A program made the translations under genes and the position numbers. This document shows, piece by piece, positions 1-64,000 of a stretch of 64,000 nt of DNA (position 1 is the first letter of the stretch; the number at the start of each line of letters is the position of its first letter). The stretch is from a virus (Duplodnaviria > Heunggongvirae > Uroviricota > Caudoviricetes): the IMG/VR virus record IMGVR_UViG_3300005512_005684, positions 103,003-167,002 of that record, one strand, 5' to 3'. The notes beneath the pieces were generated by a model, which was not told the DNA's origin, did no database searches, and was given only the letters and a program-made list of their open reading frames with translations.

Positions 1-8208: not shown

Positions 8209-9205
8209 CGCAAGAGAGCTTCGTGAATTTGAGCGGATGGTGATCGCGGGGGAAGTCATTCCCTTCGAGACCTTCAAGAAAAAGAGGGACGAGGCTGAGG
8301 CCAAGCGCACAAAGGGGACGCCGAAGGCCGAGAAACCAAAGGCGGACAAACCACATACTGAGACCGAAGGGTACCAGAAACGGAAGAAAGAATTTGAGGA
8401 AGACCGCGACCGGCGCAAGAGGGAACGCGAGGAACGCGTACAGGCTGAGACCGAAGCAGTGGCCAAGCGTGTCAAGTCGTTGGTCTCAAAACTCAATAGT
8501 CTGAAGGGTGGGGTCAAGTCTCACGTAGAGGACAATGGTGGGGCTAAGGTCTCGGTCGATGTGACAGAGATTCCTCATGTTCCTGAGTCCTCATACGGTG
8601 ACGTGTACACCGATGTCGAGGTGGTGGTGGGTGTCGAGGGTGGTGATATGAAGGTCAAGTTCCATGTTTCCAGTGGTTCGGCATCGAAAGAGAAAATCTA
8701 CTATGAAGGGGAAGCCTTCGTCAACGGTGAGAAAGTGCGGTTGTTCAGGAAGAACTACAATTGGCTGCAAGATAATGAGGTCAGTGGTCTAACCGCAGAG
8801 ACCCTATTCCCGGCGCGACGGGTCAAGGCAATCGTTGGTGGAAAGACTCGGAAGAAAACGAAGGGGACGATGCAAAAACGGGACTTCGTGGAAGCGTTGA
8901 AACGCAAGGGGTACGATATTAACTACCGTGGAAGCAATGAAGTCCAGGCCACGAAGGAACTCTTGACAGGGCATACCTTTGGTTATTATCGGACAACAAT
9001 GATGCGTCAAGGTGGTTGGATGCCTTTTACGGATGTTCGTGGGAATCGTAGGACCGGAGCGGAGAAATTCCGTCTCGTTGATCACAAGGCCGACTTGGGC
9101 GGCAAGGCACTTATAACGTTTGCCGAGGACGCTGAGGGGCTTCGGAAGATGGAAGACTTCGAGGGAAAAGTCGAGGTGATTGCCAAGAAAAATGTCTCGA
9201 AGTAA
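8201..9205 (+). CDS. hypothetical charged (K/E/R-rich) protein with class-1 leader (MANARELREFER)
   Basis: AAGGAG RBS. Low-complexity KKKRDEAEAKRTKGTPKAEKPKADKP...RDRRKREREER N-terminal half. Confidence 0.35.
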   Translation: MANARELREFERMVIAGEVIPFETFKKKRDEAEAKRTKGTPKAEKPKADKPHTETEGYQKRKKEFEEDRDRRKREREERVQAETEAVAKRVKSLVSKLNSLKGGVKSHVEDNGGAKVSVDVTEIPHVPESSYGDVYTDVEVVVGVEGGDMKVKFHVSSGSASKEKIYYEGEAFVNGEKVRLFRKNYNWLQDNEVSGLTAETLFPARRVKAIVGGKTRKKTKGTMQKRDFVEALKRKGYDINYRGSNEVQATKELLTGHTFGYYRTTMMRQGGWMPFTDVRGNRRTGAEKFRLVDHKADLGGKALITFAEDAEGLRKMEDFEGKVEVIAKKNVSK

Positions 9206-9224
9206 TTGCTTGCTGATTATTGTT

Positions 9225-9253
9225 TTCTGAGGTCGTAAACAGTGAGATATAAT
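9225..9253 (+). promoter_or_regulatory. candidate sigma70-like promoter (perfect TATAAT -10, weak -35) in 86-nt intergenic gap
   Basis: TATAAT at 9248-9253 ahead of AGGAGA RBS and gene 9292. The -35 is poor (TTCTGA). Confidence 0.25.
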
Positions 9254-9291
9254 CTGTCCGAATTATCTAGTGGTATTTAGGAGACGAACCG

Positions 9292-9654
9292 ATGGCCAAG
9301 AGCATAGTCGCGTATCACCGCGAGCATGGAAGAACTGCCGAGAACGAGTCAATGGTAGATCGTGGTGGCAAAGGGGTAATGGTGACGGTGACACAACGAG
9401 TAGCGGTGAGCGACGCTTTCCTGGGGGACTATATCTCTGATCTTCGTGGCGCGGTAAGGACGGCGAAAGGAAACATGGAGAAAGCTGCCCGTCAGATGTC
9501 GGATAGTGTTGGGAGCAAGGTCAAACTTGAAGATGGCGAGACGGTCAAGGTAGATACAGAGAGCGGGAAGAGTACCCGTGTCAAAGTGACTTTCAATTTG
9601 AGTGGTGAAGCAGATGCCGCCGCTATTCGCAAAGCAATTCCGGCCTGGCTCTAA
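9292..9654 (+). CDS. small hypothetical protein with class-3 leader (MAKSIVAYHREH)
   Basis: AGGAGA RBS. Leader motif. Confidence 0.4.
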   Translation: MAKSIVAYHREHGRTAENESMVDRGGKGVMVTVTQRVAVSDAFLGDYISDLRGAVRTAKGNMEKAARQMSDSVGSKVKLEDGETVKVDTESGKSTRVKVTFNLSGEADAAAIRKAIPAWL

Positions 9655-9669
9655 GAGAGAACCGAACAA

Positions 9670-10329
9670 ATGTCCAAGTCAATTGTATCCTATCACCGTG
9701 CGCGTCAGGCCAGTTTCAACATTGGCCAGTTCTCGCAGCCTATGGAAGGCATGTCTCAGTTGGTTCGTTCGTTGAAGAACAACGGAATGGGCAATCTCTC
9801 CAAGTCTGCTCAGGGTCTATTAAACCAACTGGAAGCGTTGAAGGAAAAGACCAGACAGTCAGTGGAGTCGAGGACGGGCTCCCGTGTGCCGACACTCCAT
9901 GAACGGCGTGCGCGGATTGAGTGTCCCCCGGTGATAACAGAGGAAGACTTGGAAGAGTGGGAAGCAGGTGAAGGTCAGTGGTCGGATCCGAAGGTCAAGC
10001 GAGCCTGGAAGGGATACGAGGTCAATGTTACCTTCAGTTTAGTGACGCTGGAGTCGGCGGAGGAAGGTGACGCCGCGGAACACGGTTATGAAGAACGTGG
10101 CACGAAGTTTGACTCACTCGAAGAGTTGACAGACCATTATGGAACCGAGCACACCTGGCTTGAGTGGTCGAATTCGTCTCCTGGACCCGGTGACTGGATT
10201 ACGAGTGAAGCGGAGGAAGACTACTCGGACGGAAGCAGTACGACATACTCACTTCACATTACTCGTGGTGACGGAGAGGATTTGACGCGTGAAGAGATCA
10301 AGTATCTTGAACATGAGTTAGGAGTCTAA
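9670..10329 (+). CDS. hypothetical protein with class-3 leader (MSKSIVSYHRAR); acidic C-terminal half
   Basis: ORF with leader motif; D/E-rich tail. Confidence 0.35.
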   Translation: MSKSIVSYHRARQASFNIGQFSQPMEGMSQLVRSLKNNGMGNLSKSAQGLLNQLEALKEKTRQSVESRTGSRVPTLHERRARIECPPVITEEDLEEWEAGEGQWSDPKVKRAWKGYEVNVTFSLVTLESAEEGDAAEHGYEERGTKFDSLEELTDHYGTEHTWLEWSNSSPGPGDWITSEAEEDYSDGSSTTYSLHITRGDGEDLTREEIKYLEHELGV

Positions 10330-10332
10330 AGA

Positions 10333-11907
10333 ATGAATGCTTTCGACAGAATCGTTGCCGATCATCTTCGCAAGGCCGATCAGGTGGACATTACCTTCGG
10401 TCGTGTCGAAAAGAAAATGGCTAAGGAACTTGGAGAACGTCTGGGTAAGTCTTCGGCGTCGTGGCTTGACACACCAGAGCTTGGACAGACGTTACCACGG
10501 CACGTTGACTGGGTAGGTGTCGGGACGATTGAGGACAAGAATGATGCCAAGCAGGCCATGGACCTGATGGCTCGCCACAACCTGAACGAACTCATGAGCA
10601 CGGCTGACTTCCGACGTGAAGTCGAAGATGAACTGGAGTCGGAGTATGAGTTCGATGACGATGACGAGACCAAGGCGTACGTGGACGCATTCATTAACGC
10701 GTGTGTAGCCGGAGAGCTAATCGACGAATGGGAAGATGGGGTGTCGAAGGGAGTGCAGAAAGAGATCAAGTCTCGGCGTTTTGCTTCCCTAAATATGTTT
10801 GACAGTGCGTTGTTCCGTGAACTGGTCGGACGTTGCCGAATCTATCTTGGTGCCGTTCAGGACACGCAGACTGGAAACGCGTTGACGGTATCCGGGGCCG
10901 TTGGTTACACCGTTCGACGGTTGCAGCGCGAGTCGGCCAACGGTTTCCGTGAGGTTGACGAGGGCGAGTATGAGAAAGGTGAGTACACCGGTGTCCTTTT
11001 CATGGTTCGGGACGGCGAATACTCGATTCAGTTCAAGTCTCGTGGCAAGACAGGGCAATCTTTCAATATGACGGGGAAGGTGGTTTCTTCGGGGCCGCCG
11101 GATGTTGACGAGGTGGTGAAAAAGATCAACCGGAAGATTGATGGCTGGCGTGGCTTGTCTCTCGCCGTCCATTCCTTGGTCGAAGGGGTCGAGAATCTCA
11201 AGGGCAAAATGAAGGCGCGTGACAAGTTCGACAAGCTATTCAAGAAAAGCGCCGGGCTTCGTCGCATGGTCGTGGCCATGTTGAATGATATGGAACAAGA
11301 TCAGAGTCGGTTCGCAAAGCTGGAGATTGACCGTTCCATCATGGGCGGCCAACCTTCCTCTTTTGCGAGATCGAAAAAGGGAGAACCGGTTGTGAAGGCT
11401 ACTAGCCAAGCGGCAGACGAGATACAGGAAGGGACTCGTGGAGTTCTGGTAGATACTGCCGGTGCCAAAGTTGCCATTCTTGTCGATTTGGGAACGTTCT
11501 TTGGCCCTTGTGTGCTCTGGGACAAGAAATCCGCTTGGAAGAATACAGGGAAGAAATTCGACGGTGAACTGGATCACTTGACGGTTGAGTCGGACGTAGA
11601 GCGCGGAGCCACAAGTGTTCGTGATTACGAAGAAAAGGTTCTCCAGGAATTCGAGGGGAAGAAAGGTGTCAAGAAAATCTTCGTTGACGAAGATGGTATT
11701 CGAGTGGTGACCCGTACGAATCCAAAGGGGCCGGGTGGATATAAGAGCGACTACCAAGTGTTGGTCAAGAATTCCGACAGCGGGAACTTCACATTGGTAG
11801 TGATTATCAAGGGGCGGACCCGCAAGATGGAAGTTGACAAGGATGAACTCTTGAACGGAATTGCTGCCGGGATCAAGCTCACGTTGCAGACGAAGAAAGG
11901 GAAATAA
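10333..11907 (+). CDS. 524-aa hypothetical protein
   Basis: AGGAG RBS, long ORF, no motif recognised by eye. Confidence 0.35.
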   Translation: MNAFDRIVADHLRKADQVDITFGRVEKKMAKELGERLGKSSASWLDTPELGQTLPRHVDWVGVGTIEDKNDAKQAMDLMARHNLNELMSTADFRREVEDELESEYEFDDDDETKAYVDAFINACVAGELIDEWEDGVSKGVQKEIKSRRFASLNMFDSALFRELVGRCRIYLGAVQDTQTGNALTVSGAVGYTVRRLQRESANGFREVDEGEYEKGEYTGVLFMVRDGEYSIQFKSRGKTGQSFNMTGKVVSSGPPDVDEVVKKINRKIDGWRGLSLAVHSLVEGVENLKGKMKARDKFDKLFKKSAGLRRMVVAMLNDMEQDQSRFAKLEIDRSIMGGQPSSFARSKKGEPVVKATSQAADEIQEGTRGVLVDTAGAKVAILVDLGTFFGPCVLWDKKSAWKNTGKKFDGELDHLTVESDVERGATSVRDYEEKVLQEFEGKKGVKKIFVDEDGIRVVTRTNPKGPGGYKSDYQVLVKNSDSGNFTLVVIIKGRTRKMEVDKDELLNGIAAGIKLTLQTKKGK

Positions 11908-12503
11908 TGGATCGGAGTCGAATCGCTACCATTGCTAGGCGAGTTGCCGGAGCCGGCCCGACCTTGGCCGCAGTCGGTGACGGTAAGGAAGCAATGACTG
12001 AGGCTATTCACGAGTTCATGAAGTCTCGGAAGATGTTCGGTGGGAAGCCTGAGATTTCCGAGGACGAAGGAAGTCTAGTTCGTGTGGCGGTGAGCTTGAA
12101 GCATGATGATCGCTCGTACGTTGCTGATCTCCGTGTCGATCAATGGAAGAAAGGCAGTCCGCTGAAGGCGACGTTCTGGTTCACTCCTGACAGAGGACGT
12201 ACTCTTACCAAGGCATATACGTACAAAGAGCCGGATAAGACTACGGTTGGCTCCGTGGCGATTGACTTCCGTCACTTCGTTGACGAGAAACAAAAGAATC
12301 TCAGGACGGCTGCAACCCAGTGGAAGGTGATCGAGGAAGACGGATACGTGAAGGTGTATCGAGGGAAGACCTTGATCGCCGCGGGGATTGTGCAACAAGG
12401 GAAGCGGCTACGTGATCTGGAGTTCATGGAGGACTCATACAGGAAATCGAATCCGACCCGACTGAAGGTCGTGAAACTTTTGCAGGCCAAGGGTTATTCT
12501 TAA
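11907..12503 (+). CDS. hypothetical protein with class-2 leader (RIATIARRVA)
   Basis: ATGA-type overlap. MDRSRIATIARRVAGAG. Confidence 0.35.
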   Translation: MDRSRIATIARRVAGAGPTLAAVGDGKEAMTEAIHEFMKSRKMFGGKPEISEDEGSLVRVAVSLKHDDRSYVADLRVDQWKKGSPLKATFWFTPDRGRTLTKAYTYKEPDKTTVGSVAIDFRHFVDEKQKNLRTAATQWKVIEEDGYVKVYRGKTLIAAGIVQQGKRLRDLEFMEDSYRKSNPTRLKVVKLLQAKGYS

Positions 12504-12517
12504 CAGGAGAATCGGTT

Positions 12518-13423
12518 ATGAAGATGCTTGTATCGAAGAAACGTCTTATGCGGATCGCCAAAGTGTTGGTGTCCTCACGTGGCCGTATGCGTGTAGCTCG
12601 TGGCGGTTGGGAAGAGTTTGTGGAAGAGTTCGGTGAAGAGGAAGCCAAGGCCGCAGTAGAGGCTATGGGCTTTGAGCCGGAGGACGTATCTAGCTTCCAG
12701 GAAAGCCGCGCCGGCTTCCGTACGGAAGCATACGAGGTGGACTTCGGTAGCGAGGAGTACATCGGCTTCAAGGATAACGACGATGCCGAAGAGTACGCTA
12801 TAGAGGTCGTGAAACAAGACCTGGAAGAGGAACCGGAAATCTTTAGTCAGGATTGGCTTCAGAGTCATGTTACGATTACGCCTACCGACAAGCGCATTCT
12901 TGCGAGTGAGGAAGCCGATTCTGTTTTGGAGTCAATGAGCGATGACGACATTCTTTCTGAGTCTGGCTATGACTCGAAGAAAGAGGAGCTTGAGGAAGAG
13001 TACTCGGAGTTGGAAGACGAAATCAGCGAACTGGAAGAGGAGGCTGACGAGTTAGAGGAAGATGATGAAGATGAAGACGCGGCAAACGAAGCCGCGGAAA
13101 AGAGGGACGAGATTCTTGGGAAAGAAAGTCGGATGCAGGAGATACAAGAGGAATTGGACGGTCTAGTGGACGAAGCTCGCGAAGAGTTGAGTTCCAGCAA
13201 GGCTGAGGAAATCGAGTCGGAACTTGACGATCCGGTTCAGTACTTTGTAGAGGATCAAGGTGCGTTCTCTATCGAAGACTTGATGAAAGCGTCGTTCATT
13301 AGCATCGACACTGATGCTGCTGCGAAAGAGGCTGTTTGGACAGACGGTGTAGCTCATTTCCTTGCGGGGTACGATGGTAGGAAAGTTGACGGCAATCGTT
13401 CGGTGTGGTACCGTACGAACTAG
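12518..13423 (+). CDS. highly acidic low-complexity protein with class-2-like leader (RLMRIAKVLV)
   Basis: AGGAGA RBS. Residues ~150-240 are E/D-rich repeats (EEEYSELEDEISELEEEADELEEDDEDED). Confidence 0.4.
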   Translation: MKMLVSKKRLMRIAKVLVSSRGRMRVARGGWEEFVEEFGEEEAKAAVEAMGFEPEDVSSFQESRAGFRTEAYEVDFGSEEYIGFKDNDDAEEYAIEVVKQDLEEEPEIFSQDWLQSHVTITPTDKRILASEEADSVLESMSDDDILSESGYDSKKEELEEEYSELEDEISELEEEADELEEDDEDEDAANEAAEKRDEILGKESRMQEIQEELDGLVDEAREELSSSKAEEIESELDDPVQYFVEDQGAFSIEDLMKASFISIDTDAAAKEAVWTDGVAHFLAGYDGRKVDGNRSVWYRTN

Positions 13424-13433
13424 GATAACTGTC

Positions 13434-13811
13434 ATGAGAAATCGAATACGACGAGCGACAACTGCGGTGACGAGAGCCGTAGGAGCAATCTGGGACGGTG
13501 TGGAAGAGACCCTTGAACGCGAAGAGGAAGGTGAAGAGGTTCAAGGGTCTTTGATGCTTGCCGCGATCCGTTGCTTCGGCGGGGAATCGTTTCAGATTAA
13601 CGCCGGTGGCCGAGGGAACGTCCGCTTCAAGAGTGGGCCTTACGAAGGGTACACCGCGACCGGACCCCAGCTACGTCGTATCATGGAAGCACTTCGCAAG
13701 GGACGCTCTCAGACTGAGAGAGTGGTCGAGCAAGTGGTGGCTGAAATAAGGCCCCCAAGTTCCAGAGTAGCGTCCATTGCTATGAGGGTCTTGTCCTATC
13801 ATTTGAATTAG
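13434..13811 (+). CDS. hypothetical protein with class-2-like leader (RIRRATTAVTRAVGAI)
   Basis: AGGATAA RBS before the internal ATG of ORF 13362..13811. Confidence 0.3.
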   Translation: MRNRIRRATTAVTRAVGAIWDGVEETLEREEEGEEVQGSLMLAAIRCFGGESFQINAGGRGNVRFKSGPYEGYTATGPQLRRIMEALRKGRSQTERVVEQVVAEIRPPSSRVASIAMRVLSYHLN

Positions 13812-13826
13812 CCTGAGCTAATTCCT

Positions 13827-13880
13827 GACGGCGATTTCTCGTGAAGTAATGCGGGGGATCGCCGTCGGTTTGTACGTTGG
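13827..13880 (+). terminator. candidate intrinsic terminator (9-bp stem GACGGCGAT/ATCGCCGTC, weak U-tract)
   Basis: Hairpin immediately after the stop of gene 13434-13811 in a 100-nt gap. Followed by GGTTTGT. Confidence 0.3.
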
Positions 13881-13913
13881 AATCGGTGGGGAGTTTTTGC
13901 TAGTATCAGGGTC

Positions 13914-14681
13914 ATGGTCAAGACTTACTGCGTTCCGACAGGAAGTTATCCTGTTTTTGCCCACGGTTGCGGGGCAATGAAGACAAACGTACGCTTGTAC
14001 GAGCGGGCGAGACGCGTGTGCTTTGCCAGACAAGTCGAGACGGGTCCTCACGGTGACCTCACGATAGTCACCGTGCACAACGGCACTGACCATTCCATCG
14101 TGGAAGAGTGGGCGAAGCTGTACAACGTCAATATCATGGTCGTGCGAGTTCCAGTGAAGAAATGGGAGTTTCGATATAAGCTGGAGTTTGTTCTCGACAA
14201 TCTGCGGTTCGTTGACACGAAGTACATCATGTACCTTGATGCTTGGGACGTGGTGTTGATCAACGATATGCGCCAATGTGTTCCAGGATTTCTACGGTAC
14301 GGTTGCAAGATGTTGTTCGGGGGAGAGGAAGGTTGCTGGCCGCGTGAGAGAATCAAGTTTGGAACCGGGGTGGTGGACTTTGAGGAGTTGAAGAAATGGA
14401 GTGCGGGGAAGTACAAATATCCGATGCAACATTTGAACAGTGGATGTTGGATGGGAGAGACAGATTACTGTAAAGAGTTTCTAAGGGTGTGGCGAGACAA
14501 GGTAGTGGCTATGAGCGAAGGGGGAAGAGTGGCGAATAATCAGATGGCGGCTCGTGTTCTTCAGCCGGAGTATTGGCCAGAGGTTCGGGTCGATGATCAT
14601 GGTCTGCTATTTCTGAATCTCTTTGACTTTCTTCAGCGTTGGGTGAACTTTAAGGAAGAGGAAGACATAACGTACTTTTAG
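13914..14681 (+). CDS. putative glycosyltransferase-like protein (GT-A-like, DxD-like LDAWD)
   Basis: TIVTVHNGTDHS...YIMYLDAWDVVL pattern reminiscent of nucleotide-diphospho-sugar transferases. Weak. Confidence 0.25.
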   Translation: MVKTYCVPTGSYPVFAHGCGAMKTNVRLYERARRVCFARQVETGPHGDLTIVTVHNGTDHSIVEEWAKLYNVNIMVVRVPVKKWEFRYKLEFVLDNLRFVDTKYIMYLDAWDVVLINDMRQCVPGFLRYGCKMLFGGEEGCWPRERIKFGTGVVDFEELKKWSAGKYKYPMQHLNSGCWMGETDYCKEFLRVWRDKVVAMSEGGRVANNQMAARVLQPEYWPEVRVDDHGLLFLNLFDFLQRWVNFKEEEDITYF

Positions 14682-14690
14682 GGGTGAAAC

Positions 14691-15362
14691 GTGAAAGCGA
14701 GAGCATACGAGTTCAAGAGGTGGGACGCGATTAACTTTGTCTCGAATGCGAGGGGATACAAAGTCTATCTGGAGCTTGGCGTCGAGCAGGCGATCACTTT
14801 CAAGAGAGTAGGCTGCGCGGAAAAGTTTGCGGTGGAGTCTGGTGCACATGCAGTCCGCGGGAACGTGTGTTATTCAATGGAGACAGACGATTTCTTTGGT
14901 AAGCATGGCTCGGATCGTAGATACGACATCATTTTCGTGGATGCTTCCGACGAGTTTGATCAAGTCTTGCGAGACATCTACAACTCACTCCTGGTGTTGA
15001 ATGATCACGGAGTGATTTTGATCAACGGTTGTATGCCGGATCACGTGGAAGGTCACCGGGCAATGTGGAGACCCTTTCTTCACTTTTGTCAGTTGGCGAC
15101 GGTGGATTGTTGCTTAGGAGATTTCGATCAAGGGGTCGGTTTCATTCTGAAGCGACCGACGCGGACACCGCTCGTTCTTGGTCGAGGCGCGCAAGATGTT
15201 CCCCTGATCACTTACAACGAGAATATGGAAAAGTGGCTACGGGTACTTCCGTATTGCGTGGACATAGTTGACTGGATTACTTTGAGGGACCCGGAGACTC
15301 CAGAGGAAGACTCGGAGCCCGCGTCTGAGGAACCAGAACCGACAGAGACAGGAGGGAACTAA
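14691..15362 (+). CDS. putative class I SAM-dependent (O-)methyltransferase
   Basis: YDIIFVDASDEF and GVILINGC resemble FDLIFIDADK/CmcI-TylF-like MTase core. Acidic C-terminal tail. Confidence 0.4.
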   Translation: MKARAYEFKRWDAINFVSNARGYKVYLELGVEQAITFKRVGCAEKFAVESGAHAVRGNVCYSMETDDFFGKHGSDRRYDIIFVDASDEFDQVLRDIYNSLLVLNDHGVILINGCMPDHVEGHRAMWRPFLHFCQLATVDCCLGDFDQGVGFILKRPTRTPLVLGRGAQDVPLITYNENMEKWLRVLPYCVDIVDWITLRDPETPEEDSEPASEEPEPTETGGN

Positions 15363-15363
15363 G

Positions 15364-16101
15364 ATGGATAGTTTGTATCACTACCGAGCGCACGTACTCT
15401 CGGTCTATGATGGTGACACTTGCACGGTGCGAGTCGATGTAGGATTTCGCTTGACGGCGAAACTGAAGCTCAGGCTGAGTCATATCAACGCACCGGAGAT
15501 TCGTGGTGCGACGCGTGCTCGGGGCCTGGAAGTACGGGATTGGCTAAGGAAGCAAATCCTGGATAAGGATGTCGTGATCATGACGGAAAAGACCGGGAAC
15601 TTTGGTCGGTGGCTGGCCGTGATCTGGCCGGATGATCGTGAGACATTCGTACTTGAAGAGAGCCTCAATGCTCACATGGTTCGGACGGGGCGCGCCGACG
15701 TGTACAAGGGGACACCGGACGATATTCGTAATCGTTTCCTGGGACCGGACTATGTTCGTAAGAGTCTCCTGGGACCGGACGACGCGCATGTAGTCGTCCA
15801 TAATCCACGCAATCTCGTGAAGGAATTCAAGCGTCACCTAGAGGGTTGCTTAGCTCGGACAGGGAGGGTTGACGCGATTTGTTCGGACCGGGCTGGAGAC
15901 GGATTCGGATTTCAGTGTCAGGTGTGTCAGGCTTGGTATGGTGTGCCGGTACCGAAGGCGAAAGAGTTCGTGAGCCGGAACCGGAAAAGTGTCGTGCCAA
16001 AGACCAAAGAGTTGGTCGAGAACTTGAGGACGGCGGTCGGTCGTTGGAGGATGCTGGAGACGCTTGTGAGCAAGTTGTCCAAGCGCGCGAAAATTGGGTG
16101 A
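15364..16101 (+). CDS. staphylococcal-nuclease (SNase/thermonuclease)-like nuclease with C-terminal Cys-rich extension
   Basis: VYDGDTCTVRVD...LRLSHINAPEI...NFGRWLAVIW matches the SNase fold signature. C-terminal CQVCQ...zinc-ribbon-like. Confidence 0.6.
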   Translation: MDSLYHYRAHVLSVYDGDTCTVRVDVGFRLTAKLKLRLSHINAPEIRGATRARGLEVRDWLRKQILDKDVVIMTEKTGNFGRWLAVIWPDDRETFVLEESLNAHMVRTGRADVYKGTPDDIRNRFLGPDYVRKSLLGPDDAHVVVHNPRNLVKEFKRHLEGCLARTGRVDAICSDRAGDGFGFQCQVCQAWYGVPVPKAKEFVSRNRKSVVPKTKELVENLRTAVGRWRMLETLVSKLSKRAKIG

Positions 16102-16221
16102 AAATTGAGTAGAACTTGATATGATGGTCGCTTACCGACTTGGTTTTAGACCGGAAGTAGACGGAAGCGACAGGGCTTCACGAAAGCCCTCGACCCCAAG
16201 TCTTTTGCGAGGTCTCTTCGT

Positions 16222-16965
16222 ATGGACAGGACAGCGTTATTCGACCTGGATGGTACGTTAGCGGATTTCGAGCAGGAGTTCATGGGACGGATGTCGAAGC
16301 TCGGAGCCCCCTCTGAGCCGGTCTCCGGTTCTGACGATTTCTGGCAAGACGACCTACCTGAGCATCTGAGAGAGCGCAAGCGGCTTGTTAAAGTTGAGCC
16401 GGGGTTCTGGGCGCGGCTCCCCCGGATTGAACTCGGCTTTCAGATATTCGACATCGTGGTCAATGAGTGTGGCTTCCGTCCCGTGATCCTCACGAAGGGT
16501 CCGTGGAAAAATCCGCGTGCCTGGATGGAAAAGCACGAGTGGTGTGCGGCGCAGCCTGAGTTGGAAGACGTGCCGGTGATCATTGCGGGCGGTGACGACG
16601 ACGCCAAAAGCATGGTGTATGGCCGCATTCTTGTGGACGATTATCCGCCCTACGTGACGGAGTGGCTGAAGGTTCGACCTCGTGGCTTAGTCATCATGCC
16701 AGAACGGTCGATCAACGAGGGTTTCAGTCACCCGAACGTAGTGAAGTGTGACGGGTCAAACCTGGACGAGGTTCGTAAGCGAGTGCGCCAAGCTCGTGAC
16801 AGGGACCCGGGAAGAAAACCCCAAGTGAGTGTTCGACGGGAAGGAAGAAAGAGAGATCATGAGGATTGGCAAAAGCCGTTCGTGATTCGAGTGGACGGTA
16901 AGATACGAGCAAGGGTGTGGTGGGTGAACGGTCATCCTTATTTGAGGTGTGAGAGATATGGCTAA
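16222..16965 (+). CDS. HAD-superfamily hydrolase, 5'(3')-deoxyribonucleotidase-like
   Basis: N-terminal FDLDGTLADF (DxDxT motif I). Confidence 0.5.
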   Translation: MDRTALFDLDGTLADFEQEFMGRMSKLGAPSEPVSGSDDFWQDDLPEHLRERKRLVKVEPGFWARLPRIELGFQIFDIVVNECGFRPVILTKGPWKNPRAWMEKHEWCAAQPELEDVPVIIAGGDDDAKSMVYGRILVDDYPPYVTEWLKVRPRGLVIMPERSINEGFSHPNVVKCDGSNLDEVRKRVRQARDRDPGRKPQVSVRREGRKRDHEDWQKPFVIRVDGKIRARVWWVNGHPYLRCERYG

Positions 16966-17389
16966 GCGAGGGAAGCCGAAGATCACTGACAAACCAATCT
17001 CTGGATCCGTTGTTGATCGAGGAAGGGAGATTGATTCAGTACTACAAGGGGGGCCGCGTGATGTTATCGAGAGTGGCCAAGGTGTGGTAGGTGTGACGAA
17101 GGGTATGGTTACCCAGATCAAGCGGGGAAGTCACGGTGATATGCTGGTGATTCCCCCGTTTACACTTGTCTGGTCTCGTGAACCGTACGAGAAAGACTCG
17201 ATGTCTACCGTCGCTCATGGGCCGGAAAAACGCTTCAACGCAATGGTCAGAGACGGCATGATGTTCCACCGGTTTGTGACCCGAGCGACGGACTTGATCG
17301 TGCTTTGGGTCGATGGGCGGTGGCTAGTTGAAGAGGGAGATTGGTTCAACAGGGAGTTGTCGAGTGCTTTCAGCGGAACTCAAAGTTAA
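16958..17389 (+). CDS. hypothetical protein
   Basis: ATG MAKRGKPKI overlapping upstream stop. Confidence 0.3.
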   Translation: MAKRGKPKITDKPISGSVVDRGREIDSVLQGGPRDVIESGQGVVGVTKGMVTQIKRGSHGDMLVIPPFTLVWSREPYEKDSMSTVAHGPEKRFNAMVRDGMMFHRFVTRATDLIVLWVDGRWLVEEGDWFNRELSSAFSGTQS

Positions 17390-17587
17390 TGGGACGTTGA
17401 TCGCTCACGTCTATGCCCGTAATGTGGCTGAAGCTGGCGGGGACGTTTGTGTGTACGACTATGAATACTACCAGGTCGAGTCCCGGCGAGTTCACAATGG
17501 AACGGTGAGACACGCGCGTTCAAAGGGTCTTCGGAAGTTGATCGTCGAGATACTTACGGATGTTCCAGACGAAGTAGAGGAAGTACC

Positions 17588-17944
17588 ATGAATATCGTGA
17601 TAGGACAGGGGGACTTTAGGGTGGCTTTGACGGAAAAGGGTCTCAAAGTAACCCGTGGAGAACTCTCTCCAGATGGTGAACAGTTGGAAGTGACCTTTAC
17701 CCCACGTGCAGCGTTGTACCTGATTGGAAGTGCTCTTTCGCTTCAGGCCGTGAGGCTGTCGGATGTGATTGATGCTTACCTGGAGTTGTCGGATGCTCCG
17801 TCACATGAGTCTGTTCGCCCGGTGCTCAGTGATCTGACCGAGTTGTATCGGAAGCGAGCGGGTGAAATGGAGGTGGTTTTAGACTCTCTTGGTAGGAGTG
17901 AACATGATAGTGGTGAGAGTGAGAGAGACTCTTCGGATACATGA
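17588..17944 (+). CDS. hypothetical protein
   Basis: ATGA overlap with upstream ORF. Confidence 0.3.
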   Translation: MNIVIGQGDFRVALTEKGLKVTRGELSPDGEQLEVTFTPRAALYLIGSALSLQAVRLSDVIDAYLELSDAPSHESVRPVLSDLTELYRKRAGEMEVVLDSLGRSEHDSGESERDSSDT

Positions 17945-18057
17945 TGTTTGTGACGCGCGCGAGAGAGTTATTCAAGAGGGTGAGGAAGCGGAGACCGTTG
18001 CGATAAACGGTCGAGTTAGACAGGTAACTTGTTCCAAGTGTGTAGAGGATAGAGAGA

Positions 18058-18474
18058 ATGTCCAAGATCGAGGGAGACGAGGTTGTAGATATTGGTATTC
18101 ACAACGATCGTACGAAGATCGTTGGCCGTTATGGTAAGTTCCTCGTTACGGAACCGTACCAAGGTGGTTCCATGACGCGTCCTGATCTTTTTCAGTGGGA
18201 GGTGTGGGAAGTTGAAGACGGAGAAATGGCATGGCCGGTGGCTGAGTTCCAGAAACAGGAACACGCGGAGTTGTTCGCCAAGGTTATGAGCAATGGCCAA
18301 GGTGCGTTCACTGAAGACGAGCTTGGTCACATGGTTGTTTGTCTCGCTGAGTGTGCGGAGCGAGCGTTGAGGTACGCTGAAGAGTTGCCGGAAGGTTTGG
18401 GAGAGTTTCTGGACGGGATTAAGTCGAAAGTGGAAGTGCATTGGGGGCTTACTTGGCCGGAGGTGAAAGTATGA
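18058..18474 (+). CDS. hypothetical protein
   Basis: GAGAGAGA RBS-like, ATG. Confidence 0.3.
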   Translation: MSKIEGDEVVDIGIHNDRTKIVGRYGKFLVTEPYQGGSMTRPDLFQWEVWEVEDGEMAWPVAEFQKQEHAELFAKVMSNGQGAFTEDELGHMVVCLAECAERALRYAEELPEGLGEFLDGIKSKVEVHWGLTWPEVKV

Positions 18475-18665
18475 AGCGATTGAACGTGGACATCGATCAA
18501 GGTGACGAGCGTGACCTACAAGCGATCATGAAAGCCTTGGGCACGAGCAAGAAAACCGAGGCCGTGCGAAGGATGATTCGCCTGACGAGCGCCGTTCTCA
18601 AAACGGCGAAGGATGGAAAGGTGTACATGGTGTCTGGTAAGGAAGTCGAAACCATCATTGTCTGA
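18471..18665 (+). CDS. ribbon-helix-helix (CopG/Arc/ParD-like) DNA-binding protein
   Basis: MKRLNVDIDQGDERDLQAIMKALGTSKKTEAVRRMI has beta-strand then two helices typical of the RHH fold. ATGA overlap. Confidence 0.4.
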   Translation: MKRLNVDIDQGDERDLQAIMKALGTSKKTEAVRRMIRLTSAVLKTAKDGKVYMVSGKEVETIIV

Positions 18666-18675
18666 GAGGGTAACA

Positions 18676-19089
18676 ATGGAGCCGATCAACGAAAATCCTT
18701 TCGAGCATACGTGCCGCAACGGCACCGTTTTTACCGCGAAACGGTGTGATTTCCTGGGCGGAGTGGCGTTCAGAGACGAGTCAGCCAACGAGGCTTTGTT
18801 CTTACAGGACTTGTCGGAAATGATTGGCTTTCACGCGTGCAATATACATCCTCGATTGAATGGCTTCCAGGGTTACGATTGTGTGAATTTTGTAAGAGAG
18901 GAAGGGCGTTCAGAGACGGAAGTGGACCGGATGTTCCGGCAAAAGGAAAAGGTTGTGAAGAGTGGTGTTGGTATGGCTCAGGCTGCGGCGACGTTGGTTT
19001 TGGCGGAGGTCGTTGACCGCCATTTTCGTATGGTTATTGACTTCATTGACGGAGACGGAGACGATGGCTCGGAAGGTGAAGAGAGCTAA
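18676..19089 (+). CDS. hypothetical protein
   Basis: GAGAGGG RBS before internal ATG. Confidence 0.3.
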   Translation: MEPINENPFEHTCRNGTVFTAKRCDFLGGVAFRDESANEALFLQDLSEMIGFHACNIHPRLNGFQGYDCVNFVREEGRSETEVDRMFRQKEKVVKSGVGMAQAAATLVLAEVVDRHFRMVIDFIDGDGDDGSEGEES

Positions 19090-20077
19090 GACAGGGCGGA
19101 CGCACGACACGTATGCCACCTATCGAGATCGTTTTCTCTGGGAGTGTCGAGAGTTCGATCCCGGTCTGCGAAAAATGGGTTATCAGGAAGCCTCAAAGGA
19201 GGCTGTGTACTTTTTCCACCAGCAACCGCGGTTGGTCGAGAGTATCAATGCGGCTATCTTGTTCACGGAGTATGGCTATTACGACTCCGGGTGCGTGACA
19301 ATCTTTCCCGAGAACAAGAAACTCTTGGAGTTGCTCTATAGGGTGAACTTCGAGGTGACTCAGGAGACACTTGTACCGAAGAACAGCTTTGTGTCGTTTG
19401 CGTGGCCGAAGGGGACGGTGATCGATGGTGTTGAGGTTCCCCCGTGCGTTATGGGTCATTACAGTGTGCGGGAGCTAATAGACCTTCACTCGAAGTACCG
19501 GCGCGAATATGGTTTGAATAGTTTGGAATTCGGCCATGATAGTGACGACATCGACGCAAGACACTTGGTCTTTTCCTACCAGGCTACGGAGACCAAGTGG
19601 GCGAGGTTGCAGTTGCCGGTGTCGCGAGCCGCAGAGGCTATGACGGTCGAGACTATTCAAGCGTTTGATACACCAAGTGTGTATGGCTCTCATGCCGTGA
19701 TTGCGCTCGACGAAGACGAATACAAGTGCTTCCACGTACTCTTTCGACTTTGCTGCACCATGTGCATGTACATTTCGGATTTCCCCCACGCGGTCGTGGA
19801 CGGGTATCCTGAGTCCATGAAGGGCTATGCGAGAGAGCGACACGTGAATCGGACAGGGGTTACCATAGCGGCTCCAACGATTGTCCGAAGTCACGGTGGA
19901 GGTACTACACACGCGAGTCCGCTCCCTCACCTTCGAGGCCCTCATACGCGCACACTCCGGCATGAAAAGTTTTACCGTGACGGAGGAACTTTGAGAGTGA
20001 TACCCGTGCGAGGAACTTGGGTGAACCTGGAGGTTGATCCGAAGACGGTCAAAGTGGTTCAAACAGGAGAAAAATGA
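19064..20077 (+). CDS. hypothetical protein
   Basis: GGAGACGGAG RBS; MARKVKRAKTGR start; 26-nt overlap with upstream gene. Confidence 0.35.
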   Translation: MARKVKRAKTGRTHDTYATYRDRFLWECREFDPGLRKMGYQEASKEAVYFFHQQPRLVESINAAILFTEYGYYDSGCVTIFPENKKLLELLYRVNFEVTQETLVPKNSFVSFAWPKGTVIDGVEVPPCVMGHYSVRELIDLHSKYRREYGLNSLEFGHDSDDIDARHLVFSYQATETKWARLQLPVSRAAEAMTVETIQAFDTPSVYGSHAVIALDEDEYKCFHVLFRLCCTMCMYISDFPHAVVDGYPESMKGYARERHVNRTGVTIAAPTIVRSHGGGTTHASPLPHLRGPHTRTLRHEKFYRDGGTLRVIPVRGTWVNLEVDPKTVKVVQTGEK

Positions 20078-20562
20078 TGTTCTATCCGTTTACCGGGAAC
20101 GTGAAGTACTACGACGCCGCAGCCGGTTGTGAGCGAGATGTGTCGAGGACTATTGGTGCCAATAGTGTTGAGGAAGCGTGGTCGAGTACGATTGCGGTGG
20201 CAAAGCATCTGGGAGGTATACACAACGTTATTTACGTGTGGTTGACGACTTCGGTTTGGGAACGCGAAGGCGGTGTTTTTGCGTTGAAGGAGGAACCGGT
20301 TGCACGGGTTCAGGTCATCGACGATCTAGATATGATTCTTACTGCGACCGATGGAATGACCGTCAAGTTCATGCAGCGAGTGTGTGGCTATCGAGAGGGT
20401 GAACGTGTAAGGGAAACTGAGGTGTTCGAGCAAGATGAATTCGTGGTCCTGGACTTGGGTCGGTGTATCGAGTTGGATGATCTGGCAGTCTTCACGCGGT
20501 TCGCTACCTTGGAGCGAATGTGCGGTCACCGAGGTCGAGCCGCCTTTCTTTTCAGGAAGTGA
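20074..20562 (+). CDS. hypothetical protein
   Basis: ATGA overlap. Confidence 0.3.
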   Translation: MMFYPFTGNVKYYDAAAGCERDVSRTIGANSVEEAWSSTIAVAKHLGGIHNVIYVWLTTSVWEREGGVFALKEEPVARVQVIDDLDMILTATDGMTVKFMQRVCGYREGERVRETEVFEQDEFVVLDLGRCIELDDLAVFTRFATLERMCGHRGRAAFLFRK

Positions 20563-20564
20563 CA

Positions 20565-20996
20565 ATGACAGAGATTGATGGAAAATACGTTCTGGAGTTG
20601 TCTTCCCGGCAAGCCAGATTGATCGTCAAAATCCTGGACTTGTATCTCCGCCTGGGAATGGGTCATTGGGAGGTTCTGGCCGAAGAACTCTCGATACTTC
20701 ATGATCTCGATTTCCCGATACATGACGACTCGAATATCGTCTTTCGGCTTTTGATGGAAATGAAGAGGGAGGTGACGGGCCACTCGTATGGTGGGAGCTA
20801 CGGCTGCGCGCACCCGAAGGTGCATGTGGACGCGAAGGTCGCGTGTGAACTTGAAACTGTGCTTCGTCAGGTGATTGCGAGAGCGGAGAATATGCAAGGC
20901 ACCACGTGGAGCCACGATCCCTTGAGGATAAGTGGAGAGCCTTTGGCGTCGTGTCAGTTTGTCCCTACAGAGGATGATGAATGCGAAACCTCATAG
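20565..20996 (+). CDS. hypothetical protein
   Basis: AGGAAGTGA RBS before ATG 20565. Confidence 0.3.
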   Translation: MTEIDGKYVLELSSRQARLIVKILDLYLRLGMGHWEVLAEELSILHDLDFPIHDDSNIVFRLLMEMKREVTGHSYGGSYGCAHPKVHVDAKVACELETVLRQVIARAENMQGTTWSHDPLRISGEPLASCQFVPTEDDECETS

Positions 20997-21199
20997 CGTT
21001 GGTCATGATCGTCGCGGGAATCATTCTCGCTTTATGGCCGCAGTGTCAGATCATGGTGTTCGGTAGGGGCATCTTGACGGTGGAAGCATCGTTAGCGAAT
21101 GTGGCCGAGTATTGGTACATGTACCTTGGGGCTACAATTCTGCTCGTGGGTGGATTCTTTGTCAGCGAAAAGGAAAAGCCAAGAGGGAGACTACCGTGA
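20981..21199 (+). CDS. small two-TM membrane protein
   Basis: Hydrophobic segments LIALVMIVAGIILALW and ATILLVGGFFV. Confidence 0.3.
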   Translation: MRNLIALVMIVAGIILALWPQCQIMVFGRGILTVEASLANVAEYWYMYLGATILLVGGFFVSEKEKPRGRLP

Positions 21200-21483
21200 G
21201 ACGACAAGTGACAGTAGAAATCACACCGTCGGTTATCGAGTTGTTGGATCACTTCAACAGTCTCGGGACCCTTGATAGGTTCGTCCTCTTTCACAATCTG
21301 GCCGATATGATAGTGAACGAGGACGGCGAGGATGGTCTTCGTAAGATGATCGAGTGTATGAGTAACGGCAGCTCCCTTCATAGGCTGGAAGGGAAAGCCC
21401 AATCGGTAAGAGACTTCGTAACCATGATCGAAAGGGTGACCAATGAAGCTGATCCGAAAGCACAAGCTACAAGTACGGATTGA
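21196..21483 (+). CDS. hypothetical protein
   Basis: GTG start with AGAGGGAGA RBS; GTGA overlap. Confidence 0.3.
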   Translation: MRRQVTVEITPSVIELLDHFNSLGTLDRFVLFHNLADMIVNEDGEDGLRKMIECMSNGSSLHRLEGKAQSVRDFVTMIERVTNEADPKAQATSTD

Positions 21484-21697
21484 GTGTAGCTCCGAGGCCG
21501 AATTCGAGTCGGCATCTGAAGCGTGTACTCGCTTCAACGTGGGTTGGGAGTTCATGAAGGAAGGGGACACGAAGGTGATCTCTTTCGAGTTACACACAAA
21601 GGACGAAGAGACACCGTTGACGCCGGTGGTCGGACAGGAGGTTATGTCGCCTAGTGAAGTGTTGACCATACTTCAATCCTACCTCGTGGGGCCGTGA
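21443..21697 (+). CDS. hypothetical protein
   Basis: ORF overlapping upstream gene by ~40 nt. Confidence 0.25.
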   Translation: MKLIRKHKLQVRIECSSEAEFESASEACTRFNVGWEFMKEGDTKVISFELHTKDEETPLTPVVGQEVMSPSEVLTILQSYLVGP

Positions 21698-21700
21698 CCG

Positions 21701-22036
21701 ATGCAGTTCAAAGATAATCGGGAAGGGGACTGCGGGATATGTGAAGCGTGCGGCGAAGAGTGTCAGGAAGTTCAGATTGATCAAGGGTTCGGACCCTATG
21801 AGTACGGGAGTATTCATGACATTCACCAGGACTGGGTGTGGGTCTCGCCGTGTTGCGAGGCCGAGGTTGTTCCCGGTGGTGTCAAGCTCGTACGGGAGAA
21901 AACACATACGGCTCGCCGAGATCACAAGGATGGGAAGATCAAAGTCGGTGATAGGTACGAGGTGAAGGTCTTCCGCCACTGGAAGGAAGGCGGCCCTTCG
22001 TGGATTACGTCGTCGAAGCGAAGACTGGCAAGTTAG
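21701..22036 (+). CDS. small Cys-rich (zinc-binding?) protein
   Basis: CGICEACGEEC...SPCCEAE. Confidence 0.3.
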   Translation: MQFKDNREGDCGICEACGEECQEVQIDQGFGPYEYGSIHDIHQDWVWVSPCCEAEVVPGGVKLVREKTHTARRDHKDGKIKVGDRYEVKVFRHWKEGGPSWITSSKRRLAS

Positions 22037-22045
22037 GAGACCATC

Positions 22046-22615
22046 ATGCTAGTGGACAGAGTTCCTTCAGGTCAATACTTCAGATTTCATGATCGGTTGT
22101 GGTTCAAGATCGGAATCCTTCACGAGCGCGATGGTGACGCGGTGATTGCCGTGGATGTCGTGGGCAGAGACTTGACGTGCGGCACATACGAAGATGAGAT
22201 TGACAACACGAAAGACGAGGTGGAACTGGCTACGCAAGACGAATGGAACTTGCGAAGAGATCAAGTGTTCTGGGTCGCCGACATGATACTCAGGAGCGCC
22301 ATTAAGACGGCCTGCGGTGACATACAGGACATGCTTTACAAAGACCTCGTGAACAAGGGGAGGGAGATTCTCCAAGGCTTTCTGGAGTCGGGGGACGAGG
22401 GTTATGATAAGGTCTTGGGGATCATTGCGTCGGTGATCAAGAATGACGAGGGCAAGGCTGAAATGTACGCACAAGCGGTGACGTGGTTTCGACAATTGAC
22501 ACCCGAGATTCTCGTGGACGGAGGTTGCTACGCTCGGGAGCGGGTTTATGCTGGTTTCCGGCTGGAAGAGTTTGGAGGAGACGACGATTGGCAAGAGAAC
22601 CGAGACAGGAAGTAA
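22046..22615 (+). CDS. hypothetical protein
   Basis: AGGAGA RBS. Confidence 0.3.
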   Translation: MLVDRVPSGQYFRFHDRLWFKIGILHERDGDAVIAVDVVGRDLTCGTYEDEIDNTKDEVELATQDEWNLRRDQVFWVADMILRSAIKTACGDIQDMLYKDLVNKGREILQGFLESGDEGYDKVLGIIASVIKNDEGKAEMYAQAVTWFRQLTPEILVDGGCYARERVYAGFRLEEFGGDDDWQENRDRK

Positions 22616-22623
22616 TTGACACC

Positions 22624-23010
22624 ATGAAAGCGTTGGCCGACTTCACGTGGGCCGATTGCAAGATGAGTTGTCGGACGGAGTACTCGTGTTGCGATCAAGG
22701 TTACTGCGAAGCCGCGGCTATGTACGCACGTGACGTGTGGGGTGTTGAACTGGAACGAGTCAATGATGATGAGACCCCGTTTTTGGGAGGGACTGGTTGT
22801 ATCGTCGAGCCACACTTGAGACCGATGTGCACGGCTCACCATTGCGAGATTTGTTCGGCTGGATTCAAGCGCGGTAACGTGGAATGGACGGAAGAGTACT
22901 ATCGCTTGCGAGCGCTTGCTGACAACGCACTTGCTGAATTCGAGGAAATACTGGAGGGTAACGAACATGACACCGAAGCAAATGACCTACTTCCTCAGTC
23001 GTGTGTGTAG
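22624..23010 (+). CDS. Cys-rich hypothetical protein
   Basis: Internal ATG after upstream stop. Multiple Cys pairs (CDQGYCE, CTAHHCEIC). Confidence 0.3.
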   Translation: MKALADFTWADCKMSCRTEYSCCDQGYCEAAAMYARDVWGVELERVNDDETPFLGGTGCIVEPHLRPMCTAHHCEICSAGFKRGNVEWTEEYYRLRALADNALAEFEEILEGNEHDTEANDLLPQSCV

Positions 23011-23164
23011 CTCCGGGGTAGATGTCCGGGGGAAGCGGTTTATAGACACGTCTGAGAGAATCGCCAACATGGTGGGACGGTCGATGTCAGACAGTGAAAA
23101 AGAGTTGGTAATCCACGAGGCGGGTGACGCCTTGTTCTGCTCGATTGAATGGAGGAAGGCATGA
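22967..23164 (+). CDS. small hypothetical protein
   Basis: GGAGGG RBS before ATG; overlaps upstream gene by 44 nt. Confidence 0.25.
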   Translation: MTPKQMTYFLSRVCSSGVDVRGKRFIDTSERIANMVGRSMSDSEKELVIHEAGDALFCSIEWRKA

Positions 23165-23595
23165 GTTCCATTGCTGAAGAGACGGATTCTCAATTGCTCT
23201 TGCTCATGGCTGCGTACAAGCGTTTGCAGCAAGCATTCCCTGACCACGAACTTTTGAGGTTCGCCGAATTGCAAGAGGATGGAAAGGGAGTTGTGTTCAG
23301 CGAAGAGTATCACGACCAGTACGTCGAGACCGACGACGAATACAGAATTCAAGGAATGATCCGGTACACCAGTGAACTGGAGAAAGCGTTCAAGGAAGGG
23401 ACCTCATACCTTTGTGCCAGTGTGCCACCGTACATTGGTCATCGGACGCCGGGCGCGACACCACGTGACTCGAAGACCGTGAGGTGCTATTGGCGAGGCC
23501 GACCTTTCCAGGAAGGTGACGAGGTTGGGAGTGAAATGAAGGTGACAGAGGAAGAGATTGTTATATTCCTTTTTGCTCAGGAGAGTTCACAATGA
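23161..23595 (+). CDS. hypothetical protein
   Basis: GGAGGAAGG RBS; ATGA overlap. Confidence 0.3.
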   Translation: MSSIAEETDSQLLLLMAAYKRLQQAFPDHELLRFAELQEDGKGVVFSEEYHDQYVETDDEYRIQGMIRYTSELEKAFKEGTSYLCASVPPYIGHRTPGATPRDSKTVRCYWRGRPFQEGDEVGSEMKVTEEEIVIFLFAQESSQ

Positions 23596-24182
23596 GTTTG
23601 ATGATCACTCGTGCGACCGAAGTGAGTGTGCACAAGCATGGAGAGAATCGTAAACTGTTGCTGCGGTTCTTTGTGAGTGGTGGGGAGCCATGCGTGTCTA
23701 TCGAGGTCATGGAGCGGGTCGCAGGTAAAGGAGATCGAGAACATGACACCTGGCGTCCTCACTTCCGGGTGTCCATCGGAAGTGTCGATGAATTGTGTTG
23801 TGAATCCGTTGGCCAAGAGTTCGCAAAGGGGATCAGTCGCGGGGAAGTCGGCGGGAAAACGTTTCGATACTTCGTTCACCGGTTCTTGCGCTACTACCTT
23901 GTTCAGAACTGGAAAATCCTTGATCAGCTTCACGGATACTCTAAGATTGATTTGTTCGGAGCTTGTCTTGACGTAGGTGAACACTTCAGTGTCTCCACGG
24001 CCTGGGGCTTGACAGAGCTTGATCCTGGTACGAACGGGTTTGTTCACCTGGTTTACGAAATGGCTAAGTTCGGTGTTTCGTGGGACGATTTGAATGAGCG
24101 ATTTGTGAAGCCAGACCCCGAGGATTTCCCGGAAACCTTCATGTATTGTGGCACCGAGCATTCTTACGAGGGGCAAGGATAA
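23592..24182 (+). CDS. hypothetical protein
   Basis: AGGAGAG RBS. Confidence 0.3.
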   Translation: MSLMITRATEVSVHKHGENRKLLLRFFVSGGEPCVSIEVMERVAGKGDREHDTWRPHFRVSIGSVDELCCESVGQEFAKGISRGEVGGKTFRYFVHRFLRYYLVQNWKILDQLHGYSKIDLFGACLDVGEHFSVSTAWGLTELDPGTNGFVHLVYEMAKFGVSWDDLNERFVKPDPEDFPETFMYCGTEHSYEGQG

Positions 24183-24634
24183 TGGACATCGGATCAGGAG
24201 CCGGATACCCGGCGTCAGCGTTGTCAAACTTCGCCCCACATCCGTTCGTGATCGACGGTGTGAAGTGCTATTCAATGGAAGGCTTCCTACAAAGCCTCAA
24301 GTTCAAGAATCCCGAAATGCAGGTCGAGGTCTGCAAGCTCGTGGGGAAGGCGGCGAAGTTCAAGGGCAAGAAAAAGAAATGGTGGCGGACCCAGACCTTG
24401 TGGTGGCGTGGGGAAGAGATTGATCGTCATAGTGAGGGGTATTCTACCTTGCTTGACAGGGCGTTCAATGCTTTGGCCAAGAACAGCGGTTTCAAGAAAG
24501 CGCTTCTAGCCACCGGCGACGCGAAGTTGACTCATAGCATGGGTAAGCGTGACCCGAACCGCACGATATTGACTATCGGTGAGTTCTGTGGTCGGTTGAC
24601 GCGGATACGAGAGAGGTTGAATGGCAATGGCTGA
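24182..24634 (+). CDS. NADAR-domain (YbiA-like, NAD/ADP-ribose-associated) protein
   Basis: MDIGSGAGYPASALSNFAPHPFVIDGVKCYSMEGFLQSLKF...ALLATGDAKLTHS matches the YbiA/NADAR signature (LSNF, DG, EH/EG-FQ, LL.TG). AAGGATAA RBS. The ORF-track start at 24146 is upstream in-frame. Confidence 0.55.
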   Translation: MDIGSGAGYPASALSNFAPHPFVIDGVKCYSMEGFLQSLKFKNPEMQVEVCKLVGKAAKFKGKKKKWWRTQTLWWRGEEIDRHSEGYSTLLDRAFNALAKNSGFKKALLATGDAKLTHSMGKRDPNRTILTIGEFCGRLTRIRERLNGNG

Positions 24635-25046
24635 GACGTTGACAGTGAGTGAGGCAACCGAGGCACTGCGCCGCGACATTGATGTTGATCCGTCGCGCGA
24701 TCCAGAGTGTTTTGATGCAGGTATGGTTCTACTTGGTTCGTTGATCCATGGCCCCAACATTAAACGGATCGCCAGTTGGTCGGGTATCCCACATGTTCGT
24801 GTTGCGACGGTTAGTCGTAATCTTCGTCAGTGCGGTGTGTGGAAAGGGAAGTGCATAGACGCACAACCGTGGTTTGACGAGAACGGTGGTGCGGTTGCCT
24901 TCCTGTTGGATGTCATGGTCGGTGCCGGCTTGTGTGAGCGCCGTGAACAAGATGACGATGAACCTTTGTACTGGTCAACCGAGGATCAAAGCATGACCGA
25001 GGTTGCTATCGACGCTCTGAAAGAAATCCTGGGGGAAACGAAATGA
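24621..25046 (+). CDS. hypothetical protein
   Basis: ORF overlapping upstream stop. Confidence 0.3.
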   Translation: MAMAETLTVSEATEALRRDIDVDPSRDPECFDAGMVLLGSLIHGPNIKRIASWSGIPHVRVATVSRNLRQCGVWKGKCIDAQPWFDENGGAVAFLLDVMVGAGLCERREQDDDEPLYWSTEDQSMTEVAIDALKEILGETK

Positions 25047-25234
25047 GCAAGGAAGAATGGAAGATGGAAGAGGCTGGGTGGTGGATCAACGGAAGCATTG
25101 CCGTCGTGCGAGAGAGTAACGGGCGTTGGCATAGTTACGTGACTGAGGATGACACACCGAAGAACTCCCCTTCATTCAAGACCATGCAGGAAGCCATGCA
25201 GGACGCGGAGAAAAGGAGAGACGAAAATGGATAA
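25043..25234 (+). CDS. small hypothetical protein
   Basis: ATGA overlap. Confidence 0.25.
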   Translation: MSKEEWKMEEAGWWINGSIAVVRESNGRWHSYVTEDDTPKNSPSFKTMQEAMQDAEKRRDENG

Positions 25235-25595
25235 GTTTGGGTATGTGACAGGGGAGAGTGGTGACGTGGCGTTGGTCGCCGTTCAACTCCGGGCGAATAT
25301 GTCGCTACGGATCGTTTGGACTGACAGTCGCGGCTTTGCGTGTCCGATTTACTTCGTCCCTTCGGCGACACTTGACTCGTACTATGATACGACTTCGCAC
25401 ACTACTCGCTGGAGAGACTCCGGCATGGTGGTCGTGTCAATGGAAAAACTCGGATGCTTCCACTTGAACTTACTGAACCGCGGTGGGAAAGAGTTCTCTG
25501 GAGAATACGTTGCCGAAAAACTCGGTGTAGATAAGGGACATACCGCGAACAAGTTGGCGGAGTTCTTGACGGCGATCTCTCGATTCGAGGCGTGA
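25227..25595 (+). CDS. hypothetical protein
   Basis: AAGGAGAGA RBS before MDKFGYV. Confidence 0.3.
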   Translation: MDKFGYVTGESGDVALVAVQLRANMSLRIVWTDSRGFACPIYFVPSATLDSYYDTTSHTTRWRDSGMVVVSMEKLGCFHLNLLNRGGKEFSGEYVAEKLGVDKGHTANKLAEFLTAISRFEA

Positions 25596-25742
25596 ATAAG
25601 CTATGGTAATTCCGTAGCGAAAGGGACAACCATCTACACGGGTATGCCATCTGACAGTGGGTTCACGAACGGAAATAACTTGAACTTAGGGGCACAATTC
25701 ATGAAGTGACGTAAAACGCCGTTTGCACTGGTATTGCGGGAT

Positions 25743-25800
25743 TGTACGCTGAAGGGCGACTAACACAAAATGCGTGTTGGTCGCCCTTTTCATTTTGTTT
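25743..25800 (+). terminator. strong rho-independent terminator
   Basis: GGGCGACTAACAC-loop-GTGTTGGTCGCCC (13-bp stem with one G.U) followed by TTTTCATTTTGTTTC. Sits in a 308-nt non-coding gap. Confidence 0.6.
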
Positions 25801-25903
25801 CTATATACACCTACTATGAACCAGAACTGAGGTGGAGAAAACATGGAGTGTAAAGACAGGAAATAATGGCGACGTTTTGTCTTAGACGAAGGAGGTACCT
25901 GGG

Positions 25904-27850
25904 GTGTCAAAATCTAAATCAGATGTAACGCTGGCACGCGTGTTCGCGTTGAATCCCATGAAGACGATTGCCGACTTCGCGGCGACGGACGTGTACGCGG
26001 CAATTGAGGAGTTGATTGCAAATCAGTACGACGAAGACAGTCGTGTTTCTGAGGTGTTCTTCGACGGAGGCACGTTGACGTTGAAAGACGACGGCTCGGG
26101 CATGTTGCCCGAGGACCTTGTGTATTTCTACCAGGTGGGTGGAAGCCCGAAGGTGCGTGAGCCAATCTCCCCGGAAAAGAAAAGGATCCGAATCGGGAAG
26201 TTCGGCGTGGGCACGATTCTACTCGACTTTCTTTGTGAGGAGTACGATCTTTACACCATGAAAGATGGTGTGCGTACAACGGTGAAGGAACGATTCACCG
26301 GAGAGTTGACGGAAGGGAAGGAAATCCCTTACAGGACAGAGAACGTTGATCATGACTTGCATGGGACGACGTTGATCTTGAAGAAACTTCGCTTTGCCGA
26401 AGGTGAAAGTTTTGATCTGGAGAAACTACATCGTCGGTTGGCATGGGCGTTCTTGCCGGAAGACGAGTTCCATGTCGAACTGAACGGTGAGTTGGTAGAA
26501 CCGAAACTCGACCGGTTTGCGGATAAGTTCGAGTACGAGATCAACGGGCGTGACATTGGTCAGGTCCAACTCGAAATCTATTACTCTAATGCGACTACGG
26601 AGCACGCGGGTGTGCACGTGTACGTGAATGGCCGGCGCGTTGGACGCCAGGAGGACTTCCTGGACCTTGGTAAGATTCGGGCGGACTTTGAGCGCCGTCT
26701 GGTCGTGAAGATTAAGGCCAACGGGTTGAATGACGCGATTCATTTCAACCGGGAACACTTCGACACAAATCATCCGACGTACGTGAACCTACAGAGAGCG
26801 GTGAAGCGTCGTTTGATGGAAGTGAAGTCTTCGGCGGAAGGAAAACAACGAACCAGTCCCTCCGTAAACATTCGACGCCGGATGTCCGAGTTGCGTAAAG
26901 ACGTGGAATGGAGACTGAATGAGCGGGCGTTGTGGTCGAAGATCGGGGCCAGTCGCCGACTGACGTTACTTTTCAATGAAGAGGTCGAAAAAGATCACGT
27001 GGGGGAGATTGACTTTTCCACGGGTGAGTTGTCGATCAACCTGGAGCACCCTTCCTTGGCGATTACTCCTGACATGAAGCCGCTCTTGTTCAAGCACATG
27101 TTGCTGAGTGCAGCCTTGGAGACGATTGCGGGGACAATGTGCAAGGGGAACCACAACGTTTACAGACGCGAAATTGCCAAGATGTGGACATTCGTGTTAG
27201 CGTCAGATGTAGCGCCGGTGGAAATGATTCGCGGTCTGTTGCCTGGGAAACTTTACAACGTCAAACAACTCGCGGAGTTTACCGACCTGAGTCCGGCTGC
27301 GATTCGTCGTATGTTCGATGCGGAGATTGTCAATCAAGATTCGCAGGGGCGAGTTCGTGGCAAGGAAATGATCGACATAGAGAGAAAGTTGGATGGGTTT
27401 ACTTCCCTGTTTGACGTAGCTCGAAGGGTACACGGTGACAAGTACGACTTCGCGGCGGTGGAACGGATCGAACGTCGCTTAGAGTCGGCGAATGATATGG
27501 AACCGTTTGCCATAGATTGTAGCGCTCACCCGAGGGTGCGGAGTTTCTTTTTCTATGACTTATGCGCGGACTACGTGTTCGACCGGCTCGCGGGCACCGA
27601 AGTGGCTCAGGCCGCAACGGTCGCGGAGCGTTTGCGTGACACGTATTTGTCAGTGTACCAACTGAGTCTGAAGGGCGGAGGGATTACGAGTCTTCCGAAA
27701 GACGTTGTGAACCGTGTTCTCAGCGACGCTCGGAAAAACCGTCTCACGATCCGGGAGAAATTCCAACGACAGATGATACGAGTTCACTTAGGTGACTTTG
27801 TTTCAGCTTGTCAAGCATTGAAGATAGGGGGAGAAAATGGCGACACTTAG
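25904..27850 (+). CDS. GHKL-superfamily ATPase (Hsp90/MORC-like Bergerat fold) with ~450-aa unknown C-terminal region
   Basis: GTG start after GGAGG. N-box EELIANQYDE, G1 box LKDDGSGM, G2 box GKFGVGT (cf. Hsp90 GQFGVGFYS). Confidence 0.55.
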   Translation: MSKSKSDVTLARVFALNPMKTIADFAATDVYAAIEELIANQYDEDSRVSEVFFDGGTLTLKDDGSGMLPEDLVYFYQVGGSPKVREPISPEKKRIRIGKFGVGTILLDFLCEEYDLYTMKDGVRTTVKERFTGELTEGKEIPYRTENVDHDLHGTTLILKKLRFAEGESFDLEKLHRRLAWAFLPEDEFHVELNGELVEPKLDRFADKFEYEINGRDIGQVQLEIYYSNATTEHAGVHVYVNGRRVGRQEDFLDLGKIRADFERRLVVKIKANGLNDAIHFNREHFDTNHPTYVNLQRAVKRRLMEVKSSAEGKQRTSPSVNIRRRMSELRKDVEWRLNERALWSKIGASRRLTLLFNEEVEKDHVGEIDFSTGELSINLEHPSLAITPDMKPLLFKHMLLSAALETIAGTMCKGNHNVYRREIAKMWTFVLASDVAPVEMIRGLLPGKLYNVKQLAEFTDLSPAAIRRMFDAEIVNQDSQGRVRGKEMIDIERKLDGFTSLFDVARRVHGDKYDFAAVERIERRLESANDMEPFAIDCSAHPRVRSFFFYDLCADYVFDRLAGTEVAQAATVAERLRDTYLSVYQLSLKGGGITSLPKDVVNRVLSDARKNRLTIREKFQRQMIRVHLGDFVSACQALKIGGENGDT

Positions 27851-30800
27851 AAATCAGGAGTTCGTTCAGTTCTTTGCGGACAATTCGCAGAAAGCCGATG
27901 CGAGCATGTTCGACGAGACCGAGGAGGAGCCGCGCAAGCTGTTCGCGCGAGATACTTTCGAGGATACCTTCAGTGGTATTGACGATCTGGTGGCTGAAGG
28001 TCAAGACTTGCTCGTGATCGCGAACGCGAGCGGGGCCGATACGATCCTGAGTTTTGCTGGTGGCTTGGCGGAGTACGCGAACGTCGAGTTGCTCGTGGTG
28101 GATTCGTACATCGGTTATCTGCGGAACTTCCTTTTCCGTGTGGCCTTGTTACAGTTGAACACGTCACCGGTGGAATACGTCAAAGACCTCTTCGGCGTAG
28201 ATGACGATGCACTGGTAGCGGACTTTCTGAAAGGCGACGCAGCAAGTGCGAAGCGTTTGGCGTCACGACCCTTTGACCCCGATGCTCACGCGTCTAACCT
28301 TTACGCTAAGCTCCGGGCGGCGCGTGGTCTCAGCAACGAGTACATTGACCTCGTGTCGGAAGCGGTGCGAGACGTGGGAAGTTACATTCATGCCTATGAT
28401 CAATTCTCTGATTTCGTCCAGGGCGTGTTCGGGAACGTGACTCGGAACAAGAAAACGTACTACCTCACCTCAAAGCGCCGGTTCGATGCTTTGAGGAAGA
28501 TTGTGACTTTCCCCAATGGAAAACAAGGGAATGGTTACGCGGTACACATGATCAATCAGAACATGGCTCGTGCCGCCGCGGTGGGCAAGGTTCGGAAGAT
28601 CGTACGTGATTACTTCCCCACGAAGAAAGGGGAGAATCCGATCAACTTCATTTTCGTACCGGATCCGGTGGAACTCACGGGGGCGGTACCGTTCATTGCT
28701 GACAACGCAGATTTCGTGGTCACGAGGAACAATGAGAGAGATCGTGTGATTGTGGTCGCGGATGCGACGGAGCTTGTGCCTACGTCTCACCAGGTGGCCG
28801 GTTTGGGCAAGTACAAGAAACTCCAACGACAGCGGAAACCGATCAAGGGTCTTGCTGACGCGCCGGTGTGTGAGGGTCTGGAACGAACGTTGTTCATGAC
28901 CCACCTGGAGATCGGAAGCATCTATTCTGACGAGGCGGCGATTGAGGATATGATCGACATTGCCAATGGTCGGGGTGCCACCCTTTGGGTTACAAGTGCG
29001 GCGCTCTTTGGCCCGAAGATTTACCGGGGGAAGAAAGAGCGGCAGTTGTTAGACCCCGAGTATGCGTCCCTTGACGCGCAGTTACGGAAGTTCATGTACT
29101 ACGTCGAACGGTTCAACGGGAACGTGATCTACGTTCTGAGTCCGGTTGACTGGGAAAACATGGTGGACTTGAAGACCATCTTCATTAAGGAACTCAACGC
29201 GAGGAAAACAGGGAAGATTCAGTTCGACCTGAATATCTCGCAGCGTGAGCAAGACTTCCTCACGCAGTTCGAGGAACCGGGAAGGGTCATTGTCCAGCAT
29301 TACTATCCGACGTTACTGCGGCTCGGAGAGGACCCGGGGCTTTACACGGAGGAAGTGAACGTCGAAGGTGGAGCCGGACATAATAACGTCCGGTACATGA
29401 CGAGGGAAGGAATCAGTATCGTCGATATGGTTCGGGCAATGGAGCGTCGAGCCAACCAGAAAGCTCCGACAGGGAAAGATCGTGAAGTCTTCGCAGCCAT
29501 TGAGCGAGGGTGGGAGAACAACCCGAAGCTCAGCGTGTTCGATGACTATAGCGGCTTTGACCATCTGGAGACTGGAACTGGAGCGAAGGGTGAGAGGCCG
29601 AGACCGCTACGGGTTTTCCCGGATACCAGAATGACTGGCAAGACGGCTTACACGAAACCGTTTCAGACGTTGGCGCAGATTATGTGTCTGCGCTCTGGGG
29701 GAACGTTGGACGTGGCGGAGCCTATCGTGGTGGACGTGCAGCAATTCTGGCAACTGATTCGGATGACCTCGACAGGGGTCGCCTTGAGCACGTCACACAT
29801 GGTGGACGACCGTCGGTACTTCGATGCGAATTTCTCGACGGCGGCGTTTAAGAGGACGCCAGGTAGCCATGTACACAAGCGGTGTACGAAGCCGAAGCCG
29901 ACGATCAACATTCCTTCGGCGACGCTTGTGAGTGGCCATCCTGAGAAACGTCTCGCCTATGAGATGTACCCGCCGATGGTAGTTGATCAAGTGCGTAAGC
30001 GTGCGAAGGACAAAGGGCTTCGAGACGTTTCCATTTGTGTTTATCATGACACGCAGTTGGGTAACTACACGGAGCGTTTGGCTTTTCAGGTCAAGGCAAT
30101 GGATTACGCGTTCCATGAGCGCGGTTGTTCATGTTACCTTGGACTCGGTGACCGCGGCCACGGGTGGAACTACAGAGACTTTCCCTTGGACGCGTCACCG
30201 GGCTTCATTTCGATCTCGGCTCAAAAGAAAGCCATCGTGGAGTTGTCGAGACCTTACTTCACACTTCCGCAGGTTCGGTTGTGGGGAGAGGTTGAAGGGA
30301 ACCACGAAAAGAATAGCGACTGGGGTCACCAGGGGCGACACTACATGGACAGGATTGAAGAGGCGCTCAAGACTCACTGTCTTGAGTCGGGTCACGAGAT
30401 TGCCTTAGCATTCCCTCAGTGGCTTCAGTTGAAGAATGGAGACCTGGTACGAGCGCCTTTTGGTTTCGCACGGATCAATGGATACAACGTCGCGTTTGCC
30501 CACAAGTTTCACGCGCACAAGAACGTGGGTAGCTTGGACGTGCCGGTGGAAATTGCTGCGGACTGGAAGCGCTTCATGGGTAGCACGGTGAAAGATGTGG
30601 ACATTTGCCTTGCGGCACACTATCACCGTGCGGAGGTTCTTCAGGAGCACAACACACTGTTCTGTATGCTCGGTGGCCAGGCCGGGAATAGTGGTTACGA
30701 GTTCGAGCGCCAGTTCACCAGTGAGCCAACGACTACAATCATGACGATTGAGGCTTCCGGTGTGGTGCGTTTCGAGTTCCTTCCTGACTCTACTCTTGAA

Positions 30801-30965
30801 GGCTACGCGGTGAAAAACCCGGTCGTGAAGAAACGGGGTCTGGATGAATTCATTCAGGATGCGATCTCAGTGGACGTGCATCCGTTCCACACGGAAGACG
30901 TGGACGGTATGCAGGAGTTCCTCGTGAGAGAACCGGTTCTCAAGGATAACTTCGGTATCGAGTAA
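27837..30965 (+). CDS. 1042-aa hypothetical protein; C-terminal third carries calcineurin-like metallophosphoesterase-like motifs (GDRGHG...GNHE...HYH)
   Basis: GGGGGAGAAA RBS; 14-nt overlap with GHKL gene. LGLGDRGHGWNY, VEGNHEKN, LAAHYHRAE are spaced like MPE motifs II-III-V, but motif I is unclear. Confidence 0.35.
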   Translation: MATLRNQEFVQFFADNSQKADASMFDETEEEPRKLFARDTFEDTFSGIDDLVAEGQDLLVIANASGADTILSFAGGLAEYANVELLVVDSYIGYLRNFLFRVALLQLNTSPVEYVKDLFGVDDDALVADFLKGDAASAKRLASRPFDPDAHASNLYAKLRAARGLSNEYIDLVSEAVRDVGSYIHAYDQFSDFVQGVFGNVTRNKKTYYLTSKRRFDALRKIVTFPNGKQGNGYAVHMINQNMARAAAVGKVRKIVRDYFPTKKGENPINFIFVPDPVELTGAVPFIADNADFVVTRNNERDRVIVVADATELVPTSHQVAGLGKYKKLQRQRKPIKGLADAPVCEGLERTLFMTHLEIGSIYSDEAAIEDMIDIANGRGATLWVTSAALFGPKIYRGKKERQLLDPEYASLDAQLRKFMYYVERFNGNVIYVLSPVDWENMVDLKTIFIKELNARKTGKIQFDLNISQREQDFLTQFEEPGRVIVQHYYPTLLRLGEDPGLYTEEVNVEGGAGHNNVRYMTREGISIVDMVRAMERRANQKAPTGKDREVFAAIERGWENNPKLSVFDDYSGFDHLETGTGAKGERPRPLRVFPDTRMTGKTAYTKPFQTLAQIMCLRSGGTLDVAEPIVVDVQQFWQLIRMTSTGVALSTSHMVDDRRYFDANFSTAAFKRTPGSHVHKRCTKPKPTINIPSATLVSGHPEKRLAYEMYPPMVVDQVRKRAKDKGLRDVSICVYHDTQLGNYTERLAFQVKAMDYAFHERGCSCYLGLGDRGHGWNYRDFPLDASPGFISISAQKKAIVELSRPYFTLPQVRLWGEVEGNHEKNSDWGHQGRHYMDRIEEALKTHCLESGHEIALAFPQWLQLKNGDLVRAPFGFARINGYNVAFAHKFHAHKNVGSLDVPVEIAADWKRFMGSTVKDVDICLAAHYHRAEVLQEHNTLFCMLGGQAGNSGYEFERQFTSEPTTTIMTIEASGVVRFEFLPDSTLEGYAVKNPVVKKRGLDEFIQDAISVDVHPFHTEDVDGMQEFLVREPVLKDNFGIE

Positions 30966-30975
30966 AGGGGGACGA

Positions 30976-31701
30976 ATGGCCTACAAGCCCAATCCGAAGA
31001 CGGCGGGAAGTGGGGTAGTCTGCTGTATACCGCAGACAGGGAAGTGTCCCAACGAGTGCGAGGATTGTTTCTTTCAATCCGGTCGCTCATACTTAGAACC
31101 GTTGGGTGCGAATCTACCGAATATGCCTGAGAAATCAGAGGTAGATTTTCGGGTGGTGCGAGTCAATGATGGTAACGATAGCAATGTGGAACGTGGACTT
31201 GTTGAACACGAGACGGTGCAGTATCCGTTGCGTTTCTACAACACTGCGATCCCGAGAGACTTGGAGACGTTCACTGCTCCCGTAGTTTTGACGGTGAATC
31301 CTGGTGGCATGACGGACACGGGTGCACACTTAGTTGATCCGTGTCCGCCGCAGCTAATGATGGTGCGGTTCCGTGCGAACGTGTGGAATGTAGAGTTGTG
31401 TGACGAGGTTGTCGAACATTATACAGAGAGGGAAATTCCGATCATCTTGACGTTCATGGCCTATTTCGCTTTGGTTGTGCCGGAGGAAGACAAGGGTGAT
31501 TACGTGTTCCGTAAACGTACGACGAACTCGTACTGGGCAATTACTACCGAAGCCTGGGAGCGGGTCATGGCTCGGTACAAGTACAATCGGTGGGTCCACT
31601 CGTGTGGGAAGATTGAGGGGGAGAAAGGCAGTACCGCTTGTCGTCATTGCGGCAATTGCCTTCGAGAGTTCTTCGCGTGTAGGGAACGGATGTCGTCTTA
31701 G
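30976..31701 (+). CDS. small radical SAM enzyme (canonical Cx3Cx2C plus C-terminal CxxCxxC cluster)
   Basis: AAGGGGGA RBS. CPNECEDCFF (Cx3Cx2C + aromatic) at residues ~23-32. C-terminal CGKIEGEKGSTACRHCGNC. Confidence 0.45.
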   Translation: MAYKPNPKTAGSGVVCCIPQTGKCPNECEDCFFQSGRSYLEPLGANLPNMPEKSEVDFRVVRVNDGNDSNVERGLVEHETVQYPLRFYNTAIPRDLETFTAPVVLTVNPGGMTDTGAHLVDPCPPQLMMVRFRANVWNVELCDEVVEHYTEREIPIILTFMAYFALVVPEEDKGDYVFRKRTTNSYWAITTEAWERVMARYKYNRWVHSCGKIEGEKGSTACRHCGNCLREFFACRERMSS

Positions 31702-31703
31702 AC

Positions 31704-32261
31704 CTACTCTTCAGCTTGGTAGGTGTTGACAGGGAGGATGTTGGTTTGTGGCTGATCCTGGGTCATGACCCGGTGAACTTGGTGTTCGGCTAAGTCGGTC
31801 AAGTAGAACTTCCGAATACGAAGCCCCCAGTCAGTAGCGCGGTGTCGTATCCCATCCGTGACTTCCTTTTTCAATTGATCGGACTTAATGCACTCGTCGA
31901 ACGTATGAGTCATTACGAAGTCCGCAATGATTCCCATTGCAAGGTTCTGAAGCGACGTATCGTAGTCCTGGACTTCGAGGATCGCCTTCTGTACGTTGCC
32001 AATGGAGTATTCAATAGCGCCGCCAATTGCGACAGTTTTTTGATCGTTGGTGGTAACGCTTTGGTTGGGTAAGTTGATTACCTGCGGTGTAACGTCTATG
32101 GTGAGGATGTCCTGGATTAGTGGCCAGAACACATAGATGCCTTCCTCGACATCTCTACGGAAGTGGCCGGCGTTTAAGAACACACCTTTCTCATTCGGCG
32201 GGACTTTCTTAATCCGTGGAATGACTCTGGTAATTACTTCAATCAGTTCGACGAATTGCAT
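31704..32261 (-). CDS. SPFH/band-7 (stomatin/prohibitin/HflC-like) domain protein
   Basis: Minus-strand ORF with AAGGTGG RBS before ATG (MQFVELIEV). VAIGGAIEYSIGNVQKAILEVQDYDTSLQNLAMGIIADFV...LKKEVTDGIRHRATDWGLRIRKFYLTDL matches the SPFH core. Tail-to-tail with the rSAM gene, 2 nt apart. Confidence 0.45.
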   Translation of the reverse strand: MQFVELIEVITRVIPRIKKVPPNEKGVFLNAGHFRRDVEEGIYVFWPLIQDILTIDVTPQVINLPNQSVTTNDQKTVAIGGAIEYSIGNVQKAILEVQDYDTSLQNLAMGIIADFVMTHTFDECIKSDQLKKEVTDGIRHRATDWGLRIRKFYLTDLAEHQVHRVMTQDQPQTNILPVNTYQAEE

Positions 32262-32379
32262 CGGCAACCACCTTTCCCTGGGTCTACTGTAAGCTCACAT
32301 AGGATGTTAAAACCGTTTCTACAGTAGTTTATTTTCAGTTTGTTTCCTGGTAAAGGTGTGTGGAGTTTCGGAGGTAGCT

Positions 32380-33453
32380 GTGAAGTTTCTCGTTTTGGCA
32401 CTTAGCGATACTCTGGAACTGTACAACTATCTCTTCGGAGAGGAAAACTGCATAGTCCACCAGGTCGATTTTCAACCGTTTGATAAGAACGCAGAGCGAG
32501 AAAGATTGTCGGACACGCTGAGGGCGCACAATGACATAGCGTTCCTTGGCGGTGAGAGATTAGGGGATATGGCGATCAATCTCGGACTGACTCGACCGAA
32601 CTGGTACTATGACCTTGACCTTCAACGTTTTTTGAATGTCTTCGGCCTTGGACGACTCCCCTTTCCGTTCATTCACGTTGACAGTTACGATTACTTCAAC
32701 ACTCTCTTTAACACCGGAACTTTTCGTGAACGAGACCTGGTTCTAAAGGGTCAGTGTCAACATGGTCATTTTAGTGACAAGGGATTGACGAGACGTAAGA
32801 AAGTGTTGTGGTATCCGTACTGGTTAGGTTGGAAGCGCACACTAACGACGTTAGTTCAAGATTGGACCAACGTCTTTCAGCCTACGGAAAAATATAGCGT
32901 GTGTTTTCATGGAACGTCGGCTACGTGGAAACCTAGAAAAAAGTTGGTCGAGTTGGTGAATGAAGCCTTTGACGATGTGTGTGCCGAGGTTGTTAGTCGG
33001 TGTGATGGAGGGAATCGAGTTGCTCCCGCGGACTATGTGAAGTTGATTCTGAGTTCGGACGTGTGCCTGAACATGCGTGGTAACGGGGTCCTGACGATTC
33101 GGTTCTTTGAGATACTGAGACACGGCCAGTTTTGCTTAACGGACAGGTGTTTACTCGACGGCTGTTATTGGCCAGTGAGTCCCCGTGGTAGTGAACGCTT
33201 TGGACGATGTTGTGGGGAGTATGAGGACATCGGTACCGTGGTGGCCGAGTGTCGGTATTGGCTTGAACATCCTGACGAGCGGGCGGAAGTCGCTCGCAAC
33301 GGGGCCGAGTTCTGGCGTTGTCTGTACTCACCGGATGCCTTGAGGGTTTACGGTCGCAAGTTTCTCGAAGGCTACTGCTCTGGTGAACTGGAGTTTGTTC
33401 TTGCTCAATACCTGTCTGAAGTAGGCGGGGCTAACCCCGTGGAAATGGTGTGA
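32380..33453 (+). CDS. putative glycosyltransferase-like protein (GT-B C-terminal-half-like)
   Basis: GTG start after GGAGGT. RGNGVLTIRFFEILRHGQFCLTD resembles the EGFGLxxLEAMAxGxPVI donor-binding segment. Weak. Confidence 0.25.
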   Translation: MKFLVLALSDTLELYNYLFGEENCIVHQVDFQPFDKNAERERLSDTLRAHNDIAFLGGERLGDMAINLGLTRPNWYYDLDLQRFLNVFGLGRLPFPFIHVDSYDYFNTLFNTGTFRERDLVLKGQCQHGHFSDKGLTRRKKVLWYPYWLGWKRTLTTLVQDWTNVFQPTEKYSVCFHGTSATWKPRKKLVELVNEAFDDVCAEVVSRCDGGNRVAPADYVKLILSSDVCLNMRGNGVLTIRFFEILRHGQFCLTDRCLLDGCYWPVSPRGSERFGRCCGEYEDIGTVVAECRYWLEHPDERAEVARNGAEFWRCLYSPDALRVYGRKFLEGYCSGELEFVLAQYLSEVGGANPVEMV

Positions 33454-33758
33454 AGATGATCAAAGACTTACCACGTGTTCATGGGATTGCTCGCAGGCTG
33501 TTTGCAAGTCCTCACCTACATGAGATAGAATGTGACGGGGAGGTAACACACGCGGATGCCAAGATAGAACTCTATGGGACAGGCAAGTTACCTCGATGTT
33601 TTGAGAGGTTTCTGGAGCGGTTCTACAATACGAGGGATAAGCAGAGACTTTTGCAACTTTCAGTCAGTTCTCGTTTGGTACCCGTAATGATGGGCGGGAA
33701 GGTTCAGGTAGTTGACCGCGATGCAAGGAAGTGCGTACGCACCGAGAAGTGCCGCTAA
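33450..33758 (+). CDS. small hypothetical protein with class-2 leader (RVHGIARRLFA)
   Basis: GTGA overlap. MKMIKDLPRVHGIARRLFASP. Confidence 0.3.
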   Translation: MKMIKDLPRVHGIARRLFASPHLHEIECDGEVTHADAKIELYGTGKLPRCFERFLERFYNTRDKQRLLQLSVSSRLVPVMMGGKVQVVDRDARKCVRTEKCR

Positions 33759-33774
33759 CGGGACATGCTGGTGA

Positions 33775-34512
33775 ATGAACCGGAATAAGCATCTGACATT
33801 CTCGTTTGACGACTATGATGCGGAGCTTCCTCGTGTGGCCGAACACATGGCGAAGCACAACATTCCAGCGACGTTCTACGTGTGCTCGGGCGCGTACGAC
33901 CGTCATGCGTTGATCGATGTTATAGAAATGGGTCACGAGGTCGGTGCTCATACGCACAGCCATTCGCGTGTTTGTCCGCGTATGATGAAACAGATGTGTT
34001 GGCGTAAGGGGACGAAGTGCAAAGATTGTGCGGAGTACTTGGCGTCACTTGAAGAACATTTTCGTACGGAGTTACTGGAACCGCGGTTGCGTTTGGAAGA
34101 TGCCCTTCGAGTCAGTGTGATCGGGTTTTCCTTTCCTCACAATTCAACCCCGCATATTCGGAAGTACGTTAAGGAAGCCGGTTACTTGTACGCGCGGACA
34201 CCGAATGTGAAAGAGTTCATTTTTCCACGTGACCTGTTTTACATCTGGCCGACTGCGGAGTTTACGTCGTACCGCGGTTACAACATGGCCATGATGTATG
34301 CCGAGGGTATGCAGAGGATCGTTTGTGCCCACTTTTGGGGACATCCGAGGCACTTTGTTGCTCGGGGCCTGGACGTGATAGACCGCTTCCTGGGCGTGAC
34401 ACTGGAGAATGCAGGTAGTCAGGTGGCTACGAACCGGGACGTGTACTTGTGGGGAGCTAAGCGGGAGGCCGTTCGTAAACGGGACGAAGAGTTGAAGACT
34501 TGGTACGTTTGA
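33775..34512 (+). CDS. polysaccharide deacetylase (CE4 / NodB-homology domain)
   Basis: LTFSFDDYD...ATFYVCSGAY...GHEVGAHTHSH follows NodB motifs 1-2 (TFDDG ... H[ST]xxH). Confidence 0.55.
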   Translation: MNRNKHLTFSFDDYDAELPRVAEHMAKHNIPATFYVCSGAYDRHALIDVIEMGHEVGAHTHSHSRVCPRMMKQMCWRKGTKCKDCAEYLASLEEHFRTELLEPRLRLEDALRVSVIGFSFPHNSTPHIRKYVKEAGYLYARTPNVKEFIFPRDLFYIWPTAEFTSYRGYNMAMMYAEGMQRIVCAHFWGHPRHFVARGLDVIDRFLGVTLENAGSQVATNRDVYLWGAKREAVRKRDEELKTWYV

Positions 34513-34526
34513 CAGGGAGAAAAACA

Positions 34527-35777
34527 ATGTGGTCTGACGATATGAGGAAGGTTGAGAGGAAAGCTCTGGGAGCGTTCGGGAAGTCTGAGCCGGGGACGAT
34601 CTCGATACCGTTGTCTCAGTTCCAGAACGCGTTTGCCGATATGGTGGGAATCAAGAGAGATCGGCGCGCTAAGGAGAGAGGTGAGAAAGACACACATGGT
34701 ATGTCGCCTGATAAGGATGGCAAGAACCATCGGTTGGGAGCGCGTGGCGAGTATGCCTTTGCCCTTCATTCAGGGAAGCTCTGGAAGACTTTCATACCTG
34801 GCGGCGGGTACAAAAAGGGGGAGACAAAGATGGATGTCGGGGAGGGAGATAATGACATAGACATAGGCGGTCGTTACGAGATTCGTAGTACGGATCATGA
34901 GGATGGAGGGTTAATGGTCTATGGAACGGACTACCAATTCAAGGTGTGTGTAGCTGTCCGTCTGATCAATCCGAAAGAGATCAGGAGTGGGGGTGAACTC
35001 ATTCGAGTGGACTTCGAGCGGGCCGACATCGTGGGCAAAAAGTTTGCGTTTGATGCTCAGCGCGCGATGTACAACTACCATTGCTCGTTTCAGGACAGGG
35101 ACAAGTGGCCGGATAGAATGAGGAGCAAGTATCTGTCGATCCGTAGGAAGACACCGAAGAAAAAACGGGGTCCGGCCTTTCTCGTGGATCCACATCGGCT
35201 TTACCATATCGATCAAATGATGCTCGCTAGTCCGCAGTTTGAACACCGGACGTTGATTCGTGACGTGGGGAAGAAAGGGGTAATTGCTTCGCCGCGACCC
35301 CCGGCGCTTTTGTGGGAGGGTGCGTCTCCGTTGACGTTGAGCTACGCACTCGTGTGTCGTACCTTCGAGACCAAAAGGTTGAAGGGAGGTCGTCGGAAGA
35401 GGGGCGGTGAAGGGTCGGTGCACTGGATTGTCTATAACGTTACCAGACCCGTTACAGGGATTAAGAGAGAGAGATTCCGTCAGACACCGGTGATTGACGA
35501 GGATACGGTAAAGCGTTTTCTTTACGACGGTCACTACGCGGTTACTTCAGTGTACCAGATGCAGAACGACTACGGGTATCTCGGGTATGCTCCATTGGGT
35601 TCCAGGAAGGGGAAGCGTGGGACGCGAGAGGTCGAATTTCGACTCTATGCTCTCAGACGATTCTTGAATCCGTGTCGGTTGAAGCACGGGATCGCGTTCT
35701 TCGAGAATCGTCTCATGAAGCGAGCCAAGGAAAAGAGAGACGTGTTGAATACCGCGGTTTTGGTCGGGTGGTATTGA
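34527..35777 (+). CDS. 416-aa hypothetical protein
   Basis: AGGGAGAAAAAC RBS before ATG 34527. Confidence 0.35.
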   Translation: MWSDDMRKVERKALGAFGKSEPGTISIPLSQFQNAFADMVGIKRDRRAKERGEKDTHGMSPDKDGKNHRLGARGEYAFALHSGKLWKTFIPGGGYKKGETKMDVGEGDNDIDIGGRYEIRSTDHEDGGLMVYGTDYQFKVCVAVRLINPKEIRSGGELIRVDFERADIVGKKFAFDAQRAMYNYHCSFQDRDKWPDRMRSKYLSIRRKTPKKKRGPAFLVDPHRLYHIDQMMLASPQFEHRTLIRDVGKKGVIASPRPPALLWEGASPLTLSYALVCRTFETKRLKGGRRKRGGEGSVHWIVYNVTRPVTGIKRERFRQTPVIDEDTVKRFLYDGHYAVTSVYQMQNDYGYLGYAPLGSRKGKRGTREVEFRLYALRRFLNPCRLKHGIAFFENRLMKRAKEKRDVLNTAVLVGWY

Positions 35778-35829
35778 GTATCTGTTTTCTCCGCGCTCAC
35801 TATGGAGAGAGCAACACGGAGGAAACGAA

Positions 35830-35961
35830 ATGGCGAAGAAAGACAAACGGGGAGATTTCCCCTGGGCGAAGGCCGTGGACGTGTGCATGAGGATTGCGGC
35901 TGCGGCTATCATCCTGGGGTTGGTCACCTTCCTACTCAGTGAGTGTTTTCGGTGCCCTTAA
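35830..35961 (+). CDS. short membrane peptide (not in ORF track, <60 aa)
   Basis: MAKKDKRGDFPWAKAVDVCMRIAAAAIILGLVTFLLSECFRCP has a charged head then one TM. GGAGGAAACGAAATG RBS. Confidence 0.25.
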   Translation: MAKKDKRGDFPWAKAVDVCMRIAAAAIILGLVTFLLSECFRCP

Positions 35962-36036
35962 TCGGTTGGCAGCGGACGAATTAACGTGCTACAATTCCAG
36001 TTCTCGCCGGTGAATTGGTAAGCAGTAATTCGAGGT

Positions 36037-36501
36037 ATGAGGTTTCTTCGTATGAATCGGACAGAAATGATCCGTCGCACGGGTGAGCTTCAGGAAATAC
36101 ACGGAGAGTGGCCTAGAGAGCGTGTGGCGCACGCCGTGAGCATCGAAAAGTGGGAGAGGTTACCAGACCGTTGGGAGCAGCTACACGCCGAGTGGAGAGG
36201 CTCTGAGGAAGCGGGAACAACCCCCGAGGATGCGATTGTTCCGATGACTCGGAACTGCGGCCTTTGTGTTCACCATCGTCATGAGGTGGGGCCAATACTG
36301 ACGTGTGGTAATTGCCCTTTCAAGCCGGATGAAGAGGAACTTGGGTGTGGTGAAGGGAGTGATTATCGTCAAGCAATGATCTTCCTCTCGAAGGGAGACA
36401 GGAAAGCGTTTGCCAAGGTCTCCCTGGAGATCACTCTGGCGTTGAAGGCGAGTTACCGAGGCTTATACGGAAGCGACGACATCGTTGGACACGGCTGCTA
36501 G
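36037..36501 (+). CDS. hypothetical protein (start uncertain, alternative ATG 36052)
   Basis: ORF; Cys/His-rich middle (CGLCVHHRHE, CGNCPF). Confidence 0.3.
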   Translation: MRFLRMNRTEMIRRTGELQEIHGEWPRERVAHAVSIEKWERLPDRWEQLHAEWRGSEEAGTTPEDAIVPMTRNCGLCVHHRHEVGPILTCGNCPFKPDEEELGCGEGSDYRQAMIFLSKGDRKAFAKVSLEITLALKASYRGLYGSDDIVGHGC

Positions 36502-36538
36502 GTCGTGTCTTTTTTCGTGGGCCGATAGGGAGGAAATC

Positions 36539-36820
36539 ATGCCGAAGGGTACCAGACTTCATTGCCATCCACGGATGGAAGAGAAACACGGTGTGCCGGA
36601 TGGACACGTGATTGTGGATCGTGATGCTCTGGAGTTGGCACACGGAGTGATCGTTGCTTCGGTTGAGACCGAGGTGCGACAAGATACGTCCCCGTTGACT
36701 GGGGAGAAAACTTACGACACGCTGGTCAGCGCGTCACTTCCGAAAGAGTTGGGTTTGAAACACGGTCAAAAGGTCAAGGTTGTTGTCGTTCGGGAAACTG
36801 GACCCATGGGTATCGGATAA
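36539..36820 (+). CDS. hypothetical protein
   Basis: GGGAGGAAATC RBS before ATG. Confidence 0.3.
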   Translation: MPKGTRLHCHPRMEEKHGVPDGHVIVDRDALELAHGVIVASVETEVRQDTSPLTGEKTYDTLVSASLPKELGLKHGQKVKVVVVRETGPMGIG

Positions 36821-36833
36821 GGAGGGACAGGAA

Positions 36834-37625
36834 ATGAAGAGGGAAGAGTTTGCACAAGCGTTGGATATGGTTCGCCGGAAGGTCTGCTACTACGACGGAG
36901 TTGGGCAACATGACCCGGACGCCAAGCAACCGTCGAAGTGCGACTGTAAGTTCGGGATTCGTACCCGCACCTTTCGTGGCGGTGAAGAGAGTGGTTGTCC
37001 AGAAATGCGCGTCGCCGTTCGGATCATCGAAACCATGAGCGACCGTTCATTCAAGGTAGCGTTGAAGCAAGCGGGTTGGGAGAGTCTCCTCGATCATGAC
37101 ATTGAGCCGGAGCCGTGGGATACGGAAGAGAACGACGAACTCGTGGATCGTGATTATGACCTCGTGGACATCTTTGGTGACTCGAAGTGGGAGTTGATCC
37201 AGCTTGCAGACGAAGAGAGTCCCGCGATTGAAAAGAAACGGAAGAAACATGGAGTGGTCGTAGTGGACGAAACAGGGGACAATGCCATGTGGGTGCAGAA
37301 AGGGATTGTAGCCTCAGTTCCGATGTTCGATGTGTCGGTCAGAGGATCGTCGCACGATGACGCCTTGGATCGTTTGATGGACCTCGTTCGTTCGAGGCGG
37401 GACTTCCTCGTGGAAACGATCAAGGAAAGTGGGGTTAAGATCGTCAAGCGTTTCCTTTTCGTTCGAGGTTTGAGTGTCGAAGGGTCGAAGGGCAAGACCA
37501 AGCGCCGGAGTCGATGGTTAGCTTCCGTGAGGGTGGCAATGGGTCTGAAATGTAAGACCCCGCAGGTGCCCTCGGGTAAACAGTGGGTGTTGTTCGAGAA
37601 TGACATCGACGAAGACGAAGACTGA
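36834..37625 (+). CDS. hypothetical acidic protein
   Basis: AAGGAGGGA RBS; D/E-rich. Confidence 0.3.
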   Translation: MKREEFAQALDMVRRKVCYYDGVGQHDPDAKQPSKCDCKFGIRTRTFRGGEESGCPEMRVAVRIIETMSDRSFKVALKQAGWESLLDHDIEPEPWDTEENDELVDRDYDLVDIFGDSKWELIQLADEESPAIEKKRKKHGVVVVDETGDNAMWVQKGIVASVPMFDVSVRGSSHDDALDRLMDLVRSRRDFLVETIKESGVKIVKRFLFVRGLSVEGSKGKTKRRSRWLASVRVAMGLKCKTPQVPSGKQWVLFENDIDEDED

Positions 37626-37694
37626 GGTGTGTTGGAACTGCGGTACTTGTTTACCGCTGTGGGAAGCGTCAATCGAAACTAAGGGAGGGGCGCC

Positions 37695-38315
37695 GTGTTC
37701 ACGAAGACAGTTAGAAACGTAGCGCCAGAGGTCGGTGAAGTGTCACTGATCGGTGTTGGAAAGAACCTACCAGCGTCCTGGGCAAATTACTTTTCTTTCG
37801 CTTGCGGTCTCCGTTGCGTGAACATGTGGGCGGAGAACATGGAAGAGATTGTCCGCCGTAAGCAGATGACGTACATCGAGGTCACGGTCTTCAATGATGG
37901 CAAGTACGAGTTCGGGGCGGTGTCGGATTCGAGAGTACCGAAGGAATGGTTGATACCGAGGCGGCATGGCGGTTTGTGCTTCACGGGCGGATGGAGACCT
38001 ACGCGTGAAGTCATGGAAGCTCTCTTAGAGTTCGCTGACGTTCCGCAGGAAGAACGGAGGAAGAGAATCTGTGGCTGCGAGGAACCGAATCAGAGACCAT
38101 GTATTGGGTACATGAGTCAAAATGGTGAGACGGAGGATGTTCACGGCTATCACTGCCAGCATTGTGATCGTCGGTGGGAGATTCGGGTGCCACACCCTAA
38201 GCGTGAGCCGGTTGATCTGAAAGGCTGGAAGATCACGGAGAGCATCGGCGAGGGGGCGTACAACGTCAAAGCACTTGGTGCGCTAGTAGTTCGAGACGAG
38301 AAACCGGGTCACTGA
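37695..38315 (+). CDS. Cys/His-rich (zinc-finger-like) hypothetical protein
   Basis: GTG start after GGGAGGGG; CGCEEP...HGYHCQHCDRRW. Confidence 0.3.
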   Translation: MFTKTVRNVAPEVGEVSLIGVGKNLPASWANYFSFACGLRCVNMWAENMEEIVRRKQMTYIEVTVFNDGKYEFGAVSDSRVPKEWLIPRRHGGLCFTGGWRPTREVMEALLEFADVPQEERRKRICGCEEPNQRPCIGYMSQNGETEDVHGYHCQHCDRRWEIRVPHPKREPVDLKGWKITESIGEGAYNVKALGALVVRDEKPGH

Positions 38316-38495
38316 AGTTGTGGGCTCTCAAGGAAAAGTTCGTGTAGATTGACGGAGCGGAGCAAAGAGTGAAACGTCGAATCAAGATGTGGATAGTCCA
38401 GGTTCTCGGCTTGGCCTTGGTCATACAGGGAGGGGTCTGGATTTACCAGTGCGGATTCTTGGAGTCTTTTTTTGGCGTTGGTCTGGGGGATCATC

Positions 38496-39053
38496 ATGTT
38501 CCTCTTGATCATTAACGTCGGCTTGATCATTGACGAGTTCTCGTTCACGAGAGCCATTGCTGTTGTCGTTACCTATTGTGCTCAGGAGTATCTTGCCGGT
38601 CACACAGAGGCTTCGTTCTGGGGGACGGTCTTCAAGTTTTTGTTCATGTTGTTCGGTCTTGTGCTTGTGGCGTGGCCGTTTATCTGGGCGATACTCAGAG
38701 AGATTCTGAAAGCGATTGCTGAAAAGGAAGAGAATGCGAAGAGAGAGGCTGAGGCTCGTGCCTATGCTCGAAGTTCTGGGACTCGTAACCAGTATCAGCG
38801 AAGGCGTCGAGTGTTCACTAACTTTGTGTCTGGGTGCTATCATGCGAGTGCCTTGAGAACAGTCGGTGTCAGTCCTGGGGCAAGCATAGGAGACCTTGAA
38901 CGTGCATATCGGATTAAGTCGAAGCAATGTCACCCAGACTTGCACCCGGACGATCCTATGGCTAAGAAAAAGTTTCAGAGCTTGGGAGAGGCGTACGAGT
39001 TCTTGAAGAAATACGGTACAGGTCAGGCAATTCCTACTACAGGGAGAATTTGA
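38496..39053 (+). CDS. membrane-anchored J-domain (DnaJ-like) protein
   Basis: C-terminal GDLERAYRIKSKQCHPDLHPDDPMAKKKFQSLGEAYEFLKK carries the J-domain HPD motif. N-terminal hydrophobic helices. GGGGGAT RBS-like before ATG 38496. Upstream alternatives are TTG 38472 or, via a frameshift, ATG 38387. Confidence 0.45.
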   Translation: MFLLIINVGLIIDEFSFTRAIAVVVTYCAQEYLAGHTEASFWGTVFKFLFMLFGLVLVAWPFIWAILREILKAIAEKEENAKREAEARAYARSSGTRNQYQRRRRVFTNFVSGCYHASALRTVGVSPGASIGDLERAYRIKSKQCHPDLHPDDPMAKKKFQSLGEAYEFLKKYGTGQAIPTTGRI

Positions 39054-39343
39054 GTGTGGCGAAGTGGAAGACGAAACGGATCAAGTTTCGGGAAGTGCCG
39101 CTGATTAACGTGCCGCCTGGCCGGATTGCGTTAATGCTGAATGCTCGGGAAGGGGTCGAGATTCGACTAGGGGAGACGACGAGCGTGATCATGCGTAAGG
39201 ACTGGGAGACGCCAATGAAACGTCTCATGCTCATGCTCAGGGTTGTGGCTGAGAGGTTCGGAGAGGTCGAGAGTCGGATGTTATTTAAGGTCAATCATCG
39301 TCAGGACAGGTACGTGGGTCCCGTGGTCATTGTGAGGGTCTGA
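39050..39343 (+). CDS. hypothetical protein
   Basis: ORF with TTG/GTG start overlapping upstream stop. Confidence 0.25.
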   Translation: MSVAKWKTKRIKFREVPLINVPPGRIALMLNAREGVEIRLGETTSVIMRKDWETPMKRLMLMLRVVAERFGEVESRMLFKVNHRQDRYVGPVVIVRV

Positions 39344-39345
39344 GA

Positions 39346-39840
39346 ATGGAACCAAGAGAGTTTGTTCAGGACATGCTCAATGGAATGTGCGAGCGTTGGG
39401 AGCAAGCGGGAGTGCCCATCGATCACCGAGAGGACTCTCTGAACTGGCTGGTCCTCGAAGCAGCGGATATGCTTCGACTTGTGCGTGAGGTGCACCGTAT
39501 GAGACGGGTCTACATGAAAGGTGTGTTGACGTACGTGAGTGTCTTTGGGAAGGTCGTGGGAGAGAATGTCTCGACACCGTGGTTCCGTTTGGATTGTCTT
39601 CAGGCGATTGTTGAAGGTGATCGCCAGGTGATTCTGAACATGATGCGCGACGGTTTCATGATGTGCACGGTGTGTGAGCCGGGGAGGTTTTCGCACGTGA
39701 TCGATGGTGCTCGACGTGAGGACATCTGCAATGAGTGTGGACGCCGTTACAACGGTCTCGGACACCCGTGGACTCCGATTCTACTCGGTGTGACAGACAA
39801 GACGATTGAAAAGATCGCCGACGCGATCCTGGAGGAGTAA
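39346..39840 (+). CDS. hypothetical protein (Cys pairs CTVCEP / CNECGRR)
   Basis: ATG 2 nt after upstream stop. Confidence 0.3.
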   Translation: MEPREFVQDMLNGMCERWEQAGVPIDHREDSLNWLVLEAADMLRLVREVHRMRRVYMKGVLTYVSVFGKVVGENVSTPWFRLDCLQAIVEGDRQVILNMMRDGFMMCTVCEPGRFSHVIDGARREDICNECGRRYNGLGHPWTPILLGVTDKTIEKIADAILEE

Positions 39841-40137
39841 ATGAAGCTGCGAAGACTACTCCCTAGTTTTCCGAATCCGATGCTCACTGTTCCATCGACG
39901 ATGCTCGGGAAGGAAGTGAAGAAAGGGGATACGATCCATCTAATCGTCGCTCGATCTGGTTTTACGAGAGAGGTCATGATCAACGCGAGTGATACGGACG
40001 TGAACTACCGCAAATCTGATATTGACGCAAAGGAAGACAGGGACAAAAAGACATTCGTGGTGAAGTTCACGGTGGACGATTTCTGGGGAGTGCCAAGGGG
40101 GAAGCGGAGTGTTTCTAGCTCTCAATCAAAAAGCTAA
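39841..40137 (+). CDS. hypothetical protein
   Basis: GGAGGAG RBS; TAAATG junction. Confidence 0.25.
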   Translation: MKLRRLLPSFPNPMLTVPSTMLGKEVKKGDTIHLIVARSGFTREVMINASDTDVNYRKSDIDAKEDRDKKTFVVKFTVDDFWGVPRGKRSVSSSQSKS

Positions 40138-40486
40138 CGAACTGATCAACCTGGAGAACGTGTACTACGTGAGTTTCGAGGGTGAGATCGTTAAGGTGTT
40201 CTATCGTGGCGGAGTGAGTAAGTTGGTATGTCGCCGTATCGAACGACCTAAAGCCGTCCGGTGCGTGCGAAAGTTTGTGACCGAACAAAAGCAGTTCGCC
40301 GATGTCGGTGAAGGGTACTGGCTCAATCTCGACTTCGTAAGCGAGATTAAGATACCTGGTAGGTTTTCTGAGGTTTACTTCGATGGTGTATCTCGACCAA
40401 TGGCCGTGACGTTCCGAATCATGGTGAAAGATTTCGGACAGGAGTTGCTCGGGGTTTCTAATGGAAAGGGGTCCACAAATGGCTGA
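40109..40486 (+). CDS. hypothetical protein
   Basis: ORF; start uncertain. Confidence 0.25.
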   Translation: MFLALNQKANELINLENVYYVSFEGEIVKVFYRGGVSKLVCRRIERPKAVRCVRKFVTEQKQFADVGEGYWLNLDFVSEIKIPGRFSEVYFDGVSRPMAVTFRIMVKDFGQELLGVSNGKGSTNG

Positions 40487-41021
40487 CGAGACCAAGTACG
40501 AAGGTCGGTTCATTCGTATCGTGAGTCGTGACGGTTGGGAGTTCGCAGACCGCGTGAATTGCACGGGTGTTGTGCTCGTGGTCGCACTCACCGATGACAA
40601 CAAGATCATTCTGGTCGAGCAGTTTCGACCGCCCGTGGGGAAGAACGTGATCGAGCTTCCTGCGGGACTGGTAGGGGACGAAGACAGTAAGGAAGGGTTG
40701 ATTGCGGCGGCGATACGTGAGTTGGAAGAGGAAACAGGGTACAGGCCGCGAAGAGACTGCGACGCCTCGTTGCTGGTTTCCTACGGCCCCTCGACACCGG
40801 GTATGGCTTCGGAGCTACTCGCCATTGTCGGTGTGGGCAACCTGGAGAAAGTCGGACCAGGTGGTGGTGTTGGCCGTGAGAACATCGTGGTTCACGAGGT
40901 GCCGAGGATGACCTTGTATCATTGGTTGAACGCGAAGTCGCGTTCGGACGAGGTACTGGTGGACTTGAAGGTGTACTCCGGTGTCGGTGCGCTCGTCATG
41001 CGTGCCGGAACAAGATGGTGA
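40479..41021 (+). CDS. NUDIX hydrolase, ADP-ribose pyrophosphatase-like
   Basis: Perfect Nudix box GDEDSKEGLIAAAIRELEEETGY (Gx5Ex7REUxEExGU) preceded by ELPAG. N-terminal GRFIRIV...E...GVVLV resembles NudF/ADPRase. Confidence 0.6.
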   Translation: MADETKYEGRFIRIVSRDGWEFADRVNCTGVVLVVALTDDNKIILVEQFRPPVGKNVIELPAGLVGDEDSKEGLIAAAIRELEEETGYRPRRDCDASLLVSYGPSTPGMASELLAIVGVGNLEKVGPGGGVGRENIVVHEVPRMTLYHWLNAKSRSDEVLVDLKVYSGVGALVMRAGTRW

Positions 41022-41155
41022 AATTTGGTTTTCGTCTGTTGGAGGTTTGCGACGAACCTTTCAGAAAGGGGGTGATTGCTAGTCGTATGGTCGGGAACGT
41101 AGTGGGTTGTGACCCATCATGTTTTGTATGAACAGAAACGACAGGAGTAATACCA

Positions 41156-41734
41156 GTGGAAGCAAGCTGGAACCTAGCTGAATTCAGTTGGGTGAACGTC
41201 GATGAATTGCACGGTTTGACTCGCTCGAAAAAGACCAAGCCGATCCTGGCCAAGACTATGACGGCGATCATTGCGGATCAGACCATGATTCCTCGGTTCC
41301 TGTTGAAGACCATCGAGGGTAACGCCGAGTGCGATGCCACCGCGATGGTATGCAAGGGAATTGGAGAGGATTACTGGGTACAGCCGAAAGACAAGGTGGT
41401 GGATCGTTACGACTTCGCCGACTTCGCCGATAACGGGTGGGTGTCGATGACACCGAAGCCCGACAAGGAAGTGGATGCGTTTCAGGTGACGAGAGCAATG
41501 TGCGGCTCGGAAGGGTTTGCCATTCGCGCCGGTAACTGGGGCGAGAAAGCGACCGTAGACGGTGAGGAAGTCATGGTTCACTTCGGGCGTCCAGGGGACT
41601 ACATCTGTATCGACCCAACGGACACGAGCGACCGATGGATTGTTCTGCGAACACTCTTTGAGAACAGCTATGAATCCGTTGAAGGTGCATCGACCGGGAC
41701 AGCCGTCGAAGAGGAAGCCGAGGTGTCTGTCTAG
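41156..41734 (+). CDS. hypothetical protein
   Basis: GTG start after AGGAG. Confidence 0.3.
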   Translation: MEASWNLAEFSWVNVDELHGLTRSKKTKPILAKTMTAIIADQTMIPRFLLKTIEGNAECDATAMVCKGIGEDYWVQPKDKVVDRYDFADFADNGWVSMTPKPDKEVDAFQVTRAMCGSEGFAIRAGNWGEKATVDGEEVMVHFGRPGDYICIDPTDTSDRWIVLRTLFENSYESVEGASTGTAVEEEAEVSV

Positions 41735-41798
41735 GACACTTGCCTTCGTGCGCTTTGCTCGGTAGGATCAGGCGTCGGGTAGGAAACTGGCTTTTGAT

Positions 41799-42002
41799 AT
41801 GCCGAGTGAAGCCACGGAGGATACTACGATGGGTAAGACAGGGAGAAACGGCAAGGCGGGGGTCGAGCAGGCGGATGGTTCCGGTGGAAACGCATATCAT
41901 AGATTCTTGAAGAGACAAAAGATTCGTAGAGAAAGACGTAGAGCCAAACGAGACCCAGAGTGTGTTCCGGGTTACCGGAAGTTCCGCGGTTGGGAAACCT
42001 GA
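41799..42002 (+). CDS. small basic hypothetical protein
   Basis: ORF; RRERRRAKRD basic patch. Confidence 0.2.
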   Translation: MPSEATEDTTMGKTGRNGKAGVEQADGSGGNAYHRFLKRQKIRRERRRAKRDPECVPGYRKFRGWET

Positions 42003-42015
42003 ATAGGAGAACACA

Positions 42016-42519
42016 ATGACGGATACCAGCGTCTCGTACAAGTGGATGGACAATGTGCTCTGGATTGGCGACGAAGGTTACGGCCAGCTTGTTCAAGCTC
42101 GCGTCCCTGAGAAAGGAAACTGTACCGGGAAAACGTTGTGGGAGTTTCGATGTTGCAACTCCCTAGACGAATCGTTCACCGTAGGCCCCACTGACAGTGA
42201 GGAAAACGCCAGGAAGCTCGTCGAGGAAGTGTGCGAGGGTCTTGGTAAGTTCCTGATTGAAGACGGGGAGGATGGGAAGACTTCCGTCGAGTTGTCGATC
42301 AAGCTAACGGAGCGTGGCTACGTTCTATCGAGTGTCATGCAGCAAAACGGAGGGTGTAGTGGCTCGACTGGAGGGGGTGTGTGTCTCTGGGGTCGAGAGG
42401 TCGATCCTATAGAGGCCGGGCATCGTGTCGAGAACTTCGTGCATCGTCTGGCAAAGACGCCGAAGAGGACGTTGTACCAGGGTCCACGGCGACAAAGGAA
42501 ACGCATCAAGAAATCGTAG
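42016..42519 (+). CDS. hypothetical protein
   Basis: AGGAGAACACA RBS. Confidence 0.3.
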   Translation: MTDTSVSYKWMDNVLWIGDEGYGQLVQARVPEKGNCTGKTLWEFRCCNSLDESFTVGPTDSEENARKLVEEVCEGLGKFLIEDGEDGKTSVELSIKLTERGYVLSSVMQQNGGCSGSTGGGVCLWGREVDPIEAGHRVENFVHRLAKTPKRTLYQGPRRQRKRIKKS

Positions 42520-42547
42520 AGTTGCTCAAGCGCCCGGCCCCCTGGAA

Positions 42548-42588
42548 GGGAGTGTCTCCATCTTGGAGCACTCCCTTTCTTTTTTTCA
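42548..42588 (+). terminator. strong rho-independent terminator
   Basis: GGGAGTG(T)CTCC-ATCTT-GGAGCACTCCC stem-loop followed by TTTCTTTTTTTC. Confidence 0.6.
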
Positions 42589-42645
42589 GCTTATTTCCTG
42601 TCAAAGAGGGAGAAATAGGTTTCGATAATTCAACGGTGAAGATCA

Positions 42646-43695
42646 ATGGCTAGTGTGAGGGAACTGGAGCGATACGAAGCACGAGTGAGGTTTGCCGGTA
42701 TGGTCACTCCGCCGCCAGCTATGGTAAAGGAAGCGGTGCGTGAGTACAACAAGGCCATGCGAGCGAAGCACGCGGCGTTTATGTTGAAGATGCAATATGG
42801 TGAAGAGATTGAGAATCTAAGGAAGCGAATGAGATCGCTTACTGACAGGAGGCTTGAGCTTCTAAAGCAAAGAAAAAAGACCGAGGACGAAGACGTTATT
42901 GCAGAGATCAACGAGGAACTGGAAGACACGGATCGGGCGGCTGACGACATAGATGCGGAGCGGTCGATATACAGTAACGAGGTTGCGGATGACATAGGGG
43001 TGGATACGTTCTGGCCGGAGGACGAGGATGTCTATGTCTTTTACGTGAACTTGAATCTGAAAGGCTGGAAGTACAACAAGCTCTTGAAAAAGGCGACTAA
43101 GACCCGGAAGCCGATGGTCGAAAAGGTTCTACGGGACTACTACTCGATACGATTCGAGATTCACCGTGAGCGCAGGAGGCCAGCCGGGCGGTGGGTGGAC
43201 GAAGATGGGTGGCAACAACGTAAGATTGAATTGTCTGATCAACTGCCTCTTGAACGTGAACAGGTGATTAAGCATGAGCTAGTGCACATGGCACAAAGCC
43301 TATTGACGAAGGCGACCGGGGTCCAGATAGGCTATCCCTCGGAAAAGATGCGAGACCCGGACATTGAACAACACATGGCGGATGACCCGGAGTTGTGGGA
43401 GCTTCGCAAGCGGAAGTTGGAACAACGTCTATCGAAGGCTGGATTCGATCAGAGCACATTGCACCATCTTGACGACATTGAGTTCTATACAGACATGTTG
43501 AGTTGTCTGGAGCGTTTCCGCAGGAGTTGGCGTGAGATTCGTGGACGTAGGGACGTGACGAGCCGTAAAGATTTCTTCCAACACATGATGGTCGATGGTG
43601 GTGACCGGTACATGAAAGACCTGAAGTATCATAATCCGCGGAAGTGGAAGAAAGCCATTAAGGAACTCTGGAAGGCGTTGTTCAAGCGCGGCTAA
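42646..43695 (+). CDS. hypothetical protein with class-1 leader (MASVRELERYEAR) and HExxH (zincin-like) motif
   Basis: VIKHELVHMAQSL (HELVH) could be a SprT/WLM-like or other zincin active site; no downstream third ligand identified by eye. Confidence 0.35.
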   Translation: MASVRELERYEARVRFAGMVTPPPAMVKEAVREYNKAMRAKHAAFMLKMQYGEEIENLRKRMRSLTDRRLELLKQRKKTEDEDVIAEINEELEDTDRAADDIDAERSIYSNEVADDIGVDTFWPEDEDVYVFYVNLNLKGWKYNKLLKKATKTRKPMVEKVLRDYYSIRFEIHRERRRPAGRWVDEDGWQQRKIELSDQLPLEREQVIKHELVHMAQSLLTKATGVQIGYPSEKMRDPDIEQHMADDPELWELRKRKLEQRLSKAGFDQSTLHHLDDIEFYTDMLSCLERFRRSWREIRGRRDVTSRKDFFQHMMVDGGDRYMKDLKYHNPRKWKKAIKELWKALFKRG

Positions 43696-43781
43696 TTCTC
43701 AATATAATGATCTGTTTATCCGACGCTACATGTGGCTATGTGTGCCCACGGAAGGCGGTGATCTTTCATGGGAGGTGGCTC

Positions 43782-43907
43782 AATGTGGTGTTTCGCACAG
43801 GTCGATATGAGCGTCGTGTCGTTGGTCGGTGCCGTTGTTTTCCTTTTCTTACTCGGAGAGTGGAAGTCTCGGCGTGAAATTGCACACTTGTCACGGTGTC
43901 AATTATG
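43782..43907 (+). CDS. short membrane peptide (not in ORF track)
   Basis: MWCFAQVDMSVVSLVGAVVFLFLLGEWKSRREIAHLSRCQL has one TM plus a charged tail. GGGAGGTGGCTCA ATG. Confidence 0.2.
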
Positions 43908-44152
43908 AGCGAGGACAGAAACAGACGTTGATCCGCGTGTGTGATCTTCGTCAAGAGGTAATTGACACGTTGCTAGTGTGTGTTGTCGAGAACTTGTCTG
44001 AGGAAGCGGGTAAGTTGGTTCGTCAAGCGATAGAACGAGCCAGGGATTCAACTCAGGACTATACCGATATGGAAGTCCCGGTTGAAACTCAGGAGATTTC
44101 CACTAGCGGACTTGAGGGATTGTTGAAGGTTGGTAAGACAGCGAAGCCTTGA
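43829..44152 (+). CDS. hypothetical protein (start uncertain)
   Basis: ORF between two terminators. Confidence 0.2.
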   Translation: MPLFSFSYSESGSLGVKLHTCHGVNYERGQKQTLIRVCDLRQEVIDTLLVCVVENLSEEAGKLVRQAIERARDSTQDYTDMEVPVETQEISTSGLEGLLKVGKTAKP

Positions 44153-44241
44153 TTTTTCCCTTGTGAGCGACCAAGTAAAAGGACGGTGGTTGGAATTGAT
44201 GTCAAGTAATTGTCGGCTACCTCCCTCTCCTGTCGGGGTAC

Positions 44242-44300
44242 GAAGGGCGCTACTGCTGGAATGGTAGCGCCCTTCCTTTGTACCTGGGTTTATTCTTTTT
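44242..44300 (+). terminator. strong rho-independent terminator
   Basis: Perfect 12-bp stem GAAGGGCGCTAC / GTAGCGCCCTTC with 10-nt loop, then CTTTGTACCTGGGTTTATTCTTTTTGT. Confidence 0.6.
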
Positions 44301-44360
44301 GTAGCCCGGTAAAGGTGTCTGGTATTGTGAAGACATCGAATTGCTGCTAGGTATTTCGTC

Positions 44361-44945
44361 ATGGAACTGCAACCAAGACAGTGTGTGATCGCTAAGAGGG
44401 TGGTGAAAGCGTCCGGTGAGTTCCTCTTTCACACAACGAGCCTGGGGTCACTCAGGGGTATACTCAGCAAGGGTCGGTTGAAGGCAAATCCGTACGTGTC
44501 GTTCTCTGACAAACCTTATTTCGGGGACATTAGTGGTAACGGTGCGGTGCTTGTGTTCCATCGGTCGGCTCTGCGTGGTCTAGTCATGCAGGTGGTCTAT
44601 GTAGATGAATGGTTCGACGAATATCGAGACCACGGAGAGTACATAGCCGGTGAAGGCTGGCGAGAACAGTTCGTGCTTGACGACTACCTGGAAGAGGGCG
44701 ACATTGATGAAGACGGTTGGATTGATTCAGATGTTGAAGAGGAAGCCTGGCGTCTCGGCGCACTTGAATCCTTCCTCCAAAAGAGTGACGAAGACGAGTG
44801 GATTTCCATTCACGAAGGTCAAGATGTTCAATTCGATCCCGAGGACGTTGACGTGATTCTTGTTCGGAACGAAATGAAACCTTTGTGCGTTGACATTCAG
44901 GACGATTATCCTGAATACGAATTCGGAGAGATCAGCCGCTACTAA
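44361..44945 (+). CDS. hypothetical protein with class-2-like leader (CVIAKRVVKA) and divergent ART-like LFHTTS...SKGRL motif; acidic C-terminus
   Basis: MELQPRQCVIAKRVVKASGEFLFHTTSLGSLRGILSKGRLKANP parallels YHGT-x8-ILSQGL. Confidence 0.35.
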   Translation: MELQPRQCVIAKRVVKASGEFLFHTTSLGSLRGILSKGRLKANPYVSFSDKPYFGDISGNGAVLVFHRSALRGLVMQVVYVDEWFDEYRDHGEYIAGEGWREQFVLDDYLEEGDIDEDGWIDSDVEEEAWRLGALESFLQKSDEDEWISIHEGQDVQFDPEDVDVILVRNEMKPLCVDIQDDYPEYEFGEISRY

Positions 44946-44954
44946 GGAGTGACC

Positions 44955-45704
44955 ATGAAAGGGCACATTCGACTTGGCTACAAGATGGTGGTTTCCGATG
45001 CTACGTTCACGAGGGCGGTTGACAAGACAGAGGAAGTGGCGGAGAAAGTCATAGAACAGAAAGTCCGTGAGAATGACGAAGTAAAGGAGGTAGTTGCTCA
45101 GATTGCTGAAGTAGTAGAAAGGCAATACGAGCCGGGGAAAAAGATCGACTGGAAGGCGGTTATGGACGAGGTTGGCAAGGGCGAGATCAAAGCCGCCAAG
45201 GAAGCGGTGAAGAAAGACATCATTGACGGAGCGATTGAGGCCGGAGAGAAAGTGACAGGGAAGAAAGCTAAGCGGTGGAAGAAACTCTTACGCATCTTTG
45301 TCAAGAAAGCGTTGCCGATGGGAGTCTTCGGGTTCATTGATAACGTGATCTTGGTACTCGTTGGCGAAACACTCGATGCGACAATCGCGCAAACTATGGG
45401 TTTCAGTTCGATGGCGTCGGCGGGGATCGGAAATGCAATCTCGGACGCGGTGGGGGTCCTCGGACAGGACACGGTGGATCGAGCGCTTGAGAAAATCGGA
45501 CTGGGGGGAGAGAATGATGACGGTGAAGAGGGGTTTGCGGAAAAGGTAGTTGGGAAAACCGGTGGCTCAATCGGGATCATCGTCGGTTGTCTCATTGGCA
45601 TGTTCCCGCTGCTATTCATGCGCGGTGGGAGCGTGGACGAAGAGGAAGATCGTATTATGCGAATTGCGCGGAGGATAGAACGAAATGTTCACACTGGGAG
45701 TTGA
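44955..45704 (+). CDS. hypothetical protein with Gly-rich hydrophobic (glycine-zipper-like) C-terminal region
   Basis: AAGGAG RBS; MGFSSMASAGIGNAISDAVGVLG and GGSIGIIVGCLIGMFPLL. Confidence 0.3.
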   Translation: MKGHIRLGYKMVVSDATFTRAVDKTEEVAEKVIEQKVRENDEVKEVVAQIAEVVERQYEPGKKIDWKAVMDEVGKGEIKAAKEAVKKDIIDGAIEAGEKVTGKKAKRWKKLLRIFVKKALPMGVFGFIDNVILVLVGETLDATIAQTMGFSSMASAGIGNAISDAVGVLGQDTVDRALEKIGLGGENDDGEEGFAEKVVGKTGGSIGIIVGCLIGMFPLLFMRGGSVDEEEDRIMRIARRIERNVHTGS

Positions 45705-46671
45705 ACAACGGGTTGCTCGAATTGCGTCGAGGTTGCTTCCACCGACGCGCGTGGCGAAGAAAGTCTATCTTTACCACGGTACTCATCCGCGGAATCTTCG
45801 ACGGGTACAGAGTCAAGGTCTTATTCCTGATCCGAAAGTAAGGGAGTGGGCAGACGATCCCTATGCCAGTTATCAGCAATTGAGCCGCACTTCGTTTCCA
45901 GGAATCTACTTGACTGCTAATCTCATGACGGCGCGTTCGTCGGCGGAACGAAGCAGTCCGAGGAAGGCCGTGATTGTAGTGGTACGTGTCGAGACTAGGA
46001 CGTTACTACCGGACGAAGACGAACTGACCTATTCGTTCATGCACGAAGCCTGGACGAAGTTGATGGGACAAGAGTATAGCATGAATGAGTGGAGTGGAGG
46101 TCAGGCGTATATCATGCTGAAACAGGGAAAAATGGACGAACGCATTGACGATGCGGTTGAACGCACGTTGACATTCTGGCTGCGTGAAATGGAAGAGGGG
46201 AAAACCAAGGAAGAGATTAAGGAAGCGGCTCGTGATTCAGTAGGTGAACTGGTTCGGGTGTTTCTGGAGCGTCAGATCGCGTACATCATGAAGTATGAGG
46301 AAGAGACCGAAGGTAGTTGGAAAAAGGTGACACTTGGCCTGGAAGAGGAAGGATTGGCCGACGATGTTCCAACGGCTAAGGACGCGGAAAGAGAGTTTCG
46401 ACGGGTGTTAGAACGGGTCATGCGCCATCTTAGCAAGCTAACAGATAACACGGAGCGGTTCAACTACACGTCTCGTGCGCCCGAGGCGATTAACTTCAAG
46501 GGTGCGAACAAGATTGTGGCGATTGTGAGCTATGACGATGACGAGCGAGAGACCCTTGATCATCCTCAGCCGGTGCACGTACATTATGTCAGTGACTCCG
46601 CGGCGTTGAAGATGCTCATGAAGGATTGGGAACAATCGGTTGGTAAACTGAAGCTGATCAAAGCGAGGTAG
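45685..46671 (+). CDS. PARP/diphtheria-toxin-like ADP-ribosyltransferase domain protein (paralog C)
   Basis: RVARIASRLLPPTRVAKKVYLYHGTHPRNLRRVQSQGLIPDPK; SFPGIYLTANLMTARSS; VVVRVETR; C-terminal INFKGANKIVAIVSYDDDE. Confidence 0.6.
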   Translation: MFTLGVEQRVARIASRLLPPTRVAKKVYLYHGTHPRNLRRVQSQGLIPDPKVREWADDPYASYQQLSRTSFPGIYLTANLMTARSSAERSSPRKAVIVVVRVETRTLLPDEDELTYSFMHEAWTKLMGQEYSMNEWSGGQAYIMLKQGKMDERIDDAVERTLTFWLREMEEGKTKEEIKEAARDSVGELVRVFLERQIAYIMKYEEETEGSWKKVTLGLEEEGLADDVPTAKDAEREFRRVLERVMRHLSKLTDNTERFNYTSRAPEAINFKGANKIVAIVSYDDDERETLDHPQPVHVHYVSDSAALKMLMKDWEQSVGKLKLIKAR

Positions 46672-46673
46672 CA

Positions 46674-47441
46674 ATGGCAAAGCGTGGTGACTTGGAGCAA
46701 TGGGAACGAGAGCTTGTGCGCTGGGCCGCCGGACGTGGTGATACGTCCGGTGCAATTTCCTTTGACGAGCGAAGTCCTACAGAGCAAAAACTGATCGAGG
46801 ACTACAACAAGAAAATGACTACCGATGAATGGGAAGGGAGCTATGAGGAAGAGGAAGACCCGCACTGGAAAACGGTCGAGACACATTCACCGTTGGCCGA
46901 AGAACTCGTACGTGATCTGAAACGTGAGGGAAAGAGTAAGGCGAGGATTCTGGAGATCGGAATTGGTAGTGGCGTGGACAGTATCTTTCTTGCGTCTTTC
47001 GGTCATGAGGTGGTCGGTATTGACGTGGCAGAATCACCGGTAGCGTGGGCGAAAAAGCAATCGAAGGGAAGAAAGAACGTGACCTTCGAGGTTGGGAAGG
47101 CGGAAGCCCTGAAGTATGATGACGAGTCTTTTGATGTGGTGTACTCCGTAGCTGCGATTCACTCGACGTTGCTGGACGAAGTGCTTGTGGAGATACACCG
47201 TGTTCTGCGTCCGAAAGGGAGTGCGAAGCTCTACCTGTACACGAAGACCCGAATGGGAAAGCAGTGGGTGAAGTACTGGAGTCCGACGCAGATCAAGTCG
47301 ATGGCTCAAAAGACAGGGTTTAGGGTGGAAAAATTCAGAGAGGGACACAATAAGGATGCTATCGAGATTCCGGGAGTGAAAGGGAAGGTTGAGCAAGAGT
47401 CTTACATGGCGATCACCACATTACGGAAGCCTGCGAGGTAG
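46674..47441 (+). CDS. class I SAM-dependent methyltransferase with class-1 leader (MAKRGDLEQWEREL)
   Basis: Motif I ILEIGIGSGVD; post-I VVGIDV; motif II/III FDVVYS. Confidence 0.5.
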   Translation: MAKRGDLEQWERELVRWAAGRGDTSGAISFDERSPTEQKLIEDYNKKMTTDEWEGSYEEEEDPHWKTVETHSPLAEELVRDLKREGKSKARILEIGIGSGVDSIFLASFGHEVVGIDVAESPVAWAKKQSKGRKNVTFEVGKAEALKYDDESFDVVYSVAAIHSTLLDEVLVEIHRVLRPKGSAKLYLYTKTRMGKQWVKYWSPTQIKSMAQKTGFRVEKFREGHNKDAIEIPGVKGKVEQESYMAITTLRKPAR

Positions 47442-47443
47442 CA

Positions 47444-47833
47444 ATGGCGGAGCGCTCGGAGCTTGAATCCTACGAAAAGAAACTGAAACGGCGAAAGCAA
47501 CGAAAGCTGCGTCGCGAGGTCAACGTGGTGTACTGCCGTCGGCCGTACACGATCAAGGATTTCCTTCCGACTGTTGAAGGGAAAGACGGGGACTTGTACC
47601 GGGTCTCCAAGGATGGACTGGCCAAGCTCGTGAAGTTCATGGACCCAGACGACGGCGACTTGTACCGGCGAATTGTTCCGTTTGTGTGGAACCGCAAGCG
47701 CGGAAAGTTCCTCAGTGGTGACCTGGACGATCAGGTGCACCTTATGGGAAAGACCTGGAGCAAGTCGATACGGAGTCTGAATCGGTTACAGAGAATGTTT
47801 TGTGCCAAAGCTGGAATCGACGTGGACTGGTAG
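47444..47833 (+). CDS. small basic protein with class-1-like leader (MAERSELESYEKKL)
   Basis: ORF 2 nt after upstream stop. Confidence 0.3.
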   Translation: MAERSELESYEKKLKRRKQRKLRREVNVVYCRRPYTIKDFLPTVEGKDGDLYRVSKDGLAKLVKFMDPDDGDLYRRIVPFVWNRKRGKFLSGDLDDQVHLMGKTWSKSIRSLNRLQRMFCAKAGIDVDW

Positions 47834-47842
47834 GAGAGTGTC

Positions 47843-48598
47843 ATGAAGATCGCAAAGAGAAAGTACACACATTGGCTTTCGTTTGATCCCATCTACCAGG
47901 ATAAGGTGAAGGTGGCAGTAGAGGCCGGTAGTGGTTTTGTGATCAAGCGTCTCTATTCTCACCCTACAGACATGACGTTGACGGTTATGGAGATTGAATC
48001 TGAAGTCCCATACAATGATCTTGATCTTGATGTGAACTCCATGAGTTCTCGGATCAAGCGTATGACGAGGAAGCCGAGTGGATTGTCTGGTGGTTTGTCG
48101 GTAGAGGGACATGAAAGGATTTACGGTCCTCTCGGAAGACCGAAGAGTTCGACTACACAGAGGGAAAGGGAAGCGGGAATGATGAAGCGTTGGCTGGAGG
48201 ACATAAGTGTTGAGCTTGGCCATGACGGTGAGATCAATGACGAGGTTCTTGCTGAAGGGAGACGCCGAGAAAAGATTGCATGTAGGGTGGCTGCGCGCAA
48301 GCTATCGGTGAGCGCTCTCAAAAAGGCGTTGTCTCAAGATCGTTGGACTCTTGATCGTAGAGACCAGTCGATAGAAAAGCGTACCGCAGAGTATGGTGAC
48401 GGTTCGTTGACGGTCGAGCATAGGAGACATACAGGGTTGAAGGAAGAGGTGTTCCGGGTGACCTACTATGTCGGAGACCCTAAGCAGAGGTGGAAGAGTA
48501 GGATGTTCAACGACATTAAGGAAGCGGTCAAGTTCGTGAACGAACAACTGCCAAAGTCTGAAGAGATATTCCAGAACGAGTTGAGTAGTCAAAACTAG
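47843..48598 (+). CDS. hypothetical protein
   Basis: ORF; RBS GGAGAGTGTC. Confidence 0.3.
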   Translation: MKIAKRKYTHWLSFDPIYQDKVKVAVEAGSGFVIKRLYSHPTDMTLTVMEIESEVPYNDLDLDVNSMSSRIKRMTRKPSGLSGGLSVEGHERIYGPLGRPKSSTTQREREAGMMKRWLEDISVELGHDGEINDEVLAEGRRREKIACRVAARKLSVSALKKALSQDRWTLDRRDQSIEKRTAEYGDGSLTVEHRRHTGLKEEVFRVTYYVGDPKQRWKSRMFNDIKEAVKFVNEQLPKSEEIFQNELSSQN

Positions 48599-48614
48599 AG
48601 AGGGAGGGTTAGTT

Positions 48615-48953
48615 ATGCCACTTCCGATTGCACACATGGTTTACGACGCGGTAGCTCCGGTTCCTACGGACGCAGCCGAAGTGCTTACGCGTCTGGATTG
48701 CGAAGAGTTCAGTTCCATTGCTATCTATGGTCAGTTCGTCCTCGGCGACCTGGACGACGTGACGGTGACCATTGAGTTCAGCTACGACGGGGATACGTGG
48801 TACACCGGGCAAGCGTGGACCTGGGACGCTACAGCGAACAACCGACAGACCATCGACATTGTGGACAAGTACGCCAGAATTTCGATTCTTGGTTCTGGAG
48901 TGGTGAATGATGATTCGTCTCTCATTATCGAACTGAATATGGCCCCGAGGTAG
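48615..48953 (+). CDS. hypothetical protein
   Basis: GAGGGAGGG RBS. Confidence 0.3.
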   Translation: MPLPIAHMVYDAVAPVPTDAAEVLTRLDCEEFSSIAIYGQFVLGDLDDVTVTIEFSYDGDTWYTGQAWTWDATANNRQTIDIVDKYARISILGSGVVNDDSSLIIELNMAPR

Positions 48954-48955
48954 TA

Positions 48956-49717
48956 ATGGCAGATCGTAGGGGATTGACGAGCTTTGAGAGGATGGTGATC
49001 GCCGAGCGGTCGGAGGCGCTTACCACTCTTGTTGGTGATCTGGACTTGTCTTCGTTTGAAGGCTTCACGGAGAGTCTTCGTGACTTGGAGTCTGAGGAAA
49101 GAGACCTTTTACAGGGAGAATATGATCGGGTTAGGGAAACCACGAAGGGAAGTGTGGGGGGTAAGATTGAGTTGTATCACGGGACAACCCGAGTCAAGTC
49201 GGAGAAAATACGAGCTTCTGGTTTCAAGCTCACGAAGGGTCAACGTAGTGGTTTTATGGGTGCTATGAAGGAAGTAGACAACCTTGGTATTTTCCTTTCA
49301 GACAGTAAGCGGTTGGCAAGGTATTATGGTTTCAACCGTGGGGAGTCTTTGGGAGACAACGATCTGATCGTGTGCTATGTGAGCAAGTCGAAGTTGCTGG
49401 ATGCAGACCGGTTGAAGGGGGACGTGAAGAAACTCGGCCTGCGACTCGTGAATGATTACGAAGGCACGCGAAAGACAAAGCTCGCTCAGATGGATTTGTG
49501 GTGGCTACTTGATCAACGTGAGTTTGTCGATTTCTTGAAGTCCAAGGGTTATGCGGGAGTGATCTTCGACGAGCTTCGTTCGATTCGTAAGGAAGCCGGG
49601 GATACGAGCGCTAAGACATACATGATCTTTGACCCGAAGCAGATCAAGATCAAGCACAAGGATGTTGTTGTTACAGTGAAAGACTTTTACGAGTATCTTC
49701 GACAAGGAACTGAGTAA
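48956..49717 (+). CDS. ART-like protein with class-1 leader (MADRRGLTSFER) and ELYHGTTRVKSEKIRASGF motif
   Basis: Leader plus internal IELYHGTTRVKSEKIRASGFKL (H-G-T, I, G spacing as in the family). Confidence 0.4.
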   Translation: MADRRGLTSFERMVIAERSEALTTLVGDLDLSSFEGFTESLRDLESEERDLLQGEYDRVRETTKGSVGGKIELYHGTTRVKSEKIRASGFKLTKGQRSGFMGAMKEVDNLGIFLSDSKRLARYYGFNRGESLGDNDLIVCYVSKSKLLDADRLKGDVKKLGLRLVNDYEGTRKTKLAQMDLWWLLDQREFVDFLKSKGYAGVIFDELRSIRKEAGDTSAKTYMIFDPKQIKIKHKDVVVTVKDFYEYLRQGTE

Positions 49718-50343
49718 TGGCGAACCCAAGTGAGCTTCAACGATTCGAGCGTGGCATGGTCGCGAACCGCGAGGTCAACCTTCCTTCGATTACGGAGTGG
49801 GTGGACAAGTACGAGACCGAAGACTATCCGTACGGTCGTCTCCGCACTCACGCGGAATGGGTGGTAGATGGACGTAAGGGAAAGATGCGCGTACTCCGTG
49901 TGACGGTGAATCCGAAGACAGGTCGGGAGAACAAGCCGAAGAAACTCACGTACGGTGCAGCGGCGAAGATTGGTCTGGGTAGTGACGGGCGGACGTACGT
50001 GTTCATTGGCGATCCTGGGCAGATCACGGTGTATGGTGGCAACTTCAAGTACCTGGGGTCACTCTTCACCGGACACGAAGATTACGAGAAAGTAGCGCGA
50101 GCAATGGGTATTCAGGCTGAACGTAAGGAAACGGAGGTCAAGCGTCACGAGAATGGTGCAACGATTGATGGCTTACAGGGACAGACGAGCACGATCCGGG
50201 AGATACTGGAGATTGCCGGGTTTGACACCTCGGATGTCACGGACATCGAGAGAGTGAGGCGTAAGGCGGAGGCCATGTACGATAGATTTACCGTAGAGTT
50301 CAAGTCCGACCGTCCTGACTTTGTGATCATGGTGAGGGTCTAA
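49717..50343 (+). CDS. hypothetical protein with class-1 leader (MANPSELQRFER)
   Basis: TAATG overlap; leader motif. Confidence 0.35.
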   Translation: MANPSELQRFERGMVANREVNLPSITEWVDKYETEDYPYGRLRTHAEWVVDGRKGKMRVLRVTVNPKTGRENKPKKLTYGAAAKIGLGSDGRTYVFIGDPGQITVYGGNFKYLGSLFTGHEDYEKVARAMGIQAERKETEVKRHENGATIDGLQGQTSTIREILEIAGFDTSDVTDIERVRRKAEAMYDRFTVEFKSDRPDFVIMVRV

Positions 50344-50344
50344 G

Positions 50345-51931
50345 GTGAACGTGAGAGTCGAACATGTTGCCATGATGCTACGGGTTGCCGCTATAGCGGA
50401 TCGTGTCCGTTTGGCGGTTCCGCGTTTTGACGATGGTAAGTGGAGTAAGATCGAGTCTCTTGCAAAGATTCTTTACGAGTTTGGATTGAAGGTCTTCGAT
50501 GATCCTCCGGGTGAGAGACCGTTTACTTCGGAGGACAAATACAAGTATCGAATGGGATTGCTCCAAGAAAACAGGGGGTTGTTGGGTGGTGTGTCGGTGG
50601 ATGTAAACCAAATGATCGAGGACCTGAACTGGATCGTTGAGTATGAGACGGCCTATGACGAGATCATGGATAATGTCCGAGAATTGCGAGCGGTTGCTGA
50701 GGATATTCAGACGACATACCACGAGATCGTTGATGGAGAGAACAGTCGTAAGCGACGACCATCTGATAAGATAATGCGGAAGGTTGTTCAGCGGGTTGCG
50801 ACGTTGGCTGGAAGCTGTGGAGAGTTTAGTCCGATAGTAGCGGAGTTGAAGAACAATGTGAAGTGGACTTACTACCAAACTGGACCGAGTGAGTTTTCGT
50901 ACGAGGGCTTTAAGGTTGTCAATCGGTATGGTGCCACGAGCGAGGAACTGAAGCCTTTGCGTAAGGCTATCTCGGAGGCCGCAAGATTGCTAAAGTCGGC
51001 GGGCTTTGGAGAGTTGATCTATGGTGTGTATGAGGTGAGGACGAATAGAGAGGGAAGACCGGATGCGACAGGTACTAGCAGTGCCGGTGGATACTACCAA
51101 CCGAATGGCGATTACTTCGTGGCGTATGTGCCGTCTAACCAGAACCGAGCAGACCTGGTGGTTCATGAACTAGGTCACCGATACTGGTTCAGGTTCATGG
51201 ATGCGAGTCAGAGGCAGTACTGGACAGGGAAGTTTCAGGAGCGTGGTGGGGCTTTGGACGACGAGGTTGTGCGCCGTGCAACGATGTTTACGCCGGGCGA
51301 GCGACGGGAAATGTGGAAGGTGATCCAGCCGTTACTTGCTCAAAACAAGTGCGCCCTGATCGATTCCAAGATTGAAAAGAAATTTGGTGCCGTAGGAAAC
51401 TTGAAACTGCACGATTATCTGAAGTTTCGTTTTTTGCCACGAGGGGGCAAGTTCCCTCTTACGGGTGTTATGTTGCGAGAGGCGTTTGCGGAGGTGACAG
51501 TCGGTGGGAGTTTACGTCAGGTCAAGTCTGGCTTAAAGGAATTGGGAATCGAACCTCCAGAGCATCTTGACGACGAGCGGTTGTTCGGGCCGAAGTGGGG
51601 TGACTATTTTCGTTATGTAGTGAGGATGCCAAAAGGTACTCAGTACCGTGGGGTGAGTGAAGACTTTGCCGGGTTTTTGTTTTCTATCCGTCCACGTACC
51701 CAGGATAGGAAGAGGTTTATTGGCGAAGTAGATCATGTTGTCAAGGGTTACAAAGTCGATGATATGGTCAGACTCTATCTGGAACATACAGGGGAGAAAC
51801 CGTCGTCAGTGTCGGAGTATGGTCAGAGCAACGAAATGGAAGACTGGGCGGAAACTTTCGAGCGGATCGTCATGAAGCAACGGGTTGACGAGGAAACGGA
51901 AGCTCGGTTCTGGAGGACGATCAAGAAATGA
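50345..51931 (+). CDS. 528-aa protein with class-2-like leader (MMLRVAAIADRVRLAV) and HExxH motif (putative zincin metallopeptidase)
   Basis: GTG start. ADLVVHELGHRYWF. Confidence 0.35.
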   Translation: MNVRVEHVAMMLRVAAIADRVRLAVPRFDDGKWSKIESLAKILYEFGLKVFDDPPGERPFTSEDKYKYRMGLLQENRGLLGGVSVDVNQMIEDLNWIVEYETAYDEIMDNVRELRAVAEDIQTTYHEIVDGENSRKRRPSDKIMRKVVQRVATLAGSCGEFSPIVAELKNNVKWTYYQTGPSEFSYEGFKVVNRYGATSEELKPLRKAISEAARLLKSAGFGELIYGVYEVRTNREGRPDATGTSSAGGYYQPNGDYFVAYVPSNQNRADLVVHELGHRYWFRFMDASQRQYWTGKFQERGGALDDEVVRRATMFTPGERREMWKVIQPLLAQNKCALIDSKIEKKFGAVGNLKLHDYLKFRFLPRGGKFPLTGVMLREAFAEVTVGGSLRQVKSGLKELGIEPPEHLDDERLFGPKWGDYFRYVVRMPKGTQYRGVSEDFAGFLFSIRPRTQDRKRFIGEVDHVVKGYKVDDMVRLYLEHTGEKPSSVSEYGQSNEMEDWAETFERIVMKQRVDEETEARFWRTIKK

Positions 51932-52476
51932 TTCACCCACGAATGCGACGAATCTTTCGTATTGCGAGCCGTGTCCGTCTGGCGAAGGTCAAGGTGTATC
52001 ACTTCACCGAAGAGACTTTTGACGAGTTCAAGTCGGGGAGTTTCTTCGCAGAGAGTCCAGCGTCCGAGGCTAGGCTCCGGGCGGGGCTTGGACATGGTGA
52101 CAGAGAGGGGGTCTTCATGGAGTTGACATTAGACCCTACGAAGACACTCGATCTCGTGAAGCAGTGGAAGGTGGCCCGGAAGCTCTTGAAGGGCAATCGA
52201 CTTTACCGTGGCTATGAACGGGTTGACTTGGAAAAACTTGAAGACCTGGGTTTCTCCGAGCCGCGGCGCTTTTGGGACAATGTGTTCGACCGGACGGATG
52301 CTTCGATGCAGGTAGTAAAGAACGCACAGAAAGCGCGATATGATGCACTTGTGTATGATACACCGAAGGATAGCGCCGGTCGGGTCTGGGTAGTGATCAA
52401 TCCTCGAATCGTGAGTGCCGAGCGACGTGAACTTAGTCGGAGGCCAAGTCGTTATGATGCTGAATTGTCCGATTGA
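51928..52476 (+). CDS. hypothetical protein, class-2 leader (RIFRIASRVRLA) followed by VKVYHFTEE ART-like motif
   Basis: ATGA overlap; MIHPRMRRIFRIASRVRLAKVKVYHFTEETFDEFKSGSF. Confidence 0.35.
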   Translation: MIHPRMRRIFRIASRVRLAKVKVYHFTEETFDEFKSGSFFAESPASEARLRAGLGHGDREGVFMELTLDPTKTLDLVKQWKVARKLLKGNRLYRGYERVDLEKLEDLGFSEPRRFWDNVFDRTDASMQVVKNAQKARYDALVYDTPKDSAGRVWVVINPRIVSAERRELSRRPSRYDAELSD

Positions 52477-52888
52477 CGGAACGAAGATGGACAAGATCGT
52501 CGCCGGTGACGTTGAGCTTGACCGTTGTCCTCAGTGCGAAGGGATATGGTGTGATCCTACCGAACTGGAGACCATCCGCGAACGTGGTGTTGTTGTTGAC
52601 GAACTGCCGTCTATCTCAGAGAAACAACGTCGGAATCCGCCCGGTGAAGTCAGGATGCGTTGTCCACGGTGCTACAAGGGAGGGAGAAACGAGGGGCGGT
52701 TGATGCGTCAGAACTGCATGTACGGACAACCGATTTTCATTGACCGGTGTTTGGATTGTCAGGGTGTCTGGTTAGATGCAGGTGAGCTTGCGGCCATTGT
52801 AGAGGTTCGTAAGACAGTGAAGCGTAAACTTGGAAATGAAGGGGGAGTGTTTTCGCTACTTAGTTTTGTTCGTGGTCTGATAGATTGA
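52454..52888 (+). CDS. tandem zinc-ribbon protein (zf-TFIIB-like CPxC...CxxCxGxWxDxxEL, two copies)
   Basis: GGAGG RBS. NCPIDGTKMDKI...VELDRCPQCEGIWCDPTELE and MRCPRCYKG...IFIDRCLDCQGVWLDAGELAAI. Confidence 0.4.
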   Translation: MMLNCPIDGTKMDKIVAGDVELDRCPQCEGIWCDPTELETIRERGVVVDELPSISEKQRRNPPGEVRMRCPRCYKGGRNEGRLMRQNCMYGQPIFIDRCLDCQGVWLDAGELAAIVEVRKTVKRKLGNEGGVFSLLSFVRGLID

Positions 52889-52889
52889 A

Positions 52890-53504
52890 ATGGAGATTCA
52901 GATGCACTTGAAAGCCGTACATGCCAAAGTCGAACAGATGGCTGTTCGTCACGTAGTTCCTGATGGTTCGGTGGAGTTAGCGTTGTCAGACTCGGACGTT
53001 GGCTTCAGTCTGCAAGAACATGAAACGTGGATCAATGAGGTGTTGAAGACGTTGAAGGTCGGTGGAGTGATCTGCTTCACCGGGCATCCGAAGTCTCAGT
53101 TGTTTGAGGCAGATACGCGCATCCGTGTGCGCGTCTTCCTGGCATATCGGAAAGGGAGAGAGGATGATTCAATAGCTCTTGGAGATTCCATTCCGTTCTA
53201 CAAGTACAATGAAGAGTGTCAGCCTGAAGGCTGGTTCTTGATTCGTGTTGAAGAGACCAAGGATCGTATGTGGTGGTTTCAGGCCATGAAAGAGATTGTT
53301 GTTCGACATTCGACAGAGGGAGGTCTGGTCTTGGATTTGTTCTCTGGACGTGGTACTGGAGCTTTTGCTGCGGCGTTGCAGGGTCGGTGCGCGGTTGCAG
53401 TCGAGAGTGACCTTCAACGAATCGAAGCTATTCGATACCGCTTCGAGCGGGCGAAGACAGAGCATGACGTGGTTTGCAACATCTACTATGGACATGAACT
53501 ATGA
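52890..53504 (+). CDS. putative beta-class (N6A/N4C-type) DNA methyltransferase-like protein, possibly degenerate
   Basis: LVLDLFSGRGTGAFAAALQGRCAVAVESD resembles the FxGSGTT SAM-binding motif of the N6_N4_Mtase family. The upstream DPPY-like segment (GDSIPFY) is imperfect. Confidence 0.35.
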   Translation: MEIQMHLKAVHAKVEQMAVRHVVPDGSVELALSDSDVGFSLQEHETWINEVLKTLKVGGVICFTGHPKSQLFEADTRIRVRVFLAYRKGREDDSIALGDSIPFYKYNEECQPEGWFLIRVEETKDRMWWFQAMKEIVVRHSTEGGLVLDLFSGRGTGAFAAALQGRCAVAVESDLQRIEAIRYRFERAKTEHDVVCNIYYGHEL

Positions 53505-53848
53505 TTGTCAGGGAATACGGGGGTCGGCAAGCGTCGTCAGGCCGGGTTATGAGAATTGCCTCCAGGGTCATGGAGTCTTACTACCGATCCGCCGGTGAAG
53601 TCGAGACAGATGTAGTGCAACGTATTCTGAAGACCTTTGCGGAACGGTTCACACCGGAGACAACGGTACAACTGGGACAGAACGAATACGAATACGGTTT
53701 CAAGACTGAGGCTGAAGCTAAGGCGTTTCTGGAGTATCTGAAGGAAAAGAAAAAGGGGAACAAAGCGGTGGTGAAGGGGTGTAAGTTGAAAGCTAAGGAC
53801 CCGACGTGTGTCATGGTGAAGTTGAAGGATGTCTTCATTGTGACCTAG
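53501..53848 (+). CDS. small protein with class-2 leader (RVMRIASRVMESYYRSAGE)
   Basis: ATGA overlap. Leader resembles that of gene 800 (RIAAIAGRVAAKSYYHGAS). Confidence 0.3.
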   Translation: MIVREYGGRQASSGRVMRIASRVMESYYRSAGEVETDVVQRILKTFAERFTPETTVQLGQNEYEYGFKTEAEAKAFLEYLKEKKKGNKAVVKGCKLKAKDPTCVMVKLKDVFIVT

Positions 53849-53878
53849 TAATTACTCCAATATAATTCGATAGCGCCT

Positions 53879-53920
53879 AGAAAGCCGTTTGGCCTGGCCA
53901 GACAGGCTTTTTTTGATTTT
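53879..53920 (+). terminator. rho-independent terminator
   Basis: AAAGCCGTTTGGCC-T-GGCCAGACAGGCTTT hairpin followed by TTTTTTTGATTTT. Confidence 0.55.
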
Positions 53921-54014
53921 GTGGGGTGCTAAGGGTGTAGATGAAGACTAATTGATTGCACACATTTCGAGGTCGGATAGGACGAATTCCAGGACGCAAC
54001 CAGGAGACGGAGCA

Positions 54015-55406
54015 ATGTCTCTAGTAGCCTACCATCGAAAGCGTAGAGCAAGTAAGACAGACAAGAACGCTGAGACCAACAAGTGCGCGTGTGGCGCACC
54101 CATCGCGTGTGAAGAGACCGCGTGTAAGGCTTGCATGACGGCCACGAAAGTGTGCAAGGCGTGTGAGAAAGAGTTTGTCGGTGACGGGACAGTATGTGAC
54201 GCTTGCACGAAGGTTTCTTCCAAGGCGGTCAAGGCCGCTCGTACTCTCATTGCGAAGCGACACGAGATTGCTTTCACCGCGGCGTTCGACAAGGGCGAGT
54301 ACTTCGACGACGTGAAGGATCAATCGTGGTTCGTGGAAAAGGTCGCGCGTCGGGTCGAGGACCTGATGCGTAAGGCTGATATGGACGATCCAGACGCGGA
54401 TGACCTTTACGAGTGGGTTCAAAACGATTCCGATCTGTACAGACAGCAACATCTTCCGTGCAAAAAGAACCTTGCCAAGAAAAAGCACAATGGGACGTAT
54501 GATTCTGACAAGGCCGTAAAGCTCATGGAGCATCTTGCGGACTCTGGAGCGAAGAGTTACTGCAAGCAACTGGACGTTGGCGGAAGACCGTGGCACAAGG
54601 TGTTTCCGAAGAAAGTGCGTACGGAAGCGGCCAAGATGCTTCGCGACAACTTCGAGAACCAGTGGGGTAACGAAGAGTACGACTTCATGAAGCACTCGAA
54701 AGAGGCGGCGGCTCGTATGGCCGCTACCATTCGGGAGAACTCCGGGCCGTACACGGTGGACATTGACGTGGTGAAGGAACACGACTCGATTCCCGCGTAC
54801 GTGAAGCTCGTCGAGAAAGAGGTCAAGGATGGTAAGGGTCTGGTGGATGTGACGACCGTTACAGGGAATACGGCGTCTATCTTTTCTCACGGCTCTAATC
54901 CGGTAAGACGGATGCTCGGTGCGATTAGCGTGCCCGTCGATGCACTCAAGCCCGCCGCCCGAGCGAGGAAAGCCAAGAGTCTTTCTCCGGCGCAGACTGC
55001 GTACCGGGAGTTCTTCCAGAGTATGCTCAAAGACGAGGGAGTGAGTTCACCGGCGCAGCTTGAAGACAAGTCGGCGTTCTTCAAGAGAGTCAAGACCGAG
55101 TGGGCGAAACAAAAGAAAGCCTCGGTAAGACAGAAAGTCGAAGACCCGTCCGTGCTCAAGATCAGAGTAGCGCGCGACGAGGCTTTGGAGTTGCTGGATT
55201 ATCACGAAGGAATGGATAGCAACGTGTGTCTCCTGGGCACACGGAACTATGCCGGAGAACCGGTGCCCGTTGACATTGCCGCAAGCGCACTCCGCGAGTT
55301 GAAGGCTTCCCTTCGACGGTGTGAGGACACTGATCACTGCGCCGGACTCAGGAGGGTCATCGGCTATGTCAAGCAGGCCGCACAGAAAGCATCGAGTAGC
55401 CAGTAG
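54015..55406 (+). CDS. 463-aa protein with class-3 leader (MSLVAYHRKRR) and N-terminal Cys-rich segment
   Basis: AGGAGACGGAGCA RBS. CACGAPIACEETACKACMTATKVCKACEKEFVGDGTVCDAC. Confidence 0.35.
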   Translation: MSLVAYHRKRRASKTDKNAETNKCACGAPIACEETACKACMTATKVCKACEKEFVGDGTVCDACTKVSSKAVKAARTLIAKRHEIAFTAAFDKGEYFDDVKDQSWFVEKVARRVEDLMRKADMDDPDADDLYEWVQNDSDLYRQQHLPCKKNLAKKKHNGTYDSDKAVKLMEHLADSGAKSYCKQLDVGGRPWHKVFPKKVRTEAAKMLRDNFENQWGNEEYDFMKHSKEAAARMAATIRENSGPYTVDIDVVKEHDSIPAYVKLVEKEVKDGKGLVDVTTVTGNTASIFSHGSNPVRRMLGAISVPVDALKPAARARKAKSLSPAQTAYREFFQSMLKDEGVSSPAQLEDKSAFFKRVKTEWAKQKKASVRQKVEDPSVLKIRVARDEALELLDYHEGMDSNVCLLGTRNYAGEPVPVDIAASALRELKASLRRCEDTDHCAGLRRVIGYVKQAAQKASSSQ

Positions 55407-55722
55407 CGTTGTCGAGTTCCATCGGCTGCGTCTGGCGGATCGACCGAAGGATTATCTTGGAGAGTACCTAGACGCTCAGAGGCAATCTGAGGAACTAGAC
55501 GGGGCGATCATGCGCGAAGAGTTCAAGCCTTGGACTTCGCGAATGATCGCCCTTTTACGTGGTACGACAAGGTACTCGCCATACTTCGGTGACGTGGTGA
55601 AAGCTGCGGAGCATGGCCTGAACATGATGCGAATGAATCAGGGGTCGGTGAAGGAACCGGAGAAACTCGTGAAGCAGATCGAACGTCTGGAACAGATGGT
55701 TGCCAAGACAGTGGGAGAGTGA
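55366..55722 (+). CDS. hypothetical protein with class-3-like leader (HRKHRVASSVVEFHR)
   Basis: AGGAGGG RBS; 41-nt overlap with upstream gene. Confidence 0.3.
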   Translation: MSSRPHRKHRVASSVVEFHRLRLADRPKDYLGEYLDAQRQSEELDGAIMREEFKPWTSRMIALLRGTTRYSPYFGDVVKAAEHGLNMMRMNQGSVKEPEKLVKQIERLEQMVAKTVGE

Positions 55723-55726
55723 AGCG

Positions 55727-56767
55727 ATGTACGCTGAGTTTGCACAAGAAACGGCGGATCAAGTAGCAGTTTCCGCGGCTCCGTTCTTTGCCGATATGAT
55801 TAACGATGTGGCCGCGTCGAAGCAGATTCGAGTTCACGAGGTGTTTGGTTCGTTGGGTATCCGGTTGAAGGGTGAGTTGGAAACGTTGTTCAAGGAAGAG
55901 GGGAGGGTGTACTTTACCGACGCGTACAATCCTGAGCAGGCGGACAAGGGATTGAAAGATGATCCAGACGAGTTCAAGCAGGTGGTGTCGAAGGTGTTGA
56001 AGTCGATCTTTGGTAAGGCCAAGTGCAGGTTCGATGGATTCGGTCCAAAGTCGATCACGATGCGACTTAACAAACTTCCCGATCCACCTTACGCGAAAAT
56101 CATGTGGGACAGGGCAAGACTGTTCTACCAGATGCGTCACGCGTTCGTGGCCGTGTCCGTCCTCGATAAGGTCATGCGACGGAGCCGAATGGCTATGACG
56201 GTCTCGACCATGCCGACGTTGTGGTACGAGAACGACGCGGGAGAAAGATGGGAGCCGGACCTTGAAAGCAACGGCTATCCAGCCGAAGGTTTGCCGTCTG
56301 GATTCTGTTACCAGCATTCTCAGTTTCCCAACGTGCTCCGACACACGATCCTCAGACTTGTGCAAGAGTCTGAAGTGAATGAGTGTCCGCACTTGGAAAA
56401 GGACATCGAACCGACCGGAGGTTGGGTGAGTGGTATCGAGGGGAGGAAGTGTAAACAGTGTGGTGGAAGCCAGACCAAGAGAGTCAGTGACCCGTGGCCA
56501 CAACAGTGGGACGCGTACGGAAGCCAGGAGTTGGCCGCTATGGAGTCGAGCTACTCGGAAGACCTCGTGCTCGCAATGGCGAACTCAGGCGACTACACGC
56601 TGTCTCAGGCTATCCTCGTTGCTGCCAACGCGTGCGAGCGGTGTATGAACTCGTTGGCCGAGAAATACGGTCTGGAGTGGGGCTATCCCGAGTACTCCGT
56701 AGAATGGGAGCGGAGCCGGACGGAATGCGAATTCTGCGTTCCGAAGACGGGAATTATTCACAAATAA
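55727..56767 (+). CDS. 346-aa hypothetical protein with C-terminal Cys pairs
   Basis: GGGAGAGTGAAGCG RBS; CKQCGG...CERCMNS...CEFC. Confidence 0.3.
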   Translation: MYAEFAQETADQVAVSAAPFFADMINDVAASKQIRVHEVFGSLGIRLKGELETLFKEEGRVYFTDAYNPEQADKGLKDDPDEFKQVVSKVLKSIFGKAKCRFDGFGPKSITMRLNKLPDPPYAKIMWDRARLFYQMRHAFVAVSVLDKVMRRSRMAMTVSTMPTLWYENDAGERWEPDLESNGYPAEGLPSGFCYQHSQFPNVLRHTILRLVQESEVNECPHLEKDIEPTGGWVSGIEGRKCKQCGGSQTKRVSDPWPQQWDAYGSQELAAMESSYSEDLVLAMANSGDYTLSQAILVAANACERCMNSLAEKYGLEWGYPEYSVEWERSRTECEFCVPKTGIIHK

Positions 56768-56859
56768 TTCGACTTGAATTACTTCGGTCTATTTCACGGG
56801 ATCCAGGGTGTAGATGCGGAATACGGTGGTTTTGTGTCTGGATAGGATGGTCTGACTTG

Positions 56860-56960
56860 GACGTGGGAGCCTCTGGGTAGTTGACAACTTGACTTGATTT
56901 GCTTTAATTCTGGACGATAATTCTCTTGTAGGTTTGACAACGAGGACAGGAGAGATTGGT
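56860..56960 (+). promoter_or_regulatory. candidate promoter cluster with repeated TTGACAAC boxes
   Basis: TTGACAACTTGACTTGATTTGCTTTAAT (TTGACA-N16-TTTAAT) and a second TTGACAAC 50 nt downstream, in an ~800-nt low-coding stretch. Confidence 0.3.
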
Positions 56961-57072
56961 GTTTGCCTCGTCCAGGTCTAACCCGATAGGACGCCTCCAA
57001 TCGAGCGCGCGACAGGACGCGCATTTGCCTGGACGGGGCAACATCGTTATTCTACTGGTGGAGGGAAGCACA

Positions 57073-57240
57073 ATGAAGGAACTACTGAAAGAGTTGTGCT
57101 TTTGCGTGCGTGCCTGGTTCGAGGCTCGGTTCGGGACGCGCAAGATCGCCAGTATCCAGGACCCGGAGAAACGTAAGCGGGCGAAGGTGCTTGCTTCCGG
57201 CTCCAGCGGGAAAGAGACTCATGTGGTGGAGGTTCGGTGA
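57073..57240 (+). CDS. short ORF (55 aa), basic
   Basis: GGAGGGAAGCACA ATG; MKELLKELCFCVRAWFEARFGTRKIASIQDPEKRKRAK. Confidence 0.2.
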   Translation: MKELLKELCFCVRAWFEARFGTRKIASIQDPEKRKRAKVLASGSSGKETHVVEVR

Positions 57241-57348
57241 AGTGTCTTACAGTGTCGTCTCTTTCGGTTGCCGTATTTTTGCTCCGGCGAGGGGGAGGGT
57301 GAGGTTCTTCACAACCTTGCTCTCCCTTTCGCTTTTGAGGGGGAAGCT

Positions 57349-57495
57349 ATGAGACAGCGAAGGCTGAAGCGTCGTGATCCGGTGCCGGGGATCAAGTTGT
57401 CGAGGTTCAAGCAAAACTTGACTCCGCTCTCTGACGATCCTGCGTGCGACGATAGGGAAGCGTATCGGAGTTCGGTGCTCGAAGCTGTTCGGTAA
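57349..57495 (+). CDS. short ORF (48 aa)
   Basis: GAGGGGGAAGCT ATG; MRQRRLKRRDPVPGIKLSRFKQNL. Confidence 0.2.
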   Translation: MRQRRLKRRDPVPGIKLSRFKQNLTPLSDDPACDDREAYRSSVLEAVR

Positions 57496-57594
57496 ATTGA
57501 AATTGAAATCAGGCTAGGACTTCGGCTCGTCGGAAGGCTCCCAACATTGTAAAGCGCCAGGCGGCGAGCCAAGTCCAGCCTAACAGGAGCTAAG

Positions 57595-58020
57595 ATGCTG
57601 TTCGAGATTGAGACGACGGGAAGCAAGGTAGAGTATCGGGTGGACAAAGCGGTAGTTGCCGAACACTACTGGGAATGGCTGCGGGACATCTACGTCAACA
57701 AGCTCTTGGTCAACGCAGTTGATTTGGGGTCTGCCGACATTAACAAGGAAGTCGTGGCTTTCGTCATGGACGGACGCCTCCATATCAAAGGTATTCTGGC
57801 CGAAGTTCAGGACGACAATTTCGTGTTGGTTTGTGCCCACGTTATGGGTCTGGGCGATGGTGACGACGAGGAAGAATTCTTGACATTGCTTCGGAGTAAG
57901 TATGGGTCGCTTATGCGGTTGAGTGGAGGGTCGATTCGTGTTTTCTTCGAGGAAGTGAGTCGGAGCTTCATTCAGCGTGATTCTACAGAGCAATTGAAAG
58001 GGAGAAACGATGACACGTGA
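57595..58020 (+). CDS. hypothetical protein
   Basis: AGGAGCTAAG ATG. Confidence 0.3.
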   Translation: MLFEIETTGSKVEYRVDKAVVAEHYWEWLRDIYVNKLLVNAVDLGSADINKEVVAFVMDGRLHIKGILAEVQDDNFVLVCAHVMGLGDGDDEEEFLTLLRSKYGSLMRLSGGSIRVFFEEVSRSFIQRDSTEQLKGRNDDT

Positions 58021-58309
58021 ACAATTTCTGGCGTGCTTCAAGGGGTGTGTCGTAGGGGAGTTCAAGCCGACCGAGGGGATCAAGTTCAACGAGAACGTGA
58101 CGATCACGATTGAGCTACGCAGTCACGTTAAGTGCGGAGGCATGGTCGAGTCGAGTGAAGGTATGAGCTACCGCAATGAGATCGTCGAGATCGCCAATGG
58201 TGTATTCGAGCTTTCGACGTTCAGCGAGAGCGTGTCCATCCGTACGGAACGTTTCGCTCTGGAGGACGTGCTCAAGGTTCAACAGGGCTTTGACGAGGCC
58301 GCAGAATGA
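58010..58309 (+). CDS. hypothetical protein
   Basis: AAGGGAGAAACG ATG. Confidence 0.3.
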   Translation: MTREQFLACFKGCVVGEFKPTEGIKFNENVTITIELRSHVKCGGMVESSEGMSYRNEIVEIANGVFELSTFSESVSIRTERFALEDVLKVQQGFDEAAE

Positions 58310-58878
58310 ACGAAAAGAATCAGCTACAACCTCCGCGGTTGCTGAATGAATGGCTGTCCGAGAACATGCCGAAAGAAACCATGAGATTTCGGAACGGTTT
58401 CTGGGATCAAGTCAATTTCGTTCGTCAAGAAATCCTTGGTTTTCTTTCCTACGAGCCGGAACGTCGAGACAGTTACTTTGAGGAAGAGTTCGACCCTCTA
58501 AGGAAGGAAGGGATACGAGTAATCGCGACTCATGGATCGAAGTCCATTGATCTTCCAGTCTATGACTTCACGTGGCGTGGGATACGTTTCACGATGGAGT
58601 ACAACTTCCATATCTGGTTTATATCGGTGCGTTCGTCGGTGGCAATGTCGATTGACTTCGATAACCTTGTGGGCGACGGAGACTATCGGAACTCCGGGTG
58701 CGTGAATGGGATCGCCAGCAAGGATTTGTTCCCACCGTACAAACAGGATCATCGGAACTTCACCGTGTGTCTTGGTAACAATTACCTGGTCTTCGTTTTC
58801 TTTTGGCTGATCAAACAGTGGCAACTGAGAGTGTGTGGTGGATATGAAGGGGCGAAAGAACAAAACTATTCCGCATAA
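58306..58878 (+). CDS. hypothetical protein
   Basis: ATGA overlap. Confidence 0.3.
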   Translation: MNEKNQLQPPRLLNEWLSENMPKETMRFRNGFWDQVNFVRQEILGFLSYEPERRDSYFEEEFDPLRKEGIRVIATHGSKSIDLPVYDFTWRGIRFTMEYNFHIWFISVRSSVAMSIDFDNLVGDGDYRNSGCVNGIASKDLFPPYKQDHRNFTVCLGNNYLVFVFFWLIKQWQLRVCGGYEGAKEQNYSA

Positions 58879-59392
58879 GTTCTCGGGGCCGCCGTCCAAG
58901 GGCTTCCTCTTGGCTCACTTGCGGAAGAAGATCAATCAGCGGGCGGAGTTTGTACTGGGTGACCTGGATCGAGGTCACTGGGGCGAGCCGCTGAGTGAGG
59001 GTGGTTTCGATCTGGCTCGACCGATAGTCGTGAAGGGAATCTTTTGCGGGATCATTAAACGACTGGATGGTGACCGGAGTATCATTGACCATAAACTACA
59101 CAATTATCCCCCGGACAGGATGCAACCTCTCTTCGCGTTTCGGGACGTGGTTTTTGTTCAAGATGACAAGGAAGCCATCGTGTTCGGTCGGGATCGTCGG
59201 GTCAATAAAAAGTGCATGACATACTTCAGCATTCGAGAGATCATGGTGTGGCGACGTTCGATACTTCCGTCTGGTGACGGAGCAGATTTTTTAATGAGCG
59301 GGATTGCTAAATCAGGTGAGTCTTTCGCGTGCGGTTCCTCACTCAGAAAAGAACCGCCGCCCCCGCTTAAATTGGCATTGACAGGAGGCTAA
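58844..59392 (+). CDS. hypothetical protein
   Basis: Internal ATG (MKGRKNK) of ORF 58835..59392; overlaps upstream gene by 35 nt. Confidence 0.3.
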   Translation: MKGRKNKTIPHKFSGPPSKGFLLAHLRKKINQRAEFVLGDLDRGHWGEPLSEGGFDLARPIVVKGIFCGIIKRLDGDRSIIDHKLHNYPPDRMQPLFAFRDVVFVQDDKEAIVFGRDRRVNKKCMTYFSIREIMVWRRSILPSGDGADFLMSGIAKSGESFACGSSLRKEPPPPLKLALTGG

Positions 59393-59395
59393 CAC

Positions 59396-59896
59396 ATGCC
59401 GAAGATTCACAACTACGATACTTGCTCTGCGCTTTACCACGGCCTGAAGGGACACGTGGACAAGTGCGAGTTCCGCGAAGAGGAACAAGTCACCTATGAG
59501 TCGTCAGACTTTCCCCAGGAGCAAGAACACGGGTTTCAATGCGATTGCTGCGGCACCTTGTTCGTGATCAAGATGGATCAGATTAAGGAAGCCGGAGAGA
59601 ACTGCCCGGCTGGCGTCGTGAAGGCGTTGACGACTTCCGAGGGGCGGTGTCGGTTGGCGAAGCGTGTGGCCGGGGAAAAGCTCACCATTGCGGAGATCAT
59701 CGAGGAAGGTTTCACACACACGGTCACGGGTGTCAAGAAATCCGGGAAGCGCACGTACATTGTCATGAAGGTGTTCGCTAACAAGGAAGTGATCGGCGAG
59801 TTCAAGGTCGAGTCGGACTGGGAACTGTACCCGTTGCTCCATGAGCTTTACGGACAGGTGAATGGGAAACCTAAGAAAGGGAAGAGGAGAAAATGA
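59396..59896 (+). CDS. hypothetical protein (CDCCGTLF Cys cluster)
   Basis: AGGAGGCTAACAC ATG. Confidence 0.3.
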   Translation: MPKIHNYDTCSALYHGLKGHVDKCEFREEEQVTYESSDFPQEQEHGFQCDCCGTLFVIKMDQIKEAGENCPAGVVKALTTSEGRCRLAKRVAGEKLTIAEIIEEGFTHTVTGVKKSGKRTYIVMKVFANKEVIGEFKVESDWELYPLLHELYGQVNGKPKKGKRRK

Positions 59897-60045
59897 ATCT
59901 CCAGTTCCTTGAAGGCGACAAGTGTCCAGGGTGTCATGCGACGACCGTGGTGCGAGAGGGTATTTCTCACGACCACGGAGTGAGGCGAGAACCGACGGGT
60001 CGCCAGATCAGAACTCACGTGAATGGGAAACGGTGGGAGGAGTGA
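59893..60045 (+). CDS. 50-aa zinc-ribbon peptide (not in ORF track)
   Basis: ATGA overlap. MNLQFLEGDKCPGCHATTVVREGISHDHG. Confidence 0.25.
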   Translation: MNLQFLEGDKCPGCHATTVVREGISHDHGVRREPTGRQIRTHVNGKRWEE

Positions 60046-60294
60046 GAGTTTCTCTGCGGCTGCGTACTGGAATACGTGCCGAACTTTGAGAGGACTCAGG
60101 TCAAGACTGAGTGTCCGAACACGGTCGAGCGTATCGAGCAACGAAGGCGACGGGAAGAGTCCAAGGAAAGGGTGACGAGGTACATTAGTCGGTTGCAGCA
60201 TGTAGACCCTGGTTTCAAGAAAGCTCTACGTGGTGCGGTTTCGGGATTGTCGGTCGATGGTGTGTTTGTAGTACCGTCTGACAGGTAACTGGGT

Positions 60295-61038
60295 ATGAGC
60301 GTCATAGACATTTTCGTCGATGGATCATGCCTTCAGAATCCGGGTGGTGTCGGAGCGTGGGCGGCGATACTGGAGTCGGGTTCTCACCGTCGAGAGATCG
60401 CCGGTGGTTTGACCGAGACTACGAACAATCAGGCGGAGTTAATGGCGGCGATCAAGGGCGTCTCCCTGATCAAGCGTGGTGACCCGGCCAAGGCGATCAA
60501 CGTCAACGTATTCTCTGATAGCCAGTACGTCGTCTATGGTGCGCGGGAGCGAGCGAAGCGTTGGCGCTCACAAGGCTGGCATACGAACTCAGGTGGCCAC
60601 GTGGCGAACGAAGGTATGTGGAAAGACTTGCTGAGTCTCACGGAGCGAAAGGACTTGCTCATACAGTGGGAGTGGGTGAGAGGTCACTCGGGGCACCCTC
60701 AGAACGAGGACTGCCATTACTTGGCGGAGCAGGCGGCGAATGCGGCGAACTGCGGAAGAGTGGTTGAGCTTGACCGACGTGGGTACTCGTTGGCGGCGCT
60801 CTGCGAAATGGGAAACCGTCATGTCCAACGGGGACGCGAAGAACGGGAAGTTCAGAATTGGTTCATGGGCAGTATTCGTAATGACACGGAAGCTGATTGC
60901 GAACATGACTTCAAGTGGGAAGAGGAAGAGATTGATCTCGGTGGTGCGGCGTACCGAGTCGAGGTGTGTCTGAAGTGCGGTCACGTGCGGTTGTGTGTCG
61001 ATTGGTCGAGCTTGTACGAAGCCTTGAAGGGAAAATGA
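60295..61038 (+). CDS. rnhA: ribonuclease H (RNase HI-type) with C-terminal Cys-rich extension
   Basis: IFVDGSCLQNPGGVGAWAAIL...TTNNQAELMAAIKGV...VFSDSQYVV...WEWVRGHSGHPQNEDCHYLA matches the RNase H1 DEDD motifs in order. C-terminal CEHDF...CLKCGHVRLC. Confidence 0.65.
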   Translation: MSVIDIFVDGSCLQNPGGVGAWAAILESGSHRREIAGGLTETTNNQAELMAAIKGVSLIKRGDPAKAINVNVFSDSQYVVYGARERAKRWRSQGWHTNSGGHVANEGMWKDLLSLTERKDLLIQWEWVRGHSGHPQNEDCHYLAEQAANAANCGRVVELDRRGYSLAALCEMGNRHVQRGREEREVQNWFMGSIRNDTEADCEHDFKWEEEEIDLGGAAYRVEVCLKCGHVRLCVDWSSLYEALKGK

Positions 61039-61286
61039 AAATGTCCAGACCTAGCCACCCACCATTGCCGTTGAAGCAAAACCTCATGGAACTTGGGAAC
61101 CGTCTTGTGACAGAGCACGGCTTCAATCCTTCAGCGGGCACTGCTGTGGGGCCGATCCATGAAGAAATGCTGCGTTCGACCGATGTCATTACGCTTTTCA
61201 CGAGGTGGCTCAATGAGGTACCTGAGGCTCGTGAGATTCTCCTGGACATGGGTTACCAATGGCCGGTGTATCCGGTGACAGAGTAA
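61035..61286 (+). CDS. small hypothetical protein
   Basis: ATGA overlap. Confidence 0.3.
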   Translation: MKMSRPSHPPLPLKQNLMELGNRLVTEHGFNPSAGTAVGPIHEEMLRSTDVITLFTRWLNEVPEAREILLDMGYQWPVYPVTE

Positions 61287-61288
61287 GT

Positions 61289-61325
61289 GCCGCTCAGGCA
61301 CTTGCATCGTTTCGTCTTTTCTGGT
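61289..61325 (+). terminator. candidate intrinsic terminator
   Basis: AAGTGCC-GCTC-AGGCACTT hairpin followed by GCATCGTTTCGTCTTTTCTGG. Confidence 0.4.
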
Positions 61326-61421
61326 AAAACTCCAAACAGAGTTGTTGAGTTGAGTAGCAATCAGACCCAGAATCCAAAGACGGTTTTCCCTTCATGGGGA
61401 AAATCGCCTTTTAGACGCCTT

Positions 61422-61466
61422 ACGGCTGGAGGACGCTACTCAGCGATTTCCAGCCGTTTTCTTTTG
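61422..61466 (+). terminator. second hairpin with U-tract in the same 295-nt gap
   Basis: GGCTGGA-17 nt-TCCAGCC followed by GTTTTCTTTTGCC. Confidence 0.3.
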
Positions 61467-61581
61467 CCTTTGAGGGACTACCTATGCGGTGACATTGCTG
61501 GAAAGTGTTCGTGGGAACGTCGGTGAAAATCGGAATCCCATACAGTTGTTGAGTTGTTGTAGATCAGATAAGGAGACGATC

Positions 61582-62565
61582 ATGTCTTACGAGACCAAGA
61601 TGGACGAAGCGCGTCAACTCCTGACGGAGCATAACGCGTCTTTGGCAGAGGATCAGAGAGTTGACATTGACGAGATCATGGGCAACATCCGCGAGGGCGG
61701 AGGGACGAGCGAAGACGCTCTTGCCGCGGCTTCCTACGAAGACCTTGCCGCGTGCGGTGTTCCGAATATGTTGGCCAGACTGATTGCTCGGAAGTTCCGA
61801 GTCGGTGTGGAACTGGAGGGGGGACAGGAACCGGATGCGGAAGGTGGAGTTCCTCAGAACATCGTCGTGGAAGTCAATGACGACGACCCTACCAAAAAGG
61901 CCGCACGCTTGAAGCCCAAGCAACTCGTGGCCGAGTACGATCCCGAAAACCCGGATGACGCGTTCGGTTCGCGTCTCGCGACGATCTCCAAGGGACAGCC
62001 GTTCCTGGTGTACGATGACGAGGCCGCGTTGAAGCTCAATGTGGCGGTCTCCCAGGACCTCTTACAGGAGCTTCGCGACGGACACACTCCGCGGGACACG
62101 TACAAGCTCGGAGATACGGGAGTCGTTCGGGTGTACCCGGTGGGTGCCAAGCCCGCACAGTACTTCGACGAGAATCCGGTGCGACCGGGACAGACACTCA
62201 GGAGTGACGGGACTTCCGCACTCGGTGTGCCGTGGGGTCGGCTTGAATTCAAGGTGCGTCAGTTGATCTGGATTGCCGCGAAAGAGACTGGGGAGATCGA
62301 TATGACTCCTGGTGTACAGCCGGTGCACGCGACGGGTACAAGTCGAAAGACCCTCGCACGGCGAGCGGAACAGGACTTGTTTGACATCCTTCGGGACAAG
62401 CCTTTCGAGGAAGTCGCGGAACGGTTCGATGAAGCCGCGGTCAAGTTCCGCGAGTTGTCTCCGGGCAAGCTCCCGGACCTGCGAATCCTCAAAAGCGCAG
62501 GCGACCGGAAGGACAGACCGGGAAGACCGCAACAGCCGTTCGCAGTCGGAAACGAAGTGACGTGA
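61582..62565 (+). CDS. 327-aa hypothetical protein
   Basis: AAGGAGACG RBS before ATG (MSYETKMDEAR). Confidence 0.35.
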   Translation: MSYETKMDEARQLLTEHNASLAEDQRVDIDEIMGNIREGGGTSEDALAAASYEDLAACGVPNMLARLIARKFRVGVELEGGQEPDAEGGVPQNIVVEVNDDDPTKKAARLKPKQLVAEYDPENPDDAFGSRLATISKGQPFLVYDDEAALKLNVAVSQDLLQELRDGHTPRDTYKLGDTGVVRVYPVGAKPAQYFDENPVRPGQTLRSDGTSALGVPWGRLEFKVRQLIWIAAKETGEIDMTPGVQPVHATGTSRKTLARRAEQDLFDILRDKPFEEVAERFDEAAVKFRELSPGKLPDLRILKSAGDRKDRPGRPQQPFAVGNEVT

Positions 62566-62671
62566 GTCGCTCATGATCCTTTCGTATTTCGTGCGAGGGG
62601 TGCGAGCGTAATACAGGGCGCAAGTGCCCCTCGCGCATTCTTTCTGATTCGAGTTTGGGAGATACGAGACC

Positions 62672-64000: not shown

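Follow-up and report, generated by a model that had tools for sequence, protein, structure and literature searches.

The best-characterised ADP-ribosyltransferases (ARTs) of phages, Alt, ModA and ModB of T4, have proteins or RNA as their targets. NADAR proteins act on the products of other such enzymes and are antitoxins to DarT1 and YarT (PMC11543638, PMC11125620). The guanine ADP-ribosylation caused by DarT1 (of DarTG1) is reversed by NADARs, whereas DarT2 modifies thymine, a mark that is reversed by the macrodomain protein DarG and that lies beyond the NADARs tested (PMC11125620, PMC11543638). Among phage proteins, gp30.3 cleaves guanine-ADPr DNA in vitro (PMC11125620). The T4 version of this protein, also known as AdfN (anti-DarT factor NADAR), is both necessary and sufficient against DarTG1, and it performs best in a Tevenvirinae context, possibly owing to hydroxymethylated DNA (PMC11257639).

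Phage Nudix proteins belong mainly to two clades, represented by T4 NudE.1 and by the Nudix domains of NadM/NatV, and ART, Macro, NADAR and Nudix genes are found together in medium and jumbo myoviruses at a frequency above chance (PMC9503650). The substrates of T4 NudE.1 include ADPR, NAD and NAD-RNA (10.1101/2024.04.04.588121). The combination of ART, NADAR and Nudix has already been published for large myoviruses, including T4.

Here, we consider a window of 64 kb (the whole stretch of DNA that was analysed; positions 103,003 to 167,002 of IMG/VR record IMGVR_UViG_3300005512_005684), which is part of a large, uncultured, phage-like genome. The reading that we favour, at a probability of roughly 0.6, is that its NADAR and Nudix genes are two independent accessory genes with the probable roles proposed below, that its ART genes lie elsewhere, and that nothing points to a coupled pathway.

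A phage NADAR of the gp30.3/AdfN branch

The NADAR gene (24182–24634, plus strand) encodes a protein of 150 aa. Its ATG overlaps the stop codon of the preceding gene (TAATG), an AGGA lies 4 nt upstream, and the same gene was called by JGI on an independent contig. The protein matches the entire PF08010 profile (Phage_30_3) with an E-value of 8.9e-59 (197.7 bits, against a cut-off of 36) and phrog_652 with 1.4e-50, and contains the peptides LSNF (residue 14), MEGFLQ (residue 32) and LTHS (residue 116). E33, K40 and H118 are invariant across alignments; the first two are equivalent to T4 E36 and K43 and are predicted to be catalytic, while the third is a branch-specific histidine. The C-terminal helix, which is missing in an inactive RB69 allele (PMC11257639), is intact. 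An AF2 model (pLDDT 90) retrieved, as its top three Foldseek matches, YbiA (2b3w) and the NADARs of Phytophthora (8bau) and Geobacter (8bat), and these three solved NADAR structures are its only real matches. None of the PADLOC models matched the protein.

The gene thus encodes a full-length member of the NADAR superfamily, in the T4 gp30.3/AdfN branch. The preliminary description had recognised a YbiA-like NADAR signature: profile, fold and catalytic residues all uphold the NADAR part, and the PF08010 match places the protein inside the superfamily, but the branch is that of gp30.3/AdfN. Assignment to the YbiA branch was considered and rejected, as the last strand carries the phage-branch histidine where the YbiA branch has a glutamate. 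The YbiA-family model TIGR02464 matches below threshold (E 0.008). The closest relatives are found in the Vibrio phages V09 and nt-1 (69% identity), identity to T2 gp30.3 is 38–40%, and the 1508 phage records that match the protein belong for the most part to the T4 superfamily. The T4-superfamily gene pool is the source of the gene.

The protein would, as its homology to T4 AdfN suggests, bind ADP-ribosylated phage DNA and hydrolyse the N-glycosidic bond that links ADP-ribose to guanine. Removal of the mark would release free ADP-ribose and allow replication to proceed. Both this activity and its target are predicted from the 38–40% identical T2/T4 protein. The mark itself would be made by DarT1-type host toxins, that is, by DarTG1 defence. 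In this respect the preliminary description, which had NADARs removing the products of DarT2, named the wrong toxin: it is DarT1 that modifies guanine, and DarT2 modifies thymine (PMC11125620, PMC11543638).

A role away from DNA has also been suggested. Iyer et al. proposed that phage NADARs act on soluble ADP-ribose derivatives (PMC9503650), and the window protein could accordingly act mainly on host immune signals or toxins of this kind, or on riboflavin-pathway N-glycosides like YbiA. That YbiA is the best structural match, and that TIGR02464 is matched at all, are in keeping with such a role. However, later experiments found that gp30.3/AdfN strips ADPr from guanine in DNA (PMC11125620, PMC11257639) and that DarTG1 is overcome by AdfN alone and not in its absence (PMC11257639), and the histidine of the window protein is that of the phage branch. 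We regard a non-DNA role as quite improbable, and retain hydrolysis of guanine-ADPr in DNA as the probable function.

A Nudix gene of probable bacterial origin

The Nudix gene (40479–41021, plus strand), for which JGI called the identical start, encodes a NudF/NUDT5-like hydrolase of 180 aa, a probable ADP-ribose (ADP-sugar) pyrophosphatase. It matches PF00293 with an E-value of 1.7e-9 (38.2 bits, cut-off 21.1). The Nudix box GDEDSKEGLIAAAIRELEEETGY (40674–40742, plus strand; residues 66–88) is an exact fit to GX5EX7REUXEEXGU and the sole match to this pattern in the window when all six frames are counted. Downstream of the box, a PGMASE motif (residues 107–112, plus strand) forms a PGxxxE stretch that aligns to SPGFADE of the Bacillus ADPRase. 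When the single sequence was searched against the PDB, all 21 matches were ADPR/ADP-sugar pyrophosphatases or unnamed Nudix proteins (best 8wv3, 9e-16). With a family profile of 21 sequences, the top 19 were ADPR/ADP-sugar enzymes (5e-29 to 1e-15), followed, also significantly, by the GDP-mannose enzyme NudK (1.6e-14) and the UDP-glucose enzyme NUDT14 (1e-8). Judged by sequence, the protein groups with the ADP-ribose/ADP-sugar pyrophosphatases and not with MutT-type 8-oxo-dGTPases. The earlier reading of a perfect Nudix box with NudF-like flanks is therefore borne out by the pattern and by the top PDB relatives, and these relatives point to ADP-ribose chemistry rather than to 8-oxo-dGTP.

The more specific name of ADP-ribose pyrophosphatase holds as far as this grouping goes, with ADPR as the substrate suggested by the nearest relatives. 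None of the curated NCBIfam cut-offs was reached by the protein (TIGR00052, 32 of 79.55 bits; NudE, 31.7 of 169; ADPRase PRK10729, 20.7 of 248), and the JGI name ‘ADP-ribose pyrophosphatase’ carried by its homologues is a generic label taken from COG. As NudK and NUDT14 are also significant relatives, the substrate assignment is tentative. It is possible, if doubtful, that the protein is instead an auxiliary metabolic or RNA-processing enzyme that acts on another NDP-X substrate, such as NDP-sugars, RNA NAD caps (as for T4 NudE.1 and NudC), FAD or ApnA. The missed ADPRase cut-offs and the relatedness to NudK and NUDT14 are what one would expect of such an enzyme. For NDP-sugars, a Glyco_trans_1_2 gene (32356–33453) and a Polysacc_deac_1 gene (33775–34512) lie 6–8 kb upstream; for NAD-RNA, there is the precedent of the promiscuous T4 NudE.1, which decaps NAD-RNA in vitro (10.1101/2024.04.04.588121). 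Against this, ADPR/ADP-sugar enzymes make up the 19 best PDB relatives and surpass NudK by as much as 14 orders of magnitude in E-value, and the ADPRase-type PGxxxE loop is present. In addition, tblastn detected no similarity to T4 NudE.1 or to any other phage Nudix, and the PHROG matches are weak and do not extend beyond the Nudix box. We therefore favour ADP-ribose, or an ADP-sugar close to it, as the substrate; free ADP-ribose would most likely be cleaved to AMP and ribose-5-phosphate. Possible sources of free ADP-ribose include host NADase defences, the NADAR reaction, and NAD+ hydrolysis by phage ARTs, and a physiological role in ADP-ribose breakdown seems probable.

The gene was probably captured from bacteria. 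Its nearest homologues are bacterial (45–55% identity), are located on contigs of up to 4.4 Mb, and, in the closest cases, neighbour PntAB, PhoX and ABC transporters. All 26 residues that are invariant in the subfamily are kept. The GC content of the gene is 0.578, against 0.522 ± 0.022 across window genes, and a tblastn search of 50,697 phage genomes gave no match.

ART-fold genes and their leader peptides

The preliminary description had counted at least ten ART-like genes. ART-fold genes do occur in the window, all on the plus strand, but their number falls short of ten: six have support, another is probable, and a further two were recognised by a motif. The clearest is an ART-PolyVal family ADP-ribosyltransferase (48956–49717; 253 aa, N-terminal leader of class B), which matches PF18760 (E 6.1e-9, 37.2 bits, cut-off 31.2) and, weakly, PARP, and which scores 4.5e-66 against a profile of 142 outside homologues. 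An ART-PolyVal-like domain forms the N-terminus (800–1312) of a 556-aa protein (800–2470) with a class A leader; it matches the outside-homologue profile at 5.4e-37, PF18760 is found in 19 of 30 of those homologues, and YYHGAS, FTYLAKTK and GYSAIEFHD are motifs in common. A further ART-PolyVal-like protein (51928–52476; 182 aa, class A leader) has no Pfam match of its own and an outside-homologue profile match of 1.1e-22.

The other three supported genes are paralogues. The first (4004–4981; class A leader) corresponds to a JGI product of 325 aa, although the longest open reading frame there begins at 3944; its paralogues were recovered by BLAST and phmmer, it has a weak PARP match (E 4.9e-4), and hhalign gives a 92% probability of homology to ART-PolyVal. 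The second (7141–8208), with both class B and class A leaders, is supported by paralogy, hhalign and the family invariants YH, G.Y and DED, which it shares with the first. The third (45685–46671) has a class A leader. A probable divergent ART (5801–6559) has LYHAT after a class A-like leader and, with no match in a Pfam scan, gave an hhalign probability of 52% (E 1.4e-4) against the ART-PolyVal profile and an hmmsearch E-value of 4.6e-4 within the window proteome. The two candidates recognised by the motif [LVF][YF]H[GT][TN] are 4971–5798 (VFHGN after a class A leader), which hhalign does not support (probability 4%), and 44361–44945 (LFHTT after a class A-like leader), for which profile searches gave no support.

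The more unusual feature here is that ARTs and neighbouring genes repeatedly carry a leader peptide at the N-terminus; these leaders are absent from the NADAR and the Nudix protein. At least six ART-fold proteins (at 0.8–8.2 and 45.7–52.5 kb), each behind a conserved leader, would probably modify host targets. Among the structural neighbours of the ART paralogue model are Tpt1, Scabin, pierisin and DarT, all of them nucleic-acid ARTs. Together with the known antitoxin activity of NADARs against DarT1 and YarT (PMC11543638, PMC11125620), this resemblance could be taken to suggest self-immunity, in which one or more PARP/Tpt1/DarT-like ARTs of the phage shut the host down by marking nucleic acid while the NADAR cleans phage DNA, as an unlinked toxin–antitoxin-like pair. 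Yet the target cannot be read from similarity to the ART fold, the T4 ARTs named above modify proteins or RNA, no ART adjoins the NADAR gene, and AdfN is widespread in phages regardless of the ART families of the window. Such self-immunity seems highly improbable, and host-made marks are still the preferred target of the NADAR.

Genomic arrangement and likeness to known systems

The arrangement of these genes speaks to whether they form one system. The ARTs lie at 0.8–8.2 and 45.7–52.5 kb, the NADAR gene at 24.2 kb and the Nudix gene at 40.5 kb, and none are adjacent. Some 16 kb and about 25 unrelated genes separate NADAR from Nudix, and Pfam scans of every intervening gene, both precomputed and newly run, detected no NAD-related gene among them. 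The span 24182–41021 is a mere interval between two unlinked genes, and the ARTs, described earlier as standing alongside these two, are all outside it.

A single phage programme, in which ARTs write ADP-ribose marks, the NADAR erases them and the Nudix protein degrades the released ADP-ribose, has some appeal. Three enzyme classes occur within one 64-kb window, the chemistry is compatible because the NADAR product, free ADPR, is the presumed Nudix substrate, and NADARs of T4-like phages are expressed early together with ARTs, according to Iyer et al. (PMC9503650). On the other hand, the genes are dispersed among unrelated ones, leader peptides mark the ARTs and neither of the other two, AdfN homologues have quite different neighbourhoods in other phages, and the Nudix gene was acquired singly and lacks relatives in phages. 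We consider such a programme unlikely. The ‘write, erase and degrade’ toolkit of the preliminary description thus gives way, given the distance, the different origins and the distribution of leaders, to independent accessory genes.

Compared with known systems, the window NADAR is closest to T4 gp30.3 (PF08010): it is likewise a standalone, single-domain protein of a large phage, with the same catalytic Glu and Lys, the same branch His and an intact C-terminal helix. Its neighbourhood is unrelated both to the T4 30.x cluster and to the nt-1 context (a-gt.4, a nucleotidase and gp46/47), and, the NADAR gene aside, no similarity between the carrier genome and cultured phages is detectable in either DNA or protein. 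DarG1, the NADAR antitoxin of DarTG1 (e.g. in E. coli C7 and Geobacter lovleyi, the latter being the third-best Foldseek match), has the same fold and presumably the same reaction, guanine-ADPr hydrolysis. However, a histidine replaces its catalytic aspartate in the window protein, and no DarT1 gene adjoins the window NADAR. By this analogy, the window NADAR is orphan-antitoxin-like rather than a toxin–antitoxin component.

For the Nudix protein, the solved structures that are most closely related by sequence and profile are those of bacterial NudF and human NUDT5 (PDB 8wv3, 5c7q, 1v8i, 1mk1, 2dsc). They have in common with it the Nudix box, a beta extension at the N-terminus and the PGxxxE loop further downstream. 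In contrast to these, the window protein is phage-encoded, has four additional residues inserted after the Nudix box, and belongs to a distinct subfamily (GRFLRLV..DGWEF and GPGGG motifs) found mainly in metagenome bins of Planctomycetota, Omnitrophota and Myxococcota. T4 NudE.1 and the NadM/NatV Nudix domains are also phage-encoded, are able to hydrolyse ADPR, and are found alongside NADARs and ARTs in large myoviruses (PMC9503650). The NMNAT fusion of NadM/NatV is absent from the window protein, NadV, Nampt, Adps and Namat genes are absent from the window, and the gene looks like a capture from bacteria separate from both clades.

Among the ARTs, the likeness is to the ART-PolyVal (PF18760) domains of the polyvalent proteins of phages and conjugative elements: 48956–49717 passes the Pfam cut-off, the N-terminus of 800–2470 and 51928–52476 match a profile of outside members, and the three paralogues, homologous according to hhalign, have the ART fold. 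In the window, these are mostly small standalone proteins with short conserved leaders, not giant multi-domain modules. The ART, NADAR and Nudix functions co-occur here at the level of the genome, as they do in T4 with Alt/ModA/ModB, AdfN and NudE.1.

The NADAR gene and its phage relatives

Gene 24182–24634 (+) encodes a 150-aa protein, its ATG overlapping the upstream stop codon (TAATG) with AGGA ahead. The same gene is called on an independently annotated JGI metagenome contig (sample 3300001419, 31.6 kb), which is identical to positions ~10.9–42.6 kb of the window. Profile match, catalytic and branch residues, and fold search together confirm the protein as a member of the NADAR superfamily and, more precisely, of the branch of T4 gp30.3. 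PF08010 (Phage_30_3) matches it end to end (E 8.9e-59), as does phrog_652 at 1.4e-50. The preliminary description had named PF08719 and a YbiA-like signature. PF08719 is absent at E ≤ 0.01 but on record for a 77%-identical metagenomic homologue (P0004), and the YbiA family model TIGR02464 is sub-threshold (E 0.008).

PDB searches returned noise only with the single sequence, and only YbiA (2b3w, E 0.011) with the family profile. The question of fold was settled by a Foldseek search with an AF2 model (pLDDT 90, pTM 0.86). YbiA 2b3w ranked first (E 7e-5, TM 0.63), followed by the Phytophthora NADAR(-ADPr) 8bau (probability 0.98) and the Geobacter DarG1-type NADAR 8bat (0.77). These three solved NADARs are the sole credible matches, every other having a probability of ≤0.03.

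Residues E33 and K40 occupy the positions of E36 and K43 in the T2 protein and are invariant in alignments of 8 and of 35 sequences. The gp30.3 proteins have been classed as a phage branch of the superfamily, marked by a histidine where YbiA has glutamate and DarT1-linked NADARs have aspartate (PMC11125620, PMC11543638). Here, this residue is H118 (LTHS) in the last strand, which every aligned member shares, T2 and nt-1 among them. The superfamily half of the earlier claim consequently stands, while its YbiA-like half gives way to the AdfN branch. Identity as a YbiA-type riboflavin N-glycosidase was rejected, as the branch position holds histidine, not glutamate. In T4, gp30.3 has been renamed AdfN. 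It takes ADP-ribose off DNA and is both necessary and sufficient against DarTG1; the E36A and K43A variants are dead, and the RB69 allele, shortened by 15 residues at its end, is inactive (PMC11257639). The C-terminus of the window protein is full length, with a modelled helix at 132–148 and an alignment that reaches the end of T2 gp30.3.

By analogy with T4 AdfN, the protein would be an orphan-antitoxin-like enzyme that clears guanine-ADPr off phage DNA. It had been proposed to erase DarT2 products; the appropriate target is the guanine mark of DarT1, since tested NADARs reverse DarT1 marks and are unable to reverse thymidine-ADPr (PMC11125620). Soluble signals, in line with the suggested action on NAD-derived metabolites, are distinctly unlikely as its targets, the characterised activity of AdfN being on DNA. 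Unlike in DarTG1, no DarT1 ADP-ribosyltransferase (ART) adjoins the gene: the ORFs around it are small unknowns that lack an ART domain. Self-immunity against the phage's own ARTs, which are encoded elsewhere in the window, is very unlikely.

The gene belongs to the phage gene pool. It finds 1508 phage records by tblastn, overwhelmingly T4-superfamily myoviruses, with 69% identity to Vibrio phages V09 and nt-1 and 38–40% to T2 gp30.3. There are also ~4800 metagenomic homologues, with ~70–79% identity among the matches listed. Identity at this level in thousands of metagenomic contigs points to a counter-defence gene that is widely traded and under strong constraint. On other large phage contigs (loci L056–L058), homologues have wholly different neighbourhoods, with DHH/GmrSD/HD genes on one and glycosyltransferases, Thg1, and Dam on another. 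Conservation of this kind is unusually strong for a horizontally traded accessory gene, and the rest of the window is almost without detectable homologues. The AdfN-type NADAR takes an experimentally proven anti-DarTG1 counter-defence into a lineage otherwise without detectable kinship to cultured phages.

The Nudix gene and its bacterial relatives

Gene 40479–41021 (+) encodes 180 aa, with the same start in the JGI annotation and GAAAGGGG upstream. The perfect Nudix box described earlier holds: GDEDSKEGLIAAAIRELEEETGY, at residues 66–88, is an exact match to the GX5EX7REUXEEXGU regular expression, unique in the six frames of the window, and PF00293 scores 38.2 bits against a cut-off of 21.1.

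The further assignment as an ADP-ribose pyrophosphatase (ADPRase) fared less evenly. All named PDB matches of the single sequence are ADP-ribose or ADP-sugar pyrophosphatases, the best being a Bacillus enzyme (8wv3, 9e-16) and NUDT5 (5e-14), with Thermus and Mycobacterium ADPRases also found. A 21-member family profile reached 5e-29, and its first 19 matches are all ADPR/ADP-sugar enzymes. Downstream of the box, a PGxxxE-type loop, STPGMASE, aligns with TSPGFADE, the ADPRase loop of 8wv3; the loop glutamate and a downstream proline are diagnostic of ADPRases. Against this, the protein falls below all curated NCBIfam cut-offs: TIGR00052 gives 32 bits (cut-off 79.55), the NudE model NF008736 31.7 (169), and the ADPRase model NF008003 20.7 (248). 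With every curated model far below its cut-off, we infer an ADPRase as the best-supported assignment, short of demonstrated membership. The enzyme would convert free ADP-ribose or an ADP-sugar into AMP and ribose-5-phosphate, a substrate and role predicted from the clade in which the searches place it. A non-ADPR substrate is a minority possibility, to which the low curated scores lend some weight; in the profile ranking, NudK (GDP-mannose), NUDT14 (UDP-glucose), and NudE come behind the 19 ADPRases. A MutT-type 8-oxo-dGTPase, named at the outset as the contrary case, was rejected, as no such enzyme outranked those for ADPR and NDP-sugars in PDB searches and none lay near the top of the profile ranking.

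The nearest relatives of the protein, 45–55% identical, are encoded on bacterial contigs of up to 4.4 Mb, in bins assigned to Planctomycetota, Omnitrophota, Myxococcota, and Xanthomonadales. Two of the closest lie amid PntAB, PhoX, serine dehydratase, and ABC-transporter genes. A tblastn search of 50,697 phage records gave no match at 1e-5, and IMG/VR holds no close relative, its distant ones reaching ≤40% identity against 45–55% for the bacterial homologues. PHROG nudix families match weakly (5.6e-5 and 1.4e-4), over the box alone. The GC content of the gene (0.578) is ~2.5 SD above that of the window's genes, and its GC skew is typical.

The bulk of Nudix domains in phages fall into the T4 NudE or NadM clades (Iyer et al., PMC9503650). 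In contrast, the window protein has no similarity by tblastn to the phage members of these clades (T4 NudE.1; NadM/NatV-Nudix). From these sequence relationships, it appears to derive from a bacterial NudF-like gene that was captured separately, whereas the NADAR is of phage stock. As a putative ADP-ribose hydrolase of the bacterial NudF type, lying outside both of the Nudix clades so far described from phages, it is a modest addition. If ADPR-specific, it would represent a third independent phage route to ADPR-clearing activity.

ART-fold proteins and recurrent leader peptides

The window encodes proteins of the ART superfamily, recognised by profile match or by an ART fold with an H...Y...E core (ART-PolyVal PF18760 or PARP-like). 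The Pfam ART-PolyVal model is passed by 48956–49717 only (E 6e-9). Within the window, all-vs-all BLAST, phmmer, and iterated HMMs recover a single paralogue family of three (3944/4004–4981, 7141–8208, and 45685–46671), one of which has a weak PARP match. The 'ART family' of the preliminary description is consequently not a set of close paralogues. Nine window proteins carry [LVF][YF]H[GAT][TSN] soon after a conserved leader, and these N-termini are probably what prompted its count of at least ten ART-like genes. We count six to seven: six are supported, one is probable, and two are unsupported, with none within 24182–41021.

A profile built from 48956–49717, the N-terminus of 800–2470, and the protein starting at 51928 retrieved 145 proteins from 1.84 billion, many of them giant and multi-domain. 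Among its short hits, 19/30 match PF18760, with PARP matched as well by 6. A second version of the profile, made from 142 outside hits, returned to the three founders at 4.5e-66, 5.4e-37, and 1.1e-22, respectively, values that are partly circular. For 5801–6559, a probability of 52% against the ART profile is suggestive; 4971–5798 and 44361–44945 are unsupported. No phage genome matched the ART-PolyVal protein by tblastn, and IMG/VR contains no relatives of the paralogues by single sequence or alignment. The longest ORF of 3944–4981 begins at GTG 3944, and the JGI product (P0243, 325 aa) at ATG 4004. The latter is the likelier start, since it puts the class A leader where the paralogues have it, at residue 5.

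Three classes of N-terminal leader recur on ~20 window proteins, far above chance. Class A (R-[IV]-[AH]-x-I-A-x-R-V) has nine strict matches against 0.025 in shuffles, eight of them within the first 25 residues, and is found on ORFs starting at 800, 4004, 4971, 5801, 11907, 12518, 33450, 44361, 45685, 50345, 51928, and 53501. Class B (M-A-x3-E-L-x2-[FYW]-E-[RK]) has nine matches against 0.5, eight at exactly residue 6 (ORF starts 66, 7141, 8201, 42646, 46674, 47444, 48956, and 49717). Class C, (M)AKSIVAYHR, has three against 0 (ORF starts 6560, 9292, 9670, and 53952). Leaders are carried by all supported ARTs, a SAM methyltransferase, a metallopeptidase-like protein, and unknowns; neither the NADAR nor the Nudix protein has one.

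The occurrence of the same leaders ahead of unrelated domains points to a signal for sorting, packaging, or cleavage; such a signal might, for instance, target injected effectors to the capsid. The repertoire of domains is like that of 'polyvalent proteins', yet is divided here into separate leader-tagged proteins. In 800–2470 (556 aa), a class A leader at residue 6 is followed by an ART-PolyVal-like domain and then, at residue 172, by a further class A motif, RVHSIARKI. The arrangement suggests a protein of several modules, with the motif at their borders or at sites of cleavage. The recurrent leaders are more unusual than the NADAR and Nudix genes.

Genome setting and comparison with known systems

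The window is ~92% coding, with nearly all plausible genes on the + strand and a strong, uniform GC skew (0.13–0.27, ~+0.2 over all 64 kb). A tRNA scan found no tRNA genes. This skew, together with one-strand genes and zero tRNA genes, is consistent with unidirectional replication and transcription along one long arm of a large phage genome. Megablast of 24–42 kb against 50,697 phage genomes gave no match, and for the majority of window ORFs neither Pfam nor PHROG gave one. The gene content, with gp30.3, ART-PolyVal, a hint of a phage-type metallopeptidase, RNase H, DNA methylases, and numerous small unknown ORFs, is consistent with a large uncultured phage.

Several other genes deserve mention. 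The 648-aa product of 25904–27850 has a GHKL/HATPase_c_3 N-terminus (E 1.4e-5; phrog_6203 1e-15) and overlaps by 14 nt with 27837–30965, whose 1042-aa product has a weak C-terminal exonuclease PHROG match as its sole family signal and no tblastn match among phage genomes. The pair is a possible two-gene ATPase–nuclease module. A radical-SAM/SPASM protein is encoded at 2440–3258 (SPASM E 2e-11). The 241-aa product of 30976–31701, which has a CPNECEDC (CX3CX2C) cluster near its N-terminus, more Cys pairs C-terminally, and no Pfam match, may be a second radical-SAM-like enzyme. The sole convincing minus-strand gene, 31704–32267 (−), encodes a Band_7/SPFH-domain protein and has + strand genes on both sides. 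A 425-aa protein (34500–35777) ends in a phosphatidylethanolamine-binding (PEBP) domain (PF01161, E 2.5e-7, above cut-off), and a TMEM65-domain protein (44949–45704; PF10507, E 2e-26), a family unusual for phage, lies amid leader-tagged genes. Four intervals (13914–16965, 32356–34512, 46674–47441, and 52890–53504) hold several genes for the transfer of sugars and methyl groups: a GT_PLOD-like glycosyltransferase, Methyltransf_24, SNase, an NT5C-like nucleotidase, Glyco_trans_1_2, a polysaccharide deacetylase, a SAM methyltransferase, and an N6/N4 DNA methylase. These may point to DNA or surface modification, and bear on whether the NADAR acts, as suggested for its T4 counterpart, on DNA that carries modifications.

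The preliminary description treated 24182–41021, a 17-kb span, as one functional toolkit. This was rejected, as NADAR and Nudix lie 16 kb apart and the intervening genes are unrelated to NAD or ADPR: the GHKL-type ATPase, the 1042-aa unknown, the Band_7 gene, a glycosyltransferase, a polysaccharide deacetylase, the PEBP-domain protein, a DnaJ-domain protein, and unknowns. No Macro, SLOG, Sir2, TIR, NadV/Nampt, NMNAT, Adps, or Namat gene was found in the window. A NARP-type NAD+ rebuilding pathway was likewise rejected, none of the NARP1/2/3 genes (Adps+Namat, Nampt+Nmnat, NadR+PnuC) being present among ~70 ORFs scanned in the 64 kb, directly or in JGI precomputed Pfam. PADLOC defence-system models match neither the NADAR and Nudix proteins nor the ARTs, and the 47.5-kb contig of P0245, a homologue of the ART paralogue trio, shows neither a NADAR nor a Nudix gene in its 21 kb of called genes.

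NADAR and Nudix are most likely two independent accessory functions. Free ADP-ribose could arise from host NADases, the NADAR reaction, or ART side reactions, which makes a loose chemical connection plausible but unproven. An integrated programme that writes, erases, and degrades ADP-ribose marks is unlikely, with the genes dispersed as they are. A more elaborate scheme is a long shot. In it, the leader-tagged ARTs would be virion-delivered effectors, at least one of them ADP-ribosylating nucleic acid; the leaderless NADAR would be an unlinked 'antitoxin' against both host (DarT1-like) and self-inflicted guanine ADP-ribosylation; and the bacterial-type Nudix would destroy the freed ADP-ribose and possibly ADPR-derived immune signals (Thoeris cADPR isomers, His-ADPR). 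If true, the phage would run an erase-and-destroy pathway, and its Nudix would represent a new, signal-degrading class.

Neither gene changes the current picture, and the value of the analysis lies in three corrections: the DarT1 target, the span that is not a locus, and the number of ARTs. T4 has the ARTs Alt, ModA, and ModB. It also encodes AdfN (PMC11257639) and the Nudix enzyme NudE.1, active on ADPR, NAD, and NAD-RNA (10.1101/2024.04.04.588121). More broadly, medium and jumbo myoviruses combine ART, Macro, NADAR, and Nudix domains above expectation, and the domains are often packaged in the virion or expressed early (Iyer et al., PMC9503650). The combination of ART, NADAR, and Nudix in large myoviruses is thus already described, with T4 as the model, and the only mildly new element is the NudF-type origin of the Nudix.
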